Source of the DNA: Amphiscolops sp. MND2022 | Lineage: Eukaryota | DNA: 64,000 nucleotides | NCBI GenBank assembly: GCA_964187785.1 | Contig: OZ076417.1 | Span: 34,968,001 to 35,032,000 of the forward strand | Reading direction: 5' to 3' | Shown: piece after piece, positions 1 through 64,000 of the stretch | How the letters are laid out: every line of letters starts with the position of its first letter | Position numbering within the stretch: the stretch's first letter is position 1 | Made by a program: the position numbers and the translations under genes | The notes under the pieces: model-generated | Database searches by the model: none | The model's input: only the letters and a program-made list of their open reading frames with translations | What the model was told of the DNA's origin: nothing

Positions 1-835
1 TCCGAGTAACCAACTTCTTTGACTCCTGTGGTTATTTCTCCAATGTCGACAGGCAACATTTCTTGCAATATATTTTTGTTCCGTCGTTAGGGATAATCCT
101 GAATTCGCAAGGATTATCGCTTTTTCAAAGTTTTGATTCTTTGATATAGAGGAATGATCAAAACTCAGGTAGTATGAAAGTCCCGGGTATGAAACAAACA
201 AGTCGTCGAATAAGGCACGAGCATCCTTGAGGTCTATTCCAGATTCAGTTTGTAACGTTGAAGAGACATCCTCAAACTTTTGGAGTGAATCGAAAAGTTT
301 GCGTGTTTCAAAATCTTCGTCAGCACTTGGGAGAAAAAGAACCAGATCACCATCTGTGGTATCAATAAACGGTTTCAGCTCAATATATCGGCTAATCATA
401 TTGTAAGTTGAGGACCATCTTGTATCATTCTGTATAATTGGTCGTAAAGGTAAAGACTTGCGCAAAATTGCCGATTTTTTCAGCGTTCCAAGATTTTTCA
501 TGAGTTCATGAATTCGCTTTATGACTGCTTCCAGGACAGAAACAATTTTTTTACAGCTAAATTCAACCGATGACTGTAACAACCAAGAAAATTTACTTGT
601 TATTTTTTGCGATCGCGACATTGAGCGGTTCGTTGTCACCAACTATAAAAGAGGCACTACTTCGCGTTCGGCCGAAAATTTGTAAAACGTAATCAATATA
701 TGCAATATGGCTGTCGGCAGTAAGATCTTCGTCATTCAAAAGTGGCGAAAAACCCAAAAGAGAAAACTTTGACTTTCCAGGTTCTTGACGATTTTCGTAA
801 ACATCAAATATACCAATGTAATAGTTGAAAAATTA
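1..835 (-). pseudogene. hAT-family transposase remnant (copy 1, runs off window start)
   Basis: Minus strand gives YYIGIFDVY..LLGFSPLLNDEDLTADSH..FIVGDN, then after a frameshift ..QNDTRWSSTYNMISRY..KFEDVSSTLQ. These are hAT RNase-H-fold motifs. Near-identical to 60673-61510. Confidence 0.8.
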
Positions 836-923
836 GTTTGAACTAATAGTTCAAAATGTTACACTGCAATTAACAATTTCCCTTAACATTCATTTGGGTG
901 ACGAGTTTTCGTCTAAATGACAC

Positions 924-1165
924 TCAGCGCATCCTAAAGCCGAAGAAGGGGTCGATTCTTACGCTTCCACTGGGCCCGTTCCTTAAGACACAGTGCTTCC
1001 TGCAAAGGGGGCACGCAACTTCCAGTCTCGCCTGGGCCACCCCTCTGCGCTCGTTATCACAATCCTTCACCTCAATCCAACGATCGCGGCATCCCTCACA
1101 GAGGAAGTGTTGGTCGTGGAGGACACTTGTTCCAGTTTCGTGGCAGACCATGCACTGAGGTATTT
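924..1165 (-). CDS. RING-like zinc finger coding segment
   Basis: Extending the ORF upstream gives PQCMVC-x8-HDQHFLCEGC-x22-CPLCR, i.e. eight ligands in RING spacing with His at ligand 3. A GTAAGA donor-like site follows NGPSGS. Gene boundaries unknown. Confidence 0.55.
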
Positions 1166-1599
1166 TTTGATATGAGATAATGGTGAAATGAAAACTATAG
1201 GATGAAATTTGAAGGTAGGAAAAAAAGCAGAAATGGATTTTGGTTTCGAAGTTATGTTAGGCAGTATTGCAAATGAATGACTGGTTAAACCAGTAACCGA
1301 AACTTCTGCAAACATTGAAAGATTTCAACTAAAGGGAAAGTCACCTTTGCTCACGATCCCTTCGCGTTTTTTCAAACTTAAATTGGCTTTGATGCATTAC
1401 TTGCTTTCTTTACTGAACACGCAGACACATTAACAACCTTTTTCGAGCTAACAATTAATTAGAACCCTAATTACTGACAAGTGAGATCAACAATTTCTCT
1501 TTGTTCAGCTATTGCTATCGAACCGTGAATCAGAACCTCGCTGCTTCTCAGCCACTTCTTTATATTTCATTTGGGTCAACTTCAAATTGTAAGTATGAC

Positions 1600-2760
1600 T
1601 ATGTCCCCAATCATGACATGTAATAGCAACGAACTAAGAGGCAGGTATTTTGTCCTAACGAAAGATAACATGGGCAGTTTTTGTCTCTCTGACTTGTAAT
1701 AAACACAAAATTTGTCTCAAAAGTCCTAGTCACACAAAAACACAAAACAATTTTGCATGGAATTTTTTAGAAACGTGGCATATATCCATAACTGTCTTGT
1801 CATCAAAATCTGGCAGATTTTGCTGAACTGCCATTTTTTCCTAAACATTCAACGAATGAGCTTGTTCTTGAATGGTCCTAAAACGATTGTGGAGAGTAAG
1901 ACCATATCATTATACATGTGTCGTGGAAACCGCATACATATCTTAAACTGTGAGAAAACAACTACCAAATGGGATAGATAGATAGTACGTCAAGATTTAA
2001 AATCTAATATACCCTAATATTGTCAAAGAAAAATTGCTCAATTTTGGATGACGTTTTAAAATATTCTGGCATTTTTTATATCTGGCTTAATACTGAAATC
2101 TGGCAGATTTTGATGAACTGGTACATTTTCGATTGGTTAGCAATTTTAGAGGCTGGCTTTTGTCTCTCTGACTTCTAATAGCAACAAATTTTGGCTAAAA
2201 ATGCAATTCAAAAGTGAAATTAATCATGACTAATTTTGGTCCCAATCGTGAGTAATTTTTTTACTCACGATTGGGACCAAAATATCACAGAATCTTTTTT
2301 CATTTTAGTATACTGAGAGGCCTCCTTTTTGTCCTCACGAAAGATATTAGGGACAAATTTTAACTGTCTGACTTCTAATAACAACAAAATTTGGCTAAAA
2401 ATGCAATTCAAAAGTGAAATTAATCATGACTATTTTTGGTCCCAATCGTGAGTAATTTTTTTACTCACGATTGGGACCAAAATATCACAGAATCTTTTTT
2501 CATTTTAGTATACTGAAAGGCCTCCGTTTTGTCCTCACGAAAGATATTATGGACATATCGTCCCTCTGGCTTTTCATAGCAACGAAATTCGGCTAAAAAA
2601 GTAACTCAAAGGTGGATTTAATCATGAATAATTTTGGTCACAAATTGTCACAAAGTTTGATCCTGGTCTCACAAAATTATTGACTGATCTTGCATTGTTA
2701 CTATTTTTGAATAACATGGCAGTCATACAAAAAATCACTTGAGTTCAAAATTTGGCAAAC
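1600..2760 (+). repeat. R1 modular repeat array
   Basis: Core gtggaaagtaagaccatatcattatacatgtgtcgtggaaaccgcatacatatcttaaactg plus tandem ~200-bp modules containing the palindrome. Many copies elsewhere in the window. Confidence 0.9.
2234..2282. repeat. R1 palindrome, perfect 22-bp stem with 5-nt loop (representative copy)
   Basis: ttttggtcccaatcgtgagtaa-ttttt-ttactcacgattgggaccaaaa. Further copies near 2436, 7204, 14243, 26756, 58759, 63121, 63321. Confidence 0.95.
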
Positions 2761-3152
2761 TATGCTAAACTACCATTTGTTTGATTTGTTACACTTTATC
2801 ATGTTTTGATCCTCCAGTATGTCAGATGACTCTCATCCTTTTGTGGTAAGCTATATATAGTCCGCTAATTTGAAGATAACGCGTGAACAGTTTCTAACTA
2901 CACTTGCCAAAAGAAAACGCTACTCTCTCCTGATTCTGTGGTCAACCATAGTCCGTGAAAAGTCACGTTTAGTTCGTAATTTGCAATTTTGTGCTACCTA
3001 GTTGAGTAATTGCTCGTTTATTTATCATTTCTCGTTGGAACTTAGTTTGATTTTAATTCATTGTCACTTTTGCTACTTCATTGCTCTTTGTGCAAGGCTT
3101 TCGAGACATACTTATCCGAACTCTCTGTACTCAAGGTAAGGTTGCAAAGCAA

Positions 3153-3357
3153 GGATCTTTTCTGTTAATTCCCCCCCCCAACCAATTTAATTCCCCCCAG
3201 ATAAGCGGTCAAGTGAAATTATCATTGAATTAATAGTAACAACCAATCAAAATGCAGTATTTTATAACTCTAACTGCAACTGAAACTCATCGCTGATATT
3301 GGTGGGGAATTAAAATTTCCTCGCTTACTGTGGGGGGGGGATTAACAGAAAAAATGC
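3153..3357. mobile_element. ~205-bp MITE with ~22-bp imperfect TIRs and 8-bp TSD
   Basis: Left end ggatcttttctgttaattcccc, right end ggggattaacagaaaaaatgc(c). Flanked by caaagcaa at 3145-3152 and 3358-3365. A related end lies at ~8262-8285. G-starting TIRs with an 8-bp TSD suggest Merlin/MULE-type (inference). Confidence 0.8.
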
Positions 3358-3479
3358 CAAAGCAATATCATATAAAAGTTTAATCTAATTTCCAATAAAT
3401 GTTTTTCAATTTTGAGGACTTTGTATTGAGGGTAATCTGATACGTACTATGATTGTTGATACTACTTACAAAACTGTAG

Positions 3480-3835
3480 CTGAAAAACTGTTGAAAAACT
3501 ATATAGCCCAATACGGCAAAACAGATTAGAATGGACCCTGGAACAGTATTCACAAGTGAGGATTTTTAATCATTTTGTAGCCAGTTCCAAATTAAACACA
3601 TAACCTGCCCGGTACGCGATCACCGGGGAAATGGCAAATCGAGAGATTGATCCGAACGATTAACGAACGCCTAAGAACAAACAGAAACATTATCTTGAAA
3701 CGAAAAAAATCAAGCTTATCAGAAATCTTGTACGCGTTGCGAACGGGCCAAAAGGTGGACGGGAAAATCACCGTTCGAAAAATTATACGGACGGAAACCG
3801 AATACCGTAAAGAGCGATGTAGTCGAGCGAATAAA
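3480..3835 (+). pseudogene. Gypsy-type integrase core fragment
   Basis: IRMDPGTVFTSEDF*..IKHITCPVRDHRGNGK/IERLIRTINERLR carries the second D and the E of the DDE motif, with an in-frame stop and a frameshift. Confidence 0.8.
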
Positions 3836-5430
3836 AAATGTTTCACCATAATAAAAAGAAGCTCTTGCATGAATAATTAACAGCCTTCTCTTTACGTGAC
3901 ATGGGAGCCATATTTTCGTGACTAATATAATTTGAAACCAAGCAAATAGAAACGGATATGATCATAGACGTAACACTAAGCTCATTCGTTAAAGTAAACT
4001 AGTCAAAAAACTGGAAAAACTGAAGTTTAAAGGAATCTGCCAGATATTGATGACAAACCAGATTTTTTTAAATGCCAGAAATTTCTTAAACGTCATTCAA
4101 AAATGAGCAATATTTGCATGACACTACAACGGTATTTTAAAACTTCATTATTGACGTACCCCCTTTGGTAGTTGTTTTCTTACAGTTTAAGATATGTATG
4201 CGGTTTCCAAGACACATGTATAAACATATGTTCTTACTTTCCATAGTTGTTTTCATGGCCATCGAACAGTGGATGCTATTTTGGTGGAAACCAAGACAAT
4301 ATGCTTAAAGTGGTGGAAACCAGGACAATACAGTCAGATTTAAATATTGACATACTGCCTCCTTTAGTAGTTGTTTTCTTACAGTTTAAGATATGTATGC
4401 GGTTTCCACGACACTTGTATAATGATATGGTCTTACTTTCCATAGTTGTTTTCATGGCCATCGAACAGTGAACGCTGTTTTGGTGGAAACCAGGACAATA
4501 CAGTCAGAATTAAACCTTATTTCCCCTGCGGTCGCTTGGGGAGGGGGCATTTTGCGCAATTATTGACAAAATACAATTACCTTTGAAAAAGACGGCATGG
4601 TAAAAGCCATTTTTAATCAAGTAATTAGAACCAAACACTTTAATAAAGGTTTATTCTGACATCAAAGCAGTATTTCAACCAATAAGGGTTAACCAAAAAG
4701 TTTGGCTTTCAATTACATTTCTTCCATTGTTGCCAAACAAACTCAAACGATCCAGTCTCTATTCTTTTTGTCATCATTCAGTCTCTCTCCTCCTTCTGTT
4801 CTCATTCTGCCATCAATCAGTCTCTCTTACCAGGTCATCTGTACTCGGTCTCTCCGCAAACCCTCTTCTGCACCCAGTCTCTCTCCACAAATCATACATC
4901 TGTACTCATTTTCGCTTCTTGCTTCAATGGATAAACTCATCTCACAAAACGGCGAAAACGCAGGTATTAAGTTACATGGAAAGTCGCATACCCCACGCAA
5001 AGTTGGGTTTTGCTACTACTGCCAAGTGTTCTACCCCAACGGGAAAACAAAGTACGAAGTTACACAAAAAAAAACATGTACGATGAAGAGATCATTTTCG
5101 ATGAGACCGGACAATAATCTTCATGTTAGGCCTTTTAGGGTTCAACTCTAAACACAACCAGTACCCCTCAAATCAAATCCAGTACAGCAGAAACCCAAAG
5201 AAGATATTATAAACCCTCTCGAGCCACTCTTTCACTACTGTTTCAACAGAAGAAACTTATTGATTTGTTGATTTGTTCTTTTGATATATGATTTTGTATT
5301 TAGATGATCAATAGGTTTTATTCATATACAGTCATGTTCGGTACAAAGCTCTAAATCATTTGAGTTACCGTAGAGAGAAACGCGCAGAGAGAGGAAAATG
5401 AATATTATATTCCACAAATTTTCGTATTTT
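3835..5430 (-). repeat. Left inverted-repeat arm (R1 modules + ~870-bp unique segment)
   Basis: ~4090-5430 is the reverse complement of ~27590-28720 (paralogous ORFs 4702..5151+ and 27854..28309-). 3835-4020 is the reverse complement of ~20050-20250. Confidence 0.85.
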
Positions 5431-5640
5431 TTGAAGTTTCGAAGTTTTTCCCAGTTTTGAACAAACTGCCAGATCATCACAATCTGCCTTTTTGATGACA
5501 TGCTGCACTTTTGGTCATGGGTATCTCTATTCGTACTTTGGGATTTTTCGCGTCAATAAAAACAATTTCAATTGATAAAAAATTGTTTTAGTTCAAGTTC
5601 TTTTGCCTTTCTGAAAATGATCATGCAAATTGAATATAAT
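5430..5640 (+). repeat. Single unit of the ~232-bp satellite
   Basis: ccagttttgaacaaactgccagatcatcacaatctgcc matches the tandem units at 56790-57460. Confidence 0.75.
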
Positions 5641-5723
5641 TAAAATTATTAGAAAACGCCAAACAAAAAAATCATAAGTTTCCTGACGGGCAAGACAGAA
5701 AACTGAGATTTAAACCTTGAGAT

Positions 5724-6890
5724 TGTTATAGTCGAGCGCAAGGCGAAATAAGAAGAAATAGAAGAATGAAGTTAAGAATGAATTACGAATTGAATCTCGA
5801 TTCCAAGGCAACAGCAACTAAACTTTATGTTATGTATTTCATTCTAGCACTTGTTTACAGATGTTTGTAAATACTAGCATTTATTCACTTCTTTAGTACT
5901 TGCTCTTTTTGACACTCTATCACACTCTCCGTTTTATTGTAACACCTGGAGGTAGTTAGGTACATGTTAATAAATACTTGTAAGTTTCAATGTATTCATG
6001 GATTTTTACATGACTGAATTAGAGGAATACAGCTCGAAGGCTTTTAATGTTTATGTATTGCTAGGCCAAACAAATACACTATGACCACAAATAGAAGTTG
6101 TTTTTAGGGGGTATCTCCGCCTTTTGCTGAGGCGTTTTTTCATCTTCAACGCTCATGATGACATCCCGTATCGCTCTGTTAGTCGTCTGCGGCGAGTTTC
6201 TTTTTCCGGAGGTGTCCTAGAGAGTGAAGCCTTTACAGCCTTCTTCTTTTTCCCGGGATTCGTTGCTTGCTTTTCAGCCTTCTCTTGTTCAGGCATCGCA
6301 TCATCCTGGTTGTCCATCACTTCCTGAGGGGCTGTCATTTCCTGACGTACTGCCATTTCTTGAGGAACTGCCGTTTCCTTGGTGCTCGTCTCCACTGCCT
6401 CTGGCGTCACTTCTTCAGTTCCTCCTTCTTCGTATTGCTCCATTGATTTGCTGTTCTCAGTATTCTCGGTTTCTGTTGTTGTTGTTGTTGAGGCGTAAGT
6501 TGGAATGTACGTGTCGTCTTCCGACGATTCTTCCATTTCTTCCCATCTCGTAGAGGGGCCTGCCTCTTCTTCGTCCCTTTTTTGTTTCGAGCCTGTGCTG
6601 CTCTTCTTTCCCGAATGTGGTTTGGCCACGTCTCTTTTGGAATCAACCGTCTCCTTGTTCCTTTTCATTGGTAAGAAGGTTATGGTATGTAGTCTCTTTT
6701 ATAACCTTCCTGGACTTCTTTTTAACTTTTCCTTCTAACATGGATCCTCTAGTTCTCTCTCTGACGAGGATAGTCGAGTCGATCTCGTCTTCGAAATCCG
6801 ACGCATTGAACGTTACGCCTTGGTCTACTTCTGAAACACTTTTAAATTTGTCTACGATATTACTTTTTACCGTGTTAGGTTTTCGGCCGT
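5724..6890 (-). mobile_element. 3' end of a Gypsy-type LTR retrotransposon (integrase C-terminal tail, PPT, 3' LTR)
   Basis: EIDSTILVRERTRGSMLEG (6643..6909) is paralogous to VDSTVLIRERTRGSKLEG at 29955. Acidic tail ORF 6153..6668. Minus-strand purine tract aaaacggagag (5935-5925) abuts a TG..CA-bounded segment 5724-5924. Confidence 0.75.
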
Positions 6891-7790
6891 TTAAACTGTA
6901 AGAAAACAACTACCAAAGAGGGTAGTACGTCAAAATTGTAAAATCTAATATATCTTAATTTTGTCAAGGGAAATTTGTTCAACTTTCAATGACGTTTTAG
7001 AATATTCTGACATTCATATATATCTGGCTTAATATTGAAATCTGGCCGATTTTGATGAAAAGGTATATTTTCGAATGATTGGCAATTTTAGAGGCCGGCT
7101 TTTGTTTGCTCGAAAGGTATTATGGACATATTTTGTCTCTGACTTCTAAGAGCAACAAATTTTGGCTAAAATGCAATTAAAAAGTGAAACTAATTATGAC
7201 TAATTTTGGTCACAATCGTGAGTACTTTTTTACTCACGATTGGGACCAAAATATCACAGAATCTTTTTTCATTTTAGTATACTGAAAGGCCTCCTTTTTG
7301 TCCTCACGAAAGATTTTAGGAAAATATTTAACTCTGTATTCTATTAACAACGAAATTTGGCTAAAGAAGTTCTAGTCGCACGAAAACACTGAAAACATTA
7401 GCAACGAATATTTGTCTCTTTGACTTGTAATAAACACGAAATTCGTCTCAAAAGTCCTAGTCTCACGAAAACACTGATCAATCTTGCATGGCATTTTATG
7501 AAAACGTGGCATTTATTTAAAACTGTCTTGTCGTCAAAATATGGCAAATGTTTATCAACTGCCATTTTTCCATAAACATTCAACGGATGAGTTCGTTCTT
7601 GGATGGTCCTAAAACGACTGTGGAAAGTAAGACGATATCTTTATACATGTGTCGTGGAAACCACATACGTATCCTAAACTGTTAGAAAACAACTACAAAA
7701 GGTAGTACGTCGATATGTAAGTTTTAATATACCGTTTTAGTGTCATGGAAGTATTGCTCAATTTCGAATGACATTTTAGAATATTCTGAC
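6885..7790 (+). repeat. R1 array
   Basis: R1 core at ~6897 and ~7620, palindrome at ~7204. Abuts the ATG at 7791. Confidence 0.9.
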
Positions 7791-10700
7791 ATGTCTGATC
7801 GGGCTTGCTCATCGCAGTCACAAGAAGTGACCTGTGAGAAATGTGGGCAATTGTTGCCGAACAATAAAAGCAAGAACGAAGCACCGTCATACAAGAAGTA
7901 CAGAAAAAGCCCGACCAACCTAATTTCTTGTACCAATGGCACCTGTGATTATGTCACTGATCGGTTGTTCAGCCTCCAGCGTCATGAGAAGCAGTGTCCA
8001 GGGATGCCCTATGAGGACTGGAAGAAAAACGAAGTGACATGTGAGAATTGTGGACAGTTATTCACTAATAAGAAAAGTCGGATGCGTCATCAAAAGAACG
8101 CTAAATACTGTGTCAAGCAGAAAGCCAAGATTGATGCCGGCATAGAAGTGTCCATGTACAAATATCGTAAGTTATTTAACATTACTGAAGTCATTGAGTT
8201 TTTCGCTCGAATACTTATGATCTGGAAAATTAAAAAGGACCGTGTGTGGGCGGGGGTTTGGGAGGGGGATTAACAAAAAAGATCCATATCAAAATGCTTA
8301 CACATCTTTGTGTTTACACATGATGTTTTCCAGCAGCTGCAAAAGGTCGTCATAAAAGTCCTCATAATTGTCTGAGTTGTGGCAAGTTGTTCGCGTACCA
8401 GTACGTACTCCGGAATCACGTCGCAAGATCACTATCTTGCCAAGTAGCCCTAGCTCCAATTCCTGTTGATGTCACTTTCTCAGAGTATCCCCTATCTCCT
8501 TTTGGTACCACAGGGTACTTCGAATTTTGCGAGAGAATTCCTCTGGAATGTGGGTTTTCTTTCGACGAGTGGCAGGGTCCTCAGGAGAATCCAAGTGTGC
8601 ACTTAGGCTCTCTGTTGCAACACGGCATACCTCTGCTTTGGAAAGGTGGTGCAAATCACTGTCCCGGTATAAAGCTTCCCAAAGTTGACAGGAGTGCGCA
8701 TTTTCCCAGTGAAGTCCAGCAACTCCTGATGGCATCAAATTTGACTGATCCGGAGCAACAACTAGATGTGAAATCGGCAAAGATTGGCACTGTAAGCTTT
8801 TCATTATCTTTTCGCAAAAATACTGTTTCTTTTTAAAAGCCAAATTGTCTCGATTATTGGATTCATGTAGTGTTTTATCTATCATTATTTTCATCTTTCA
8901 CCATGATTATTATTTCACAAAAAATATTCATTACCTCTCTCCAATAAAACGATATGAATACTTCCTAGTTTCAGACGCAATCTCTATCCATACCGGAGTT
9001 CGTGGATGCTTTGAATTCATGTGGCCCCGATGACGTGAATTATCCATTGAATGTTATCGATATCAGGATTAAGCCAAAAGTGAGTTGGGAAACTTGATGA
9101 AAGAATAACCTCTTTTTTCAACTATTTTCATTTTTTTCAAATTAAGTTTTTGTGTTTAAGAAGCTGTACACAGTCCCAAAGATGGTAAGAGACAATTCCA
9201 TTGGGCACCTGGTTGAAAAACTCATTGGGAAGAATAGTCTCGAGCCTTATTCATGTGCCACTTCATATTATCTGCTGATTACGCAGGACTCAGCGCACAC
9301 AACTTGGCACCAAGACTTTTCAGCAACTTCTGTTTGCTATACTGTTCTTCGTGGCGAGAAAAGTTTTTTCTTGGTCAAGCCAACAAAAAAGAATATGGCA
9401 ATATTCGAGAAATGGTCAGATGCAGAAAATGACCAAACGTAAGATTTTTTTATTGAAACTAACGAAGAGTTTATAAAATTTACAAGAGTTTATTATAAAA
9501 TTAAAAATCAATTCTTTTGAACGAAACAATGGACACCTATAACTACAGAAACAGTGCATAAAAACTATTTTTGATTTATTTTGATGTTTTAGGCCCACAT
9601 TCTTCGGTGCGATCAATGAACTGGAAGAAGGATGCCTCCGACTCACTGTTACACCCAGTGACATTCTAGTTATGCCTGCCAACTACCTTCATTTTGTCCT
9701 CACGAAAGGTATTATGGTCTTCTTTAGTCTCTTTGAGTTATGAAAGATGTGTCAGTCGGTCTTTTTTGTAAATCGCTTTTACGTACACTTGACTAATTCT
9801 AAACGATTTTAGCTGACGATCACTTTCTAGTGTTTGATTCATTTTTTGTAACTTTGGCGTTTTTTCTGGTTATGGCACGATGCATAACTTTGCCACAACT
9901 TCATTCTTTCTTTTTCACTCGGCAGTGACAATACTCGTTTGCATGTTTTCCGCGTTCAATTTACACTTTCTCGCGATTTGATTGGTCCGTTTTTTCTCGC
10001 CAATACCGTCCGTTTAATCCGTTTGTTAACTTGTCTTCTACATTTACGGTGAACCAATCTTTGAATAATTCCTCAGATTGAATGATTGATCCTTTACATT
10101 AGGAAGGATGCCTTGACAAATAGTCAGCTATTCCCAGAGTTCTCCCCGGTGTTTGTACAATATGAAAATTGTACGGCAAAAGCCGATCTAATTTACATAA
10201 TTTACATGTCTACCACAACAGCTAATAATTATAATTAGTTTATGGAATAGTTCATTCCGAAATCTGTTAAAAATCGAGATGCGTACGAAATTGTTTTCCA
10301 GATATCATTTTCACACTGTTGGAGGACCGCGCCCAGTCCATTTTTGCTAGCGTTTGATAAACTGCCATTTTCTTAGATTGACATACAACGAATGAGCTCA
10401 TTCTTGAATGGTCCTAAAACAACTGTGGAAAGTAAGACCATATCATTATACATGTGTCGTGGAAACCGCTTACATATCTTTAACTGTAAGAAGACAACTA
10501 CTAAAGGGGGATGGATGGTTGTACGTCAAATTTTAAGTTTTAATGTACCGTTCTGGTGTCATGGAAATATTTTTCAATTTCGAATGGCATTTTGAAATAA
10601 TCTGGCATTTATTAATATCTGGTTAATCATTGAAATCTGGCAGAGTCCGTTAAAGTCTGACTTGCAATAACAAAAACATTGACTCAAAACTAATTTATAA

Positions 10701-11468
10701 GTGGAAATAATCATGAATAATTTTTGTCCCAATCGTGAGTAATATTTTTACTCACGATTGAAAACAAAAAATAATTTCATGTATTTCCTCAATCAAATCA
10801 ATACAGGTGACTCAATTGCAGTGGGGACCAATTTTTTGGCCCTTAGACACATCCCTATGATACGGGAAATGATGATCCTTGACCATTCGAGGACTTACGC
10901 GGATGTCAAGTTCCCTGATCTTCCCGAGCTGCTGGCATTGCTTCTTCTCACTGCAACAGAAAAAATTCAGAGAGCTTGTCCTTTCAAGTTTCGTTTATTC
11001 GACGCAGTGAAAACAATTGTTAATGAAAAGGCCGTCCAAGAGGTTTTTACAATTTGATAGGAAAAACTGTTCATTTTAAATTTCTAGTGTTTCACTCATT
11101 CAACCTATTTTCTTTTTAATTTGCAGATTCAACCACAGTTTTGCATGAACAAGTTGCGATTGCTTCTGGGCAGGAAACAACCGACCGGAACCCTCCAAGA
11201 TGCCGCAATCTCCAAAAAATATCTGGCAAGCGTCAGCATTAAATGCCCCGGTGACTCATACGCAACCATCCCCGATTACATTAACAATGTAGATGTTTTG
11301 AGTGAGTCGCGTGAGACCCGTGTTTCGACAGTTGAACTGCTGAGGGAGAATTCGCAAACTCCAAAATTTTGCGAAAACAAATTTCGACCTCATGCACTAC
11401 CGATAGTGGCTTCACTAAAAGGCATTAGAACTATCCCTAAAGAGGATGAACTCTTTGATATATGTTGA
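7791..11468 (+). CDS. C2H2 zinc-finger + JmjC histone demethylase-like protein (KDM2/KDM7-PHF8-like), 7 exons, ~636 aa
   Basis: Exons 7791-8166, 8334-8791, 8975-9079, 9161-9438, 9593-9708, 10807-11042, 11127-11468 have GT-AG ends, consistent phases and total 1911 nt without stops. Fingers: CTNGTC..RHEKQC, CENCGQLF..RHQ, CLSCGKLF..RNH. JmjC motifs: PLNVIDI, YYLLITQDSAHTTWHQDFSATSVCYTVLRGEKSFFLV, LVMPANYLHFVLT, GDSIAVGTNFL. The HxD..H Fe(II) triad and the 2-oxoglutarate Lys are present. True start uncertain because R1 abuts the ATG. Confidence 0.85.
9780..10330 (+). repeat. R2 dispersed repeat (intronic)
   Basis: gatttgattgg..gatgccttga..aatagtc..attcccag..gtttgtac is shared with 18560-19110. 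10190-10310 is the reverse complement of ~28835-28960. Confidence 0.7.
10360..10765 (+). repeat. R1 copy inside JmjC intron 5
   Basis: R1 core at ~10425 and a degenerate palindrome at ~10725-10760. Confidence 0.85.
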
Positions 11469-12366
11469 CTGTTTTTATTCACCTTTATTCTATTTATTTT
11501 CAAATTTGTCATTTAACAGAGTTTCTAGTTTTTTTTATATTTTGAAAGTTTAAATATAAGAAAGCGCAAATTAGAAAACGAAATGTGAATCCATTGAATT
11601 CACAAATTACCACATTTTCATTTCTGAATGGGACAAAAATAAGAAACGAGCAATCTGTTACTGTTGACGTTCAATCTTATTCTGTCTGAATGAGAAAAAT
11701 TGGCAAATGTATCTTTATTGGCAAAACTCAACGGAATGGGAAAAACTGAAATACTAAAATTCTCATACTATTTACTTGGTAAATATGTACTAGGAACAGT
11801 TTTTTCGGCACTTTACTTCTACTTTTTGGCGCCGTTTGTGTCACGAAATTCCCATTTTTGGCATTTTTCGACAACTTCGCAAAAAACAAGTAACAAGTCA
11901 TAAATTTGCAATTGAAAATCACAAATTCACATTGTTTTTTACAAAAAAAACTTGTTCAGAGTGTTTTTCGTCATGTTAGGCCGATCAGCCTCGAATGCAT
12001 TCAGGATAGAAAGAAACTAAAAAGATTGTCATTCACCACATGGTCTCAATACAATTTACAGTTGCTATCGAACTATCATTGTTTTCAACGTTAGTCAAGC
12101 TCTAGCTATAACAACCTCACAAAGGCGTAAATATCTATCTGCGAAGGGTCTGAAATACTTTTAACACAAACTTGTGGGAAAAACAGTAACACGCTAAACA
12201 ACCCGCCTAAAGATTCAAAAGAAGTTGAGCAGAAGATTTCAATTGGGGATAGCACAAAATACAGTAAACAACACATTCTTTGAGTCACATTTTCTTTACT
12301 CTATAACACACTATGAAATCGAGTTTGTAGAGGTACAGGACGTTGAGTTTGTCATAAAATTTTCAT

Positions 12367-14895
12367 TCATTGTAAACTGGTTTGATATAAGGATCGATAA
12401 CTATTCGAACACTTGAAGTGACCACGACATGCTACGAAGCTACATCGAATCATGAAAAACCCGAATTCACGATGTTCAGTGAACCTCAAAATTTTGATGA
12501 AGGCATCTTCACCTTCTTTGTTACTTGCGATCACGTCCCATCGTTTCCCAAGCACACTGTCCCATGACTGATTAGACCCTTTGAGGTCATTGCTGATATC
12601 CCCAGAAAACTTCACTGTTTCTTTTGAGGACGTCGTTTCAAAACCACACATTTTACGGGTCAACGGCGTCGCTGGAATTAATGATTTTGTCATTGAATGT
12701 TTTTTCTGGGCAAATCCAACCATCCTTTTGACTGCTGAAAACACCGCGAAAGCTTGGTTAATAGGATGAACTAGAGTGTGGATATTGAATTCTTCTATTT
12801 CGTCATCGATAACTTGAACTTCTAGTGCGGGCATGCGTACTTCAAAATCGGGGTTTGTTTCTCCTATCATTTTAACAAACGCCTTTCGTTTGCTGCAATC
12901 AAAGAACAGTTCTTTTACCTCAAACGTCGCGTTTGCATAGTTGGTGAGAGACCCAACGTTCAGGATGTTGTTATAGCATGGCGCATACTTCAACTCAACG
13001 TTCTCGTCACTGTGTGGTATCAAAGATATTGCATCCACAAAAGGTATTGTTTTTGGGGGGGCATCGCTTTTTTGGTACGGGAGGCCTGGAATCGACTATG
13101 GTTGGAGGTGATTCAAGTTCTTCGTTGGTGTCATCTGGAGCAGCCTCATCAGGCAAGTTTGCCCGTAATTGTCGATAAGAGACAAAAAATTCTTTTCCTT
13201 CGTCATCAACGACCATGCACTGTCGCAGGAACGGATCGTTGATCATCACTGTCGCAGTAACAACTGATCCGCAGCAAGTAATCTCGCAATTTTCGAAGTC
13301 GTCGATACAGTCACAATCTTCGTCATTTGATTGCCAAAAGAAAACTTCGTCATTGCGCATTAACTTCCTTGGATTGAAAGGCAAGCTTCTACCCCTTTTC
13401 TTGCTCAGCGATTCATCCAGTTTTTGGGCTTTTCTAATATTCCAACGTCGCTGAAAAAAGTTGAAAGTTAGCTCTCGCTTTTCAAATTTTTATCAACTTC
13501 AATAATGGGTTTTTTGAAAAAAATATTGTGGAGAATATCAACACGTGGATTGTCATTGAAATCTGGCAGATTTTGCTGAACTGCCATTTTTTCCTAAACA
13601 TTCAACGAATGAGCTTGTTCTTAAATGGTCCTAAAACGATTGTGGAAAGTAAGACCATATCTTTATACATGTGTCGTGGAAACCGCATACATATCTTAAG
13701 CTACAAGAAAACCATTACCAAAGGGGATAGATAGTACGTCAATATTTAAATCTGACTGTATTGTCCTGGTTTCCACCACTTTAAGCATATTGTCCTGGTT
13801 TCCACCAAAATAGCATTCACTGTTCGATGGCCACGAAAGCTACTGTGGAAAGTAAGACCATATCATTATACATGTGTCGTGGAAACCGCATACATATCTT
13901 AAACTGAAAGGAAACAAATACCAAAGGGGGTAAGTACGTCAATATTTAAAATCTAATATACCGTATTAGTGTAATGGAGCAATGACTCAATTTTGAATGG
14001 CGTTTTTTGGAATATTCTGGCAATTATTCATATCTGGCCTAATATTGAAATCTGGCAGATTTGGATAAAATGATACATTTTTGATTGATTAGCAATTTTA
14101 GAGGCCGGCTTTTGTTCGCTCGGAAGATATTATGGACATATTTTCAAAATAGTATGGAGCTAAGACAAGTTGTCTCTCTGACTTCTAATAGCAGCAAAGT
14201 TTGGCTAAAAATGCAAATCAAAAGTGAAATTAATCACGACTTATTTTGGTCCCAATCGTGAGTAATTTTTTTACTCACGATTGGGACCAAAATATCACAA
14301 AATCTTTTTAATTGGAATCATGATTTAACTTTCATTTTTTGAATTTCCATGAATGGAAGTAGAACTTCTCAATTTTTGATGTTAAATGCTAGCCCTATAA
14401 ATAGTATGTCAAGGTTTAAATCTCACTTTTCTGTCTTGCCCTCAGAAATTTTGATTTTTTTGTTTGGCATTTTCTAATATTTTGGCATTTTCGAATATCT
14501 GGCTTGTCGTCTAAATTTTGCAAACTTCGTTAAACTTCCGGTTTCTAGTTAGTTCACTCCAACGAATGAGCGTAGCGAGTTATTCAATTTATAATTCGAT
14601 TTGTGTATTTTTTGTCCTCGAAACCTGTTTAGCATTTCATCGGAACTATGGCCTAAGAAATAAGAGAATTGTGGAAAAGATTTCGAAAAAAGTTTTGAAA
14701 TGTTATATCAACCTCATCTTCCCTGTCGATTTCTGGCACTGTTATGTCAACTGTTTTTCTCGTAGCCCACTCCATCCATTTGATTCTGACACTCCAGTCA
14801 CTCATGATTGCAGTGACTTTTGCAAGCTCCCAAATAAATGTTAGAGGGTCCAGGATATGGACCACTTCGTTCGTTTCGAACTTTTGAAGAAGCAT
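12367..14895 (-). CDS. Multi-Tudor/Royal-family-like protein, 2 exons, one frameshift
   Basis: Exon 1 14895-14713 (FETNEVVHILD..WELAKVTAI..SVRIKWMEW; resembles the PHF20-type Tudor pattern) ends GAG|GTTGAT and joins in phase 0 to ttttttcag|CGA at 13450. A second barrel-like unit follows (ATVMINDP..CMVVDDEGKEFFVSYRQLR). A 1-nt shift in a C7/A5 run at ~13050 links ORF 13007..13384 to ORF 12367..13038. Confidence 0.55.
13530..14330 (+). repeat. R1 array inside the Tudor-like gene intron
   Basis: Two R1 cores (~13640, ~13845) and a palindrome at ~14243. Confidence 0.9.
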
Positions 14896-14959
14896 TACTG
14901 CGTTTAAAGGTGAATAGTTTGAGACTGACTGGAATAGTCACCTTATCAATAATTCAATT

Positions 14960-15300
14960 GACATCCACTGGGGAAATAAAGAGATATTCCAATTCCTGCG
15001 TCAATTTCAAAGCTGGGGCAAAATGACGCCGCTTATAATTGAAGTAGAGGCGATGCTTAATTACTGTTGGTGCTCAGATCTAATGAACACCCACTGGGAA
15101 AGTAAAGTAGGGCAATTGGGGGCATATTCAATTGGGGCGGCAAGTTGACACCGCTTATGATGAGGCGGCAAGTTGAAACTGTTTAGGATTGAAGTAGGGA
15201 CGATGCTTACTGTTTATCCTAAGGTTCAATTAATACTCACCTTTAAAATTAATCAAGAGATCTTTGGGGCATTTCAACGCCGCCTATAACTTAAAAAAGA
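14960..15300. promoter_or_regulatory. Candidate bidirectional promoter with repeated GC-rich motifs
   Basis: Lies between divergent starts 14895(-) and 15453(+). Motif (g)acgccgcttata recurs at ~15026, ~15147 and ~15276, and ttgaagtag.g.cgatgctta at ~15038 and ~15189. Confidence 0.35.
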
Positions 15301-15452
15301 TGACGCTCAATTTTGGTTGATAGCAATTGTTTGATAAAGATTTGCTCAGTTTCTTTCAAACCATTTTCACGATCAGTAGCTTCCAGTCTTCTCGAATATA
15401 CATCACACTTCCTTTCAAATTTTTGAATTGCTTGGTTGTAACTAAATAACTA

Positions 15453-18400
15453 ATGAATAATTCAAATTCCCAAAAGCAAACTCCTGCTCCTGATCCACCA
15501 TTGTCCTACTCATCTGTTCTAAGTAATTTCTCGACTCCATTGACAAACTTGACCACATGGTTGATCGAATCCTCAACTCCTTTGCTCAGCGGAAGTTCAG
15601 AAACTTCTTTGACAAATTCGAAACCCTCATTCGATGCAACAGTCTACTCGCAGAGCTCGCAGACAGTCTACACGCAGAGCTCGCAGAGCTCGATTACTTA
15701 CAATGTAGACGGGATTATGCAAGAAGAGCATCACGAGCCAAATCAGTCAGTCGAAGATCACGCGGTAACTCCTTCTCCTACTCTTGGCATTTCCAATTCC
15801 GTGGGTTTAACAAGCACCACAATTCCGACCTCAAGCCAGAAACAACTTGTTGACTCTTTTGAAGGAAGAGTCTACAATGCAGTCAGAACAACTCCCCCTG
15901 CAAAAAAATGCAAACCAGACTTGAAGACGGATGAAGCCAAAGAATGGCTAAAATCCTTCATAGTTGCCATTACGAGCCGTTACAAAAAGAATGTTAGCGC
16001 CCCAAAGAAGACCCAGATAAACTTTTCCAGAAGTCTGGTGGCCTACCTGTTTTTGTTTGTTGGCGTTGCTGGCATTTTGGACAAGGAAATCAGCAATATC
16101 ACTGTCCACGAGTTGGCTCAAGCCGTGGTACAAATGAAAGACTACCCTGATGATGAAGACATACCATTTTCCGTCGAGCCAAATGAAAGTAAGTAATTAT
16201 GCATAACCTAAACCCTTAACCTCTACAGTCTTTTTTGACCTTTTCGAACACTTGATGAAATTCAAAGTAGCTATCAATTTTGAATGATCCAAACAACAAT
16301 TAGATATATTGTCCTGGTTTCCACCATCTTGAGCTGAATTTGAACATTGTAAACGCCGCGACCAGGCCGCCCAAATTTTGTCCCCTGTGTCCCCAACCAT
16401 CATGACATGTAATAGCAACGAATATTTGTCTCTTTGACTTGTAATAAACACGAAATTCGTCTCAAAAGTCCTAGTCTCACGAAAACACTGATCAATCTTG
16501 CATGGCATTTTATGAAAACATGGCATTTATCCATAACTGTCTTGTCATTAGAATTTGGCAGATTTTGATGAACTGCCATTTTTCCGTAAATATTCAACGG
16601 ATGAGTTCGTTCTTAAATGGTCCCAAAACGACTGTGGAAAGTAAGACGATATCTTTATACATGTGTCGTGGAAACCGCATACATATCTTAAGCTGTAAGA
16701 AAACAACTACCAAAGGAGTAGTATGTCAATATTTAAATCTGACTGTATTGTCCTGGTTTCCACCACTCTAGGCATATTGTCCTGGTTTCCACCAAAATAG
16801 CCTTCATTGCTCAATGGCCACGAAAGCGACCGTGGAAAGTAAGACCATATCTTTATACATGTGTCGTGGAAACCGAATACATATCTTAAACTGTAAGAAA
16901 ACAACTACCAAAGGGGATAGTACGTCAATATTTAAAACCGTATTAACCGTCAAATGGTCATGGAAATATTGTTCAGTGTTGAATGGCGTTGTAGAATAAC
17001 ATGTCATTTAATATTATTTGGCTTGTCATCAAAATCTGGCAAATTTTGTTTAGGTGTGTTTAGATTTTCGATTGGTTAGAGTTCTTAGAGGCCAAAATGT
17101 TCTGGGCCTATTTTGTCTTTCTGACTAATAAAAATTTTTGAAAAAACTGAAAACTCGAAACTAACTTACAAGTTGAATAGATGTCTTTTTTTGCAGATTC
17201 TGTTTCTCGAGTACAATACAAGCCACCACGCTGGCTAATCGAAGGTTTGGTTGAGTATGCCAGCCACACGAGACCTGACTTTCTCAGCAAAACCGAAGGT
17301 GTGAAATTTCAACGATGTGTCAACGAAAGTGATGACCGACCAGTCGTGACAGAGCTCCTGTTCGTCAATTCTGTTGGGAAGTCTTGTTTTAGACCGAGCC
17401 ATGTTGTCGACCAGTATTTGATCCCTGTACGTTTGTTTTTTTTTGTCATTTAAATTTATATATAGTTCGGAGTTTTCAAAACAACTTCGATTGAAAAATC
17501 TACATCTACTAAACCATTGTAGTTCTAGTGCAAAAGATCAAAGATTTATTCGAAAGCATGTGTTTCAGGTACTTCAACAATGTAAAAAACCAGCCAATCA
17601 GCTGAAGTTCAAATTGGAACTCATCTATCCAATTGTTGACGACCCTGAAGCACGATTGCCAAAATTGAAAAATCAAATCAAGGAAGTGCAAGGAAAATTT
17701 GGCAATGAATTTGACCAGGATACCATCAAAACATGCGTGAGAAAGCATCAAGATGCTCAACGATACGCACGACAGTCAGCTCGAGCCACAACGTTCTTCA
17801 AATGCATGAACGGGAAATGTGACTTGAACATCTTGGAGAAAAGAATCGAAGGATTTTTCCAGAGGCAGAAATGGACAACACCAGAAGACGTCAAACAGGA
17901 TATTAGAAAAGTGTTTCTGTTGGTTCTACCTATGCTACAAAATCCAGATTCGAGAAGGATGGGCAGTGATGGTTCTGCTAAAATAATTTACAAAGGGATG
18001 GCACATAACATGGATTTCGAGTGCCAGACCGTCCTATTCGAACGATGTGACACGCAGAGCTGGCCAGGCGTATGTCCAGCCACTTTCAAATCTTATGGAC
18101 GCGGAGTGGTCAGCACACAGAAGTTTTTTAAAAACGAGATTGTTCTTGACTACCACGGTCAAATACTTGAGAAAATGACATTTACACAAGCTCTGGCGAT
18201 GGAAGGCGTACAGCCCGAGTATCTGATGGAGGTACGTAATCTAAAGTTTAAAGTTTTTTGTTAGATACATACCAAGTGAATAAAGACAAATAAAAATAGA
18301 TCTAAAAAGTCAAAGTATGAGTATTTGTTCTTTTATCAATTTTGGACCTAGAGAGCTAAAAGTGAAGAAGAAAAAAATTATTAGTTCACTAGGACCTAGC

Positions 18401-19403
18401 TAAAAGAAAGTACACGAAACTTTTTTGTGCTTAATACGATCTTTTTCTAAGTTGATAATTTTTTGTATATTTCCATTTTTTTTTCATTATTCGCTCTGAC
18501 GTAAACTCTACCGATTCTTCAAGAATTCAAATTTCTATCTTTTTTGTTACAATAATCCATTTTAGTCAAATTGGCGTTTGAATTCAATTTGGCGTTTTGA
18601 GATAAAATAGCACGTTAAGTAATTTCAGCAGAATTTTCACTATTTACACACTCGTTGAATACTGTCAATACGCGTCTAGTTGTATTTCGCTTACCGCTCT
18701 GGCTTTCTCGCAATTTGATTGGCTCGCTTCGTTTCAAACGTTTTGAAGTTCGTCAATAACGTTTTTCTAATCCGCCTGTGAATTCTTCTACTACGTTTAT
18801 AGTAAACCTATCTCTAAACATCTCTTCTAATTTTATAGATGTTCCATTACAATGGGATGGATGCCTTGATGAATAGTCCGCCATTCCCAGCGTTCGCCCC
18901 GGAGTTTGTACCACATTAAACTTATATGGTAATAGACGATCTATTCAACGTGTTAAACGGCTTGATGTCGTTTTATTTGCACTCAGAACGCTTTGTAAAG
19001 CCTTGTGATCAAATACGACTCCAAATTGTGTACCGCATACATAATTTTTGAAATGATCCCACGACAGCTAGTAACTCCAATTCATTTTTGGATTATTTCA
19101 TTCAAATTCTGTTAAAAATTGTGGGTTTTTGTAAGGTGTTCCTGTAACTTCTTTGTTCCAGGTGAAAGGTCCGGGCGGAGACTGATCAACGCTTCCTCCG
19201 AGATATGTGAAAGTCACCCAAAAAATCTATGTTTGGGACGCCTTATTAACCACTGTTCCAAAGATGCAAACATAAAGCAAACTGACATAGTGCTTTATGA
19301 CGAGTCCCGAGTTTGCTGCTTCAGGGCTATAAGAGATATAAGCCCTTTCGAAGAATTGAAATTCGATTACGAGGACCCAACAGCGCGGTCCCTTTTTTCG
19401 TGA
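15453..19403 (+). CDS. Ser/Thr-rich N-terminus + degenerate tyrosine-recombinase-like region + SET domain (SETD8/PR-Set7-like), 4 exons, one frameshift
   Basis: Exons 15453-16188, 17197-17426 (phase-1 join is exact), ~17473-18231 (acceptor uncertain) and 19162-19403. SET motifs GRGVVST, LDYHG, LGRLINHC and EELKFDY are all present, with no post-SET cysteines, as in SETD8. One base is missing near 19175 (ccgggcgg); one extra G restores EVKGPGRRLINAS. Confidence 0.8.
16300..17100 (+). repeat. R1 array inside SET gene intron 1
   Basis: R1 cores at ~16630 and ~16830. 16400-17100 is closely matched by ~59200-59830. Confidence 0.9.
18560..19110 (+). repeat. R2 dispersed repeat inside SET gene intron 3
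   Basis: Collinear similarity to 9780-10330. Confidence 0.7.
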
Positions 19404-19589
19404 AAGGTGACTTGCTGACAAATATCTTCCTGTGCTTTTTCAAGAGTCTATTTATTCCAAACACTTTTTTTTGTTTTTTAAAGCTACTCGTTTTGTTCAC
19501 TTTTCGAATAATTATCAGATATATATGAACCAGACTTTCAACCAGAGGATCAGAATACATGTAAGTTCAGTCAATTATCCATAGCACCC

Positions 19590-20250
19590 TTTGTCCTGGT
19601 TTCCACCAAAATAGCATTCACTGTTCGATGGCCACGAAAGCGACTGTGGAAAGTAAGACCATATCTTTATACATGTGTCGTGGAAACCGCATACACATCT
19701 TAAACTGTAAGAAAACAACTACCAAAGGGGATGATAGATAGTACGTCAATATTTAAATTTGACTGTATTGTCCTGGTTTCCACCACTCTAAGCATATTGT
19801 CCTGGTTTCCACCAAAATAGCATTCACTGTTCGATGGCCACGAAAGCTACTGTGGAAAGTCAGACCATATCATTATACATGTGTCGTGGAAACCGCATAA
19901 ATATCTTAAACTGTAAGAAAACAACTACCAAAGGGGGTAGTACGTCAATATGTAACTTTTAATATACCGTAGTAGTGTCATGGAAATATTGCTCAATTTT
20001 GAATGACGTTTTAGAAAATTTTGGCATTTCAAAAAACTGGCTTGTCATCGAAATCTGGAATATTCCTTTAATCTTCAGTTTTTCGACTACTTTACTTTAA
20101 CGAATGAGCTTCGTGTTACGTCCATAATTATATCAGTTCGTATTGGCTTGGTTTTAAAATATTTTAGTCACGAAAATAGGGATTCCACGTCACGTAAAGA
20201 GAAGGTTGTTAATTATTTATTCAAGAGCATCTTTTTATTATGGTGTTAAA
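19590..20250 (+). repeat. R1 array plus tail
   Basis: R1 cores at ~19640 and ~19850. Tail 20050-20250 is inverted relative to 3835-4020. Confidence 0.85.
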
Positions 20251-20338
20251 TGTCCCTCTTTTTGTTAACGTGTCGGTTCTTCTTAACTCCTAATCTCAAC
20301 TTTTTTCATCAAAGCGTCATTCTGCAAATATATTTCAG

Positions 20339-23300
20339 ATAGTCACTGTGACCTTCATACATCTTCATCACTAGTTGAGTTGAATACAACGTTGTTGAAA
20401 TCTCATATCAACGCACTTTTGATGGACCCCTTAGCACTTTGGAATGCCCATTCTGTACAAGTCGACAAAAATTTGCTGTTTATCGACTGCAAAATGTTCG
20501 AAGTCATGGCCGAGAAACGATTCACCAACAAATACAGAAAATTCGAAAAGATCATTGACGATGCATTCGCCGGGTGTGGGTTGAATACCAAAGACTTACT
20601 CCGGAGAATTCCCATGAAAGGTCAAAGCAAACCGACTGTGTGTATAGCAGTGAGTAATTTTTTTTCTAATCATCATTTTTTGCAAATGTCTATCTTTGTC
20701 ATATTTGGCGCGATAATACTTTTTTCTAATTCGTGCTTCGCTGGCGTTTTGTATCCAATTCGTTAATTGAGTGTTTCGCTTCAAAGTCGGTTAAAAATCT
20801 GGATGCGTACGCAATTGGTTTTCAATTGTTTTCTTCATTGTGTTGTAATACCGCCCCTAATCCTTGTTTGCTTGCATCGCAAATGATTCGCAACATGCGG
20901 TTTCTTTTATATTGCTAAAAATACATTTACTAAATACATTACTAAAACATTTACATATCCACCACAAAAACCGTTTCCGAAAAAATATTCTTTACCGGGA
21001 AAAATTGCGATGTTTCTAATCTTCCGAGGGTTCAAGGATTTCCAATGGACCGACGCAAGGAAGAGATTTGTGGAATGCTTTGTCCCTCGATATTTGATTC
21101 CTTACGAAGATACTTTCAATTTTCCTCCTCTTGTAACACCAACCTTGAATCCCCTTGCAATACGTACCTCGAATCTGTCTGCGCCACCAACAATGGTCCT
21201 TGAAACAATGGATTCACATACACCACCAACAATGGTCCTTGAAACAATAAATTCGTTTGCAACACGAAGAATGGACCTTGGAACAATGGATTCGCATACA
21301 CCACCAACAATGATCCTTGAAACAATAAATTCAATTGCAACACCAACAATGGACCTTGGAATAATGGTTTCGCATGCACCACCAACAATGGACCTTGAAA
21401 CAATGGATTCCCATGCACCACCAACAATGGACCTTGAAACAATAGATTCGCATGCGCCACCAACAATGGACCTTGAAACAATGGATTCGCATGCACCACC
21501 AACAATGGACCTTGAAACAATGGATTCCCATGCACCACCAACAATGGACCTTCAAACAATGGATTCGCATGCACCACCAACAATGGACCTTGAAACAATG
21601 GATTCGCATGCACCACCAACAGTGGACCTTGAAACAATGGATTCGCATGCACCACCAACAATGTACCTTGATGCAGCGACAAGTCCAAATCCTAAAATGA
21701 GGAGAACAAAAAAATTGAACAAAGAAGCAGCCACTTGTTTCTGGAAAAGGGTCATCGATGAGGCCAACGATAATAAAGAAATTGGGTTCAATGAGTTTAT
21801 AGAACAAGTGAAAGACAATATGATTAAACGGAAATACCAGGGATTCACAAAGAAGGAAGAAGAGAATGTGGTGAAAATTCTAATCGAGCGTCTTTTTGAG
21901 AATCGAGGATCGACCAAGGAAATCAGTCACATTCTATCACTTACTGCTCAAACTGGAAATATAGAGGAAGTCATAAAACTTATCAGATCGAAACTTTCGG
22001 TAGTTGGCTTGGGATACAACGTAGTACCCTGTATACGCTTGATCAAGAAATCGACAGCTGAAATCCAGACCTATTTTGTTTCACTATGCCATCCCGAAAG
22101 AACGTTCTCCGGTTTCCGATGCGATCTGATAAAATTTGTTGAGCTGGCCGCATACCTGCTCGGAATGTATGATTTATGTGGTTTGAGAATTGATATCTGG
22201 GGCGACGGTTGTGAAATTGGAGGCCTGGAAACAACCCGTTTTGCCTTTCGAGTGTTTTCGGAAAAAATTAGTTGCCAGTCATCAAGTTCGGTGTTCTGTT
22301 TTGCATCGTATCGAGGAAAAGACAGCCGATTCGCGATGGAACAGAACCTTGGACCAACTATAGCTGGTGATCAAAGTTCGGGTTGGCTCTACCAGAAAAC
22401 GTCGGAGTTGTCAGATCGTGGAGTTAAACTAACCTACAGTGGAGATACACCAGTTTTGCTACGCCTGATACTGGGAATTTCCTGTGAAACGAATTTCAAA
22501 TCAAAAATGCCACTTCATATTCCTGATAATAGCTTTTTGCCAACAAATTGCCACCCTGAAACAGGTCTGAGAACCGATCTCAAGATACCTTTCCGAGAAG
22601 AACTGCCAAAAACATCCCTTGTTTATTTCCAAGACGTGCGATGTATATGCCCTGACCCGACGCACATGATCACCAGATGTGTTGAAAACGACTTGAGGAG
22701 AGTGGCGCAGAAAATAATCACTGACAAGTATCCCGATTATGGCCCCTCACTCAAAGCCTTTGAAGAAAATCTTACACGACGTGATGCAAAAAGGCCATAT
22801 TTCCAGTTCAATGTGAACACAAAACTAGGTTCTGGTGTTGGTACTGTAAACAGTGTGTCATTAGCCGGAAGTAATGCCCTATCTATTATAGCAGAAAAAG
22901 AGGAATTGGCTGGCGCAAATGATTGTTCAATAGGGAATCTTTTTGAAGATGTATGGGATCCCAAAAACGATGTTGTTATTGGGAGTGAATCTGCTGCTAG
23001 TGCACAAATACTAAAACAACTTCTCCCAGAACTTTTCGATAAGCCTCACCCTAGTGACAAGACATCCGCCAATCTCTACATGTCGAAGACAGATGCATGT
23101 GAATTGCTGCGCTCCAGCCTGAACCGCTGTGCAATTCTCTTGAGATCTGAGCAGTTTGACGCCCAATGCTACAAAAAATGGGCTGAAATATATTATCAGA
23201 CAACCATTTTGTTATTTGGTGAATGCTCATTGACACTATATAAGTTGAAGCTCGCAATGATGCCACAGATTGTAGAAGGAGGGTTTGTGGAAAGACCTTT

Positions 23301-24387
23301 TGACCACATGTGCGAAGGGCTTGAAAAATCCAATCATCACGCAAATCGCTATTTCCAGACAAAAACCATGCGTGGTGGCTTACCATAAAGATCCTCTTTT
23401 CCTGAAATTGTCATCTTCATTTGGAAAGTTCCTCCGTGCATCAATTGAATTGAAAACAAAGAAGTATGAATGTTTGGAAATATCTGAAATACTTGAGAAA
23501 CTTGTTGATGATTTGGATGCCAAATACCCCGGACCAACATACCTCGAAATTTGCAAGACCCCAATTTCCTCGACTTCTCTTGCAATCGGGAAGTCGCATC
23601 CCGATTCTCAATTTTTGAGTGGTATGAGGTTCTTTTCAATTGGAAGATTAGGTGTAGTCGATAGGTGTAGTAGATTTCGTTAACGAAGGATGTTCTGATT
23701 AAACTCATCAACGAAATGGGGGGCATATTCATTGAACACGATCAAGCAAGCAGACACCCTCATGAAGACACATTCACGACTGCCTAATTGCTTCGTTCTG
23801 GTCAAAGACGAAGAAGACCTAGTAATCGCCACAGGCGCTGTGCAAGAAATTGAAGACCTGAAAAAGAAAAGGCCGCTGGCGAAAAAAATAAAGCGAAGTA
23901 AGTCAAGTCTTTCCACGTCCCAGTCTTCAGATTCGGACAGTCAATACCCATCATCGCAATTCACAGCAAGACAGAAAAAGAAACCGCTCAATACTCACAA
24001 ATTGCTCAAAAATTTGCCCAAGGAGGTCTAACTTTTTTGAAGAAAAATTTTCTCATGGATGTCAAAAAAGTAGTTACGTTGTTAGACCCCAAAGATTACA
24101 CCATTGCCCCCGGAAGTAATTTTCGTCGAGCCAGAGTAAATGATATGAGACCACTCTTCCTTGATCAAATATCAGGCAAAAAATCAAATGAGAATATATC
24201 GGCTGTGGCTTATCTCAAACGATACAGAAATGGACAAATAGATTACCAAAACTCTTTTTCGAGAATGATGATGACACTTTTGCCGGAAAAATTGACAACA
24301 TTGATGATGATGACGACGACGTCGATGAAGAATGTTCTCAGATCACTTTGTAGACTCCAGAGTTCAACAAAAAATGGGACACCGTAA
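20339..24387 (+). CDS. RAG1/Transib-like DDE transposase-fold protein with 13-aa repeats and a frameshifted C-terminal BRCT-like domain
   Basis: Exon ~20339-20649 (donor GTGAGT), then the 792-aa ORF 21010..23388. Motifs align by eye to RAG1 core: IWGDG (ESCDG, D600), YSGDT (GYDEK, D708), PDPTH (IDALH), LYKLKLAMMP (NYFHKTLAHVP), CEGLEKSNH (SEGNESGNK, E962). Downstream frames give LSGMRFFSIG..LTKDVLIKLINEMGG..CFVLV..FLKKNFLMDV..LLDPKDY (BRCT-like), with about 4 frameshifts after 23385. Confidence 0.65.
21184..21672 (+). repeat. Coding minisatellite, 39-bp unit x ~12.5 (PPTMDLETMDSHA)
   Basis: Twelve full in-frame units plus one partial in ORF 21010..23388. Confidence 0.95.
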
Positions 24388-24639
24388 TTATGTTGTTGAT
24401 ATTTGTGTTCATATCTAGCGATGCATTACTATTTCGAAATAATACTATTAGAATTCTGTTCTTGAATTTGCGTATCTCTGTGATAAACATAACTCCAATT
24501 CAAGTTAGTTGTAAGAGACTATATTTTTCATACTCTGCTGAAGATCAGATACAGTGAAGATACGATACCAACACATCGTACCCCGTTACGTCGCGAGAAG
24601 TAGAGGTTATGATAAGCCATGGTAAACCAATCGAAAAGT

Positions 24640-27490
24640 TGGAGTTAACCAAAATCTGCCAGTTTTTATTTAAGAGCAAAACAATAAAAAATGCCACAAA
24701 TTTACCAAACTCCATTCAAAAATGAACAATAGTTCCATGACACTAATACGGTATTTTAAAATTTACATATTGAAATATTATCTCTGGTAGTTGTTTTCTT
24801 ACAGTTTAAATTATGTATGCGGTCTCCACGACCCATGTATAATGATATGGTCTTACTTTCCACAGTAGCTTTCGTGGCCATCGAACAGTGAATGCTCTTT
24901 TGGTGGACACCAGGACAATATGCTTAAAGTGGTGGAAACCAGGACAATACAGTCAGATTTAAATATTGACGTACTATCTTACCTTTGGTAGTTGTTTTCT
25001 TACAGTTTAAGATATGTATGCGGTTTCCACGACACATGTTTAAAAATATGGTCTTACTTTACATTGTCGTTTTGGGGCCATTTTAAAAACGAACTCATCC
25101 GTTGAATGTTTACGGAAAAATGACAGTTCATCAAAATCTGCCATAATTTAATGACAAGACAGTTATGGATAAATGCCATGTTTTCATAAAATGCCATGCA
25201 AGATTGATCAGTTGTTTCGTGAGACTAGGATTTTTGAGACGAATTTCGTGTTTATTACAAGTCAAAGAGACAAATATTCGTTGCTAACAGTCTCGCAGCG
25301 CCTTGTTAAAGGGCCCAAAGACTAATAACAGAACTAATGATCTGTCTAGTTAAAGAGAGATTTGATGAGTGAATACTTTCAACTGACGCAACTGTATTTT
25401 ACGTTTAGACCATATCGCGAATGATCTTTCACTCTTTTTCTTTTTCTACGGTTGTTTTTACTAACAATCTGCTAGCGATCTCGAGGTTTGTTCTAGAGCT
25501 AGCCTTTTGCCACATGGACCAAATTTAGTCATCAATAATTTCACGTTTGAATTGCATTTTTAGTCAAAAGTTGTTGCTATTAAAAGTCAGAGACAAAATA
25601 AGTCCATTATATCTTTCGAGCGAACGATTCCCGGCCTCTAAAAACGCTAACCAATCAAAAATGTACCATTTCATCAAAATCTGCCAGATTTCAATAACAA
25701 GTCAGATATAAATGAATGTCAGAATATTCTAAAACGTCATTCAAAGTTGAGCAAAATTTCCATGACAATATTAAGGTATATTAGATTTTAAATATTGACG
25801 TACTATATCCCCTTTGGTAGTTGTTTTCTTACAGTTTAAGATATGTATGCGGTTTCCACGACACATGTATAATGATATGGTCTTACTTTCCACAGTAGCT
25901 TTCGTGGCCATCGAACAGTGAATGCTATTTTGGTGGAAACCAGGACAATATGCTTAAAGTGGTGGAAACCAGGACAATACAGTCAGATTTAAATATTGAC
26001 GTACTATCCCCTTTGGTAGTTGTTTTCTCACAGTTTAAGATATGTATGCGGTTTCCAGGACACATGTATAATGATATGGTCTTACTTTCCAAAGTTGTTT
26101 TCATGGCCATCGAACAGTGAATGCTATTTTGGTGGAAACCAGTACAAAATGCTTAAAGTGGTGGAAACCAGGACAATACAGTCAGATTTGCATAATAACG
26201 TACTACCCTTTGGTAATGGTTTTCTTGTAGTTTAAGATATGTATGTGGTTTCCATGACACATGTATAAAGATATCGTCTTACTTTCCACAGTCGTTTTAG
26301 GACCATCCGAGAACGAACTCATCCGTTGATTGTTTATGGAAAAATGGCAGTTGAAAAAAATTTGCCATATTTCGATGACAAGACAGTTTCAAATAAATGC
26401 CACGTTCCCAAAAAATGCCATGCAGAAATGTTTTCAGTGTTTTCGTGTGACTAGGACTTCTTTAGCCAAATTTCGTCGTTATTAGAATACAGAGTTAAAA
26501 TATGTCCCTAATATCTTTCGTGAGGAAAAAAAAGAGGGCTTTCAGTATACTAAAATGAAAAAAGATTGTTACATTTTTATCCCAATCGAGAGTAAAAAAA
26601 TATTCACGAATGAATAATTTCACTTTTGAATTGCATTTTTAGTCAAATTTCGTTGTTATTAGAAGTCAGACAGTTAAAATATGTCCTTAATATCTTTCGT
26701 GAGGACAAAAGGGAGGCCGTTCAGTATACTAAAATGAAAAAAATTTTGTGATATTTTGGTCCCAATCGTGAGTAAAAAAATTACTCACGATTGGGACCAA
26801 AACTATTTGTGATTAATTTCACCTTTGAACTACTTTTTCAGCCAAAATTCGTTGCTATTAGAAGTTAGAGAGACAAAAAGTGTCCTCAATATCTTTCGTG
26901 CGGACAAAAGCCGGCCTCTAAATTGCTGACTATTCGAAAATGTACCATTTTATCAAAATCGGCCAGATTTCAATTTTAAGGCAGATATCAATAAATGCCA
27001 GAATATTCTAAAACGCCAATCAAAATTGAGTGATTGTTCCATGACACTAATACGGTATATTAAGATTTAAATTTTGACATATACTCCCTCTGGTAGTTGT
27101 TTTCTTACAGTTTAAGATATGTATGCGGATTCCACGACACATGTATAAAGATATGGTCCTACTTTCCATTGTCGTTTTAGTACCATTCAAGAACTAGCTC
27201 ATTCGTTAAATGCTTTTGAAAAACAGGCAGTTGACAAAAATTTGCTAAATTTTGATGACGAGGTAGTTATAAATATATGCCATGTTTTCTTAAAATGCCG
27301 TGCAAAACTGTTTCTGTGTTTTGGTGAGACCAAGACCTTTTTAGCCGAAATTCGTGAAATGCTATTGGAAAATGGCAGTTGATAAAAATCTGCCACGTTT
27401 TGACAAAAAGACAATTCTGAATAAATGCCTTTTTTTATAAATTGCTTGCAAACTTGTTTTCAATGTTTTGTTTTCATTAGACTAGGACTT
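24640..27490 (-). repeat. Large R1 array in reverse orientation
   Basis: At least six reverse R1 cores (~24830, 25030, 25870, 26070, 26270, 27150) and a palindrome at ~26756. ~24700-25800 is an inverted copy of ~58450-59500. Confidence 0.9.
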
Positions 27491-27589
27491 TGTTAGCCAA
27501 ATTTACTGGCTCTAGTTTTACTTTTTGTCCGCTTCCAAAGCTTCTCTGTTGGCTAACGCCCTCTTTTTGAAAAACACGAATATTTGTGT

Positions 27590-28720
27590 TATATAATATT
27601 TATTTTCCTCTCTCTGCGCGTTTCTCTCTCTACGGTAACTCAAACAATTTAGAGCTTTGTACAGAAAATGACTGTATATGAAAAAATTAATTGATCATTT
27701 AAATACAAAAATATATATATATATCAAAAGAACGAATCAACAAATCAATAAGTTTCATCTGTTGAAGCAGTGAAAGAGTGGCTCGAGAGGGCTTATAATA
27801 TCTTCTTTGGGTTTCTGCTGTACTGGATTTGATTTGAGGGGTACTGGTTGTGTTTAGAGCTGAGCCCTAAAAGGCTTAACATGAAGATTATTGTTCGGTC
27901 TCCAGATGTCATCGAAAATGATCTCTTCATCGTACGTGTTTTTTCGTGTAACTTCGTACTTTGTTTTCCCGTTGGGGTAGAACACTTGGCAGTAGTAGCA
28001 AAACCCAACTTTGCGTGGGGTATGCGACTTTCCATGTAACTTATTAACTGCGTTTTCGCCGTTTTGTGAGATGAGTTTATCCATTGAAGCAAGAAGCGAA
28101 AATGAGTACAGATGTATGAATTGTGGAGAGAGACTGGGTGCAGAAGAGGGTTTGCGGAGAGACCGAGTATAGATTACCTGGTAAGAGAGACTGATTGATG
28201 GCAGAATGAGAACAGAAGGAGGAGAGAGACTGAATGATGACAAAAAGAATAGAGACTGGATCGTTTGAGTTTGTTTGGCAACAATGAAAGAAATGTAATT
28301 GAAAGCCAAAGTTTTTGGTTAACCCTTATTGGTTGAAATACTGCTTTGATGTCAGAATAAAATTCGAATAAAGTGTTTGGTTCTAATTACTTGATTATAA
28401 ATGGCTTTTACCCTGCCGTCTTTTTCAAAGGTAATTGTATTTTGTCTGTAATTGCGCAAAATGCCCCCTCCCCAAGCGACCGCAGGGGAAATAAGGTTTA
28501 ATTCTGACTGTATTGTCCTGGTTTCCACCAAAATAGCATTCACTGTTCGATGGCCACGAAAGCGACTGTGGAAAGTAAGAACATATATTTATACATGTGT
28601 CTTGGAAACCGCATACATATCTTAAACTGTAAGAAAACAACTACCAAAGGAGGTAGTACGTCAATATGTAAATTTTGATATACCGTATTAGTGTCATGGA
28701 AAAATTGCTCAAGTTTGAAA
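27590..28720 (+). repeat. Right inverted-repeat arm
   Basis: Reverse complement of ~4090-5430, e.g. ttcctctctctgcgcgtttctctctctacggtaactcaa versus ttgagttaccgtagagagaaacgcgcagagagaggaa. Confidence 0.85.
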
Positions 28721-28834
28721 GCATCTGTAAAATCAGAGGAGCTGTTCAAAGGTTGGTTCACCATAAACGCAGAAGAATTCATAAAAGGGAAAGAACAACA
28801 ACAAGATTTAATTTCTGACTTGTGGATAGCCGCC

Positions 28835-29220
28835 GTGAAAATAACATCTGGAAACCAAATTCGTACGCGTCTCGATTTTTAGCAAAATTCGAAATGAACT
28901 ATTCCATAAACGAATTATAATTATTAGTTGTTGTGGTAGACATGTAAATTATGTAACAATCGCCGCAATCAAACGGCTACTGAAATGCAAGAAAGTAGTG
29001 AACAGCCAATCAAAAGCCGAGAATAGCGTGCTTACGGGTGCGAGCGAAAGCAACAGTGGTGAACGAAACGACGTTTCAAATACATGAACGGCGTTAACAA
29101 GTTAATTGAAAACGGATCTAATTCGCAAATTGCCAAAACCATGCAAAACGCCAGTGAGTCAAAAATATGTAAAAATTACATTCGCGCCAAATATGAAGAA
29201 GATAGACATTTGCAGAAAAT
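28835..29220 (-). repeat. R2-related fragment
   Basis: 28835-28960 matches the reverse complement of 10190-10310. 29100-29220 matches the reverse complement of ~20660-20790 (transposase gene intron). Confidence 0.65.
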
Positions 29221-29224
29221 GATA

Positions 29225-30850
29225 AAAACTAGTAAAATCTAAAGATGCGGCGCAAATCGCCAGACTTCCAGTTCCGTGGAGAGAAAAGTTTACCGCGTTT
29301 AATTTGGATTCGAATAACTTGCTTTACATGAACGAACGCCTCGTTATTCCTAAAAACATGCGAGAAAATTTGATGAACGCAATACACTTTGGGCACCCAG
29401 GCAGGGACGCGATGTTACGCGACGCTGCAGATGTCTGGTGGCCTAAAATACACCGTGAAATTATAGAGAAAGCCAGTAATTGCCCGCAGTGCAGATTAGA
29501 AGGTAAGAATTTAAAATTTGTCAAATCACAAAAAGAATTTGGGGACCATGTCATCTATCCCCCCCCCAGGTACACCTTGTTGAAAATAGGACCGCCCCCC
29601 CTCACAACACGAAAGCACTTTTTGTTCTCGAATAAAACTATTTCACTAATAACAGAATATTATATGAAAGTAAATACTTATAGGACTGTCTCTACAACTG
29701 TTTTGACACTTCAGGCAAAAACATGCCCTAATTTTGTTGAAAATATTGTCCAAAATAGCAGAAATGCACGTTTAAAACAAGCTAAAATCGTATAAATTGG
29801 GCCTCAATTCAACACAAATTTTCTGCGTGATAGAATCTAATGAGCAACTTTTAACTGACAGTCAATGTAATGGAAAGGATTATGTCGACATCAATTATTT
29901 TATTGGACCAAAATTTGGATTGACGGAATTGTTTCAGAAAACGACCCAAAGTTAGTGTTGGAAGAAGACGACTTCAGCCCAGACGTCGACTCTACAGTGC
30001 TAATTAGAGAAAGAACGCGTGGTTCGAAATTGGAGGGAACATTCAAAAAGAAAACGCCTCAGCCAATTGGAGAATTGGACCATACTGTGACAATTCTGCC
30101 AAACAGAGGAAGCCCTGTGGTATTATCCCAAAGAGATATAGCAATCGAGAGAAAAGAGGCGAATAACCCGGGACCGTCAAAAAGGCAGGAAGTATCGGAT
30201 GATGAAATTAGCAGCAGTGAAGAAAGAAGGCCAAAACAAGTCAACTTGCCAAATAGTCAAGAAATGCCAAATGAGGCCGAATTGCCAATTGAGGAAGAGG
30301 TACTAGAAGGGCCAGAGACGTCAAGTGAGGTGCACATGCCGAAGCGAAAAACAACAAGACTGGAAACAGTATCGACAGAAGAAGAAGAGATGAAAGAAGA
30401 CACGAAATATCCGGAAGAAAAGGAAAAAGAGGAGTCTCCGAGAAAAGGAGGAAAAACAAGATCAGGCAGAACCGTGAAGAAACCCAAATGGTTGGGTCAC
30501 AATGTTATGGTTTCGGCCATAAAGAAAGCTGAAGCAAAATAAAAGTCTTCCAATTTTGAACTTTTACTGAAGTGAAGTTCTTAATTGTGCTATGTTATTC
30601 ACAATGCGTTTTGTTTCACAATTGTATTATCCATAACCAAGTACTAAATTATCCTAATTTGTAGTCTAATAATCCCTGAAGTATTATTATAAAAAAGGGA
30701 ATGTAGACATGTAAATGCGCAAGTACCTGCCATAATACCAATTATTGCCATTCGTTACAGATTCGTCAATACAGTTGTTATTGCCATTTCTCTTTCTTTT
30801 GCCAAGTCATCGCAAAACGTTAACAGCTGTAGTCAATTGAACATCTTACA
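29225..30850 (+). mobile_element. Gypsy-type remnant: integrase H2C2 zinc domain, C-terminal tail, PPT and short LTR
   Basis: RLVIPKNMRENLMNAIHFGHPG..WWPKIH..CPQC (29304 ORF) and tail ORF 29955..30542. PPT aaaaaagggaa precedes TGTAG at 30702. Integrase core is missing. Confidence 0.8.
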
Positions 30851-31230
30851 AATTACGTAAGGGGTACGTCAAAATTTAAAAACTAATATACCGAGCCATA
30901 CAACAAAAAAAGCTAATCTTTCCATGTGCAAATCAATCTAGTTCCAACATATTGGCTGTAACAGCACTAAAAGCTAGTAATTTGAATTCTGTTGAATGGG
31001 ACCAAATTTTCATTTTCTGTTGTATTTGATTGATGGAACATGGATTCCAATGGATTTTTAACAATATTGGGATGATAATCTACAGTAGTGAAAGAAATGT
31101 TTCGCATTTGATTAGTGGCAAACGTTCCGGGCGATAAATATTTTAGCTAAATACTCTAACATTAAAGCGTCTTCGGAAAAATTGTCCAACCCGAAAGTTT
31201 TTTTTGCTATTTATTATTTCTACCTTTTTT

Positions 31231-31430
31231 NNNNNNNNNNNNNNNNNNNNNNNNNNNNNNNNNNNNNNNNNNNNNNNNNNNNNNNNNNNNNNNNNNNNNN
31301 NNNNNNNNNNNNNNNNNNNNNNNNNNNNNNNNNNNNNNNNNNNNNNNNNNNNNNNNNNNNNNNNNNNNNNNNNNNNNNNNNNNNNNNNNNNNNNNNNNNN
31401 NNNNNNNNNNNNNNNNNNNNNNNNNNNNNN
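31231..31430. other. Assembly gap (200 N)
   Basis: Run of N. Confidence 1.
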
Positions 31431-31460
31431 AAATCATTTTGAATTTTGACATTGAAATAT

Positions 31461-31462
<2 letters not shown>

Positions 31463-31508
<46 letters not shown>
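31463..31508. repeat. (AT)n microsatellite
   Basis: About 23 AT units. Confidence 0.95.
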
Positions 31509-31510
<2 letters not shown>

Positions 31511-32617
31511 ATGATATTGATGAATTGCCAAACAAGAAGACCAGAAGAGACTCTGTTAACTTTTCAGGGATGTAACGGCACCCTCTAATACACATACTAG
31601 GACTGATGATCGTGATGAAGAAGATCGAGAAACTTATCAGAAAACTTTTAACGAGGCATTGGACATGTGATAGCTCATTCTGCTGTATCAGTCATTTGGC
31701 GTGAAAGACGATTGTTGACCAGGGAGGAAATGGAAAAGGCTGAAAAGCTTTTCAAAATTATACCCTCCTTTTAACAGGTGCTATACCTACGCATTTAGCA
31801 TTCTGCTACTTAATGTAGTGAGTACATAATTAAGCAAACAACTGAATTGTAGTCTCTTTGCCTAAATTACATAGGCTTTACTAGGAGTGGATTGCGTTCT
31901 TTACACGAAACAACAAAACTACTTCTACGATCTCTGTAGTTGCTGAGTCTCAACGCTTGGATAGTAGTTTTCTGTGACTGACCGAAAAGATTCCTAATCT
32001 CAGCCGATATTTACTCCCTCGAAGAGGTCTTAAATCTCTCCCGCTCAGAAACGAACGTTTGGCCCAAACGGGAAGGACCTGTTACGGAAATCATTTGTTC
32101 GTCTGTTTCAACACTGTCTACTGTGAGAGAATCCCATCGCTGGTTGGGAAACATACGTTCCTCTCGCCCTCCAATAAAGTCGCTTTCCTTTTCTGGTTTC
32201 TTGTCGCCATTTCTCAAAACAATAACTTTGAAAGACTCAGGTAAGTTTTAATTTTCGAAGCAAAAAACGAAGAAATTACAGAACAGCAATTAACACGATT
32301 AATAATCAAAAATCAGGGCTCTACATATTTATATCCTCCTAGCATCATCAATTCACGGTTGCGTACCTCTAATGTGCTTGATTCTCAGTCATTTCCGGTG
32401 GTATCAGAGTGAAATTCAGGATGGTTCATGTAATAAGACATAACGTCGGAGTTGGTCATTTCCAATCGTTACTTAGTCATAATCTTCGCACCTACGTAGT
32501 CGTAGTAGTTTTAATCAGTACAAGATAGTCTTTTGAAAACTAAGCGATAGATTTTCAAGGTGGCGTTGATAAGCTGGAAGTAGGAATCATTTTTTCATCG
32601 AAACAACCCAACTTAGT

Positions 32618-33075
32618 TTCAAACAAGCCGAGAACGGCCAAAGTCGGCGCCATATCTAAGGCTCAAAATTGTGAAAGGGGGGACCTTCGGGCTTTTTGAA
32701 ACTCCAGCTGGTTGCAAAATATGAAAAAAATTCAAGGGGGGACCCTTTGGGGACTTGAAAAAATTTCCCAAAACAATTTTGAAATAGAGATTTTTGAACA
32801 GTGTCACAGTGCCGAAAAATGTAAAAGGGGGACCCTTTAGGATTTTTTAACTTCTATTGTGTTGCAGAATATCGAAACAAATGAAGGGGGACCCTTTGGT
32901 GCAATCCAAAAAGTTTCAAAAAAGTCGCAAAGTGTCGAAAAAAAGTGGGGCTGTGGGGGGATCCTTAGTGTGATTTCGAGGTTTAGGACGTCTGTTTTGT
33001 TTTTTCTTTTCGTTTTGGACGCGCTTTTGAGGTTGGAGTTGTTGAGGTTTGAATTCAAACAAAAGACGCCGTTCT
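32618..33075. repeat. Non-autonomous repeat with recurrent aaggggggaccctt motif
   Basis: Motif at ~32675, 32735, 32826, 32885. Inverse aaagggtccc motifs at ~46885-47015 suggest a second related copy. Confidence 0.55.
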
Positions 33076-34707
33076 AGTTTTGAAAGCAGCTGAGACCTTA
33101 ATCAATTTTACCGCGCTTTCAATGCAAATAATTTTCAGTCACATTATAAGTTTCAAAGTACCGTCATATTCAGCGTGCTATTTGACTAATGGTGTTTACA
33201 CAAGGTAGAGAAACTTATGCGTGAAAACAAAGTGATCGCTGCGACGAAGAAGTGGAATTGTTTTCAGTTTTAATTTAAATAGTGAAGGCTGCATTGTAAT
33301 CCTACAAAATGTTTCCATGCACGGTCCCGGAATTTTCCATGTTTTATAAAAAATTAGCCTGCTTGCTTCCATGCAGCATGTAAAAAGTTCAAGCAATCTC
33401 GACTAGGGAAGTTGTTGAGGTTTGACGTTGTTGAACAAATGAACAAAAAAGTGGACCTTACGCGTCTAAAAAAACTACCCACTGTAAGAGTCGGGCACAT
33501 TTTCTACTAAAATGCGCCGACTAAAAACGGGAAAAGGAAAACGAAATCCAGTCGGGCGTGAAACCATGGATGACTAATTGGTAATGCAAAAGGAATACGG
33601 GCACTTGAGATTTTCATGATAGTGTTTAAAACCGATAATGCTAAAAGAGGAGTTTAGAAAATGAATACGAATATGTTATGACTCGGAATGATTCCCTCCG
33701 GATAATCTGGAAAAAGAAACCTGCACTAAGTTTGACAACTTAGCAACAATGTTTTTGCATATAAACACTTTTACGGCGTTCATGACATCAGGTGACGAAA
33801 GAAGCCCGTCAGCTCTATAGTGTATTCACTGCATCAACACGTATTAACTCAAGTAAGTAATTACTTCAACATTACCAGTACTAATAGTTTACATTCCTAC
33901 AAAATGGAAAATTGATAAGGCGTTGTTGGGATTGGTATGTAGGACGAAAAAAAGGAAACTAGCTAAAACTTGCCAGCGCCGGGTGTAAGAGCTTTAATCT
34001 TCCATATCCTTAACGATCTTGGCAGCATAAGTCATATATTACATGAAAATTGGTGCTTCAACTAAGTTTGATTTACTGTTGATGCGGTGTCAACGTATTT
34101 GCAACACTACTTCTCAATTGTGACGTAGTCATGACGTAGATTATTTCAGTGTTTATACTCGAGTACTAGTTACAACGAGATCTTGGTTAACCTAACAGCA
34201 TTAGACAACCCATGTTGAGCACTCCCTGCGAATCTGTACAGATCTGTACAGATCCTTGCAGATGTTCCAGGATTTCTTAAAAATTAACCATACCAATAAG
34301 TTACTATATCGTATTCCGAATTTCCAGCAATTACTAAAACTACTCCAGCAAACCATGTTTCCGAAATATTACAACCACAACACTCTATCAACACCTCTAC
34401 CAACCCAGAAGGTTGTCACATGTCGAATTTCATCCGTCAAAACGAAGTCAATATGGCAAACGAGCCTCTCAAAGTTGAAAAACCACTTCTGGAAAGTTCA
34501 AGTGAAATGGATAAATTACAGTGTATAACCAACACCGAACATTCTCCAGACACCAAAATTACCGTGATGGGGACATGATTTTTTTGAGCGATGGAGAGTT
34601 TCAACTGACTGAGCCTTGGTCAGCAAAAAAATCTACTGAAGAAGCTAAAAATGAAATGCATAGTTTCACTAAAAGGCCCGGAAAAAATTTTGCGTTTGTA
34701 AATATTT

Positions 34708-35315
34708 TGGTGTGTAAATATTTGCGTTTGAGGTTGTATGACGGCATGCATCGGTCATTATGACACGTAATTATACAAATTATCCATTAAGCTGAGGTTT
34801 TACTACTGCATATCCCAGTTGTCATGGTGACTGAGTTAATTATTGTTATTTGAAGATTGATTACTAAGTGAAATCGTACGAAGCACTAATATAAATGGAG
34901 GAAGCGTTATGAATATGAAGGATCAAGTATTTCAGTAATACTTTACATCTAACGTTAAAATGATTAAATGGTGAAATATCAAGGTAGCTGACGACTGTTT
35001 GTTCCAGTCTTATATGTGAAAGTATATGATCAAACACGGGATTAAAAGCACATTTCAGTAAAATGTTGTTGTTGACGACTGATGATTCCAGTCATGATTT
35101 CATGTATTTCTAAACGATGCAAAATAAACATGATTGGTATCGGTACATGTATTCATTGGCGACTGCTAGCTCCAGTCGTTATTTATTTAACGGTTTTGCT
35201 TGGTAACTAGTTCACTATAATATATGTACATGGTGACTTGTGTTTTAGGGAGTTTGTGTGAATGAATTAGTTTTTTAGAGTTTGTTTATTTCTCTCATGC
35301 TCAACCTGCATGACA
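34708..35315 (-). repeat. 3' LTR (608 bp)
   Basis: Highly similar to 43528-44132 and adjacent to the PPT. Confidence 0.9.
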
Positions 35316-36168
35316 CCCCCCCTTTTGAGAGAGAACAAGCTGTAGGGGTAGGTGAAAGGTGACGACGGAGGTTTTCAGTAGCGGGTGGTAGAGTAAATGA
35401 AGTCGGTAGTGGACAGCGTCTAAATGGATTGAAGGTAGTGGAAACTTGTGGCTGTAAATGAAGCGGCCGTTACACTCGGAAGCATGAATGAACAAGATGA
35501 AGCAGTCAATAGCAGGCACGCGGAAGTTGGAGCGTAGAGTATTTAAAGAAATAGTTGGACAGCCATGTCATCCATGTAGTGCGCATTGAGTCGAATGTTT
35601 ATTTAAGCAATTTTTCATCGATCATCGGCAGTTGATTGATTTGTTGTGTTGCTATCGTGAGTATCAGTCGCGTTTATTAGTATCTCCTGCATTGATTTGA
35701 GCCTTGAACTTGTTTCCATTCATCTTCGTTTGTCATCCGTTGGCTTTGCTCATTCTTCCACAATGATAAAGTGTATCCCTTTTTTGTTTTGTCAGGGAGT
35801 CCGGTATTCTTTGGTTTTGCAGCTATTGTGGTTTAGTAAACGGGTAAATGTACTTTAATTGTCAGGTGTCCATCATTCCAGAGATAGGTAGGGGCGTTTA
35901 GCGTTTGGGTGGGAAACACGACTGTCTTCTTTCTGCATATTTAAAATAGCATTTGATATTAGTTGGATTTTAACCAAGGTGGTTATCCATGAATTTCCAG
36001 TGTTACTTGAGTAAGACTGTTTGACAGGGGGGTTAGATATCCATTGTTTGTTGAAATAGGTGATCAGTCTATAACAACTGTGAAAGGAAGAATGAGCTTT
36101 CGCAGTCGTGTATTCTTGAATTTGTTGTTTTACCCGGAGTGTTGTGGTTATCAGTTACTTCACCCAAG

Positions 36169-39100
36169 ATGTCTGATGACAATGAGTCGCTGTCCTTTGG
36201 TCCTGGCATCGCTGAGTTAGTTACTGAGGTAGAAAATCAAATGGCTGTGGCCAATCCCCAATTGGGAGGGAGTAATGTTGGACTGGATCTTCCGGAGCTT
36301 ATGTTGGAAACCAGTCACTGTTGCCAATTTGCTGCTCGAGTTTCTTCTTCTAACGTCGCTGGTCTGGGAGATTTACTCGATCGCGTTCTGTCGCAAGAGT
36401 TTGGTAAGTGTATATTTGATTCATAATTACGTTGTAAGTGTCTAATCTTTGGCGCTGTATCGTTTGACTACGTTCTGTTAAGAGTAGTTTCATTATATAG
36501 GGGAGTATTTGCCATGACATTTTAAATAGGGTGGTCTTTTGTTTGTAGCGAATGTCAAAATGGCGGCTGTGGTAGACTACTTGCGTCGTTTCCATTCCTC
36601 GGTGGCGACTGGAAATTTCAGGAGTGCTGAAACTGAGGCTGTTCCAATACTTCGTCGTTTGGATGCTTTTCTGTCATCTCATCTAGGTAAGGTTTATTTG
36701 CTGCGGTTTCTACCAAGTTATTTCATCTAAGAGAGAGTCTGTTGACTGTTCCTCTTTGTTTTTTCATACTATTTCACATTCAGTTGTGTTGCTGTCGTAA
36801 GTCTGTAATGGGGGGGCATTACAGTGCACAGGCAAGCTATTTTGCTGCTTTTCGTGGAATCCGGGACACGAAAATTGAGAAAAGTTGTGGAATCCAGGAC
36901 AAAATTTCTCTTTGATGTTAGGCGTGTCTTGGATTCCACGACAATTTAATTCAAGAAGTGATGCTGCTTATCGCGTCAAGCATAAAGTGGTGGAATCCAG
37001 GAAATTTATGATTTCTGCAATCTCATTGGTTCATTTTGCAAAACTTACGTTTTTGTGGAATCCGGGACACCGCTACATGCCGACAGTGCGTACAGCTAAG
37101 CATTTGTTACTGGAATCCACGACAAAAATCGTGGAATCCGGGACAAATGACGTAATTTGCCAATTTTGCACGGTTAAAGGTATGGTCGTGGAATCCGAGA
37201 TATTGAAAGCACAATGTTGCGCTTTGAGCAAATAAGGCTTGCCTGTGCACTCTAATGGGGGGGGGCGATAGGTGCTACTAGGCGTCAAGTCCATGTGAAT
37301 GCCGTGATTGGAATGTTTTGTTGTAGATGCTGGAGTGCGGGCTGAAGTCGTAGTGGGGCAGTTCTCTGAGCTGTTCTCGCGGGTAGAGCGTGATCTTCAG
37401 CAGTGGATTAAGGCTGCCATCGAGTCAAGCTTGGGCAGTCTCGGGACGGTTGGTGCTCTCGCCGTTGAAGAGTTCCTGTCAAAGTTGAAAAGTGCAGTTC
37501 AGGACCTTGGGCAGTCCTCGAGCGTTCCCTGTGAGAGTGACGGTCTGCCTCGGCCACCTTCTCTAGCGGGCAGTGTTGCTGGAGGAAACAGTCGTGGTAC
37601 TGGAGCGAATTCTGATTTGCCTTCAGAGTCCCGGGAGAGAAGTGTCATCCCTTCAGGAGTGACATCGTCTGGGGTCGCTCCGACTTCTAAACCTGGTAAT
37701 GAATCTCAAAAGATCATCTTGGGGGTATTAGGGATAATTTAAGAAAATTCATATACGATACTAAGTACAAGCAAAGAGGTTTTTTTGTTTTTTTTGAAGG
37801 TTTGAGCTCTCAACTGGATTAAAGTGATTCACTTGTTGTTCTGTGTGTTAGCAGGGCGGAAACGTGCAATCAAAACATTGAAGCCGTCATTCTTTGTCTC
37901 TGGCGTCGTGGGGACCTTTGTCGGTTTCCCCAGGAACAAGCGTGTTGTTAACGGGTATGCCCGCTGCCGTCTATGTCCAGTGGATCTCAGTATTGCTGGC
38001 CGGGGATTGCACAATCTCTAGGATTACTGGAAGGGGCGGGAACATACCCTGTCATGTGTGCGGTGTGTTGTTTTTGAGTCTTGTCCTGTATGGCCTGTAT
38101 CCATTTGTGGTGGAAAAGTTGGATGCTATTCTATCATCTGGAGCGCGATTTGGTCTGCATGTGCGGGCAGATGGAGCCATGAGACGACTGGATTGCCACG
38201 TATTCGATGATGTGTCGGTCAAGACGGTATTGCTTGCTGTCATTCCTGGTGGGAACGCTCCCTACTAAAAGTCGTACTCTCCCTCTTGACGTGCTTGGAG
38301 TCGTATGCTGGTTTATCTGCTGTAAGTGTGAGTGATAACCTCCGTCTGGGAGCGTGCGCTGGCCACTGTTGCTCATCCTACTATGCATCTGGTGATGAGA
38401 CGTTTTGACATTGACTGGTTGAAGGGCTTGTTGCGGCGGCAGTTCATCCAAGAGTCTAGCGGGTTGGAGCCTTTCTGCATCCTAGAGTATTTCCGGTTCC
38501 GGCTTGCGGCTGTCATCGCAGATTCAGCCTTCGACATTTTGCTTAGATTATGTGAGGTTGGTCAAAGTAATTTTGTTTTCGTTTTTTTTTCTATTCGGGG
38601 GAGATCGGGGGTTGACGTTACTTTAGGGTGTCTTCGTTTGTTGGTTTTTTTTGGATTTGAGTGCGAGGTAGTGTGACATGTATCATTGTGTTGATAACTA
38701 GATTAGCTTGTTGGTTGTATAGTTTTAGATCGTGCGTGGGGTGCTGAGCAGTTTCAAGAGTTGTCACTACTTTGAACAGAGTTGGTGGAACGCTGGGACG
38801 ACCTGGGCGCCTATTTCGGAGTGCATAGGTCAAACGCCATCGCAGAGACACGCAATATTGCCTGTATGGAATTGGAGGTATTCAACGATGCTATGACGAG
38901 ACCGCGCTTCGCCGTACTGAAGTTTTCAGCAGAGACAGGTCAGTATGAACGTGTTGAACGATCTTTGTGTTCAGGCATGTCTGTGGTGTTTTTTGTGCAT
39001 TTGCTGATCAGGGTGGTAATGACGTTGTGAGTTCTAGGTTGTGGTAGGCAGAGTGTTTGCTGGTTGATGTAGCATGTTTTTTTTTGTGTTTCAGTTGTAT

Positions 39101-40259
39101 CAAAGTGTCCTCGTCTGTGTAGCTCGGGAAGAGACCGAAATCTATGGTTCGAGCGTGAGCTTGCAGCTTTTCTCCGCGCGGTACTATCTTTGGTGGTCGA
39201 GCCTACATCTGTACCTCCGGAATTTGAAGTGCTTGCTGTCTTGAAACTGAGGATCGGAGAGAGTATGCCAGTGGACAAGGCGCGCTTTCAGGCACTGTTT
39301 GGTCAGTATTTCCGGTTTGATATAAGCAGTCAAAAGCTGTTTTTTTACAAGGAGGTCCAGAACTTTTTGCGGACAGTGTGTGAGGCCTGTGTAGCTGACT
39401 TTGACCAGGGGTGGGTGAAGCACCTCAGCCTGTTGCCTATCGACCCGTATCTAGTGCAGTCTGGCTCAATGGATCGTCTGACAGACATTCTAGTAGGAAC
39501 GATTTCGGTGCTGAGTTTCGGAGACCTATGTAGCAGTGATAATGGCGGAGTTATCGTTCAGCAGTACCGCGAGGTAGCAGCTTATTTCAAACGTCTGTGG
39601 GAGCCGAGTACCGCGGCGTCGCCTGTGATCGATTATGCCTTATCTTTGTGGCTTTCTTACCACAAAGTTTAATATTTGTCGGAAGTTGGATGGCGACTGG
39701 CTTCAGCGGTCATTCACGCCGATCAATGGTTGGATTTGTGCGACATTGCAGTTCGACCGACATGCAGGTCTCACGTCTGAGTGACGATGTTCGTGCAATT
39801 CCGTGGGATCAGCTGGTAAAAAGAGGCGTTAATGATCTATTTGGGCGTTGTGTGACTGTCTTGGAGTCGACCGGGGGTTTGCCATCTCGCCCCGCTGTCG
39901 ACGAGTACCGATCAACCGTCTGCGACCAGTTGCGGTCAATGGAGTCTGCACCAGCCTCTGTTCGTCGAAGTCCCGCAAAGCCTAAGCGTTCGGTGGTACA
40001 AACACCGCGAATGCAAACGGATGCTGTTCTGTCTGCTGCAGTTCCTAGTACGTCTGCATCAAAGCGGAAAACTGTGGGTGGCGGGTCAGTCGGGAAGGCG
40101 AGTAATCGAGGTCAGAGGACCGGCGGAAAGCCCGACAAGAAGGGGAGGGCAACATTAGCCAATTTCAGCACTGAAGAAGCATCTCAGTCTTCCAAGTGTG
40201 CCTTCGTGTTTGAAGGAAGTGGTAACGAGGGTGGGTCTTCTCCTTCTCAAGAGTACTAG
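36169..40259 (+). pseudogene. Decayed multi-exon BED-finger / hAT-like transposase-derived gene
   Basis: YARCRLCPVDLSIAGRGLHNL*DYWKGREH at 37956-38045 (BED-like, with stop), VEKLDAILSSGARFGLHVRAD, and VTTLNR/LVERWDDLGAYF (cf. hAT RW..V.R.L..W..L..YF). GT-AG-like boundaries at 36405, 36549, 36687. Several frameshifts. Confidence 0.5.
36817..37257. mobile_element. ~440-bp MITE with TIRs catta(c/g)agtgcacaggcaag and many internal gtggaatcc motifs
   Basis: TIRs at 36817 and ending 37257. Both flanks are G runs (possible TSD). Second partial copy at 56433. Confidence 0.85.
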
Positions 40260-41769
40260 TTGTTGAAGACTTTTATTTGTAATCGGACTTGTAAAATTTC
40301 TTGTATTAGACGACCTCACGTTTTTGTTGTTTTACTATTTTCTTTTATGTGCCACTTGAGATTTGTAGTAGGGATTGATTGATTCATCGTGCTTGTTGTG
40401 ATCTGCCTTGATGTTAATTTTTTTTGTATCTCAAATTGTAATTGAGTCTGGTGGTTCCTGCCATCACAGAACCTTCTTCTTTTCTTTGTTCCATCCTAGG
40501 ACTTTACATGTAAAGCGTTATTTAGGGTATGTTTACGTTGCATGTTTCAATTTTTGCATGATGCCGTTGATGACTGCATGGACTCGTTGTCAGTGTGGTT
40601 TCGCTTTGTTGATGTAACCTAGTCTAGGGATAGTTTTTTGTGCTTGAGCGGGAATCCCAAGATCGATTATCATTTATGGCTGTAGGTGGCGTGGCGTTGT
40701 ATTCAGGTGTGTTTTTGTCTGATACTAAAATAACGTCGTCGGTTCGAAGTGTACGTATGGGGTGACCCATACCTCAGTGAACTTTCATGTAGTTTTGCCC
40801 GTTGTTTTGTTGTATTGGCTGCAGGAATTTATTAAGGTCAATCGCACTGCTTACAGCGGCTGCCGTGGCAGCCATCAATAGAAAAAGTCGTTCACACACA
40901 GAGCTGTGCTGTGCATGGTCCTCAAGAGTCGGGCCTTTATCTTCGTTGTTGGTGAATGCTCGAGAATGGTAACTAGACGTTTAGACCATGGCTCTTTAGG
41001 CCTTAGCACTGCATCGCAAAGTGAGTGACTGAGCAGCTTGCTCGTTTCAATGACTGTACTCCCAAGGATTATGTCCTTGGGTTGAGACGTGACTTTTGTG
41101 GTGTGCATTTAAGATTCATGTTGTTAACCCTAAGGACTAAGTTGCATGTTTTTATCGTATATGGTGTATTACATGAAGCGATTTGTCTAAGCAACGTCAT
41201 CATCGCTGATGTGTGTCCTGGGACGTCATCATTCGTGATGTGTATCGTTAAGGTCGCGAACTTTTGGAAATATTATGTTATGGTAACTGCAGTAGTATAC
41301 AGATGGTAGACTGAGGACTTGAGGCGTGCGTGAATTGGAAGGCTAATTAGAGAATGAGGCCGCAGTCTCCTTAAATTTTCCCAACGCGAGGCAAAGCCTG
41401 CGCATTGTTGGTCTAGTTTAAGGGGCCGGGCATTCGTGGTTTCCTTGATTTGGTAAATTCTTTTATTTACCGAAGTTGTTGTAAGGTTTAGATTTTGGTT
41501 TTTATTTTTGATGTTCGTTGAATTGGGATGGTGAATTGCCGTCGCAACCACCCATACAAAGCTAACACTGAATCCAGTTGCTAAAGAGCAACCTTCATCT
41601 GTATGCTGACGACCAACTACACAAACACGCTTTTTAAAGCTGCACCCACACAGCCAGCACTATGAGTGTAGGGTGAAATGGGTGGGGGTTTGGTTGTGTT
41701 GTTATAACGTTTGTCAGGCAGCAGATCGCCACTGTTAGTTTGTTAGACTATTTGGCAACGGGATTTTCG

Positions 41770-43254
41770 TTCACGTTTTGCTAGGTTTGTTGTCATCGTT
41801 TTGGGTGTGAGATCGGTCATTTCGTTGGCTGGATAGGGATTGTTGTGAGCTCATCGGAAGTCGCGCCTTAAGTCCCTGTTTTCTACTGTGGTTTGCCTGT
41901 TGTATGGTACACTCCCGTAGGCTGATGTATGCGGGATCCTGTAACGGCAATCCTTTGCGGAGTGGCCCGTATAACCACAAATTCGGCAAACTACTTTGGC
42001 ATTGAATTTCGGTTGTGCTTCTGTTTGGGTGTTTTGTTGTTCGGACTTCTTATGCGCTTGGGAGTTGTTGTTGCCCGCTGCTTCGTCTCGCAGTCGTTTT
42101 TGGCACTCAGCGCATTTGTGTCCGTAGATTGTGCAGTATCTACAGTTCTCATCAAATTTTTTCTTGGTTATCGGTCGCTCAGTCTCATTTCGTTTTGGGA
42201 CGACTGGTTTGCTTGGGGCTTCTTGCGTTTGGATCGCCTGATTGAATGGTTGGAGGAGTTGTTGGTTCGGTAATAGCTGGGCGTATTGGCATCTCCTCTG
42301 CACGAATGTCTTTATATCTTCAATACTGGCGTCATGTTTGCCCGCAACTGCCAGTTCGTTTTGGAGCTGGATTAGTAGTTTGGCGAATGGGAATGTCTGG
42401 ACAAATTTCTGCGCTTTTTCCCCATAAGCTTGGTTGGCGACTTTCTTGTAGTTGGCGAGGAAAGTGCTGAACGATTCAATAGTCGGGTCGTACCGTAGCT
42501 GGTCGAACTTGAACTTTGAGACTTCTGAAAGCTCTTCTTTTGCATAATCTTTTTTGAAGGCGGCCAATATATCTTTCAGAGTTGTTTCCGTTGTGATGGT
42601 TAGGGTTTGTCAGAATTCAATGGCGTCATCTCTGAGGAGGCTCTGGAAGTAGTTGAGCTTCTGTTCCGCGGTGAGTTTGTGAGCATGCGGTCGTAGATGA
42701 TTAAGTAGTAGGTGTTCGAATTCGTTGTATTTCCCTCTGTTTCCTTTGAATAGGGGCACCTGAGTTTGGAGGGTTTTTGGTTGTCTTATTGTATCTCCCA
42801 TTGTGTTTCGGAGGTGATGGATCTCTGTCATCACGTCAGTCAATTGTGGAATACTGGTATCGGTTCTGGGTGTTCCATTTGGTGTTGTTGTTCGTGAGCT
42901 CGATGGTTGTGGGTTCGGGACTCCTGTCACCATGTCGGAACGACTGTTAGCACTGGTAGTTGCTACATTCAGTCTACTCCCTTCTCTGTTATTGGAGGAA
43001 AATTGTTGCGTCAATGTGAGGACAATGTCAGTAAGGTCTCCGATCTGTCTGTTTATTTCGTTGAAGCGTTGATCAATACTATACCCATCGTTCTTCCGTT
43101 GTCTATTTAGCAAGTCATCAGTGTCAAGTTCTGCCATTTGATCTCTAGAGAGAATATCTGGGAAGCTAGCTTCACTTTCGTTGTCGCCCGATCTGTCCAT
43201 AACTCTGTTATCTACTTCTCTAATTCTATTACTTTGCGATCTAGTCGTTACCAT
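41770..43254 (-). pseudogene. gag: Retrotransposon Gag with two CCHC zinc knuckles
   Basis: ORFs 42610..43254 (QVPLFKGNRGKYNEFEHLL) and 41851..42567 (CRYCTIYGHKCAEC; CRICGYTGHSAKDC) are separated by a stop. Confidence 0.8.
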
Positions 43255-43527
43255 GGAAAAATTGGAAGGTTTAAGTTGAATTGAGTATGTTTAAGATTCT
43301 AGAATAATTCAATGATTCAAGATTAAAGTAGTGAAAGCGGCTTGTAATGTTGGTAGCTCACGATCTTGTGTCGTGTCTAGTTTTTTCTGATGGTGTCATT
43401 ATAAACGCGTGTTAGCACCTTTTTCACTAGCCAATAGTATTCTCTCTACTAATTCGTGTTAATTCACACTTTACCTGTTTTCTTCTATTTTTGCCGACTG
43501 GTTGTTACCGTCGTCGCAGGTACTAGT

Positions 43528-44132
43528 TGGTGTGTAATTATTTGCGTTTGAGGTTGTATGACCGCATGCATCGGTCATTATGACACGTAATTATACCAAT
43601 TATCCATTAAGCTGACGTTTTACTACTGCATATCCCAGTTGTCATGGTGACTGAGTTAATTGTTATTTGAAGATTGATTACTAAGTGAAATCGTACGAAG
43701 CACTAATATGAATGGAGGAAGCGTTATGAATATGAAGGATCAAGTATTTCAGTAATACTTTACATGTAACGTTCAATTGATTAAATGGTAAAATATCAAG
43801 GTAGCTGACGACTGTTTGTTCCAGTCTTATATGTGAAAGTATATGATCAAACACGGGATTAAAAGCACATTTCAGTAAAATGTTGTTGTTGACGACTGAT
43901 GATTCCAGTCATGATTTCATGTATTTCTAAACGATGCAAAATAAACATGATTGGTATCGGTACATGTATTCATTGGCGACTGCTAGCTCCAGTCGTTATT
44001 TATTTAACGGTATTGCTTGGTAACTAGTTCACTATAATATATGTACATGGTGACTTGTGTTTTAGGGAGTTTGTGTGAATGAATTAGTTTTTTAGAGTTT
44101 GTTTATTTCTCTCATGCTCAACGGGCATGACA
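43528..44132 (-). repeat. 5' LTR (605 bp)
   Basis: Direct repeat of 34708-35315, followed on the minus strand by a possibly degenerate PBS (tagtacc). Confidence 0.9.
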
Positions 44133-45083
44133 CCTTACGTAGCAGTGGCACGATTTTTACAGATCCTCAAGGAAAATTTGCTCACAGATCTTTACAGATT
44201 CTCAAGGAAAGCTCAACATGGGAATCTTGTCGTATTGTAATAATGGCTTCGTTTCTCTTTATCATCGTTGTTTTGCATCTTCCTTGGTCATTTTTCAGTT
44301 TAACAGGATCCATTTATGAAAGCCATACGCAGATGTGATACGATTTTGTGGGATTTTATTTTTCGAATTAAGAAGGTTAATGCGGTGTTCGCGACGTGTT
44401 CGTGACGTATTCGTGACGTAACTTAGTTTAATCTCAAATTAGTATTAATTATGTAGTTCCTCAACGAATTGCAAACGTAGGTTGATTACATTCCGAATTG
44501 GTCCTAATTGGTAGCGCGATGACGTAGTGTCGACGCACGGTGTTGTCTTCCAATTATAATCTGATTTATTCATTTTATTATGATTAAAACATCTGCAGTA
44601 TAAGTATTAAGGCATCTAAATCACTTTCTTCCTTCCTGACTTTCACTTTCATGGACATCAGTTTGGCGTTAACTAGTCCTATGCTGTTGATTTATTCATA
44701 TAAACAGCATGACGAGTGCTAATAGTCGCTATTTGTGGATCTTACAAAGTATATAACTAATACTTTGACTTGGTGATGCTTTTGACTTGGTAAATGATTT
44801 GTTTCGGTCATCGATTGTTCTTGAGATACCTGTAATTGAGCGTGTTGTTGGTACTGTTAAGATAATAATTTTATTCATACATTGCCATCATCGGTTAATC
44901 AGGATATTACTTCATTGTCTACAGGACTGCAGTAAGTACGTTTTCGTTTCGGATTGACCTACGATTTTCTTTCCTTACTTCTAAAAGTAAGCTAGGTTGC
45001 TGTCGCGATTTTCTTCGCTATTATAAGAGTCTACTGAACTCTGGCGAGACATTTGTCTGCTATTTTCTTGCATAAAACACCTT

Positions 45084-45560
45084 TTAGGATGATTTTCCCA
45101 CGTTTTCTGAGTATTTTCTGCTTCGGGGTTCCATGGTGGAATTAGCCGCCTTTGGGTCAGGATGTGGCCCGACAGACCCTCGGTTCATCATGGTAAAATT
45201 AGCTCTCCCTTGCATTTCCAACTTTTGGGAATTTAGACTAGTTTTGATTTCATTGAGTCGTTTAGACATCTGAATAGAAATTTCCTCAAAAATCAACCTA
45301 GTCGTTTCAACAGTTATCTCACTACTTTCTCTGCCATTGGTGAGAAGTGACCTAAAGTCTTCTCCTGTTAAAATAGAGTTTCTTAGAGGCCTGCTAGACT
45401 CAGAGTCCAAATTCAGATCATTTTAACTCTGGTCATCTCTATCCTCATTTCTTGTATAATTTCCTAACATTACATCAACATTTCCCACATCAGACATAAT
45501 GACAACTGTCTCGATCGCCTTTCTTTCGCTTTTTGCTTTCTAGTAGATGGCATTGAAGAA
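45084..45560 (-). pseudogene. Probable gag N-terminal fragment of another LTR family
   Basis: PLRNSILTGEDFRSLL..SEITVETTRLIFEEIS..KRLNEIKTSLNSQ is a coiled-coil segment, with a tggtat PBS-like site upstream at ~45660. Recognition is from recall only. Confidence 0.4.
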
Positions 45561-47494
45561 ATGTAGTAATTTCTAACAGTGAATTGAACAACAGTAGGCG
45601 CAGATCAATAAATAGGCAAAGTTGATCACAGTTCGCAATTCAATAGATTGAAATATACCAACTTGTTTGTGGTTAGTAATTTTAAAGAAGCTCCTGGAGT
45701 CCTTTGTCCCTCCTTTTTATAGTTGGGAGGAGGTGACCGCACAAATATTGCGTATCATGTTACTAAAAATAGCATCTCGTAGGGTTACATCACCCTGACG
45801 TCATCAGATCAAAAAAGGGGGCTTGGCGGTTAAGTCTACAAGATGCAAAATGGTTACAAAGCTTCACATGTATGTTCAACTCTAACCTACAACATTACAT
45901 GCACAATAAATACGAAATTTCATGCTGAGCACAACAATTTGCCGGAGCCGACTTTAAGTCCGCGAGGCTACACTCAAAAATAGTACTGGCAGCAGCCGCG
46001 TACTAATTTCACCGAGGTGGACGTTCCGTCCACGGAGCTGCATTAATGTACTGCTCTCTGATTGGTAAAGAATATTAGGACAGCGAGTACAATTAGCTAG
46101 AAGAAGCGTTCATTTGAACTCGTTTCTTCTTCCACGTCTAATTGTACTCGTTTAATTCATCAATTTACATTCGAATTACCAAAATACATCAAATCCCTAG
46201 CAGCAAAATAGGCACAGAACTATTTGCTAATTAATTAAATATAGCCCCGTAAACTTAAATTAATATTTGGGTTGTGGCCATATGGACCGTAAGTCTTCTA
46301 TAGTGTAATTATAAAATGACACGAATAACTATAAGATTACATGCAACACACTGTACTATCAGTCTTTTGTCATTTAAATGGGTAGAACTCCTGGTGGGGT
46401 GTTCGTATTATCTCTTTCTAGAGAGATTTGATAAAAATTACCATCGCAGGCGGGAGCCTGCGACCGTTGCTGTTTGTTTGTTTTAGCTTGGGTTTTTTTA
46501 GTCCCAGCAGTATTGTACCCTCATTAGGCATCCCTGTTTTCTTCCGAATTGTATTCGTCTACATCTGCAAACCAGGTGACTGTGGGTGGACTGTGACAGT
46601 AAGGTCGTGATTATGTTTACACGCCATGGTGCTAATATAATTTATAGATCCTTATGTAAAATTTAAACGCCGTGCTACCTGTCACTCCCAAAAATTGGAA
46701 TTTTCCATGTTTTTTCTTGGCTCGTTTTTACTCGGCGCTTTTGTTAATAAAAAGCCCGACTATCACAGTCACTCGTTCTTTTTAAAGAGACAGACTCGAA
46801 ACGACTAACGTTAACGTTTTGTTCAGTTTGTTAAACTAAAAGAAACTAATCGAATACCCGGGAAACGCATCTAAGTTCTTCCAAAGGGTCCCCTTTTGAT
46901 TGTTACTTTTTAAGCGAAACCTACAAAACCGGACGGGACTAAAGGGTCCCCACTTTTAATTTGTTTTGACACTGTGCTTCTTTTTCTCGAAATTTTTTCT
47001 GTATTAAAAGGGTCCCATCTTTGTTACAAACAGCTACCACGAAAAATTATCAAAATTGTCATGCTTGTTACCAGTACAAAACGGTTTGACCTTACAATAC
47101 GTTTCAAAAATGGTTTCCATAGCTTTGTGAAAAATGATCAGATTGCAAAACACTAAAGATGTCAACCTTTGAGTTTCACTTATTGTTCAACCCTGAGCTT
47201 TTATGCTAATAGCTCGATGTGTTGTGCTTTTTTGTCTCTGAAAAAAGCTTGCACTAAAATGATGACAGATTTCCTGTTTTTGTCGAATATCCACTAAGCG
47301 GACAATGGTAAACAGGTTACTTGTCCTTCGGCTGGCTATGACGATAGTCGACTTGAAGGGGCGCAGAGCTCCTCGTAAAAAGGAAGGCCGAGTCATAGAA
47401 GCAATTTAAGAGTTATGGCTGATATGATTAACCGGCTGAAAAGTTTTTGACTGTGTGGAAATTTTTTGACTGTGTGGAAATTTTTCTGCTAATT

Positions 47495-47636
47495 GGATAT
47501 TCGGCTGAGTGGATATTCGTCTAAGTAGATATTCGACTGAAAGGACATTCGGCTGAGCGGATATTCGGCTGAGTGGATATTCGGCTGAGTGGATATTCGG
47601 CTGAGTGGATATTCGGCTGAGTGGATATTCGGCTGA
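47495..47636. repeat. 16-bp tandem repeat ggatattcggctgagt x ~9
   Basis: Directly visible. Confidence 0.95.
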
Positions 47637-48226
47637 CTAGCACATCACTATCACTAAATTGTCATCGATAATTAGTTCTGCAGGCTTGAGTATAACGTAA
47701 CAACGTCTTACGAATACTAAAAGACCCACAAAAAACAGCACATGTAATGTTTTCTAATAAACATATGAGTAAACAAAACATCAAAATGCATGTCAAAAAA
47801 AGAACAGTGAGTCTGATATGAGCTGTCGATTCAATAATCAAAGCGCGTTGTCAAACTATTCCTGATAAAAAATGTCTTATGATGCATTTTCTCGATTTGA
47901 GGTCAAAGTGGCAGTCAAAATTGTCTGAAGCTCTCTACAATCTTTTCAATGACTCAGAAGCAACAAAAAGGAACCCAGGAATTATTTGACATCTGTTTGA
48001 TAATACAAGACTTTACGTTCTAAGCCAAATTCTAAGTTTACCGCCTTTCCGTAACCTAAAACTAGGTTAACAAAAAAAACGAAACGAAGAAATGGATCTT
48101 TTTATTTCAAAATAAGAGTATTTATGAATAAACTCTGAATTTTTTTCACACTTAACAATCAATATGTTAAATTGGAGCCCTCGTTCCGGAAGCAAGTCTA
48201 CATACCGGCCAAAGCGTGAACAAAAA

Positions 48227-49138
48227 TCAAACTATAGCACAAACTGCTCCACAGGCAATTCCATTTGCGGAATAGGTCTGTAGGTATAGTCGGTTCCCAT
48301 TTTCATCCACGTTGGCTACCACTCTGTCTTTTCCCGCGGCTTTTTCCGGCTGATTGTCTCCCCACACCAGTTGAGAATGACTCGTTTGTCCACCAGCAAT
48401 ATCCCAGACCAAAGGGTCATCAGTTTTCACACCGGTCCAGAAACATTCGTTTTCCAGACTAGTGTAGTAAAAGTCCAGTTGCATGGTGTTTCCAGAGAAA
48501 TCGTGAGCCAACTGACCGGAGCTCTCGCCACAGGTTTTCGCCGCTTGGTCAAAACCAGATTTCTCAGGTATAAACTTGAGCCATCTTGTAATCTGTATTT
48601 GGGTCCCGTTGCAAGTTTCCTGGCCAAAACCACCATGAGCTGCGGGAAAACATTCTCTCAATCTAGCTCTTTTGAATTGAAATTGAAGTCCACTTAGAGT
48701 TTCTTCTTCACTCCATAATGCCCATTCGGAATCTTGTCGCTTCAAATTTATTGCGCAAAAGTTGGGATCATCGTCATTTTGGATGTTTCTGTTCCCCCCT
48801 CGCTCCATGCATTGAGGTGAGTCATCTTTTCGCATTCCAAAATAGTCGCAATTTTCGTCCGGTTGAGTGTTAGAAATGTTTGAAAAAACATCTCCAAAGT
48901 ATAAAACACAAGTTTTTGGAAAACAGAAACCAAAGGATCGACAGTCTGGTTGTTTGAGGCAGTACGTGGCACATAAAGACTTGGAAGAGTGGAATAATTT
49001 ATTCAATTGATGCCCTGAAATTTTAGTTTTAATTTCGAAGTCTTCAAAAGCAACTTCCCTTGAAGCTAGTGGAAGTTTTGTTCCTCTGGTTTTGAACAAG
49101 AAGAAAACAACAAGATACAAAGATAAGCACTCGACCAT
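48227..49138 (-). CDS. Secreted PAN/Apple + TSP1-like + C-type lectin protein (303 aa, single exon)
   Basis: Hydrophobic N-terminus. PAN cysteines CATYCLKQPDCRSFGFC..CVLY. TSP1-like EWALWSE..RARLREC..C. CTL motifs AAKTC..FWTGV..WGDNQPE..CGAVC. Confidence 0.8.
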   Translation of the reverse strand: MVECLSLYLVVFFLFKTRGTKLPLASREVAFEDFEIKTKISGHQLNKLFHSSKSLCATYCLKQPDCRSFGFCFPKTCVLYFGDVFSNISNTQPDENCDYFGMRKDDSPQCMERGGNRNIQNDDDPNFCAINLKRQDSEWALWSEEETLSGLQFQFKRARLRECFPAAHGGFGQETCNGTQIQITRWLKFIPEKSGFDQAAKTCGESSGQLAHDFSGNTMQLDFYYTSLENECFWTGVKTDDPLVWDIAGGQTSHSQLVWGDNQPEKAAGKDRVVANVDENGNRLYLQTYSANGIACGAVCAIV

Positions 49139-49350
49139 ATTGGAATCTTTTTTGACACAAAAGTTTTTTTTCGATCAACCGCAAAATTGATCCCGAAGAA
49201 CTTCGACGAAGAGAAAAATTAAAATTTAAATATCAGTTCAATCAAGATTTCGTTTTTCCGCAATTAAATGTTCGATGTTTGAACTAAATATTGGCTTTAG
49301 CTTCAATCTTCGTGTACCAATAGTTTTTAAAGATTTCCTAATAAAAAATT

Positions 49351-50335
49351 GATCACTGCAAATTCAAAGAAATCAATAATTTTATTCTCACATTCGTTTT
49401 TCAAAAAAAGAAGTATGTTATTGACTTGAGATCAATTTTCAGACTCAATTTGTTCAGCTTTATCATAAACGGAGCTTTCATTTCGTTTCGAGCGAAAATT
49501 AAAAAAAAATATCACTGCAAATTCAAAGAAATCAAAAATTATATTTTTATTCTCACATTCGTTTTTCAAAAAAAGAAGTATGTTATTGACTTGAGATCAA
49601 TTTTCAGACTCAATTTGTTCAGCTTTATCATAAACGGAGCTTTCATTTCGTTTCGAGCGAAAATTAAAAAAAAATATCACTGCAATTTCAAAGAAATCAA
49701 TAATTATAATTTTATTTTCACATTCGTTTTTCAAAAAAGAAGTATGTTATTGACTTGAGATCAATTTTCAGACTCAATTTGTGCAGCTTTATCATAAACG
49801 GAGCTTTCATTTCGTTTCGAGAGAAAGTTTTGAAAAATATTGATCACTGCAAATTCAAAGAAATCAATAATTATAGTTTTATTTTCACAACCGTTTTCCA
49901 AAAAAAAAGTATGTTATTGACTTGAGATCAAGTTTCAGACTCAATTTGTGCAGCTTTATCATAAACGGAGCTTTCATTTCGTTTCGAGAGAAAATTTTGA
50001 AAAATATTGATCACTGCAAGTTCAAAGAAATCAATAATTATAATTTTATTTTCACAATCGTTTTCCAAAAAAAAAGAACTATGTTATTGACTTGAGATCA
50101 ATTTTCAGACTCAATTTGTGCAGCTTTATCATAAACGGAGCTTTCATTTCGTTTCGAGAGAAAATTTTGAAAAAAATATCACTGCAAATTCAAAGAAATC
50201 ATTAATTATAATTTTATTTTCACATTCGTTTTTCGAAAAAGAAGTATGTTATTGACTTGAGATCAATTTTCAGACTCAATTTGTGCAGCTTTATCATAAA
50301 CGGAGCTTTCATTTCGTTTCGAGAGAAAATTTTCA
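49351..50335. repeat. ~166-bp satellite x 6
   Basis: Units start at ~49351, 49511, 49676, 49842, 50010, 50178 (atcactgcaaattcaaagaaatc). Confidence 0.95.
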
Positions 50336-52334
50336 ACAGAATTATTTAAGGCAGTTCATTTTTAGTTGAGAAAAATTCACGAACACTAAATTATCGGGAG
50401 ACTCTGCTAACTATTCCAAAAATGTCAGCGATTTCTTTACTTTTTCGGATGAGAAAAATCATATTGAGGGAAATTGCTTGCGCCAATCAATTTCTATTCG
50501 ATTATCAGACAAAAGCACTCCGGACAAAAGCGCTCAAAATTCACAGGCAAATGCGCCAAATCAAATACAAGATGGGATTTGCTGGCTCTTTTCCGTCACC
50601 AACTTTACGTTCCGCACTTCAATTAAATGGCGATGATTTCTTCATATAAACCAGTGTGTTTACTAATTGCTTTGGTGAGAGACTAACATTTTGTTGGCAG
50701 AGATGCCGAAATTAACAACTCAAGTCATAAATTGACTATTCAATCAAGTTTTGTTAGGTGTGAAAATGCCAAACATGGCATTACCAGAGAATTATCATTT
50801 TGTTTGAACACCTTCAATTAGATTTAATTAAAGGAGGACAATGAAATCAGCTGAAAAGTTAGCGAAGTGCGTTGTATTGGGGGGCTTTCGTCTGTACACG
50901 CTCTATTTCATTCTCATTGGGTACCAAAAGGGTACCGTCGGGTATAAAAGTGCATTTCGAATGTTCGGAACCTTAATCCCAATTTTGTTTCAAAATTCAG
51001 CAGTGAAGTTGCTTTATGGTTGGCTCAACTGGGTAATGAAACAACTAAAGACGAAACAATAGCTGAACAACTGATTGCCCTGTATCAAAAGTTACCTTCA
51101 ATTATTCTAGTTTTGGTGTAACGTCATACACTTCAACTAAAAAGTGACAAATTTTGAAAGGACTTGTTTTCCCAGGTAGTCATTTAAATCCTTTTTATAG
51201 AAGTTTTGACAAAAGCGACCCTACTCCTACTTCTTTGCGCGAGGTCGATCAAGGAGTCTATTCGACGAACAAGTTTGGTGGAATAAAGAAACAACAATAC
51301 ATCACTATAACAAACTGCTTTCCAATGAAAATGTACTAACCGGTAACGGGTTTTTCACTGTTTGTGTACAAAGCCTGACAGCTTAAAGGCGAGGCATGGT
51401 GCCATGTGAGTTTCTTCTGATATCGAACCATTTAGTTATCATGTAACAAAATTTTGCTGGTTCAGTAATGGTATTGACTGCGGTCAATGGAGTAGAGGTA
51501 TCGCAAAATTGGGAAGACTTGAAAAACAAGAAAAGCATTGGTTTCGATGTATTAAGCAATGAGATTTTCAAACTTTATTCGCTTATCTAAGCAACGTACC
51601 TGGGAAACGCTTAATGTCGCAGCGCCCGCAGTGCTGCGAGAACCTAAAGGAAACGAGAACGCCTTGTAAAGGATGCAGAGAAAACGACCAGAAAGAGACT
51701 GAAGAATCAACATAGAATGTAAAAAGGAAACTCCCAACAAACACCAATTATAATATTAAATACTCATGTCAATAATAAGTATATTATTTATTCAAATTGA
51801 AAATTAATAATAATATTATTATTTATTTAATAATATTACTCAGCGCAGTACCTAAACGACATAAATATGTATGTATCCTAAATAATATAATGTGCAGTGC
51901 TTGTTTGTAGTCAAGCAGCCAGCGCGTTGATTGAACTCAAGTCAGCTAGCGTGTTGACTGGAGTGCTGCCTCAGCGAATACTTATGATGCATTTTCTCGA
52001 TTTGAGGTCAAAGTGGCAGTCAAAATTGTCTGAAGTTCTCTACAATCTTTTCAATGACTCAGAAGCAACAAACAAAAAGGAACCCAGCAATTATTTGACA
52101 TCTGTTTGACAATACAATACTTTACGTTCATAATATTGCCAAATTCTAAGTTTACCGTCTTTCCGTAACCTAAAACTAGGTTAACAAAAAACGATACTAA
52201 GAATGTATTTTTTTTCAAAATAAGAGTATTTATGAATAAACTCTGAATTTTTTTCACACTTGACAATCAATCTGTTAAATTGGAGCCCTCGTTCGGGAAG
52301 CAAGTCTACATACCGGCCAAAGCGTGAACAAAAA

Positions 52335-52810
52335 TCAAACTATAGCACAAACTGCTCCACAGGCAATTCCATTTGCGGAATAGGTCTGTAGGTACAGTCG
52401 GTTCCCATTTTCATCCACGTTGGCTACCATCCTGTCTTTTCCCGCGGCTTTTTCCGGCTGATTGTCTCCCCACACCAGTTGAGAATGACTCGTTTGTCCG
52501 CCAGCAATATCCCAGACCAAAGGGTCATCAGTTTTCACACCGGTCCAGAAACATTCGTTTTCCAGACTAGTGTAGTAAAAGTCCAGTTGCATGGTGTTTC
52601 CGGAGAAATCCTGAGCCAACTGACCGGAGCTTTCGTCACAGGTTTTCGCCGCTTGGTCAAAACCAGATTTCTCAGGTATAAACTTGAGTCATCTTGTAAT
52701 CTGCATTTGGGTCCCGTTGCAAGTTTCCTGGCCAAAACCACCATGAGCTGCGGGGAAACATTCTCTCAACCTAGCTCTTTTGAATTGAAATTGAAGTCCA
52801 CTTAGAGTTT
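52335..52810 (-). pseudogene. 5'-truncated open copy of the lectin gene (TSP1 end + CTL)
   Basis: Matches 48227-48702 with few substitutions and no stops. Begins after ttttcacaccAG. Confidence 0.8.
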
Positions 52811-54386
52811 CTGGTGTGAAAATGTCAAACATGGCATTACCAGTGAATTATCATTTTGTTTGAACACCTTCAATTAGATTTAATTAAAGGAGGACAATGA
52901 AATCAGCTGAATTATTAGCGAAGTGCGTTGTATTGGGGGGCTTTCGTCTGTACACGCTCTATTTCATTCTCATTGGGTACCAAAAGGGTACCGTCGGGTA
53001 TAAAAGTGCATTTCGAATGTTCGGAACCTTAATCCCAATTTTGTTTCAAAATTCAGCAGTGAAGTTGCTTTATGGTTGGCTCAACTGGGTAATGAAACAA
53101 CTAAAGACGAAACAATAGCTGAACAACTGATTGCCCTGTATCAAAAGTTACCTTCAATTATTCTAGTTTTGGTGTAACGTCATACACTTCAACTAAAAAG
53201 TGACAAATTTTGAAAGGACTTGTTTTCCCAGGTAGTCATTTAAATCCTTTTTATAGAAGTTTTGACAAAAGCGACCCTACTCCTACTTCTTTGCGCGAGG
53301 TCGATCAAGGAGTCTATTCGACGAACAAGTTTGGTGGAATAAAGAAACAACAATACATCACTATAACAAACTGCTTTCCAATGAAAATGTACTAACCGGT
53401 AACGGGTTTTTCACTGTTTGTGTACAAAGCCTGACAGCTTAAAGGCGAGGCATGGTGCCATGTGAGTTTCTTCTGATATCGAACCATTTAGTTATCATGT
53501 AACAAAATTTTGCTGGTTCAGTAATGGTATTGACTGCGGTCAATGGAGTAGAGGTATCGCAAAATTGGGAAGACTTGAAAAACAAGAAAAGCATTGGTTT
53601 CGATGTATTAAGCAATGAGATTTTCAAACTTTATTCGCTTATCTAAGCAACGTACCTGGGAAACGCTTAATGTCGCAGCGCCCGCAGTGCTGCGAGAACC
53701 TAAAGGAAACGAGAACGCCTTGTAAAGGATGCAGAGAAAACGACCAGAAAGAGACTGAAGAATCAACATAGAATGTAAAAAGGAAACTCCCAACAAACAC
53801 CAATTATAATATTAAATACTCATGTCAATAATAAGTATATTATTTATTTAAATTGAAAATTAATAATAATATTATTATTTATTTAATAATATTACTCATC
53901 GCAGTACCTAAACGACATAAATATGTATGTATCCTAAAGAATATAATGTGCAGTGCTTGTTTGTAGTCAAGCAGCCAGCGCGTTGATTGAACTCAAGTCA
54001 GCTAGCGTGTTGACTGGAGTGCTGCCTCAGCGAATACTTATGATGCATTTTCTCGATTTGAGGTCAAAGTGGCAGTCAAAATTGTCTGAAGTTCTCTACA
54101 ATCTTTTCAATGACTCAGAAGCAACAAAAAGGAACCCAGCAATTATTTGACATCTGTTTGACAATACAATACTTTACGTTCATAATATTGCCAAATTCTA
54201 AGTTTACCGTCTTTCCGTAACCTAAAACTAGGTTAACAAAAAACGATACTAAGAATGTATTTTTTTTCAAAATAAGAGTATTTATGAATAAACTCTGAAT
54301 TTTTTTCACACTTGACAATCAATCTGTTAAATTGGAGCCCTCGTTCGGGAAGCAAGTCTACATACCGGCCAAAGCGTGAACAAAAA

Positions 54387-54853
54387 TCAAACTATAGCAC
54401 AAACTGCTCCACAGGCAATTCCATTTGCGGAATAGGTCTGTAGGTACAGTCGGTTCCCATTTTCATCCACGTTGGCTACCACTCTGTCTTTTCCCGCGGC
54501 TTTTTCCGGCTGATTGTCTCCCCACACCAGTTGAGAATGACTCGTTTGTCCGCCAGCAATATCCCAGACCAAAGGGTCATCAGTTTTCACACCGGTCCAG
54601 AAACATTCGTTTTCCAGACTAGTGTAGTAAAAGTCCAGTTGCATGGTGTTTCCGGAGAAATCCTGACCGGAGCTTTCGTCACAGGTTTTCGCCGCTTGGT
54701 CAAAACCAGATTTCTCAGGTATAAACTTGAGTCATCTTGTAATCTGCATTTGGGTCCCGTTGCAAGTTTCCTGGCCAAAACCACCATGAGCTGCGGGGAA
54801 ACATTCTCTCAACCTAGCTCTTTTGAATTGAAATTGAAGTCCACTTAGAGTTT
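54387..54853 (-). pseudogene. 5'-truncated open copy of the lectin gene with a 9-bp in-frame deletion
   Basis: Same breakpoint as the previous copy. gagccaact is deleted and the frame is preserved. Confidence 0.8.
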
Positions 54854-56229
54854 CTGGTGTGAAAATGTCAAACATGGCATTACCAGTGAATTATCATTTT
54901 GTTTGAACACCTTCAATTAGATTTAATTAAAGGAGGACAATGAAATCAGCTGAATTATTAGCGAAGTGCGTTGTATTGGGGTGCTTTGTCTGTACACGCT
55001 CTATTTCATTCTCATTGGGTACCAAAAGGGTACCGTCGGGTATAAAAGTGCATTTCGAATGTTCGGAACCTTAATCCCAATTTTGTTTCAAAATTCATCA
55101 GTGAAGTTGCTTTATGGTTGGCTCAACTGGTTAATGAAACAACTAAAGACGAAACAATAACTGAACAACTGATTGCCCTGTATCAAAAGTTACCTTCAAA
55201 TGTTCTAGTTTTGGTGTAACGTCATACACTTCAACTAAAAAGTGACAAATTTTGAAAGGACTTGTTTTCCCAGGTAGTCATTTAAATCCTTTTTATAGAA
55301 GTTTTGACAAAAGCGACCCTACTCCTACTTCCTTGCGCGAGGTCGATCAAGGAGTCTATTCGACGAACAAGTTTGGTGGAATAAAGAAACAACAATACAT
55401 CACTATAACAAACTGCTTTCCAATGAAAATGTACTAACCGGTAACGGGTTTTTCACTGTTTGTGTACAAAGCCTTACAGCTTAAACGCGAGGCATGGTGC
55501 CATGTGAGTTTCTTCTGATATCGAACCATTTAGTTATCATGTAACAAAATTTTGCTGGTTCAGTAATGGTATTGACTGCAGTCAATGGAGTAGACGTATC
55601 GCAAAATTGGGAAGACTTGAAAAACAAGAAAAGCATTGGTTTCGATGTATTAAGCAATGAGATTTTCAAACTTTATTCGCTTATCTAAGCAACGTACCTG
55701 GGAAACGCTTAATGTCGCAGCGCCCGCAGTGCTGCGAGAACCTAAAAGAAACGAGAACGCCTTGTAAATGATGCAGAGAAAACGACCAGAAAGAGACTGA
55801 AGAATCAACATAGAATGTAAAAAAAGAAACTCCCAACAAACACCAATTATAATATTAAATACTCATGTCAATAATAATTATATTATTTATTTAATTTAAA
55901 AATTAATATTAATATTATTATTTATTTAATAATATTACTCAGCGCAGTACCTAAACGACATAAATATGTATGTACCCTAAATAATATAATGTGCAGTGCT
56001 TGTTTGTAGTCAAGCAGCCAGCGCGTTGATTGAAATCAAGTCAGCTAGCGTGTTGACTGGAGTGCTGCCTCAGCTACGACAGCGAATACAAATTAGCAAG
56101 CAAGTAGTGGCTGAAGAAACGAAACAATCACAGTGAAGCGCAATTATACTCTCGCTCAACTGAGTACCTGTCCCATGCATGTTCAGTCGACTATTCTGTG
56201 CAATCGAACGTTCACTAATATTTTGACCG

Positions 56230-56429
56230 NNNNNNNNNNNNNNNNNNNNNNNNNNNNNNNNNNNNNNNNNNNNNNNNNNNNNNNNNNNNNNNNNNNNNNN
56301 NNNNNNNNNNNNNNNNNNNNNNNNNNNNNNNNNNNNNNNNNNNNNNNNNNNNNNNNNNNNNNNNNNNNNNNNNNNNNNNNNNNNNNNNNNNNNNNNNNNN
56401 NNNNNNNNNNNNNNNNNNNNNNNNNNNNN
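56230..56429. other. Assembly gap (200 N)
   Basis: Run of N. Confidence 1.
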
Positions 56430-56432
56430 ACA

Positions 56433-56745
56433 CATTAGAGTGCACAGGCAAGCCTTATTTGCTCAAAGCGCAACATAGTGCGTTCAATACCTCGGATTCC
56501 ACGACCATACCTTTAACCGTGCAAAATTGGCAAATTACGTCATTTGTCCCGGATTCCACGGATTTAGTCGTGGATTCCAGTAACAAATGCTTAGCTGTAC
56601 GAACTGTCGGCATGCAGCGGTGTCCCGGATTCCACAAAAACGTAAGTTTTGCGAAATGAACCAATCAGATTGCAGAAATCATAAATTTCCTGGATTCCAC
56701 GACTTTATGCTTGACGCGATACGCGGCATCTCTCCTTTAATTAAA
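56433..56745 (-). mobile_element. Partial second copy of the gtggaatcc MITE
   Basis: Reverse complement of ~36940-37257, including the TIR cattagagtgcacaggcaag. Confidence 0.85.
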
Positions 56746-56789
56746 TTCAAGTGGTAGACTGAACAAACATAATATTATGCACTACTTTT

Positions 56790-57460
56790 CGTATATTAAT
56801 TCAAAATGATTCAGACAATCACACCAATATCACACAAAATTTTTAGATTTTTCAGTTTAGTACCAGTTTTGAACAAACTGCCAGGTCATCACAATCTCCC
56901 ATTTTTTAATGACATGCTTCATTTTTGGTACCAGTCACGAGTATCTCTATTCGTACTTCTTGGATTTTTCGTGTCAATCAAAACAATTTCCTTTGATACA
57001 AGATTGATTTAATCCAAGTTCTTCTGCCTTTCTAATAATGATCTTGCAAAATGAATATTATATTACACAAAGATTCGTATTTTTAAGTTTAGTACCAGTT
57101 TTGAACAAACTGCCAGATCATCCCAATCTGCCACTTTTTAATGACATGCTTCAATTTTGGTACCAGTCACGAGTATCTCTATTCGTACTTCTTGGATTTT
57201 TCGTGTCAATCAAAACAATTTTCTTTGATATAAGATTGATTTAGTTCAAGTTCTTCTGCCTTTCTAATAATGATCATGCAAAATGAATATTGAATAACAC
57301 AAATATTTGTGTTTTTCAGTTTAGTACCAGTTTTGAAGAAACTGCCAGATCATCAGAATCTGCCATTATTTGATGACATGCTTTTATTTTGGTACCAGTC
57401 ACGAGTATCTCTTTTCGAACTTCTTGGATTTTTCGTGTCGATCAAAACAAGTTCCATTGA
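56790..57460 (+). repeat. ~232-bp satellite x ~3
   Basis: ttagtaccagttttgaa recurs at ~56856, ~57089 and ~57321. Confidence 0.9.
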
Positions 57461-57971
57461 TATGTAAATTTTTTCAACTTGGTGAAAATGAAAAAAAGTG
57501 CCAATTAGATTTATTTTTGTCAAAATTTATTTGCAATTTCTAACTTTTGTAATTTTTGTCGCAGAATTTTCAAACAAACATTTTTGTAAACTGGATAAAA
57601 TTCTGACACTTTTGCAGGTCCAGACAGCTGAACAAGAACTGCGCAGGGGAGAGAGCTAAGCCGCACAAAAACGGACTTCTCCGGCCAAAATGTGATGATC
57701 ACAAAAAGTAGCGGGCCACAACCCACTGGAAGCGAAGGCGAAGGAAGCAAAAACGATTACTGATAAAAGTCCAAACATACAAACACTACCAGTTGCTACT
57801 TAATACTCGTGGTACTACCTATATTAAACGATACCCAATTGAGTTTTGATGATAGTAGTATGTACAAGGATGATACTTTATTCAATAGTATGTACAATTT
57901 CGAGAAAGCAAAGTTCGATTACCAAAATATAATTTTTCAACTATGTTTTTTTTCGAAGGATTCCAAGACTT

Positions 57972-58044
57972 TGCGGTCGGAGAGATTCGAACTCGAAACC
58001 TTATAATTAGCAAGCCAACGCTCTAACCATTCGGCTACAGCGCC
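57972..58044 (-). pseudogene. tRNA-derived sequence (SINE head or tRNA pseudogene)
   Basis: GGCGCTGTAGCCGAATGGTTAGAGCG..GTTCGAATC has A and B boxes, but the acceptor and anticodon stems do not pair. Confidence 0.75.
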
Positions 58045-58099
58045 TCTGATTGGACGATTTGTTATTTGCTATATAACATTTCCTCTTTTATAAGTTGAG

Positions 58100-59830
58100 A
58101 AAATAGGTATACTAAGAGGCCTCTTTTCGTCCTCACGAAAGATTTTTTGGTTTATATTTTAACTGTCTGACTTCCAATAGCAACGAATTTTGGCTTTAAA
58201 ATGACTTTGTCGCACAAAAACTTTGAACACAATCTTGCAAGGCATTTTATAAAAAAATGTCTTGTCATTAAAATATGGCAGATTTTGATGAACTGCCATT
58301 TTTTATAAGCATTCAACGAATGAGCTCGTTCTTGAATGGTCCTAAAACGACTGTGGAAAGTAAGATGATATCTTTATACATGTGTCGTGGAAATCACATA
58401 CATATCTTAAACTGTAAGAAAACAACTACCAAAGGGGGTAGATAGTACGTTAGTATTTAATTCTGACTGTATTATTGTACGTCAATATTGAAATTTTGAT
58501 ACACCGTATTAGTGTCATGGAAAAATTGCTCAAAATCCAATGACGTTTTAGAAAATTTTGACATTTATTCATATCTGGCTGACTATTGAAAACTGGCAGA
58601 TTTTGATGAAATGGTACATTTTCGATCAATTAGCATTTTTAGAGACCAGCTTTTGTTCGCTCGAAAGATATTATGGACATATTTTGTCTCTCTAACTTCT
58701 AATAGCAACGAATTTTGGCTAAAAATGCAATTCAAAAGTGAAATTAATCAAGACTAATTTTGGTCCCAATCGTGAGTAATTTTTTTACTCACGATTGGGA
58801 CCAAAATATCACAGAATCTTTTTTCATTTTAGTATACTGAAAGGCCTCTTTTTTGTCCTCACGAAAAATTTTAGGGACATATTTTAACTGTCTGACGGCT
58901 TATAACAACGAAATTTGGCTAAAAATGCAATCCAAACGTGAGATTATTCATGACTAAATTTGGTCCATGTGGCAAAGCGCTAGCTCTAGAACAAACCTCG
59001 AGATCGCTAGCAGATTGTTAGTAAAAACAACCGTAGAAAAAGAGAAAGAGTGAAAGATCATTCACCATATGGTCTAAACGTAAAATACAGTTGCGTCAAT
59101 TGAAAGTATTCACTCATCAAATCTCTCTTTGACTAGACAGATCATTAGTTCAGTTATTAGACTTCGGGCCCTTTAACAAGGCGCTGCGAGACTGTTAGCA
59201 ACAAATATTTGTCTCTTTGACTTGTAATAAACACGAAATTCGTCTCAAAAGTCCTAGTCTCACGAAAACACTGATCAATCTTGCATGGCATTTTATGAAA
59301 ACCTGGCATTTATCCATAACTGTCTTGTCATCAGAATATGGCAGATTTTGATGAACTGCCATTTTTCCGTAAATATTCATCGGATGAGTTCGTTCTTAAA
59401 TGGTCCCAAAACGACTGTGGAAAGTAAGACGATATCTTTATACATGTGTCGTGGAAACCGCATACATATCTTAAACTGTAAGAAAACAACTACCAAGGGT
59501 AGTATGTCAATATTTAAATCTGACTGTATTGTCCTGGTTTCCACCAAAATAGCCTTCATTGCTCAATGGCCACGAAAGCGACTGTGGAAAGTAAGACCAT
59601 ATCTTTATACATGTGTCGTGGAAACCGCATACATATCTTAAACTGTAAGAAAACAACTACCAAAGGGGATAGTACGTCAATATTTAAAACCGTATAAACC
59701 GTCAAATGGTCATGGAAATGTTGTTCAGTGTTGAATGGCGTTGTAGAATAACATGTCATTTAATATTATTTGGCTTGTCATCAAAATCTGGCAAATTTCG
59801 TTTAGGTGTCAGATTTTCGATTGGTTAGAG
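58100..59830 (+). repeat. R1 array
   Basis: Cores at ~58350, 59410 and 59580, palindrome at ~58759. Confidence 0.9.
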
Positions 59831-60310
59831 TTCTTAGAGGCGTCAATATTTCAAACCTTGTAAACCCTCTTAATGTCATGAAAATACTGTCCAATTTTGA
59901 GAATTTTTTTCCCTTTTTTTCTGAGAAAAACGAGTCTGTGTGAGTTTGTGTACAGGACTTTCTCAGAGATACATATCATACAAACCATTGCAGATTGCTA
60001 GTGTGACATGAGCAGGATGCCTAAAACGGCCGAAACTCTCTCTGAATAAAATGTTACCTATACTGCTAGCCGAGGACCGTAAATTTGATGTTACAAATAT
60101 TGAGAACTACATATGCATTTATTGTAACATTTCACTTCAATAAGTGAATTTGACTTCTTTGTTAAATCCTCGTTTTCAAACGCGTGCCGATAAAGGGCAA
60201 ATAAGGGGCAAATTTTAAAATAAAGGGCGGCCAATAAAAGGCAAAACTTTAAAAAATGAAGGGCAAATCATCGCGGTTGCCTGCCCATTTCATGAGTTGT
60301 CTAAACTGGC

Positions 60311-61510
60311 CAGGGGTGTTCATTATTGTATTGTAATATATTGACACAAACAAATCAATATATTTATTTCTACAAAAATCAATACCTTAATTTTTCACTT
60401 CTAAAAAATCAATAATTGGAATTTTTGTGCTCGAAAACAAATTGATGAAAAAACCTAAAATTACAAAATTTCTTGTACATCAAAAGGAGTCCAAAATGCT
60501 TTATTTATAATAAAGAACATTTGAGACTCAAAATTGCTTGGCGAAAGTTTCTTTCTCATCATCATAAATTTCGCTCGACTAAAAAATCGCTCTGCACATT
60601 CGAAGTCGGTGGAATCCAGGAAAGGCATGAAACATTATCCTTAAACTGATTTTTATCGCTGACAGGATTTTTTCCGAGTAATCAACTTCTTTGACTCCTG
60701 TGGTTATTTCTCCAATGTCGACAGACAACATTTCTTGCAATATATTTTTGTTCCGTCGTTAGGGGTAATCCTGAATTCGCAAGGATTATCGCTTTTTCAA
60801 AGTTTTGATACTTTGATATAGAGGAATGATCAAAACTCAGGTAGTATGAAAGTCCCGGGTATGAAACTAACAAGTCGTCGAATAAGGCACGAGCATCCTT
60901 GAGGTCTATTCCAGATTCAGTTTGTAACGTTGAAGAGACATCCTCAAACTTTTGGAGTGAATCGAAAAGTTTGCGTGTTTCAAAATCTTCGTCAGCACTT
61001 GGGAGAAAAAGAACCAGATCACCATCTGTGGTATCAATAAACGGTTTCAGCTCAATATATCGGCTAATCATATTGTAAGTTGAGGACCATCTTGTATCAT
61101 TCTGTATAATTGGTCGTAAAGGTAAAGACTTGCGCAAAATTGCCGATTTTTTCAGCGTTCCAAGATTTTTCATGAGTTCATGAATTCGCTTTATGACTGG
61201 TTCCAGGACAGTAACAATTTTTTTACAGCTAAATTCAACCGATGACTGTAACAACCAAGAAAATTTACTTGTTATTTTTTGCGATCGCGACATTGAGCGG
61301 TTCGTTGTCACCAACTATAAAAGAGGCACTACTTCGCGTTCGGCCGAAAATTTGTAAAACGTAATCAATATATGCAATATGGCTGTCGGCAGTAAGATCT
61401 TCCTCATTCAAAAGTGGCGAAAAACCCAAAAGAGAAAACTTTGACTTTCCAGGTTCTTGACGATTTTCGTAAACATCAAATATACCAATGTAATAGTTGA
61501 AAAAATAGTT
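60311..61510 (-). mobile_element. hAT element 3' part: transposase remnant (copy 2) plus candidate terminus
   Basis: ORF 60682..61314 (DTRWSSTY). C-terminal SWIPPTSNV/AERFFS motif at ~60620-60570 is frameshifted. hAT-like end CAGGGGTGTTCA at 60311 with subterminal aaatcaata repeats. Confidence 0.8.
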
Positions 61511-61595
61511 TGAACTAATAGTTCAAAATGTTACACTGCAATTAACAATTTCCCTTAACATACATTTGGGTGACGAGTTTTCGTCTAAATGACAC

Positions 61596-61830
61596 TCAGC
61601 GCATCCTAAAGCCGAAGAAGGGGTCGATTCTTACGCTTCCACTGGGCCCGTTCCTTAAGACACAGTGCTTCCTGCAAAGGGGCACGCAACTTCCAGTCTC
61701 GCCTGGGCCACCCCTCTGCGCTCGTTATCGCAATCCTTCACCTCAATCCAACGATCGCGGCATCCCTCACAGAGGAAGTGTTGGTCGTGGAGGACACTTG
61801 TTCCGGTTTCGTGGCAGACCATGCACTGAG
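61596..61830 (-). pseudogene. RING-like segment, copy 2 (frameshifted)
   Basis: Same as 924-1165, but the G5 run is G4 at ~61680, so CPLC becomes CPFA. Confidence 0.6.
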
Positions 61831-62269
61831 GCATTTTTTGACATAAGATAATGGTGAAATGAAATTTGAAGGTAGGAAAAAAAGCAGAATTGGAATTTGG
61901 TTTCGAAGTTATGTTAGGCAGTATTCCAAATGAATGACTGGTTAAACCAGTAACCGAAATTTCTGCAAACATTGAAAGATTTCAACTAAAGGGAAAGTCA
62001 CCTTTGCTCACGATCCCTTCGCGTTTTTTCAAACTTAAATTGGCTTTGATGCATTACTTGCTTTCTTTACTGAACACGCAGACACATTAACAACCTTTTT
62101 CGAGCTAACAATTAATTAGAACCTTAATTACTGACAAGTGAGATCAACAATTTCTCATTGTTCAGCTATTGCTATTGAACCGTGAATCAGAACCTCGCTG
62201 CTTCTCAGCCACTTCTTTATATTTCTTTTGGGTCAACATCAAATTGTAAGTATGACTATGTCCCCAATC

Positions 62270-62564
62270 ATGACATGTAATAGCAACGAACTAAGAGGCA
62301 GGTATTTTGTCCTAACGAAAGATAACATGGGCAGTTTTTGTCTCTCTGACTTGTAATAAACACAAAATTTGTCTCAAAAGTCCTAGTCACACAAAAACAC
62401 AAAACAATTTTGCATGGAATTTTTTAGAAACGTGGCATATATCCATAACTGTCTTGTCATCAAAATCTGGCAGATTTTGCTGAACTGCCATTTTTTCCTA
62501 AACATTCAACGAATGAGCTTGTTCTTGAATGGTCCTAAAACGATTGTGGAAAGTAAGACCATAT

Positions 62565-62596
<32 letters not shown>

Positions 62597-63560
62597 GAAA
62601 GACTTAATTCCCTTTGTATTAAAAGGCATGTTCTAAAAGGCGGTATAAATGACTTTTACAGGGTAAAAAGTGAAAAAAATTTCAAGCACGACAGATGCTA
62701 CAAGAGCACTTAATAAACCAAGTGCAAGAACGATTTATATCGAAGGAAGACACTGATTATATCATTATACATGTGTCGTGGAAACCGCATACATATCTTA
62801 AACTGTGAGAAAACAACTACCAAAGGGGATAGATAGATAGTACGTCAAGATTTAAAATCTAATATACCCTAATATTGTCAAAGAAAAATTGCTCAATTTT
62901 GGATGACGTTTTAAAATATTCTGGCTTTTTTTTATATCTGGCTTAATACTGAAATCTGGCAGATTTTGATGAACTGGTACATTTTCGATTGGTTAGCAAT
63001 TTTAGAGGCTGGCTTTTGTTCGCTCGAAAGATATTATGGACATATTTTGTCTCTCTGACTTCTAATAGCAACAAATTTTGGCTAAAAATGCAATTCAAAA
63101 GTGAAATTAATCATGACTAATTTTGGTCCCAATCGTTAGTAATTTTTGTACTCACGATTGGGACCAAAATATCACAGAATCTTTTTTTCATTTTAGTATA
63201 CTGAGAGGCCTCCTTTTTGTCCTCACGAAAGATATTAGGGACATGTTTTAACTGTCTGACTTCTAATAACAACAAAATTTGGCTAAAAATGCAATTCAAA
63301 AGTGAAATTAATCATGACTAATTTTGGTCCCAATCGTGAGTAATTTTTTTACTCACGATTGGGACCAAAATATCACAGAATCTTTTTTCATTTTAGTATA
63401 CTGAAAGGCCTCCGTTCTGTCCTCACGAAAGATATTATGGACATATCGTCCCTCTGGCTTCTCATAGCAACGAAATTCGGCTAAAAAAGTAACTCAAAGG
63501 TGGATTTAATCATGAATAATTTTGGTCACAAATTGTCACAAAGTTTGATCCTGGTCTCAC
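62270..63560 (+). repeat. R1 array (duplicate of 1600-2760)
   Basis: Palindromes at ~63121 and ~63321. Confidence 0.9.
62566..62758 (-). mobile_element. 5'-truncated non-LTR retrotransposon (CR1/L2-like 3' end) with (GTA)n tail
   Basis: Absent from the 1-3112 copy. 5-bp TSD atatc at 62561-62565 and 62759-62763. Minus strand reads SSFDINRSCTWFIKCSCSICRA*, then a 3' UTR and a (GTA)n tail. Confidence 0.85.
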
Positions 63561-64000
63561 AAAATTATTGACTGATCTTGCATTGTTTCTATTTTTGAAT
63601 AACATGGCAGTCATACAAAAAATCACTTGAGTTCAAAATTTGGCAAACTATGCTAAAATACCATTTGTTTGATTTGTTACACTTTATCATGTTTTGATCC
63701 TCCAGTATCTCAGATGACTCTCATCCTTTTATGGTAAGCTATATATAGTCCGCTAATTTGAAGATAACGCGTGAACAGTTTCTAACTACACTTGCCAAAA
63801 GAAAACGCTAATCTCTCCTGATTCTGTGGTCAACCATAGTCCGTGAAAAGTCACGTTTAGTTCGTAATTTGCCATTTTGTGCTACCTAGTTAAATAATTG
63901 CTCGTTTATTTATCATTTCTCGTTGAAACTTAGTTTGATTTTAATTCATTGTCACTTTTGCTACTTCATTGCTCTTTGTGCAAGGCTTTCGAGACATACT

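What the first reader, a model, noticed from the sequence alone, without database searches (positions are those of the whole stretch)
3835..28720. Candidate ~25-kb mobile element carrying its own histone writer, eraser and reader genes plus a RAG1/Transib-like transposase
Seen: four spliced genes (ZnF-JmjC, Tudor-like, YR-like-SET, RAG1-like-BRCT) packed between R1 arrays and bracketed by long inverted arms, with no housekeeping genes nearby. Established: SETD8/PR-Set7 writes H4K20me1; PHF8/KDM7-type JmjC enzymes remove H4K20me1/H3K9me (KDM2 removes H3K36me2); PHF20- and 53BP1-type Tudor domains read methyl-lysine; BRCT domains act at DNA breaks. Inference: a giant DNA element encoding a self-contained chromatin-editing module, possibly for anti-silencing or steering repair of its own breaks. 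I know of no named animal transposon class with this gene set, but I cannot search the literature.
Basis: partly seen in the sequence, partly recalled or inferred. Interest (0 to 1): 0.93.

Follow-up and report, generated by a model that had tools for sequence, protein, structure and literature searches.

The report
Giant RAG1-like transposon carrying histone enzymes
The window holds a decayed copy of a large, multi-copy DNA transposon whose RAG1/Transib-fold transposase travels with its own conserved histone methyltransferase, histone demethylase and a possible methyl-lysine reader, a gene set I could not find described for any transposon.

Summary
The genes are real. There is a zinc-finger/JmjC gene (closest solved relatives PHF8, KDM7A, PHF2), a SET gene (closest KMT5A/SETD8), and a gene with a weakly Tudor-like N-terminal domain. 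The large transposase has no Pfam or PDB sequence match, but its model (pLDDT 85.5) finds only RAG1, HzTransib and BbRAGL as its top 49 PDB matches. Relatives carry a C-terminal BRCT domain.

The same four genes lie beside the transposase in at least four diverged lineages of one assembly (44-95% transposase identity), in different orders and orientations. Between two lineages every gene has dN/dS 0.03-0.17. Between close copies it is about 1. That is the pattern of element-encoded genes.

The 1.1-kb inverted arms are internal modules, and homology with other copies runs past both. The true ends are a 21-nt inverted repeat starting CATTACAGTGCA. It occurs seven times: bracketing a 17.7-kb copy elsewhere, a 441-bp derivative at 36817-37257, and the start of a second copy at 56433.

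The window copy is broken and incomplete. "YR-like" is unsupported, and the target-site duplication is unresolved. The chromatin function is inference. I found no matching literature.

The parts
1..3112 (+). Left subterminal region of the window copy (W). It contains a 0.65-kb block (911-1595) and R1 arrays (1633-2694). The left terminus itself is inferred to lie about 4.2 kb before window position 1.
   Evidence: 96-98% identical to 60673-64000, which lies 4.2 kb inside the terminus at 56433. The block recurs upstream of the ZnF-JmjC gene in L009 and inverted downstream of the transposase gene in L001.
4338..5431 (+). Left 'arm': an internal repeated module, not a terminus.
   Evidence: 93% inverted match to 27570-28673. 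In copy B the arm, an integrase-zinc-finger-like gene and an inverted arm form a compact unit, and homology runs past the arms.
5431..6894 (-). Remnant of an integrase-H2C2-like gene with an acidic tail (C-terminal part only).
   Evidence: tblastn against 29871-30539 and against L005.
7791..11465 (+). C2H2/C2HC zinc-finger plus JmjC gene (KDM7/PHF8-like), about 6 exons, with an R1 array in an intron (10353-10640).
   Evidence: Weak Pfam zf-C2H2 and Cupin_8 hits. The JmjC exon matches PHF8 at E 4e-12, KDM7A at 2e-11, PHF2 at 2e-9 and KDM2A at 1e-6. HxD...H, Tyr and Lys are conserved in 4 lineages.
12370..14937 (-). Gene with an N-terminal royal/Tudor-like domain (exon 14731-14904) and a conserved C-terminal domain of about 200 aa of unknown fold. 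It is frameshifted in this copy, and an R1 array (13550-14309) sits in its intron.
   Evidence: Intact 330-aa ORF in L001. Alignments A4 and A5. Best PDB profile match 2ldm at E 0.59. No Pfam hit.
15453..19400 (+). Gene with an unknown N-terminal part and a C-terminal SET domain (KMT5A/SETD8-like). R1 arrays lie at 16325-17093.
   Evidence: Pfam SET E 2.6e-7 on 19116-19400, and 7e-11 and 3e-10 on the L003 and L011 orthologues. PDB best hit KMT5A at 5e-6, MLL1 at 2e-3. Motifs are conserved. No tyrosine-recombinase domain.
20422..24384 (+). RAG1/Transib-fold transposase gene with a C-terminal BRCT-like region. In this copy it is a pseudogene: an 833-codon ORF followed by at least 2 frameshifts. 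Candidate catalytic motifs lie at 22192-22209 (DIWGDG), 22648-22665 (CPDPTH) and 23311-23328 (CEGLEK).
   Evidence: Intact 1119-aa homologue P0001. Model pLDDT 85.5. Foldseek top 49 hits are all RAG1, HzTransib or BbRAGL. Exon 1 corresponds to the N-terminus of P0014 and P0007. BRCT found in 16 and 6 of 44 homologues.
21180..21671 (+). 39-nt tandem repeat (12.6 copies) encoding a 13-aa repeat in the N-terminal part of the transposase.
24625..27570 (.). Long block of R1-type arrays downstream of the transposase gene.
27570..28673 (-). Right 'arm', the inverted copy of 4338-5431.
29226..30539 (+). Integrase-H2C2-like gene with an acidic tail.
   Evidence: Pfam Integrase_H2C2 E 3.4e-10. Homology with L002 and L012 to at least 30517. 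Paralogues lie between the JmjC and Tudor-like genes in L001, L008 and L009.
36817..37257 (+). 441-bp non-autonomous derivative with both 21-nt termini, inside an LTR retrotransposon and flanked by G runs.
   Evidence: 36935-37258 matches the last 325 bp of the elements in L001 and L010.
56433..64000 (+). Left end of a second copy (W2): a 21-nt terminus at 56433-56453, subterminal CGTGGAATCC motifs, a 232-bp tandem repeat, R1 arrays and the 0.65-kb block. It is cut off by the window end.

Best explanation
The window contains a decayed, incomplete copy, plus the start of a second copy and a 441-bp derivative, of a family of large cut-and-paste DNA transposons. An apparently complete copy elsewhere is 17.7 kb. 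The window's lineage is inferred to be about 30 kb.

The transposase has the multi-domain fold of RAG1 and Transib transposases but no detectable sequence match to them. It carries a C-terminal BRCT domain. The ends are 21-nt inverted repeats starting CATTACAGTGCA, followed by subterminal CGTGGAATCC motifs. A related motif, CGTGGAAACC, sits in the R1 arrays found in the intergenic regions and some introns.

Three further genes belong to the element and are maintained by selection on the element: a zinc-finger/JmjC dioxygenase of the PHF8/KDM7 type, a SET methyltransferase of the KMT5A type, and a protein with a royal/Tudor-like N-terminal domain.

Shown here: the fold, the domains, the conserved catalytic motifs, co-occurrence across lineages, purifying selection and the termini.

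Inferred: the transposase excises and inserts the element through these ends; the zinc-finger-JmjC and SET enzymes act on lysine methylation (H4K20me1 and H3K9me1/2 are the marks of their closest relatives) on the element's own chromatin or at its breaks, to keep it expressed or to steer repair; and the repeat arrays recruit element proteins.
For: - Fold: the model has pLDDT 85.5. Foldseek ranks 1-49 are all RAG1, HzTransib or BbRAGL (best E 3.5e-6, TM 0.32-0.54, most about 0.45). Hermes appears only at rank 50.
- Multi-copy: 30 close and 536 distant homologues, with clusters of up to 128 member sequences.
- All four genes flank the transposase in the window, L001, L002/L005, L008 and L009/L010 (one lineage), and in L003, L011 and L004. 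Transposase identity to the window copy is 62%, 64% and 44% in those three, and gene order and orientation differ.
- L003 against L011: dN/dS is 0.03-0.17 for every gene, with the transposase at 0.078. Window against copy B: about 1.
- HxD...H in JmjC and the NH and Tyr motifs in SET are conserved in four lineages.
- The terminal 21-mer is found 7 times, always exactly where homology between copies stops, and it pairs in inverted orientation around L011 and around the 441-bp derivative.
- BRCT is found in 16 and 6 of 44 homologues.
Against: - No clean target-site duplication. L011 has GCCTT on one side and TTACT on the other. The derivative sits in a G run, which fits any length up to 7.
- The terminus begins CAT, not the CAC that is invariant in Transib and RSS.
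- No Pfam or PDB sequence match for the transposase core, so the RAG1 link rests on a predicted structure and short motifs.
- The right end of the window copy was not found.
- No empty site or polymorphic insertion was seen.
- All genomic copies come from one assembly.
- No enzymatic or expression data. The only hint of expression is intron-free ORFs on short contigs assembled from one public sequencing run; I assume these are transcripts.
Confidence: 0.82

Rival explanations
1. One reading: a roughly 25-kb element spanning 3835-28720 whose ends are the long inverted arms.
For: The arms exist, 93% identical over 1.1 kb in inverted orientation, and they enclose the four genes.
Against: - Copy B is collinear with the window beyond both arms: left to 2158-2694, right to at least 30517.
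- In copy B an arm, an integrase-like gene and an inverted arm form a separate roughly 5-kb unit on one side.
- Copies L001, L008 and L009 lack the arms at these places.
- Other lineages (L003, L004, L011) have no such arms.
- A different 21-nt terminus marks the points where homology stops.
Confidence: 0.04
2. A host gene cluster for chromatin regulators that was amplified by segmental duplication and lies next to an unrelated transposase. It is not a mobile unit.
For: - No clean target-site duplication or empty site was found.
- The window itself contains a 3-kb duplication 60.7 kb apart.
- All genomic copies come from one assembly.
Against: - At least four lineages differ in gene order, yet always hold the same four genes within 13-17 kb.
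- Non-coding DNA between lineages cannot be aligned, while coding DNA is under strong constraint.
- Close copies evolve neutrally and carry frameshifts, deletions and nested retrotransposons.
- Terminal inverted repeats and a 441-bp derivative inserted in an LTR retrotransposon.
- Protein clusters with 50-130 members.
Confidence: 0.05
3. A real transposon, but the SET, JmjC and Tudor-like genes are passenger fragments captured from the host (as in Pack-MULEs), with no role for the element.
For: Their closest solved relatives are ordinary host enzymes, KMT5A and PHF8/KDM7. The window copy's genes are partly broken.
Against: - They are retained in lineages whose transposases are only 44-64% identical.
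- Their dN/dS is as low as the transposase's.
- The catalytic residues are intact.
- The JmjC protein has its own zinc-finger N-terminus instead of the PHD finger of PHF8/KDM7.
Confidence: 0.06
4. The transposase belongs to another superfamily with no solved structure, for example CMC (CACTA/Mirage/Chapaev). The RAG1 match would then reflect only a shared general architecture.
For: - The terminus CATTACA resembles CACTA-type ends (from my own knowledge of that family).
- Subterminal repeat motifs and large multi-gene elements are typical of CACTA elements (also my own knowledge).
- A 2-bp duplication would fit both pairs of ends: TT in L011, GG in the derivative.
- There is no sequence-level RAG1 match.
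Against: - The Foldseek alignments span 550-750 columns, well beyond the RNase H core, and the top 49 hits are all RAG1, Transib or BbRAGL.
- No Pfam CACTA transposase family is hit by any of 44 members.
- Short motifs around the candidate catalytic residues resemble those I recall from RAG1. That is a lead from memory, not a test.
Confidence: 0.12

Closest known systems
Transib transposons and RAG-like (RAGL/ProtoRAG) transposons (PMC1131882, PMC7204232, PMC10629977)
   Same: The predicted transposase fold matches RAG1, HzTransib and BbRAGL across several domains. It is a DDE-type enzyme with short terminal inverted repeats. The 441-bp derivative sits in G-rich DNA, which fits the GC-rich targets of Transib and RAG.
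   Different: - No sequence-level match to RAG1 or Transib.
- The terminus starts CAT rather than the invariant CAC, and has no A-rich nonamer.
- A 5-bp duplication is not shown.
- Size is 17.7 kb or more, against 3-4 kb.
- No RAG2-like gene was seen.
- It has a C-terminal BRCT domain and three conserved chromatin-type genes.
Fungal DNA transposons (KDZ and others) that carry TET/JBP dioxygenases (PMC12730594); retrotransposons carrying DNA methyltransferases (PMC5890265) or a methyl-CpG-binding domain (PMC6673714)
   Same: Mobile elements that carry and maintain enzymes or readers of epigenetic marks, presumably to manipulate their own silencing.
   Different: Those act on DNA methylation and usually involve one captured gene or domain. 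Here the marks would be histone lysine methylation, with a putative writer, eraser and reader together, on a RAG1-fold DNA transposon.
KMT5A/SETD8 and PHF8/KDM7A/PHF2 host enzymes
   Same: They are the closest solved relatives by sequence, and the catalytic motifs are conserved. By established knowledge KMT5A writes H4K20me1, and PHF8/KDM7 remove H4K20me1, H3K9me1/2 and H3K27me2.
   Different: The relationship is distant (E 5e-6 and 4e-12 on parts). The JmjC protein has C2H2/C2HC fingers in place of a PHD finger. The SET protein has a long unknown N-terminal region. Both are encoded on a repeat. Substrates are untested.
CACTA/En-Spm-type (CMC) elements
   Same: Large multi-gene DNA transposons with short ends and arrays of subterminal motifs. 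The terminus CATTACA resembles CACTACA (my own knowledge of that family).
   Different: No Pfam CACTA transposase match. The fold search prefers RAG1 and Transib.
SETMAR
   Same: It associates a SET methyltransferase with a DNA transposase (PMC6326780).
   Different: SETMAR is a single-copy host fusion gene made by domestication of a mariner transposase. Here the SET gene is a separate gene on a multi-copy element.

Membership tests
Transib/RAG superfamily | Transposase with the RAG1-core architecture | tested here: met
   AlphaFold model pLDDT 85.5. Foldseek PDB ranks 1-49 are all RAG1, HzTransib or BbRAGL, best E 3.5e-6, TM 0.32-0.54. This rests on a predicted structure only.
Transib/RAG superfamily | Significant sequence similarity to the RAG1 core or Transib transposase | tested here: not met
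   No Pfam RAG1 hit in the window ORF, in 17 single homologues or in 44 alignment members. No PDB hit by phmmer or by two profiles.
Transib/RAG superfamily | Terminal inverted repeats starting 5'-CAC (heptamer) with a spacer and an A-rich nonamer | tested here: not met
   All 7 termini start CATTA(C/G)AGTGCA, and no nonamer-like block follows at the expected distance. Definition taken from PMC1131882.
Transib/RAG superfamily | 5-bp target-site duplication, GC-rich targets | tested here: inconclusive
   The 441-bp derivative is flanked by 7 and 8 G residues, which fits any length up to 7. L011's flanks are GCCTT and TTACT, so there is no 5-bp duplication.
Transib/RAG superfamily | Conserved DDE triad | tested here: inconclusive
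   Conserved acidic residues lie in the DxxGD, CPD and EGxEK motifs, about 150 and 220 residues apart. They were not mapped onto RAG1 D600, D708 and E962 residue by residue.
RAGL transposon | Adjacent RAG2-like (kelch plus PHD) gene | tested here: not met
   None of the conserved neighbour genes or ORFs gave kelch or PHD hits. The search was limited to ORF pieces.
SET-domain lysine methyltransferase, KMT5A-like | SET domain with the NH and Tyr catalytic motifs | tested here: met
   Pfam SET above its cut-off. The RLxNH and F/YDY motifs are conserved in 4 lineages. Best solved relatives are KMT5A.
SET-domain lysine methyltransferase, KMT5A-like | H4K20 monomethylation activity | not testable with these tools
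   Needs an enzyme assay.
JmjC KDM7/PHF8 subfamily | JmjC fold with HxD...H iron ligands and 2-oxoglutarate-binding Tyr and Lys | tested here: met
   Exon match to PHF8 at E 4e-12. The motifs WHxD, Y..L.GEK and LHxVLT are conserved in 4 lineages. Pfam hits on single exons fall below the cut-off because the domain is split by introns.
JmjC KDM7/PHF8 subfamily | N-terminal PHD finger that reads H3K4me3 | tested here: not met
   The N-terminal exons carry C2H2/C2HC-type fingers instead (weak Pfam zf-C2H2, E 5e-4; sequence).
Tudor/royal-family reader | Recognisable Tudor or chromo-barrel domain | tested here: inconclusive
   A roughly 60-aa N-terminal domain is conserved in all lineages. No Pfam hit. 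The best PDB profile match is 2ldm at E 0.59; from memory this is a PHF20 Tudor domain.
BRCT domain | Match to BRCT profiles | tested here: met
   Pfam BRCT_2 in 16 and BRCT in 6 of 44 homologues, best E 1.2e-7; 10 and 2 of 25 C-terminal segments. P0001 and the window copy do not reach threshold on their own, and this region of the window copy is frameshifted.
Tyrosine recombinase | Phage-integrase-type catalytic domain | tested here: not met
   No Pfam hit in the N-terminal ORFs of the SET gene in the window, L001, L004 or L011.
CMC (CACTA/Mirage/Chapaev) | CMC-type transposase, CACTA-like ends and 2-4-bp duplication | tested here: inconclusive
   No Pfam CACTA transposase hit. The ends, CATTACA, are only similar. 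A 2-bp duplication is possible but could be chance.

The most novel reading that the evidence does not exclude
The element encodes its own chromatin licensing system for a RAG1-type nuclease. A KMT5A-like writer and a PHF8-like eraser set a lysine-methyl mark (such as H4K20me1) on the element or its targets. The Tudor-like protein reads it. The BRCT-bearing transposase couples cleavage to the break-repair machinery. This would be an independent counterpart of the RAG2 PHD finger/H3K4me3 coupling of V(D)J recombination, and a new deep branch of the RAG1/Transib fold.
Probability: 0.15. Interest if true: 0.95.

Novelty: new variant of a known kind. Interest (0 to 1): 0.85.

Why it matters
Transposons that carry epigenetic enzymes are known for DNA methylation, but I found none described with a histone writer, eraser and candidate reader kept together under selection.

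Here that set rides with a transposase sharing the fold of RAG1, whose vertebrate descendant is itself coupled to a histone mark through RAG2.

If the enzymes are active, the family offers a natural system for asking two questions:
- How does a mobile element edit its own chromatin to escape silencing or to guide repair of its breaks?
- How did chromatin coupling of RAG-type nucleases arise?

It also adds a very divergent, BRCT-bearing branch to the RAG1/Transib fold that sequence profiles miss.

Tried and rejected
- Pfam and PDB sequence searches of the transposase, single and with two profiles, found nothing for the core.
- The first structure prediction, full length with 16 sequences, was unusable at pLDDT 39.
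- I first took the edge of the 0.65-kb block at window 911-921 for the element's terminus. I dropped this. The block has no inverted ends, occurs twice in tandem in L009, and is absent from the right side of L010. The real 21-nt terminus turned up further out.
- A retrotransposon Pol used as a probe found nothing in the window.
- I looked for an empty site for the 441-bp derivative and found none in the fetched loci.
- The JGI metagenome scan gave 11 relatives on contigs too short (1-7 kb) to show neighbours.
- Attempts to name the host failed. BEL/Pao gag (DUF1759) in the loci suggests an animal.
- PDB profile searches found nothing significant for the Tudor-like protein. The profile of the transposase C-terminal region (A6) found no BRCT chain either.
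- The right end of the window copy was not found.
Full report
**What is in the window**

The window is eukaryotic, AT-rich and full of repeats, with two assembly gaps (31231-31430 and 56230-56429) that I left alone.

Stop-to-stop ORFs in 7.7-24.4 kb translate into recognisable pieces.

- **ZnF-JmjC gene.** On the + strand, two exons with C-x2-C...H-x3-5-H/C fingers (7791-8270, 8324-8833; weak Pfam zf-C2H2) are followed by JmjC exons (9146-9439, 9585-9740, 10743-11054, 11088-11465). The first JmjC exon matches PHF8 (E 4e-12), KDM7A (2e-11), PHF2 (2e-9) and KDM2A (1e-6) among solved structures.
- **SET gene.** On the + strand, 15453-16193, 17181-18261 and 19116-19400 end in a SET domain (Pfam E 2.6e-7 on the last exon; 7e-11 and 3e-10 on uninterrupted orthologues). 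Its best solved relatives are KMT5A/SETD8 (E 5e-6), ahead of MLL1 (2e-3).
- **Tudor-like gene.** On the - strand, 12370-13489 plus an upstream exon at 14731-14904 encode a protein with a conserved roughly 60-residue N-terminal domain and a conserved roughly 200-residue C-terminal domain.
- **Transposase gene.** On the + strand, 20422-20763 and 20887-23385 encode a large protein with a 13-residue tandem repeat.

**The transposase**

Sequence methods see nothing in its core. That covers Pfam on the window ORF, on 17 single homologues and on 44 alignment members, and PDB by phmmer and by two profiles.

The family is large: 30 close homologues, and 536 at E<=1e-3 among 1.84 billion cluster representatives.

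A 44-sequence alignment gave an AlphaFold model of residues 270-870 of the intact homologue P0001 with mean pLDDT 85.5. Foldseek against PDB returned RAG1, HzTransib and BbRAGL as ranks 1-49 (best E 3.5e-6, TM 0.32-0.54, 550-750 aligned columns, about 11% identity). The hAT transposase Hermes appears only at rank 50.

Conserved acidic residues sit in DxxGD, CPD and EGxEK motifs about 150 and 220 residues apart. I did not map them one by one onto the RAG1 triad.

The small ORF at 20287-20763 is the first exon of this gene. It aligns with the N-terminus of uninterrupted homologues such as P0014 and P0007.

C-terminal to the core, 16 of 44 homologues hit Pfam BRCT_2 and 6 hit BRCT (best E 1.2e-7). 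A family profile weakly touched the BRCT domains of DNA ligase IV and RAP1.

In the window copy this C-terminal part is split over three reading frames. L001 has a single 1119-codon ORF there, so the window's transposase gene is a pseudogene.

**Is it a mobile, multi-gene unit?**

All genomic relatives I could fetch come from one ENA assembly (ERZ25074608).

Copies of the window's own lineage (85-96% DNA identity) are L001, L002/L005/L012 (copy B), L008 and L009/L010. They are collinear with the window over many kilobases. They differ by deletions (the SET gene in B, most of the transposase in L010), by nested retrotransposons, and in their surroundings.

Three more distant lineages carry the same four genes within 13-17 kb of the transposase, but arranged differently. 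Their transposases are 62% (L003), 64% (L011) and 44% (L004) identical to the window's.

| Locus | Gene order and strand |
|---|---|
| Window | JmjC(+) Tudor-like(-) SET(+) transposase(+) |
| L003, L011 | SET(-) Tudor-like(+) transposase(+) JmjC(-) |
| L004 | Tudor-like(-) transposase(+) SET(-) JmjC(-) |

Between L003 and L011 only coding DNA can be aligned. Every gene there shows strong purifying selection.

| Gene | dN/dS, L003 against L011 |
|---|---|
| Transposase core | 0.078 |
| SET exons | 0.04-0.09 |
| JmjC exons | 0.03-0.17 |
| Zinc-finger exons | 0.06-0.09 |
| Tudor-like | 0.11-0.14 |

Synonymous sites are saturated, so these are rough values. By contrast, window against copy B gives ratios around 1, and window against L001 gives 0.25-0.97.

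Selection along the lineage with neutral decay of individual insertions is the pattern expected of transposon-encoded genes. It argues against both a host gene cluster and functionless passengers.

The iron ligands and 2-oxoglutarate contacts of JmjC, and the NH and Tyr motifs of SET, are conserved in all four lineages.

**Where the element really ends**

- Copy B matches the window beyond both arms: to 2158-2694 on the left, and, across a 12.5-kb LTR-retrotransposon insertion, to at least 30517 on the right.
- In copy B an arm, an integrase-zinc-finger-like gene and an inverted arm form a compact unit on one side.
- Copies L001, L008 and L009 lack the arms at these positions.

Searching the compact L011 copy for inverted matches between its flanks gave a single 22-bp pair. 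The same 21-mer, CATTA(C/G)AGTGCA followed by a less conserved tail, occurs seven times in all the DNA I hold, each time exactly where homology between copies stops:

- both ends of L011 (175 and 17870, enclosing all four genes in 17.7 kb);
- the right ends of L001 (18651) and L010 (19031);
- window 56433, directly after an assembly gap;
- both ends of a 441-bp derivative at window 36817-37257, which lies inside an LTR retrotransposon.

The last roughly 100 bp are conserved between the window lineage and L011.

Window 56433-64000 is therefore the left end of a second copy. Window 1-3112 is 96-98% identical to 60673-64000, so the first copy's own left end should lie about 4.2 kb before the window starts. 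Its right end is not in the window.

The target-site duplication is unresolved. The derivative is flanked by runs of 7 and 8 G. L011 is flanked by GCCTT and TTACT, so at most a 2-bp match.

The terminus starts CAT, not the CAC that is invariant in Transib ends and RSS heptamers. No A-rich nonamer follows (quoting PMC1131882).

**Repeat arrays**

The subterminal regions carry repeated CGTGGAATCC motifs. The R1 units carry CGTGGAAACC. Together they occur 24 times in the window against 0.11 expected.

The arrays lie in the intergenic regions and in some introns. The motif recurs in the arrays of L003 and L011, although the surrounding non-coding DNA cannot be aligned.

A second motif, GATTGGNACCAAA, contains an inverted CCAAT box. 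It occurs 15 times against 0 expected, and again in L003 and L011.

L004 has arrays of its own but not these motifs. Part of the enrichment simply reflects repeated units. The conservation across lineages is what suggests a function. Binding sites for the transposase or the zinc-finger protein, or promoter modules, are guesses.

**What did not hold up**

- **YR-like.** No tyrosine-recombinase domain in the N-terminal ORFs of the SET gene in four copies.
- **Tudor-like.** The N-terminal domain has the look of a royal-family barrel. Its profile's best PDB match is 2ldm, which I recall as a PHF20 Tudor domain, but at E 0.59, and Pfam sees nothing.
- **C-terminal domain.** The C-terminal domain of that protein has no match at all.
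- **RAG2.** No RAG2-like gene was seen.

**Mechanism**

Shown:
- a RAG1-fold transposase with BRCT;
- defined inverted termini;
- three co-inherited, selected genes with intact catalytic motifs.

From established knowledge of the nearest families:
- KMT5A makes H4K20me1.
- PHF8/KDM7 remove H4K20me1, H3K9me1/2 and H3K27me2.
- BRCT domains work at DNA breaks.

Inferred: the element uses these proteins on its own chromatin, or at donor and target sites. The purpose would be to resist heterochromatin silencing, to license or time cleavage, or to steer repair of the double-strand breaks that a RAG-type hairpin mechanism leaves. Which of these applies, and the substrates, are open.

**Literature**

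Full-text searches combining Transib or RAG-like with JmjC, SET, BRCT, Tudor or giant transposons found no description of such an element. A 2019 review of giant eukaryotic transposons mentions neither Transib nor histone enzymes, and a broad DDE survey mentions no such accessory domains.

Conceptual relatives are fungal DNA transposons with TET/JBP (PMC12730594), retrotransposons with DNA methyltransferases (PMC5890265) and Copia elements with a methyl-CpG-binding domain (PMC6673714). Repbase-type catalogues could not be searched.

**Verdict**

The core of the finding stands and is strengthened: a large mobile element that carries histone writer and eraser genes, a candidate reader, and a RAG1/Transib-like transposase. 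Its coordinates, its ends, the YR call and the confidence in the Tudor call need correcting. All functional claims remain inference.

Noticed in passing
window 29226-30539 (+), 5431-6894 (-); L001:17-331, L008:11988-13542, L009:11492-12875, L005:17166-18421, L010:16901-17281: A gene with only the integrase H2C2 zinc-binding domain plus an acidic tail recurs inside copies of the window's lineage at different positions: near the arms in the window and copy B, and between the JmjC and Tudor-like genes in L001, L008 and L009. The paralogues are only 50-63% identical. The gene is absent from L003, L004 and L011. It may be a lineage-specific extra gene or a nested small element.
   Followed up: partly
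window 34707-44134: An LTR retrotransposon with 611-bp LTRs (97.5% identical), a zinc-knuckle gag ORF on the - strand, and a marked G-over-C and T-over-A skew across 36-44 kb. It hosts the 441-bp derivative.
   Followed up: partly
window 36803-36824: Just left of the 441-bp derivative, the sequence CTGTAATG (the reverse complement of the terminus start), seven G and then CATTACAG form a head-to-head pair of terminus-like ends. This could be the remnant of an earlier insertion or excision at the same G run.
   Followed up: no
window 47876-56074: Three to four tandem copies of a roughly 2.05-kb unit (95-99% identical) carrying ORFs with a PAN/apple domain (Pfam PAN_1, E 4e-5). A 165-bp tandem array lies at 49331-50343 between them. 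This is probably a host gene array.
   Followed up: no
window 21180-21671; L004:10225-10369; L011:7705-7843: The N-terminal part of the transposase carries short in-frame tandem repeats in every lineage. Unit length (39, 42 and 87 nt), sequence and copy number all differ.
   Followed up: no
window 2235-2281, 2435-2481, 14245-14291, 26755-26801, 58759-58805, 63122-63168, 63323-63369: One type of R1 unit contains a perfect 21-bp-stem palindrome whose arms each hold the CCAAT-like motif GATTGGGACCAAA. In L003 and L011 the motif occurs singly and in direct arrays.
   Followed up: partly
window 13550-14309: An R1 array sits between the royal-domain exon and the next exon of the Tudor-like gene in the window's lineage. 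In L003 and L011, and on a short contig assembled from a public sequencing run (L006), these parts are contiguous. The array therefore created or occupies an intron.
   Followed up: partly
L012:5828-18335: A 12.5-kb LTR retrotransposon with unusually long (2.4-kb) LTRs, 98.6% identical, and a BEL/Pao-type gag (DUF1759). It is inserted in the integrase-like gene of copy B.
   Followed up: no
L003:5743-11526: A tandem duplication (2.85-kb period, 99% identical) of the transposase gene within one element copy.
   Followed up: no
L006, L007 (run ERR12380049): Uninterrupted ORFs for the Tudor-like protein (469 aa) and the transposase (1052 aa) lie on 2.3-kb and 3.7-kb contigs from a single sequencing run. 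They are 38% and 50% identical to the Tudor-like ORF of L001 and the window's transposase ORF. This suggests expressed relatives in another organism.
   Followed up: no

Follow-up and report, generated by a model that had tools for sequence, protein, structure and literature searches.

The means by which animal transposons evade silencing through histone marks are for the most part an open question. The stretch of DNA analysed here, 64,000 nucleotides from Amphiscolops sp. MND2022 (contig OZ076417.1, positions 34,968,001 to 35,032,000; hereafter the window), raises this question in a specific form, since it contains a seven-exon gene for a putative JmjC histone demethylase with N-terminal zinc fingers. 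The initial annotation suggested a DNA-targeted enzyme that could recognise the repeats of the element in which it resides. At issue are whether the gene belongs to the host or to a mobile element, whether selection has maintained it, and what its fingers may bind.

Structure of the JmjC gene

The seven exons proposed in the initial annotation (7791-11468, plus strand; Table 1) are phase-consistent and join to 1911 nt encoding 636 amino acids, with a single, terminal stop codon and six introns that are all of the GT-AG type. Introns 1, 2, 4 and 6 are common to three families of gene copies, termed F1 (which includes the window copy), F2 and F3, while introns 3 and 5 are specific to F1. Distant families are intronless at the latter two sites and align without gaps across both, which confirms these junctions by homology.

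The gene probably has an additional 5' exon, E0, as judged from its resemblance to an exon located about 110 nt 5' of the ATG in locus L129; the reading frame of E0 differs between copies. An AG acceptor is located immediately 5' of the ATG in 21 of 26 copies, and AC in the other five, including the window copy. A pre-ATG R1 repeat was identified in the window copy and four others, and the E0 donor at 3136 is still present in the window.

Table 1. Features identified in the window, with positions counted from its first nucleotide.
Feature	Position	Strand	Remarks
RING-like cargo gene	927..1256	-	RING match in Pfam at E 9e-4 with the intact copy
Upstream exon E0, probably non-coding	2926..3135	+	Donor GT at 3136; start approximate; putative splicing
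R1 repeat end in place of native pre-ATG splice acceptor	7764..7790	+	Substitute AG at 7778-7779
JmjC gene, exon 1	7791..8166	+	CxxC remnant 7833-7844; predicted C2HC finger 1 7929-7997 and finger 2 8040-8111
JmjC gene, exon 2	8334..8791	+	Predicted C2HC finger 3 (8369-8440), then N-terminal portion of KDM7-like core
JmjC gene, exon 3	8975..9079	+	N304 (= PHF8 N189, placed by eye)
JmjC gene, exon 4	9161..9438	+	JmjC T360, H363 (9308-9310), D365 (9314-9316), Y373, K380
JmjC gene, exon 5	9593..9708	+	H439 (9690-9692), distal iron ligand
R1 repeat in intron 5	10354..10772		CCAATC-GT-GAG motif at 10729
JmjC gene, exon 6	10807..11042	+	N453 (= PHF8 N333), helical tail
JmjC gene, exon 7	11127..11468	+	Ends with stop codon; homologous final exon in F1, F2 and F3
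Cargo gene of unknown family	12370..13489	-	Conserved; 373 aa in intact copies; frameshifted near 13055
SET-domain cargo gene, spliced	15450..19400	+	Pfam SET 2.6e-7; frameshifted near 19172
Small conserved cargo exon	20340..20660 (approximate limits)	+	No exon indel seen
Transposase gene	20887..24387	+	Predicted RAG1/Transib fold and BRCT; frameshifted from 23379
Non-autonomous derivative, 441 bp	36817..37257		Same terminal repeats; G runs on flanks
Terminal inverted repeat of second copy	56433..56453	+	Second copy 98% identical, extends past the window end

Catalytic core and zinc fingers

The gene is predicted to encode a JmjC protein of the KDM7/PHF8 type, with zinc fingers at the position of the PHD finger in KDM7. 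The best PDB matches to exon 4 were PHF8 (5e-12), KDM7A (2e-11), PHF2 (2e-9) and KDM2A (9e-7), and the second half of the JmjC domain, taken from a related copy, gave weak matches to the same KDM7/KDM2A proteins. The PHF8 residues H247, D249, H319, T244, Y257, K264, N189 and N333, as named in PMC9516565, have their counterparts in H363, D365, H439, T360, Y373, K380, N304 and N453, each of which is kept in 25-26 of 26 copies. The iron triad H363-x-D365...H439, described as intact in the initial annotation, is indeed present in the window copy and near-universal (retained in 25, 26 and 26 of the 26 copies, respectively). The iron triad and the 2-oxoglutarate residues of KDM7/KDM2 enzymes were thus all recovered, the N189 equivalent by eye, and the protein is probably an active demethylase. 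The flanks of the H-x-D motif are unlike those of canonical KDM2/7 proteins, and no longer homologues of exon 4 were found among 13 candidates.

None of the seven exons had a Pfam match to a PHD, CXXC or F-box domain. Fingers joined to a JmjC domain have a precedent in plant REF6. Of the three or four C2H2-like fingers originally counted, three were identified (aa 47-69, 84-107 and 138-161), but all are of the C2HC type, and the fourth is a CxxC remnant that has no His. The Cys2-His2 ligands and short linkers of a classical C2H2 array were not found in these three fingers, the linkers being 14 and 30 residues long, and exon 1 scored 22.9 bits against the Pfam zf-C2H2 profile, under the cut-off of 25.2. 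The helix of finger 1 reads RLFSLQR in the window copy and RLFNLQR in most copies. A search with exon 1 gave four matches, three of them full-length at 88-91% identity and one short, and none traced the finger region beyond this organism.

Protein-binding CCHC fingers end in Cys, as do all three fingers here, which is consistent with an active JmjC enzyme whose action is not guided by DNA sequence. The fingers would then bind a protein, either one encoded by the element (SET or transposase) or one of the host, while the JmjC domain would tune the chromatin of donor or target sites or hydroxylate a non-histone substrate. The unusual H-x-D flanks point in the same direction, as does the association of the gene with SET, RING and BRCT-bearing transposase genes (see below). 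The 10-kb loci L126-L128 did not yield a finger, and the JmjC relatives encoded there may work without one. However, finger 1 carries one Arg at position -1 and another at position 6 of its helix in F1, F2 and F3 as well as in the distant family L112, a pattern typical of DNA-binding fingers. The match between finger 1 and the GAG/GGG triplets described below also speaks against an enzyme not guided by DNA sequence, which we consider less likely than not.

The transposon and its other genes

Four other copies of the element could be delimited, with sizes of 47.3, 50.4, 50.1 and 48.9 kb and 97-99% alike. All four have an identical 21-bp terminal inverted repeat (TIR) and a variable 2-bp target-site duplication (TSD). 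Another 13 end pairs were inspected. All but one of these (L159/L160, left out of the count) could be read, and 11 of the 12 had a 2-bp TSD, giving a total of 15 out of 16 readable pairs. Exact matches to the TIR numbered 859 in the genome, as compared to 0 for the reversed control. The termini read CATTA..TAATG, and the element thus combines CA..TG ends with a TSD in the range of 2-5 bp. Transib elements have a 5-bp TSD and CAC termini, neither of which was found at these ends.

An intact transposase open reading frame of 1201 aa with a C-terminal BRCT domain is present in the copy at C3:52.50-52.55 Mb. A fold predicted from the single sequence had a pLDDT of 31, and we instead used a model based on a 48-row alignment, with a pLDDT of 83. 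The best match to this model was RAG1 (Z 17, rmsd 4.0, 398 residues aligned), and Transib was also matched. The DDE residues are conserved among the filled alignment rows (D92 in 17/17, D172 in 33/34 and E465 in 44/45). As modelled, the transposase is a DDE enzyme of the RAG1/Transib fold. For the CMCT clade, PMC12730594 gives the motifs C(2)C and H(3-4)H, neither of which was found where expected: all 30 printed rows are devoid of a CxxC within 45 residues past the second D, and the expected His site reads PYKLK. The transposase was therefore not placed in a superfamily. No match to the Plavaka transposase Pfam profile was obtained among the 48 alignment members. A hAT-like ORF at 1-642 was ruled out as the transposase of the element, since it is missing from all four delimited copies.

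Apart from the genes listed in Table 1, the core of the element consists of R1 repeats and decayed Ty3/Gypsy fragments, and a hAT-like piece has also been captured. The JmjC, transposase and SET genes recur together with two unknown genes in families F2 and F3, at 34-65% identity to F1, and a transposase gene adjoins the JmjC gene in three out of three more distant loci.

One end of the first of the two copies is located outside the window, 3322 bases ahead of its start, and this copy breaks off at an N gap (31231-31430). In comparison with the four delimited copies, an internal block of the window copy is inverted relative to its ends. We rejected a 60-kb tandem unit and prefer either two insertions or assembly pieces with N gaps at their borders. 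The transposase, SET and minus-strand 12370-13489 genes are all frameshifted in the window, in agreement with the first impression that the JmjC gene alone had escaped frameshifts. This does not extend to the small exon, which lacks an indel, or to the RING-like ORF, which is open but has lost the ATG of the intact copies through a change.

Copy number, host gene and phylogeny

Exon 4 had 150 scored matches, out of 1148 candidates, in the 1.07-Gb genome, of which at least 78 showed 89-100% identity and at least 72 showed 67-74% identity. The close copies (89-100%) are spread over large contigs as well as small ones. A canonical KDM7 query identified a separate multi-exon gene with the motif HIDFGGTSVW at C4:53.02-53.03 Mb.

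In a tree of 59 rows, which is unrooted, has long branches, does not separate a KDM2 from a KDM7 origin and is compatible with derivation from within KDM7, a 100/100 branch divides 8 rows labelled as element-type and unnamed database proteins from the gene of the host and 18 proteins with a PHD finger. The tree excluded P0126 for want of the motif, and row L112, which is multi-copy, was labelled as element-type independently of evidence for a linked transposase. No grouping of the element JmjC proteins with canonical KDM7/KDM2 orthologues was observed in this unrooted, long-branched tree. The initial annotation had allowed for the gene being the host's canonical KDM2/7 orthologue, which is excluded by the separate host gene and by the branch between the two groups. 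We consider it close to certain that the JmjC gene is transposon cargo.

Selection on the JmjC gene

The copies included in the selection tests were hand-picked over the range of identities rather than drawn at random, and 12 out of 26 F1 copies and 9 out of 20 F2/F3 copies have open frames. In F1, variants present in at least three copies comprised 50 non-synonymous and 79 synonymous changes (dN/dS 0.18), while private variants comprised 228 non-synonymous and 74 synonymous changes (dN/dS 0.87; p 0.30 versus neutral). Shared and private variants differ in these proportions (Fisher p 7e-13), with 34 two-copy variants omitted from the comparison. Between families, synonymous sites are saturated and the dN of the JmjC domain is 0.16-0.24.

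The dN/dS of 0.18 on shared changes, the low JmjC dN at saturated synonymous sites and the retention of introns therefore show that the protein was needed by the spreading elements. The dN/dS comparison across copies, which the initial annotation had called for, thus revealed strong purifying selection on shared changes along transposing lineages, and the JmjC gene was held under purifying selection while the element spread.

These data also bear on passive capture of a host gene fragment. The element does hold many captured and decayed fragments, such as the Ty3/Gypsy and hAT-like pieces, but a dN/dS of 0.18 and a frame and introns retained across families at saturated synonymous sites speak against a passive passenger. 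Taken together with the separate host gene and the tree, they refute both passive capture and identity with the canonical KDM2/7 gene, which we regard as extremely improbable.

Private changes in the window copy number 8 non-synonymous and 2 synonymous. Among its rare residues are I381S, G458R, D478V and N61S, the last of which falls in the helix predicted to mediate recognition. These changes indicate drift, and the window copy now appears to be decaying neutrally. The special note given to its intactness is thus not justified: open copies are common in the sample, and the private changes look neutral.

Candidate DNA targets of the fingers

The strongest motifs common to the three families are CGTGGAAACC and AAGACCATATC, with 5-15 occurrences per family core (F1, F2, F3) and 0-1 in 137 kb of flanking sequence. 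Element-specific dispersed motifs therefore exist and are nearly absent from the flank. A CGTGGAA core was also found near the element ends, and given this location the transposase may be what binds the most enriched of the shared motifs. In addition, a third motif, GGTYCCAATC-NN-GRG, takes the form of a hairpin in F1 and is found in unrelated sequence contexts in the other two families. By hand count, 56 of the 61 listed sites of the F1 R1 hairpin motif on C1 fall inside elements marked by a TIR or just inward of the TIR.

Helix positions -1, 3 and 6 of finger 1 are R,N,R in F1 (position 3 in 24 of 26 copies) and R,H,R in F2 and F3, which would specify GAG and GGG, respectively, according to the zinc-finger code. 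In sites that derive from related copies and represent a single evolutionary contrast, noticed post hoc, the triplet after GTYCCAATC-NN was GAG in 21 of 23 cases in F1 and GGG in 58 of 65 cases in F2. The 28 sites in F3, where the helix is R,H,R, were divided into GGG (13), GAG (9) and TAG (6). A BLAST control for the rate of GAG-to-GGG change was a small sample, with 4 of 15 sites aligned, of which one was GGG. The code was not fitted by fingers 2 and 3 and their neighbouring bases. Nor was it matched out of sample in the L112 family (helix R,D,R), where no GCG was found in the nearby repeat and no CCAATC motif. We treat the apparent tracking of GAG and GGG by the predicted contact of finger 1 as a lead and not as a result.

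Proposed function

By analogy with the systems described below, we propose, with a probability of roughly 55%, that the protein is a self-targeted anti-silencing demethylase carried as cargo by a giant transposon with a transposase of RAG1/Transib fold. Its fingers are predicted to bind the dispersed motifs of the element itself, and the JmjC domain would remove repressive histone methyl marks at the element, keeping it active or letting it escape silencing. KDM7 enzymes act on H3K9me1/2, H3K27me2 and H4K20me1, and by analogy one of these marks would be the substrate. To our knowledge, KDM7-type enzymes do not remove trimethyl marks, while H3K9me3 is the usual mark on animal transposons, which weakens the anti-silencing reading. 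Further counterpoints suggested by the sequence are the C2HC ligands and long linkers, the deviation of fingers 2 and 3 from the code, the partial fit in F3 and the lack of support from the R,D,R family. A more specific version, in which a sequence-addressed demethylase of an old lineage of giant animal transposons with an unclassified RAG1-fold transposase has fingers that co-evolve with a family-specific, scattered address motif, as an enzymatic counterpart of VANC, is put forward tentatively and is less likely than not.

A writer and an eraser are carried jointly in F1, F2 and F3, which would also suit a self-limiting or host-sparing regulator, whose fingers bind the element and, with the SET enzyme, restrict it to some cells or dampen it. 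The weak best PDB matches of the SET protein include SETD8/KMT5A, the mark of which can be removed by PHF8. However, the assignment of the SET protein is weak (E 0.02), and known transposon-borne erasers have been interpreted as anti-silencing factors (PMC12730594, PMC5735166), so that such a regulator seems improbable to us.

If the more specific version with co-evolving fingers is true, the element would provide a readable finger-to-DNA code in an animal anti-silencing system. The prediction is that N or H at one finger position decides between GAG and GGG. The selected JmjC gene, the near-identical intact copies, the three diverged families and the candidate motifs make the silencing question directly testable. 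The element also adds a 50-kb lineage with a 2-bp TSD to the relatives of RAG1/Transib.

Comparison with known systems

The element protein resembles KDM7 (PHF8/KDM7B, KDM7A, PHF2) and KDM2A in its JmjC core, with all Fe(II) and 2-oxoglutarate residues, and PHF8 as the top PDB match. It differs in having predicted C2HC fingers and no PHD, CXXC or F-box match, in forming a long-branch group and in being encoded by multi-copy cargo. Element-borne erasers have previously been described in fungi (TET/JBP) and endogenous giant viruses (KDM4-like), and sequence-specific anti-silencing in plants (VANC).

The fungal DNA transposons with TET/JBP genes, including EnSpm, ESTA and Plavaka of the CMCT clade (PMC12730594), are likewise described as RAG1/Transib-related cut-and-paste elements with a 2OG-Fe(II) dioxygenase, for which a role as eraser of silencing marks has been proposed. 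CMCT elements share the CA..TG ends and a TSD of 2-5 bp, and CATCA in PlavakaB resembles CATTA here. In contrast to these elements, the host is here an animal, and the dioxygenase is of the histone-type JmjC family rather than a 5mC oxidase and is fused to fingers. The present transposase is set apart from those of the CMCT clade by its BRCT domain and by the absence of C(2)C and H(3-4)H motifs where expected. The main text of PMC12730594, which cites SET genes in oomycete transposons, has no occurrence of the term JmjC, and nor does the main text of a survey of chromatin-transposon fusions, with PHD, Chromo and SET fusions (10.1101/2021.11.30.470311); the supplements of both may list such elements.

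In the literature covered, with Repbase and most subscription journals outside its scope, no transposon-borne JmjC gene was found. The nearest case is that of the endogenous giant viruses of Amoebidium, reported to have divergent, intron-containing KDM4-like JmjC genes without the reader domains of the host (PMC11244446). These are similarly intron-bearing, divergent histone-demethylase paralogues in a genomic parasite, but that parasite is a giant virus and not a DNA transposon, and the genes are of KDM4 rather than KDM7/2 type and encode JmjC alone, with no fingers.

VANC of the Arabidopsis VANDAL elements is element-encoded and proposed to target family-specific repeats that diverge between related elements (PMC5735166). 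The present protein is similarly an element-encoded factor associated with family-specific repeated motifs, the binding of which is here predicted, but VANC belongs to a MuDR-type element and leads to loss of DNA methylation, whereas here a putatively catalytic JmjC domain is fused to fingers. Yeast Rph1/Gis1 are JmjC demethylases that are aimed by their own zinc fingers, and they belong, like REF6, to another JmjC subfamily with C-terminal C2H2 fingers. In Arabidopsis REF6/JMJ12, too, the zinc fingers of the demethylase direct it to a DNA motif (PMC7105484, PMC6497721). These are host genes and not mobile. Element-encoded chromatin erasers are thus already known, and what sets this case apart is a predicted zinc-finger JmjC eraser in the role of selected cargo of an animal DNA transposon.

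Repeats and neighboring genes

At one JmjC-gene locus elsewhere in the genome (L096, G000:C8:6.65 Mb), the gene is partially duplicated in tandem. The junction of this duplication falls within R1 repeats, which suggests that rearrangements of the element are driven by R1. A second repeat, a module of 1.1 kb, is present in 4-5 copies per intact element and encodes an ORF of approximately 76 amino acids with a CxxC motif, for which a Pfam search gave no match.

Further features of the window are listed below, along with the module. The gag-like ORF pair is enclosed by the direct repeats, and together they probably represent an LTR retrotransposon. The PAN/C-type lectin gene copies are 95-98% alike and are probably host genes. 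The transposase fragment, which we take to be hAT-like from its motif, is restricted to the element subfamily found in the window.

Features of the window outside the JmjC gene
Feature	Position	Strand	Remarks
hAT-like transposase fragment	1-642 and 60685-61314	-	presumed from motif
1.1-kb module	4338-5431 and 27570-28673	both	repeated in either orientation
Direct repeats	34707-35317 and 43527-44134		611 bp, 97.5% identical
Gag-like ORF pair, decayed	41854-43290	-	between direct repeats
PAN/C-type lectin gene copies	47876-56074		tandem, spacing about 2 kb

Distant relatives and a possible wider lineage

The same genome contains a JmjC relative in multiple copies that largely lack introns (L112-L118, e.g., G000:C12:43.89 Mb). 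Its JmjC core is accompanied by a Gln/Gly-rich repeat linker and a single C2HC finger (helix residues R,D,R), and a short tandem repeat lies alongside. Further-diverged JmjC families with the motif WHVDY/WHVDF (L126-L128) adjoin homologous transposases; upstream are tandem mini-exon-like repeats, and no finger was found within the 10 kb searched at these loci.

In the databases, unnamed proteins from several sources (P0123-P0205) cluster with the element-type JmjC proteins and not with canonical KDM2/7, and the element transposase has 65 homologs, with identities as low as 32%. These observations hint that the lineage extends more widely.

Follow-up and report, generated by a model that had tools for sequence, protein, structure and literature searches.

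A likely spliced intron in a transposon-borne JmjC gene of Amphiscolops sp. MND2022 was gained once, within a single gene family (family A), and is built largely from repeats of the transposon that carries the gene. The end of the preceding exon recurs in R1, a tandem repeat of the same transposon, which quite probably copied it from the gene. The gain and its source are well documented, the direction of the exon match less firmly so. The DNA analyzed, here called the window, comprises 64,000 nucleotides of contig OZ076417.1 (positions 34,968,001 to 35,032,000, forward strand; assembly GCA_964187785.1). Positions below refer to the window (Table 1), and genome-wide searches covered 1.07 Gb.

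Table 1. Features of the window that bear on the intron, its repeats and the carrier transposon.
Feature	Position	Strand	Remarks
R1 array	2162..2643	+	200-nt period; holds unit 2527-2552
R1 array upstream of JmjC gene	7100..7370	+	first unit is the G-form (GAAAGGTATTATGG)
Zinc-finger JmjC cargo gene	7791..11468	+	7 inferred exons, 636-aa open frame
JmjC exon 5 (inferred)	9593..9708	+	520 candidate copies, of which 150 scored, with protein identities of 74-100%
Segment M, exon end common to R1	9686..9708	+	codons L-H-F-V-L-T-K plus G of Gly
Family-A-specific phase-1 intron	9709..10806	+	GT..AG, 1098 nt, AG|GT at both ends; likely spliced
Intron start homologous to R1 part after M	9709..9746	+	up to ~120 nt in other A subfamilies
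Intron 3' part: R2, then R1 hairpin part	10353..10772	+	M absent
Palindromic pair of short motif	10729..10761	+	motif common to A, B and C
JmjC exon 6 (inferred)	10807..11042	+	continues G-D-S-I-A-V-G-T-N-F-L
Transposase-like ORF	20887..23388	+	RAG1/Transib fold predicted
R1 array, inverted	26456..26909	-	
Element terminus	56433..56453	+	21-nt terminal inverted repeat type, 5'-CATTA
R1-type units, next tandem element copy	58107..58966	+	
R1 array	63014..63531	+	201-nt period

The cargo gene is KDM2/7-like by sequence, its JmjC domain being closest to PHF8/KDM7/KDM2 (best PDB matches PHF8/KDM7, E 5e-12), and its demethylase role is putative. The HxD...H set is present as H363, D365 and H439 of the inferred gene model. 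The original prediction had placed the catalytic His at the end of the exon, and this was borne out: the H439 codon (9690-9692) encodes the third ligand and aligns with the His of KDM7/KDM2A. The JmjC region is multicopy, with all 40 of the copies scored among 133 DNA candidates at least 94% identical. For the next exon, about 85 family-A matches were found before identity dropped to 39-47%. The genome holds at least eight diverged multicopy families (A-H) of KDM2/7-like JmjC genes, five of which (D-H) came from a Pfam JmjC search of the genome. The outgroup JmjC genes are all element-borne, translation of 12 JmjC loci (top matches or singletons) revealed no host KDM2/7 gene, and homologues outside this genome amounted to one 95% match.

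The carrier is a DNA transposon of ~47 kb (of three fully bounded copies, two measure 47-48 kb); 3/3 full elements and 6/8 short derivatives are flanked by a target duplication of 2 bp. A 25-mer of the terminus has 606 exact copies genome-wide, and 8 of the 12 fetched were non-autonomous derivatives of 430-1043 nt with both ends present. R1 was considered as the terminal inverted repeat and rejected, because it is dispersed through the interior of the element, whose ends are formed by a different repeat of 21 nt. The predicted model of the transposase ORF has a pLDDT of 90.3, and its top Foldseek matches are RAG1 (E 1e-6, 10-14% identity), with TM of about 0.4-0.5 to RAG1 and HzTransib and conserved D/E columns. 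The ORF has 308 relatives, some with a BRCT domain, and gave no sequence match in Pfam or PDB; in an alignment of 66 proteins, conservation of ≥85% was reached by no Cys column, and an H(3-4)H pair was not found. Its N-terminal part contains a 39-nt in-frame tandem repeat (12.6 copies, 21180-21671). A viral (Polinton-type) carrier was rejected, as the core ORF has the predicted RAG1 fold and no virus-type family was found in the 20 ORFs scanned, bar retrotransposon fragments elsewhere in the window.

The CMCT clade comprises EnSpm/CACTA, Mirage, Chapaev, Transib, Plavaka, ESTA, as well as Lanisha, according to the available text of PMC12730594. The carrier resembles this clade in its CA..TG termini, its 2-bp target duplication (2-5 bp in the clade), its RAG1-like fold and its cargo of an epigenetic enzyme (TET/JBP there); it differs in that C(2)C and H(3-4)H are not evident and in that the cargo is a KDM2/7-like JmjC gene. 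On the predicted model, the carrier works like a CMCT-type cut-and-paste transposon with CA..TG termini; as neither C(2)C nor H(3-4)H was found, it is left outside the clade. The RAG1/Transib-fold family lacking these motifs is possibly an unnamed lineage. The same transposase adjoins every one of these JmjC families (A-E, G and H) except F, where a 20-kb surrounding stretch showed none; together the JmjC families and their common transposase point to an old radiation of demethylase-carrying transposons.

Several other features of the window were observed. R2/R3 modules lie between the cargo genes (7400-7790, 13550-14309, 16413-17092, 19590-20086 and 24625-26487), one of them ending at the JmjC start codon, and may be shared promoter or transposase-binding modules. 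The ORF at 17422-18264 has an end that we take, by eye, to be SET-domain-like, and no Pfam SET match was obtained for this piece. Near 60682-61314 there is a nested fragment that looks, by eye, like a hAT transposase. A PAN/C-type-lectin-like gene segment is repeated three times in tandem at 47876-56074, and a 165-nt tandem array occupies 49343-50333. The region is tandemly duplicated at an offset of ~63.4 kb (window 1-600 and 60673-62565; G000:C9:35040562), and the window copy is rearranged versus other A copies.

The intron splits K-G|D right after the third metal-binding His. Continuation of the reading in families B and C places the next exon of family A at 10807, so that the intron corresponds to 9709-10806. 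An AG at 9812 was rejected as acceptor, since the resulting frame breaks the JmjC pattern and the stretch is missing in other A subfamilies. Among 28 A loci, 25 reached the next exon and three were too short; the GT and AG occupy the same places in all 25 distinct copies, the window itself included, and intron length ranges from 663 to 2846 nt. When 9709-10806 is removed, 636 codons are open in the seven-exon model. In exon 6, synonymous changes exceed replacement changes (pS 0.04-0.21 versus pN 0-0.022 in 10 A-subfamily pairs), and the exon is under purifying selection among A subfamilies. Given the open frame, the constant GT and AG and the selection on exon 6, 9709-10806 is likely spliced.

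Families B and C read straight through K-G-(N/D), with a gap of 0 in 12/12 copies, and in families D-H the reading likewise runs on across the intron site in 16/16 aligned loci (31 examined; most of the 15 without alignment were unrelated JmjC genes). Exon 6 is 45-53% identical to the intronless sister families. An exact degenerate pattern, which diverged cases would escape, gave no match to an intronless A junction. On the JmjC tree, two inner forks of which are open and whose long branches meet elsewhere, family A stands beside B+C and G+H, amid intronless families. As at least three independent losses would otherwise be needed on the tree, a single gain is far simpler; the intron was gained once, within family A, and seven related JmjC families are without it. 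Families B-H provide a precise empty site in several outgroups, as expected of a recent gain. The original prediction had proposed a comparison of homologues as its check, and this comparison revealed R1-free families that keep the codons yet have no intron. Another intron, of 81 nt at 9080-9160 (near aa 313), is present in A and at or near the site in G and H, and missing in B, C, D, E and F. It was rejected as a second A-specific gain because of the intron at or near the site in G and H, a loss in B/C being equally likely.

The template for the intron filler is identifiable: in nine introns examined, 42-89% of the length is accounted for by two repeat modules of the window, a share that is 80-89% in the five shortest. 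The intron runs in the order R1 part after M, tail, R2, R1 hairpin part and 34 nt to the AG, versus R2, R1 units and tail in the arrays, and is therefore a circular permutation of the module, opened at M. Its 3' part aligns to window 1819-2285 at 73.5% over 472 columns, and the M-less junction type of this part was seen in introns only. Divergence from the nearest R1 is 29-43% at the intron start and 9-23% in the 3' part, and M differs at 2/22; the last 34 intron bases match R1 weakly, at about 15/34 by hand count. The R2 core and the short hairpin motif also occur in B and C and are therefore older than A. The right arm of the hairpin is in the B/C state in 23/25 introns and in the other state in 45/45 R1-array matches, a polarity that speaks for copying from gene to R1, read at a single site.

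Two other sources of the intron were rejected. Tandem exon duplication fails because the intron is not a copy of a flanking exon, the self-search (blastn word 7, E<=0.01) giving no match to exons 5 and 6. A discrete mobile unit with its own ends does not fit a permuted internal module of variable length that has no match to the element termini. In a family-B locus (L051, G000:C1:40035295-40036019), a tandem R2 array lies in a different JmjC intron, so that repeat invasion of cargo-gene introns is not unique; family C has a short intron without an array.

R1 is a tandem unit of 200 nt. As had been predicted, 9692-9717 and R1 at 2527-2552 agree at 25 of 26 bases. The 26-nt pattern matches the window 15 times at <=3 mismatches, where 100 shuffles give an expectation of 0.00; the match is real, and chance is excluded. 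It reaches upstream to 9686, with 21/23 identities of 9686-9708 to the R1 unit at 2521. The weaker similarity that had been noted within the intron was likewise recovered against the 63014-type unit (8/10, 7/10, 8/10, 5/10, then background), petering out across the first 30-40 intron bases. As a unit, R1 is confined to family-A elements: it was found neither in 40 kb around two B copies and one C copy nor in 20 kb around D-H copies. The tie between repeat family and cargo gene thus stands as a shared history in which the intron is new and built from element repeats.

The genome-wide distribution of the motif is equally restricted. The G-form 15-mer, in an exact search that misses diverged cases, has 96 matches, and all 96 lie in family-A elements. 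The JmjC exon-intron junction of A copies accounts for 72 of these; the other 24 open R1 arrays of A elements as their first unit (12 read directly and 12 placed by a 20.3-20.6 kb offset from a JmjC exon), so that the donor G also exists outside the gene, for one at window 7100. The A-form of the motif has 230 matches genome-wide, of which 100 were listed; among those listed, 17/17 on contig 1 adjoin an A gene or terminus. The original prediction that a single A>G makes the donor was misleading, because the empty site of family C already reads ACGAAAG|GTGAC, and the GT of the intron can therefore be the gene's own AG|GT proto-splice site.

The direction of the 23-nt match was judged from the codons. 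Those of L-H-F-V-L-T-K are present in B and C, which excludes R1 as the source of the exon, and M is identical at 17-19/22 positions between R1 and these R1-free families. In a comparison with 5,168 ungapped windows of ten aligned B/C blocks, the top joint B/C match of R1 was the homologous exon end, at 36/44, a score reached by 8/1000 dinucleotide shuffles (p≈0.008); extrapolated over the whole repeat pool (~2.4 kb), the shuffle p climbs to roughly 0.1. Control A stretches in the same comparison gave 32, 35, 33 and 32 of 44, the 35/44 coming from one 1.07-kb stretch. R1 reads CTC like B and C, most A genes now reading CTT, and every piece of the R1 unit is present in order at the JmjC junction locus. 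Judged by these comparisons, R1 probably copied the exon end from the gene. Amplification of R1 from the junction, as originally proposed, is thereby favored for the 23 nt on the exon side, the intron itself being built from element repeats. The proposal that an R1 copy was exonized fails, as the same codons stand in R1-free, intron-free sister families.

Other details of M and of the acceptor bear on how the exchange took place. Module heads without M are common elsewhere in A, and others carry M as an extra of ~45 nt. M may also have arisen internally, because its 3' half resembles a motif, ending in TCACGAAA/CCACGAAA, of which there are further occurrences in other A modules and in the R2 of family C. 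In agreement with copying from gene to R1, the intron module is M-less and the acceptor AG keeps register with the first GAAAG of R1: it lies 38 nt from the hairpin anchor in 15/25 introns and 36 nt in 10/25, and in 20/24 R1 units the anchor and GAAAG are 38-39 nt apart. This in-register AG could be a coincidence and is explained equally well by a microhomology return. Given a divergence of the intron start of 29-43% versus 2/22 in M, the likeness may stem not from a single copying event but from a short tract converted later. The AG|GT at both intron ends overlaps the splice consensus and, being expected at many introns, is a weak sign of repair.

The explanation that we moderately favor is that element repeats made the intron of family A by template-switching repair at AG|GT and that the exon end and intron start were then copied into repeats, giving rise to R1. 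A break at K-G|D would have been filled from a dispersed R2/hairpin module of the element, and the duplicated AG|GT would have supplied donor and acceptor, leaving the protein unchanged. Next, a duplication or circle, bounded by a point 23 nt inside the exon and by the first base of the exon that follows, would have recombined into dispersed modules, been shortened to the 200-nt unit (exon end, intron start and intron end) and been amplified, and the donor G and the A of the His codon would have decayed once outside the gene. The intron would still exchange sequence with the arrays, which would explain its length range. Many inversions and duplications distinguish the A copies from one another, as would fit an element that often undergoes repair and recombination internally.

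The converse direction, from R1 to the gene, is possible yet rather doubtful. R1 would already have held M (for example, as a deletion derivative of an old element motif) and resembled the exon by chance; a broken gene end, pairing over the 23 nt of homeology, would have invaded R1, copied the tail, R2 and the hairpin, and gone back to the gene at the GAAAG(G) microhomology, producing the intron in one step. This accounts for a circularly permuted module whose start falls directly behind M and whose end keeps register with the other GAAAG of R1, for the likeness of the 3' half of M to other element motifs and for the presence of M or a variant in all R1 units found, an exact degenerate pattern, which diverged cases would escape, having given no M-less R1 unit that could have been an intermediate in copying from the gene. 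Microhomology-guided template switching is also described for animal TIR elements, in the passages available of PMC8277862. The converse direction demands, however, that R1 match two R1-free genes by chance at the exact site, synonymous positions included, at a level that so few shuffles attain, and it requires a separate deletion of M from the inner intron module. In addition, the intron hairpin is farther from R1 (mean distance 0.19) than R1 units are from one another (0.065). A closed loop, in which element repeats made the intron, the junction became the 200-nt repeat and junction copies planted the intron in intronless copies, is quite unlikely.

If intron and R1 instead share old homology, the near-perfect 32-nt core would be a later short gene-conversion tract between junction and arrays. 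The sharp fall in identity past +9, the divergence of the intron start of about 40% versus 9-23% for the 3' part (nearest R1) and the G-form in two first-unit lineages agree with this, but coding and donor constraint suffice for most of the step in identity, flanking bases of the gene are absent from G-form units, and the first origin of M is left unsaid; we regard this account as improbable. Very improbable is that the match arose by chance, or that the intron is old and disappeared from the other families. A different JmjC intron, near aa 313, was probably lost in B and C, which lends loss some credit, yet the expected number of matches is zero, homology is found at both intron ends, and the independent losses would have to be accepted. 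Least probable of all is R1 as an introner-like mobile unit of many genes, or as the exonized source of the codons: its G-form does occur 24 times outside the gene, but every other match is one and the same junction, the codons predate R1, and the A-form matches listed on contig 1 keep to A genes and termini.

AG|GT intron gain from transposon DNA and intron turnover in CACTA genes (PMC4158355) are known already. In the passages available of PMC3443670, most gained introns are without a traceable source, gain at a proto-splice site is modeled by double-strand-break repair or transposon insertion, and in Drosophila short direct repeats at intron ends show no excess over background. The present case is like proto-splice gain as given there in its precise AG|GT gain, the empty site in relatives, the identifiable insert and, as far as an AG|GT that overlaps the splice consensus can count, the short end repeats. 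It is unlike it in that the filler is an internal repeat module of the carrier, not a whole transposon or organelle DNA, in that 23 nt of homology extend across the exon boundary, and in that the target is a cargo gene of the transposon. Introners, for which a family means at least four similar introns once paralogous genes are removed (PMC9860276, available part), share with it the origin of a spliceosomal intron from a transposon and a target that may lend splice sites; here, unlike there, one event struck one gene and was multiplied only by transposition of the whole 47-kb element. Against the introner-like origin originally suggested, the genome-wide search for the donor motif found all 96 exact matches inside one element family, so a family of introners in non-homologous genes was rejected.

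Pack-TIR gap filling and template switching, as set out in the accessible text of PMC8277862, also involve microhomology-guided copying of nearby sequence in TIR elements. Host sequence is captured there, whereas the exchange here is internal, between repeats and the element's own cargo gene; by analogy, the template-switch chemistry likely applies to both steps. The transposase genes of plant CACTA elements, DNA transposons of a related kind, likewise show turnover of introns, but mostly by loss, with one putative gain and no source named for it in the passages at hand (PMC4158355). In the literature covered, at the level of titles and starts of abstracts and with sparse coverage of subscription journals, no description was found of a cargo gene in which repeats of the carrying transposon itself make up an intron, or of exon sequence flowing back into such repeats.

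This was one event in a selfish element and no general intron factory, so its reach is limited. It is a rare case in which the source of a new intron is still readable, and it suggests that a satellite-like transposon repeat can arise from the end of a coding exon. If true, the closed loop would let a spliceosomal intron spread in a homing-like manner with no homing enzyme involved. One genome retains the empty site (in seven families), the filled site (in about 85 copies) and the template, and because all three survive together, a repair-type origin can be examined base by base.

What the first reader, a model, noticed from the sequence alone, without database searches (positions are those of the whole stretch)
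15453..19403. SETD8-like methyltransferase fused to an apparently dead tyrosine-recombinase-like domain
Seen: the ORF at 15453 splices in phase across an R1 array into the SET gene. The middle reads AYLFLFVGVAGILDKEISNITVHELAQA..LLFVNSVGK..LLNHCSSSA, which resembles YR box I (G.R.G...N.T..E), the LF...G segment and box II (L.H...A), but the catalytic Arg and Tyr are not evident. Inference: an ancestral integrase-SET fusion retained as a DNA-binding scaffold. The YR resemblance is from recall and unverified.
Basis: partly seen in the sequence, partly recalled or inferred. Interest (0 to 1): 0.72.

Follow-up and report, generated by a model that had tools for sequence, protein, structure and literature searches.

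The report
Transposon SET gene with recombinase-like relic
This is a slightly broken copy of a histone-methyltransferase gene carried by a very abundant giant jumping element of a marine animal; part of the protein in front of the enzyme domain is predicted to fold like the first half of a tyrosine recombinase but lacks its catalytic residues, and that resemblance is only moderately supported.

Summary
The four-exon gene is real (15453-19403, +). Its C-terminus is a KMT5A/SET8-type SET domain with the cofactor and catalytic motifs present. It is not a host ortholog. It is a multicopy cargo gene, always about 3 kb upstream of the transposase ORF of a giant DNA transposon that this scan has already described on other DNA.

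The third, "box II" LLNHCSSSA, lies in intron 2. This copy also has a 1-bp deletion in exon 4 that stops the frame after 7 codons; other copies are open.

The recombinase idea is partly supported:
- Two proteins with recombinase-like motifs fused to a SET domain align to the same segment.

Against it:
- Z stays below 8.
- A second model did not reproduce the match.
- No sequence profile finds a recombinase.
- The second half is a different helical domain.
- No catalytic Arg, Lys or Tyr is conserved.

Odds of recombinase descent: about even.

The parts
15453..16188 (+). Exon 1. About 160 S/T/Q-rich, probably disordered residues come first. The conserved pre-SET region starts at about 15939.
   Evidence: ORF and donor GTAAGT at 16189. 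It is conserved in L001, L004, L005 and L006, mostly with in-frame indels in the low-complexity part. By eye it is homologous to P0012 residues about 180-240; MAFFT misplaced the exon 1 fragment.
16189..17196 (+). Intron 1, holding R1 repeat units (16412-17057) whose number varies between copies.
   Evidence: Repeat families D2 and D3. L001 has one unit fewer. Contig joints skip 165-495 bp here, and contig depth is 20-50 times that of the exons.
17197..17426 (+). Exon 2. It encodes a beta-hairpin end, a helix (..EYASHTRPDF) and the strand LLFVNSVGK. This is the best conserved part of the recombinase-like half.
   Evidence: Acceptor tttgcAG and donor GTACGT. Y, R, F, T, F, N and F are invariant across 13 relatives. 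hhalign places the recombinase-motif proteins P0077 and P0073 on this segment.
17427..17568 (+). Intron 2.
   Evidence: Stops in exon 2's frame. Indels that are not multiples of three and an in-frame TAA in other copies. Variable length between copies. Absent from the intronless relatives P0012 and P0089.
17569..18231 (+). Exon 3. It encodes the helical domain (RYARQSARA 17761-17787, FFQRQKW 17854-17874), a linker, the KMT5A-type N-flank helix (QSWPG 18055-18069) and the first SET strands (GRGVV, DYHG).
   Evidence: Acceptor tttcAG and donor GGAG|GTACGT. dN/dS is 0.32-0.47 between open copies. It matches KMT5A chains at residues 174-204. It has 77 relatives in the 1.84-billion-protein library.
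18232..19161 (+). Intron 3, with a 688-bp insertion (18428-19115) specific to some copies.
   Evidence: The insertion is absent from L002, L003 and L005. A contig joint runs 18375 -> 19111. A minus-strand ORF at 18753-18914 looks, by my own reading, like a retroelement remnant.
19162..19403 (+). Exon 4. It is the C-terminal half of the SET domain (GRLINH 19236-19253, FDYED 19362-19376). This copy is broken by a 1-bp deletion at about 19171.
   Evidence: Pfam SET, E 2e-7. Alignment with L001, L002 and L005 shows the missing C. About half of the contig depth carries the extra C.

Best explanation
The interval is one copy of the methyltransferase cargo gene of a multicopy giant DNA transposon. 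The gene has four exons. In this copy a 1-bp deletion in exon 4 breaks the frame.

In intact copies the protein is built from four parts:
1. About 160 disordered residues.
2. An alpha/beta domain of about 160 residues. Its predicted fold is that of the first half of a tyrosine-recombinase/topoisomerase-IB catalytic domain, without the catalytic Arg and Lys.
3. A helical domain of about 120 residues with near-invariant Arg, Ala and Trp positions.
4. A KMT5A/SET8-type SET domain with its cofactor and catalytic motifs present.

Most likely mechanism (inferred): the recombinase-like half no longer cuts DNA. It serves as a DNA- or chromatin-binding or oligomerising module that brings a SET8-type lysine methyltransferase to the element's own chromatin or to its integration or excision sites. 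The neighbouring transposase does the DNA breakage and joining.

Shown: the gene model, the broken frame, the SET class, the multicopy state and synteny with the transposase ORF, conservation of the pre-SET region across diverged lineages, and the absence of recombinase catalytic residues.

Inferred: recombinase ancestry, the binding role, and the substrate.
For: Gene model and break.

Multicopy state and synteny:
- Near-identical ORFs come from many contigs.
- Contig depths are in the thousands.
- The order orf12367(-) / SET(+) / transposase ORF(+) holds where the fetched flanks reach: the transposase ORF follows the SET gene in L001, L002, L004, L005 and L006; the upstream ORF is seen in L001, L005 and L006, and at 38% identity in the diverged intronless locus L007.

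SET class:
- Pfam SET.
- Only KMT5A/SETD8 chains and 4ldg appear below E 0.001.
- The DYHG, GRLINH and ELxFDY motifs align.

Constraint:
- dN/dS is 0.23-0.47 in exons 3 and 4 between open copies.
- Relatives at only 24-40% identity keep invariant Y, R, F, T, F, N and F, and near-invariant R, A, W and D.

Recombinase-like fold:
- The model of P0012:160-490 has pLDDT 79.

Link to proteins that combine recombinase motifs with SET:
- P0077 and P0073 were retrieved by exon 3.
- Family SET versus P0073 SET is about 30-35% identical, E 1e-12 to 1e-19. They share an insertion (C..HP) before GRLxNH that human KMT5A lacks.
- hhalign of the family against the recombinase-motif part of each hits the same YF..R...FFVN segment. 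Scores are 20.9 and 22.3 against shuffles of 13.4+-2.5 and 13.0+-2.2.

Precedents:
- DUF3504 is a catalytically dead Crypton recombinase kept in animal genes (PMC3212892).
- SET genes are carried by oomycete transposons (PMC12730594).
Against: - Foldseek found nothing with E below 0.1 in the PDB or BFVD.
- A second model (P0044; N-half pLDDT 50-80) gave no recombinase match at all.
- Pfam, PHROGs and PDB sequence or profile searches find no recombinase in the family.
- The same searches find none in the supposed recombinase parts of P0077 and P0073 either. Their recombinase identity rests on motifs I read by eye and on one weak SAM-like hit, E 0.003.
- The domain order in P0073 is probably SET before the recombinase-like part, the opposite of this gene.
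- No RNA run was available, so splicing and expression are not shown.
- No biochemical evidence exists for the substrate or for DNA binding.
Confidence: 0.5

Rival explanations
1. The pre-SET domain is not derived from a recombinase. It is a lineage-specific alpha/beta plus helical domain of unknown origin. It may still bind DNA or chromatin. Its first half merely shares a common helix-hairpin-helix arrangement with recombinases and topoisomerases IB.
Against: Sixteen chains of one superfamily in the top 50 of 48,161, all in register on the same sub-domain, is hard to get by chance. Two independent recombinase-motif SET proteins align to the same segment above 99-100% of shuffles.
Confidence: 0.4
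2. One reading: a complete tyrosine-recombinase catalytic domain with box I, the LF..G segment and box II (LLNHCSSSA), merely mutated at Arg and Tyr.
For: Box I and LF..G fall where the fold match predicts them.
Against: Box II is intronic. The region that follows in the real protein does not superpose on the second half of any recombinase.
Confidence: 0.05
3. The gene is the animal's ordinary KMT5A ortholog with a long N-terminal extension.
For: KMT5A is the closest solved SET domain.
Against: The similarity is weak (28 bits). There are many copies at 81-97% identity, several with frameshifts. The position is fixed beside a transposase ORF in every copy fetched. Contig depth is in the thousands.
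Confidence: 0.02

Closest known systems
KMT5A / SETD8 / PR-Set7 (H4K20 mono-methyltransferase)
   Same: The only class of solved SET domains hit by sequence. It shares the N-flank helix, GRGV, (D/E)YHG, GRLINH and ELxxDY motifs.
   Different: About 25-30% identity. There is an extra C..HP insertion before GRLINH. Phe or Trp sits at what I recall to be KMT5A's Tyr334 product-specificity switch (window: KFDY). There is a pre-SET region of about 450 residues. The gene is multicopy and transposon-borne, not an ortholog.
DUF3504 (PF12012), the catalytically dead Crypton tyrosine recombinase of ZMYM2-4, QRICH1, KCTD1 and KIAA1958 (PMC3212892)
   Different: No Pfam DUF3504 hit. Only the first half of the fold is recognisable. 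It sits in a transposon gene rather than a domesticated host gene.
Proteins P0077 and P0073, with recombinase-like motifs fused to a KMT5A-like SET domain. Earlier notes of this scan call such genes Crypton-like SET-recombinase transposons.
   Same: Related SET domain. P0077 has the same order, recombinase-like part then SET. The YF..R...FF(V/I)N segment aligns.
   Different: They keep candidate catalytic motifs (P0077: GHRPED, LLGH, EHY; P0073: HSTDMAKKHY). This family keeps none. The recombinase identity of those parts was not confirmed by any profile here.
SET genes carried by HarbingerS and MuDR transposons of Phytophthora (cited in PMC12730594), and TET/JBP genes carried by fungal DNA transposons
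   Same: A cut-and-paste transposon carrying its own chromatin or DNA-modification enzyme.
   Different: A different host kingdom, transposase superfamily and SET class. No recombinase-like domain is reported there.
MrpR and SroF, regulators of SPbeta-type prophages (8a0a, 9rd5)
   Different: They are bacterial phage proteins with a full-length fold and no SET domain.

Membership tests
SET-domain lysine methyltransferase, KMT5A/SET8 type | SET domain profile match | tested here: met
   PF00856 on exon 4 (E 2e-7, 31.8 bits, cut-off 22.4) and on full-length relatives (E 1e-8 to 1e-12).
SET-domain lysine methyltransferase, KMT5A/SET8 type | Closest solved relatives are KMT5A rather than other SET classes | tested here: met
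   P0012 SET: 15 distinct PDB sequences below E 0.001, all KMT5A/SETD8 plus 4ldg. Window exons 3 and 4 give the same targets weakly.
SET-domain lysine methyltransferase, KMT5A/SET8 type | Cofactor and catalytic motifs (xYHG, RLINH, ELxxDY) | tested here: met
   DYHG 18148-18159, GRLINH 19236-19253, ELKFDY ending at about 19373. In this copy they are out of frame because of the 1-bp deletion.
SET-domain lysine methyltransferase, KMT5A/SET8 type | H4K20 mono-methylation activity | not testable with these tools
   Needs an enzyme assay on nucleosomes or H4 peptides.
Host KMT5A ortholog | Single-copy host gene outside mobile DNA | tested here: not met
   Many copies at 81-97% identity. The transposase ORF lies about 3 kb downstream in L001, L002, L004, L005 and L006.
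Tyrosine recombinase (PF00589 and relatives) | Sequence-profile match to a recombinase family | tested here: not met
   No Phage_integrase or DUF3504 hit at E up to 10 for exons, full-length relatives or isolated sub-domains. Nothing in PHROGs. Nothing with PDB profiles.
Tyrosine recombinase (PF00589 and relatives) | Catalytic-domain fold, first half (helices, three-strand sheet, helix) | tested here: inconclusive
   [not shown]
Tyrosine recombinase (PF00589 and relatives) | Catalytic-domain fold, second half (box II helix to the Tyr helix) | tested here: not met
   No recombinase alignment runs past model residue about 165. Residues 158-281 match FF-type and other helical bundles.
Tyrosine recombinase (PF00589 and relatives) | Catalytic residues Arg I, Lys, His-x-x-Arg, His/Trp, Tyr | tested here: not met
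The turn where Arg I is expected reads VPP, IKE, TLA or VAG. There is no conserved Lys in the hairpin. No conserved Tyr is found: the only candidate column is F in 14, Y in 6 and other residues in 8 of 28 sequences.
DUF3504 (dead Crypton recombinase) | PF12012 profile match | tested here: not met
   No hit.
DUF3504 (dead Crypton recombinase) | Recombinase fold with the catalytic tetrad lost | tested here: inconclusive
   [not shown]
Cargo gene of the giant RAG1-fold/BRCT transposon described earlier in this scan | Constant position next to the transposase gene in independent copies | tested here: met
   tblastn of the window ORF 21010-23385 finds it downstream of the SET gene in L001, L002, L004, L005 and L006. 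The RAG1 fold of that ORF was not tested here: Pfam gives nothing and the claim comes from note s1-178891.

The most novel reading that the evidence does not exclude
A cut-and-paste (RAG1-fold) transposon has taken over the recombinase-SET gene of a different, Crypton-like transposon. It let the recombinase die catalytically and kept its DNA-binding half as the targeting module of a SET8-type histone methyltransferase. This would be one mobile element domesticating another's enzyme in order to write a chromatin mark on itself.
Probability: 0.3. Interest if true: 0.8.

Novelty: new variant of a known kind. Interest (0 to 1): 0.55.

Why it matters
Transposons that carry their own chromatin writers are known from oomycetes and fungi, and dead recombinase domains are known from domesticated host genes (DUF3504). 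If the recombinase ancestry holds, this family would join the two themes inside an active animal transposon. It would give a tractable case for two questions. How does a mobile element direct a histone mark to itself? Can one transposon recycle another's recombinase as a binding module? If the ancestry does not hold, what remains is a conserved, unclassified 280-residue domain that travels with a SET8-type enzyme. That is still a useful target for structure and binding studies.

Tried and rejected
1. Reading LLNHCSSSA as box II. Rejected, because it is in an intron. One database ORF (P0010) does read through intron 2 in another copy, but only because of indels. The window, L004, L005 and L006 have stops there.

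2. My own idea that the near-invariant Trp of FFQRxKW replaces the catalytic Tyr, about 30-34 residues after a conserved Arg. Dropped. hhalign puts this motif on the stretch just upstream of the SET domain of P0073 (KKQDW), which points to an extended N-flank of SET rather than a recombinase Tyr helix.

3. Rescue of the window's frameshift by the alternative donor GT at 18236. This would restore the frame (..YLMEV-R-ERSGRRLINAS). It is possible on paper but untested. The site is weak and other copies do not need it.

4. Sequence routes to a recombinase. All were blank: Pfam on exons and on full-length relatives, per-member scans at E 10, PHROGs, two PDB profile searches, and an HMM against P0073 and P0077 with 4,000 shuffles (P0073 ranked 15th, P0077 195th).

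5. Replicating the fold match with P0044. This was uninformative, because the N-half was modelled at low confidence.

6. RNA evidence. No RNA run holds the stretch. The four runs laid on it are contigs of DNA-like depth without exon-exon joints.

7. MAFFT placement of the window's exon 1 fragment failed twice, so exon 1 is not in the alignments used for folding.
Full report
**What is in the window**

The + strand between 15453 and 19403 holds a four-exon gene.
- Exon 1 (15453-16188) ends at a consensus donor, GTAAGT, in phase 1.
- Exon 2 (17197-17426) follows the acceptor tttgcAG and ends at GTACGT in phase 0.
- Exon 3 (17569-18231) follows tttcAG and ends at GGAG|GTACGT in phase 0.
- Exon 4 (19162-19403) follows ttccAG.

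Intron 1 holds about 200-bp R1 units (16412-17057). These recur all over the window. Their number differs between copies (and the joints). Their contig depth is 20-50 times that of the exons.

**Two corrections to the observation**

First, the string LLNHCSSSA (17506-17532), read as box II, is in intron 2.
- In exon 2's frame the intron stops after eight codons.
- The other copies differ there by 2-bp and 6-bp indels and carry an in-frame TAA.
- Intron 2 is 142 bp here, about 294 bp in L002 and about 670 bp in L005.
- Relatives encoded by uninterrupted ORFs (P0012; and P0089, from the same assembly as most copies) pass from the exon 2 end directly into the exon 3 start.

Second, this copy is broken. 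Compared with L001, L002 and L005 it lacks one C at about 19171, so exon 4 reads VKGPGGD-stop. L005 reads on to the normal stop. About half of the contig depth in four public runs carries the extra C. L005 is open in all four exons. L001, L004 and L006 have other frameshifts.

**It is transposon cargo, not a host gene**

- The word search found only near-identical ORFs (81-97%) on many contigs.
- Where the fetched flanks reach, the SET gene lies between a minus-strand ORF (window 12367-13038; seen in L001, L005 and L006) and the ORF at 21010-23388 (seen in all five copies with flanks).
- A diverged intronless lineage (L007) keeps the upstream partner at 38% identity.
- Earlier notes of this scan (s1-178891, s1-151489, s1-180112 and others) describe that ORF as a RAG1-fold transposase with a BRCT tail, and the whole as a giant transposon carrying SET and JmjC genes. 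I confirmed the synteny, not the fold.
- A 738-bp inverted repeat (4338-5075 / 27936-28673, 96%) may mark the ends.
- dN/dS between open copies is 0.23-0.47 in exons 3 and 4, and 0.55-1.0 in exons 1 and 2.

**The SET domain**

Pfam finds SET in exon 4 and in all full-length relatives. Against the PDB, the only sequences below E 0.001 are KMT5A/SETD8 chains and 4ldg. The GRGV, DYHG, GRLINH and ELKFDY motifs align. "SETD8-like" is therefore right, at low identity.

The residue I recall to be KMT5A's Tyr334 product-specificity switch is Phe here. This point rests on my own knowledge and was not tested.

**Is the region before it a dead tyrosine recombinase?**

The exhaustive search with exon 3 gave 77 relatives. 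They include continuous full-length proteins with the same layout: P0012, P0044, P0032, P0031, P0047 and P0089.

Sequence methods see no recombinase.
- Pfam on exons, on full proteins and on sub-domains, up to E 10.
- PHROGs.
- PDB profiles.

An AlphaFold model of P0012:160-490 (30-row alignment, pLDDT 79, pTM 0.48) gave no significant Foldseek match. The all-against-all structural search was more informative.
- That is 16 of the top 50 rows among 48,161 chains.
- Each alignment covers the chain segment that I recall holds Arg I and the hairpin Lys: XerD 122-238, Cre 142-279, human topoisomerase I 461-584. Each stops before box II.
LLFVNSVGK is the strand-turn after the long helix, as in recombinases.

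The catalytic residues are absent. The turn reads VPP, IKE, TLA or VAG. The hairpin has no conserved Lys. No Tyr is conserved.

**A sequence bridge**

Exon 3 also retrieved P0077 and P0073. In both, a KMT5A-like SET domain is joined to a region with recombinase-like motifs (GHRPED...LLGH...EHY in P0077; HSTDMAKKHY in P0073).
- The family's SET is 30-35% identical to P0073's (E down to 1e-19). They share an insertion before GRLxNH that human KMT5A lacks.
- hhalign of the family against the recombinase-motif part of each protein picks the same segment both times, YF..R(P).F...FFVN against EFYYKHCR...PFFIN and VYYKSVR...RFFIS. Scores of 20.9 and 22.3 were reached by 1/100 and 0/100 shuffles.

**Caveats**

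- Z stays below 8, which the tool's own notes call compatible with a common arrangement.
- A second model (P0044) had a low-confidence N-half and returned no recombinase.
- The recombinase identity of P0077 and P0073 is itself not confirmed by any profile here.
- P0073 probably has the order SET then recombinase-like part, with its second SET coming from a tandem neighbour.
- No RNA data exist for the splice model.
- An earlier follow-up on another copy (s1-175618) judged that the recombinase reading did not hold. A first-reader note (s1-172891) raised the same idea as here.

**Verdict**

The gene, its SET class and its transposon context are solid. This copy is a pseudogene by one base.

The "dead recombinase" reading is half right in anatomy: box I and LF..G yes, box II no. 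It is about even in probability as a statement of descent.

The most likely role is a non-catalytic binding module that directs a SET8-type methyltransferase. The neighbouring transposase would do the DNA chemistry. That role is inferred, not shown.

The closest precedents are DUF3504 (PMC3212892) and the SET genes of oomycete transposons (PMC12730594). My four full-text paper searches turned up no paper describing this combination.

The N runs at 31231-31430 and 56230-56429 were left untouched.

Noticed in passing
window 16412-17057, also 1667-2594, 7398-7809, 13420-14150, 19589-20077, 24616-27313, 58309-59809, 62324-63482: The about 200-bp R1 repeat fills introns and spacers of the element on both strands. 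In public runs its contig depth (150,000-470,000) is 20-50 times that of the SET exons. It is therefore far more abundant than the element itself: a satellite- or MITE-like unit, or a repeated binding site.
   Followed up: partly
window 18428-19115: A 688-bp insertion in intron 3 that is absent from copies L002, L003 and L005. The minus-strand ORF at 18753-18914 looks, by my own reading, like a retroelement remnant.
   Followed up: partly
window 12367-13038 (-): A 223-residue ORF with no Pfam hit lies upstream of the SET gene in L001, L005 and L006. It is kept at 38% identity next to the diverged intronless SET gene in L007. It looks like a conserved partner gene of unknown fold.
   Followed up: partly
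L007:10001-11698 and L009:140-2068: An intronless lineage of the same gene (P0089 in the same assembly as the window-like copies, and P0012), about 40% identical to the window's protein. Spliced and unspliced versions therefore coexist in this data.
   Followed up: partly
window 21102-21764: At least 12 tandem copies of a 39-bp unit lie inside the 5' part of the 792-residue ORF beside the SET gene, giving a 13-residue coding repeat.
   Followed up: no
window 36000-44000: A block with raised G+C (0.41-0.49), strong positive GC skew (+0.15 to +0.20) and negative AT skew (-0.17 to -0.26), unlike the rest of the window.
   Followed up: no
window 48100-56074: Three tandem copies of a unit of about 2.05 kb (97-100% identical). 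The ORF at 48227-49138 (-) has a PAN domain (Pfam E 4e-5).
   Followed up: no
   Followed up: no
[not shown]
   Followed up: partly

Follow-up and report, generated by a model that had tools for sequence, protein, structure and literature searches.

A decayed transposase gene of a giant, high-copy DNA transposon in the marine animal Amphiscolops sp. MND2022, with a predicted RAG1-like fold, no RAG1-type zinc site and a BRCT domain

The gene examined here is a broken copy of the transposase gene of a very abundant giant DNA transposon, whose enzyme is predicted to have the fold of RAG1, the antibody-gene recombinase, but lacks the zinc site of RAG1 and carries a BRCT domain. It lies on the forward strand at 20422-24387 of the window, i.e., the whole 64,000-nucleotide stretch analyzed (contig OZ076417.1, positions 34,968,001 to 35,032,000, assembly GCA_964187785.1), and consists of two exons, with a main ORF of 792 aa. 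We regard it as a copy of a distinct, apparently undescribed transposon lineage with a RAG1-like fold. The features of the window that bear on this reading are the following:

20422..20651 (+), exon 1, the conserved N-terminal region of the transposase, with ATG at 20422 and a GTGAGT donor after 20651, both read in the sequence; a tblastn search with residues 17-73 of P0012, an intronless homolog, hits 20479-20649
21010..23388 (+), main open frame of this copy (792 aa), cut short by a frameshift; in intact copies it runs on for about 1170 aa
21180..21671 (+), 39-bp tandem repeat (12.6 units) coding a 13-aa repeat in the N-terminal linker, its unit number varying between copies
21691..23379 (+), catalytic core with the predicted RAG1 fold, equal to residues 189-751 of the intact sibling P0001
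22192..22206 (+), DIWGD on predicted strand beta-1; both Asp are invariant and one of them is the first catalytic Asp
22444..22446 (+), second catalytic Asp (SGD), directly after predicted strand beta-4
22654..22665 (+), DxxH motif (DPTH), whose His is invariant in 25 of 25 members
23314..23325 (+), EGLE, with two invariant Glu, the second of which (23323) is the proposed catalytic Glu
23379..24239 (+), stretch with five frame-breaking indels relative to the intact copy L007: an 8-nt deletion at 23379, an 8-nt insertion at 23665, a 4-nt insertion at 23743, and 1-nt deletions at 23974 and 24239
23612..24100 (+), BRCT domain, split by a variable low-complexity linker and read across frames in this copy
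24100..24387 (+), conserved C-terminal tail (V-D-x-RPL...Q motif, then an acidic end)
15453..19403 (+), partner gene with a SET domain, kept next to the transposase in distant relatives
12367..13038 (-), partner gene of unknown function; relatives have a Tudor/Agenet-like N-terminus, and it is conserved in L031, L032 and L033, three loci holding relatives
7740..8273 (+), C2H2 zinc-finger ORF of the element, also found near the relative in L032
36817..37257 (+), 441-bp non-autonomous element (MITE) with both termini of the family, flanked by G runs
56433..56461 (+), 5' terminus (CATTAGAGTGCACAGGCAAGCC...) of the next full-length copy, whose transposase lies beyond the window end

The initial annotation had described D, D, H and E motifs in RAG1-like order, the absence of both halves of the RAG1 zinc site and a BRCT-like tail, and these observations are confirmed. 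The three catalytic codons it placed at 22204, 22444 and 23323 correspond respectively to the second D of DIWGDG, the D of YSGDTP and the second E of CEGLEKSNHH, with the DxxH motif (CPDPTH, about 22654-22665) lying between them. Lack of conservation of the acidic residues among homologs had been specified in advance as an outcome that would overturn the proposal, and the opposite was found: among 25 members at 34-95% identity, D168, D172, D252, H325, E542 and E545 (numbering of P0001 189-821) are invariant, while D322 is kept in 24. The annotation needs nevertheless two corrections, as the ORF of the window is not intact, stopping at 23388 because of the 8-nt deletion and being followed by four more frame-breaking indels, so that the BRCT part is read only across frames, and as the gene also has the upstream exon, joined across an intron.

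The likeness to RAG1 and Transib could not be seen by any sequence method. Pfam searches at E up to 1 and searches of PDB chains at E up to 10, with single proteins and profiles, the latter including a full profile and one of the motif region, linked the core to no Pfam family, including RAG1 (PF12940) and the CACTA transposase families, and to no solved structure, weak hits to a designed TPR protein and a phycobilisome linker being due to chance. PF12940 found nothing in the genome of the window, and no true Transib or RAGL was available there for a profile-profile comparison. Structure, nonetheless, bears the likeness out. The comparison with RAG1, ProtoRAG and Transib that the annotation had called for, with the absence of an RNase-H fold named as grounds for rejection, was carried out on an AlphaFold model of the core (pLDDT 77, pTM 0.75), whose predicted strand order is beta1-beta2-beta3-alpha-beta4, with D on beta1 and D after beta4. 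The 42 best Foldseek hits in the PDB are all RAG1 or HzTransib chains (best E 4e-6), and VIA-align aligns model residues 73-598 to RAG1 460-1007, i.e., over the whole RAG1 core (DDBD/pre-RNase-H/RNase-H/insertion/C-terminal domain), with Z 16.9 and 407 aligned residues at an rmsd of 4.4 A. The amphioxus ProtoRAG protein BbRAGL scores Z 15.2 and HzTransib Z 14.7, whereas P element (9.6), ISCth4 (8.8) and Hermes (7.6) come next, and a hAT, P-element or ISCth4 type was therefore set aside (Z 6-9.6 against 15-17). The likeness thus rests on a predicted structure, in which the helix carrying the proposed catalytic Glu is modeled with low confidence (pLDDT 42-47), and no residue-level superposition on D600/D708/E962, nor an alignment to C727/C730/H937/H942, was made. 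The EG-x-E-x-x-N...R-x-F stretch around E962 of mouse RAG1 and the Y/F-x-K-x-L-A-x-x-P stretch before it look alike to those of the present family, which is a lead rather than a test. Overall, the interpretation of the initial annotation, a distinct branch of the RAG1/Transib superfamily and the likely mobilizer of the gene cluster, is supported, although the latter at family level only.

Whether zinc-site loss and the BRCT domain extend to the whole family, a question the annotation had put to collected homologs, was answered positively for both. The C2H2 zinc module of RAG1 and Transib, with CxxC after the second D and H(3-4)H before the E, is absent in the 25 diverse members, in which no conserved Cys pair or His pair exists, only scattered, non-homologous occurrences being found in single sequences, and the LYKLKLAMMP stretch has no His in any member. 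Following the core, a split BRCT domain occurs family-wide, interrupted by a long variable linker before the last strand and helix. Pfam BRCT/BRCT_2 hits were found in 11 of 28 members, all weak (best E 1e-4, below the curated cut-off where bit scores were shown) but all at the same position, and all leading Foldseek hits of a C-terminal model (pLDDT 81) are BRCT domains, although with E of 8e-3 or weaker because of the inserted linker (TM 0.60-0.73 relative to the target, probability about 1). The fold is that of the single BRCT domains of repair scaffolds such as XRCC1, DNA ligase III/IV, PARP1, REV1 and BRCA1, while here it is attached to a transposase and its binding partner is unknown.

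The family is abundant in the 1.07-Gb genome. Out of 1276 first-look candidates, 70 copies were scored, at 64-100% identity (68 of them 86% or more), many with uninterrupted frames of 1118-1253 aa, and at least 70 near-full copies exist elsewhere, including many intact ORFs of ~1170 aa; a further search with 16 kb of DNA gave too many candidates to be scored. Four copies on different chromosomes are 98-99.7% identical over at least 28 kb and diverge right after ...GTGCACTGTAATG, and this 3' terminus lies about 8.06 kb past the core start in at least 12 copies. The termini, which the annotation had asked to be defined together with the target duplications, are 5'-CATTACAGTGCAC...GTGCACTGTAATG-3', and 590 + 579 of them, about 1,170 ends, were found in the genome against 0 in the control. 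They are shared by MITEs of about 440 bp, at least 38 of which are exact-ended. In short elements, 18 of 18 paired ends share the flanking dinucleotide but only 3 of 18 share a third base, indicating duplications of 2 bp, not the 5 bp of Transib/RAG, which places the lineage outside Transib/RAG proper. Both ends plus duplication were seen only for short elements, while for full-length copies the 5' end was seen once, at 56433 of the window next to an assembly gap; since flanks further upstream, needed for the 5' ends of four full-length copies, were not examined, whole-element length, probably 35-43 kb, rests on the two copies of the window. No convincing inverted termini were detected in L031, a 10.4-kb relative whose contig is probably shorter than the element. 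The neighboring genes are co-amplified with the transposase as one TIR-bounded unit, and SET-domain, Tudor-like and zinc-finger genes travel with it in distant relatives, although the ESM Atlas gave nothing for the partner protein of unknown function. The only other nuclease-like ORF, a retroelement-type integrase fragment, is missing from the copy of the window, so it is not a core part. The dN/dS ratio is 0.31-0.43 between subfamilies and about 1 within the subfamily of the window.

In light of these results, the stretch is best explained, with a probability of roughly 0.8, as a decayed copy of the transposase gene of a high-copy, giant cut-and-paste DNA transposon, whose intact protein of about 1170-1250 aa comprises a conserved N-terminal region, a variable 13-aa repeat linker, a roughly 530-aa core with the multi-domain RAG1/Transib fold around an RNase-H-like DDE center, a BRCT domain and a conserved tail. 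We consider as demonstrated by the analysis the fold, the invariance of the acidic residues and of the DxxH histidine, the family-wide absence of the C2H2 zinc motifs, the BRCT fold, the inverted termini, the 2-bp target duplications of the short derivatives, a recent amplification with copies 99% identical over at least 28 kb and many open frames, and purifying selection between subfamilies. Its mode of action is instead inferred: the protein would bind the CATTACAGTGCAC... termini as a dimer, which was not modeled, cut them by the nick-then-hairpin chemistry of RAG1, Transib and hAT enzymes and insert with a 2-bp stagger, thereby moving the full elements with their SET-domain, Tudor-like and zinc-finger passenger or helper genes as well as the ~440-bp MITEs, while the BRCT domain may recruit host end-joining or repair factors or mediate subunit contacts. 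No RNA data holding the gene were found and expression is thus untested, but the copy in the window, being a pseudogene, cannot make the protein and could only be moved in trans.

As compared to RAG1, BbRAGL and HzTransib, the family shares the whole core architecture, but has no detectable sequence similarity to them, no C727/C730 + H937/H942-type zinc site, 2-bp rather than 5-bp duplications, an added BRCT domain and a 35-43-kb element carrying several other genes, and no RAG2-like partner was found in a search that was not exhaustive. Its termini start CATTACAGTG, not CAC(A/G); an ACAGTG word lies 4 nt inside the end, which may be chance, and does not settle the matter of a heptamer-like terminus in either direction. 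With the CMCT clade (EnSpm/CACTA, Mirage, Chapaev, Transib, Plavaka, ESTA, Lanisha; Kojima, 2025, PMC12730594) it shares a DDE transposase, 5'-CA..TG-3' termini and duplications in the 2-5 bp range, and large elements with kb-scale repeated subterminal regions recall CACTA elements; it nonetheless lacks the C(2)C and H(3-4)H motifs given as common to all these lineages, and has a BRCT domain and no Chapa or RING domain.

It is possible, although unlikely, that the family is an ordinary member of an already named CMC/CMCT lineage, for example Mirage, which also makes 2-bp duplications, Chapaev3 or an animal EnSpm group, its novelty being only apparent as similarity to Repbase and Dfam entries was not measured. 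The termini and the duplication length fall within those listed for the CMCT clade, Chapaev has already been placed with Transib (Kapitonov and Koonin, 2015), and AlphaFold DB holds many unnamed eukaryotic proteins of similar fold. This reading contrasts with the absence of the zinc motifs in all 25 members tested, with the lack of a Chapa zinc finger, a RING or any Cys/His-rich domain at the N-terminus of full-length members and with the lack of Pfam hits to CACTA transposases; moreover, no paper was found to link Transib with a BRCT-bearing transposase, or to describe a transposase with both BRCT and SET domains.

Much less likely, the protein is not the transposase and serves another role, such as repair or chromatin targeting through BRCT, the element being moved by another enzyme, since it carries several other conserved genes of unknown role. 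A tyrosine-recombinase-like part of the SET gene would be one candidate, but this domain is apparently dead and Pfam finds nothing there, inverted termini with short target duplications and MITE derivatives are the mark of DDE cut-and-paste and not of tyrosine recombinases, and the acidic triad is invariant and under purifying selection. A host gene family or a segmental duplication appears to be the least probable alternative. Long, near-identical multi-gene blocks can also arise by segmental duplication, and two copies lie about 70 kb apart on the same chromosome; however, copies lie on at least 13 chromosomes and end at exactly the same base with unrelated flanks, hundreds of short derivatives have the same ends and 2-bp duplications, and decay within a subfamily is neutral.

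RAG1 is the best-studied domesticated transposase, and its relatives are used to reconstruct how V(D)J recombination arose. The full RAG1 core fold in the absence of detectable sequence similarity and of a zinc module widens the known structural family and shows that the zinc site is not indispensable for the fold, while the added repair-type BRCT domain suggests a transposase that talks directly to the break-repair machinery of the host, a role that in V(D)J recombination falls to separate factors. The constant linkage to SET-domain and reader-like genes raises a testable idea about chromatin-guided transposition, and the presence of many intact, nearly identical copies and abundant MITEs in one genome makes the system open to experiment, and one that could yield a new large-cargo transposon tool. 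More tentatively, and with somewhat less than even odds, the family may be a superfamily-level, so far undescribed lineage that has dispensed with the zinc module thought universal in the CACTA-Mirage-Chapaev-Transib-RAG1 group, has gained a BRCT domain, and travels, still active in a marine animal, in 35-43-kb elements together with its own chromatin toolkit, i.e., a SET-domain methyltransferase-like gene, a Tudor/Agenet-like gene, zinc-finger genes and, in one subfamily, JmjC. That would be a second, independent coupling of a RAG1-type recombinase to chromatin, beside the PHD finger of RAG2, and a natural test of what the RAG1 zinc site is for.

The genome examined, 1.07 Gb in size, is AT-rich and eukaryotic, and small shares of the stretch occur in marine metagenome runs. 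On the + strand an ORF of 792 aa was recognized, whose N-terminal part holds a tandem repeat and which is preceded by an upstream exon coding a region contiguous with the rest of the protein in intronless relatives. The initial annotation had proposed a RAG1/Transib-like DDE protein and named three catalytic codons; this observation held, and each of the three codons is what it was said to be. The features of the gene are:

20422-20651 (+), upstream exon, with the ATG at 20422 and a GTGAGT donor after 20651
21010-23388 (+), the 792-aa ORF
21180-21671 (+), 39-bp tandem repeat coding a 13-aa unit
22204 (+), codon of the second Asp of DIWGDG
22444 (+), codon of the Asp of YSGDTP
23323 (+), codon of the second Glu of CEGLEKSNHH

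The 13-aa repeat (DSHAPPTMDLETM-like), which lies in the transposase linker, varies in unit number between copies, giving open frames of 1118 to 1253 aa. The copy in the window is broken: compared with an intact sibling (locus L007, one uninterrupted frame of 1170 aa) it has five frame-breaking indels, namely an 8-nt deletion at 23379, which ends the ORF, an 8-nt insertion at 23665, a 4-nt insertion at 23743, and 1-nt deletions at 23974 and 24239. Moreover, an inverted copy of a 5'-region piece of the element (27575-28516, -) follows this transposase copy where the normal 3' region should be, and the window's copy is therefore rearranged or truncated downstream of about 25286.

The core belongs to a large, live-looking family. 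A search of an index of 5.8 billion proteins returned 42 homologs, none with a name or a Pfam domain, while a core profile found 473 clusters (50% identity level) at E 1e-3 or better, 166 of them at 1e-30 or better. These derive from several unrelated assemblies and metagenomes (ERZ25074608, ERZ27286575, ERZ21818094, a Logan run and JGI). In the window's own genome a first look gave 1276 candidates, and all 70 that were scored were near-full-length, at 64-100% identity (68 of them 86% or more), many with open frames of 1118-1253 aa. Between the two main subfamilies dN/dS is 0.31-0.43, whereas within the window's subfamily it is about 1, the usual picture of a transposon whose master copies are under selection while inserted copies decay.

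No sequence method connected the core to anything known, neither in Pfam nor in the PDB searched with a single sequence, a full profile and a profile of the 109 most conserved columns, and the Pfam RAG1 model found nothing in this genome. Structure prediction and comparison with RAG1, ProtoRAG and Transib, which the initial annotation had itself set as a check of its reading, gave a different picture. An AlphaFold2 model of the core of the intact sibling (protein P0001, residues 189-821, 95% identical to the window, built from a 19-row alignment) has pLDDT 77 and pTM 0.75. Foldseek against the PDB returned RAG1 or HzTransib chains at ranks 1-42 (best E 4e-6, alignments of about 650-720 columns), followed by BbRAGL at rank 46. 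The VIA-align scores were as follows:

VIA-align comparison of the predicted core with solved structures
RAG1: Z 16.9 (407 residues, rmsd 4.4 A, model 73-598 on RAG1 460-1007)
BbRAGL: Z 15.2
HzTransib: Z 14.7 (392 of 480 residues)
P element: Z 9.6 (the next family)
ISCth4: Z 8.8
Hermes: Z 7.6

The gap of 5-7 Z units, together with coverage of nearly the entire RAG1 core apart from the nonamer-binding domain, makes this more than a shared RNase-H fold, and the proposed likeness to RAG1/Transib is supported by the predicted structure. The helix with E542/E545 is however modelled at pLDDT 42-47, and no residue-level superposition was obtained. The predicted strands run beta1 (166-176, holding D168 and D172), beta2, beta3, helix and beta4 (246-250), followed at once by D252, which is the canonical placement.

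Whether the acidic residues are kept in homologs had likewise been named in advance as a point that could overturn the reading, and they are indeed kept: in 25 members down to 34% identity D168, G171, D172, D211, D252, H325, R329, E332, H539, E542, E545, H549, R561 and G563-G564 are invariant, and D322 of the DxxH motif is kept in 24 of 25. The zinc module of RAG1 is formed by C727/C730 and H937/H942 (PMC4914335), and the CxxC and H(3-4)H motifs are reported as shared by all CACTA-Mirage-Chapaev-Transib lineages (PMC12730594). None of the 25 members has these at conserved positions, and only sporadic, non-homologous occurrences were found, so that the absence of the zinc site, which the initial annotation had noticed in this copy and suggested testing across the family, extends to the members examined. 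The YKLKL-x-x-x-P stretch, in which the initial annotation had noted the absence of a His pair, has Lys and hydrophobic residues where the two His of mouse RAG1 lie, although this alignment is a lead rather than a test.

The BRCT-like tail, whose family-wide presence was to be tested as well, was recovered in relatives. After the core, all 23 aligned C-termini share the pattern L-x-G-M/L-R-F...G...LGG...C-Y/F-V-V, then a variable low-complexity linker, then F-A-x-G-D-F-x-F...Y-I...LDP. Pfam BRCT or BRCT_2 hits fall there in 4 of 19 and in 7 of 9 members (best E 1e-4), although those whose bit scores were shown lie below the curated cut-offs. A model of this part (pLDDT 81) has only BRCT domains among its leading Foldseek hits (XRCC1, ligase III, BRCA1, PARP1, REV1, ligase IV and TopBP1), with a probability of about 1 and a TM by target of 0.60-0.73, but with E of 8e-3 or weaker because the linker splits the domain. 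In the literature searched, no paper links Transib with BRCT in a transposase, or a transposase with both BRCT and SET domains. A divergent subfamily (members P0065, P0066, P0069, P0075, P0077, P0081 and P0086 of alignment A4) has an extra C-terminal stretch that resembles an HMG box to the eye, which Pfam does not confirm.

Copies of the element on chromosomes 1, 13 and 11 are 99.4-99.7% identical over at least 28 kb, and the copy on chromosome 7 is 97-99% identical. Their common 3' boundary is exact, ending ...GGCTTGCCTGTGCACTGTAATG with unrelated flanks beyond it, and this terminus lies about 8.06 kb past the start of the core in at least 12 copies. The inverse sequence, CATTA(C/G)AGTGCACAGGCAAGCC, marks a 5' end at window 56433, where about 2 kb of continuous homology plus further patches up to about 7 kb match the 3' region in inverted order and then join the upstream part of the element; the same arrangement is seen at window 911-3141. 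The element therefore has kb-scale inverted ends, rich in a sub-repeat of roughly 450 bp, and spans roughly 35-43 kb. The sub-repeat is also scattered in both orientations between the element's genes (4070-4452, 13617-14068, 16608-17052, 19628-20029, 24689-25157, 25648-26484 and others, counting those in the end regions), and it may hold binding sites for an accessory protein, as in CACTA elements.

A derivative of 441 bp with both ends lies at 36817-37257. Directly after this MITE comes a block (37260-44000) with G+C of 0.41-0.49 and strong G-over-C and T-over-A skew, in which no tandem repeat and no Rfam match were found and whose nature was not identified. The genome has at least 38 such MITEs with exact ends, and 590 + 579 termini in total, against 0 in the reversed-pattern control. 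The definition of termini and target site duplications had also been proposed as a check, and pairing + and - strand termini by coordinates gave 18 short elements of 0.2-2.9 kb. In all 18 the two flanking bases are the same on both sides (AA, TT, TA or AT), while a third base agrees in only 3 of 18. Since the search pattern allowed mostly A/T flanks, chance agreement of two bases is about 1 in 4 per pair. The duplication is therefore 2 bp, not the 5 bp of Transib, ProtoRAG and RAG.

The 10-kb upstream flanks of other copies are colinear with window 12112-21700, and the neighboring genes therefore belong to the element. In a relative from another organism (locus L031) and in relatives sharing 41-44% transposase identity (loci L032 and L033) the same partners recur in varying order: a SET-domain gene (L031 and L032), a gene of unknown function matching window 12367-13038 (all three) and two zinc-finger ORFs (L032). 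The partners and other ORFs of the neighborhood were located as follows:

SET-domain gene: window 15453-19403 (+); L031 1614-2873 (-); L032 13242-14329 (-)
gene of unknown function: window 12367-13038 (-); L016 613-1731 (-); L031 8743-10101; L032 7333-8843 (-); L033 6393-7937 (-)
JmjC-domain ORF: L033 14975-15556 (-)
retroelement remains: L019 8129-9831 (-); L020 8164-9999 (-)

The SET-domain gene sits next to the transposase of predicted RAG1 fold in three distant subfamilies, in different orientations, and looks like a fixed partner rather than a chance capture. The gene of unknown function has no Pfam family, its structure was not predicted, and in relatives it carries a Tudor/Agenet-like N-terminal stretch that is only weakly supported (Agenet E 0.015). 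The JmjC-domain ORF (25.8 bits, cut-off 24) lies 3 kb from the transposase of one subfamily and is another chromatin-type gene in the neighborhood. The retroelement remains comprise an integrase with an H2C2 zinc domain nested inside the chromosome-1-type element and an RT/RNase H ORF just outside its 3' end; since the integrase-like fragment of the chromosome-1-type copies is absent from the window's copy, it is a nested insertion.

In the most likely view of how the system works, the protein is the DDE transposase of the element. While the observations on its sequence, relatives and termini come from the analyses, its mode of action is entirely inferred: by analogy with RAG1/Transib it should act as a dimer on the two termini, nick, form hairpins on the flanking DNA, and integrate with a 2-bp stagger. 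The BRCT domain probably couples cleavage or gap repair to host repair factors, or contributes to assembly, and the accessory genes may bind the sub-terminal repeats or chromatin; these roles, too, are inferred.

By function and predicted fold the protein is a RAG1/Transib-like enzyme, but it lacks three features that define Transib/RAG, i.e., the zinc module, the 5-bp duplication and detectable sequence similarity. It fits the broader CMCT clade in its termini and duplication length, although it lacks the motifs shared by that clade; Mirage also makes 2-bp duplications and, Repbase not having been searched, a link to it is not excluded. We regard the family as an enzyme of an already known type that departs from Transib/RAG in these three respects, and consider it possible, although somewhat less likely than not, that it represents a new lineage at the superfamily level.
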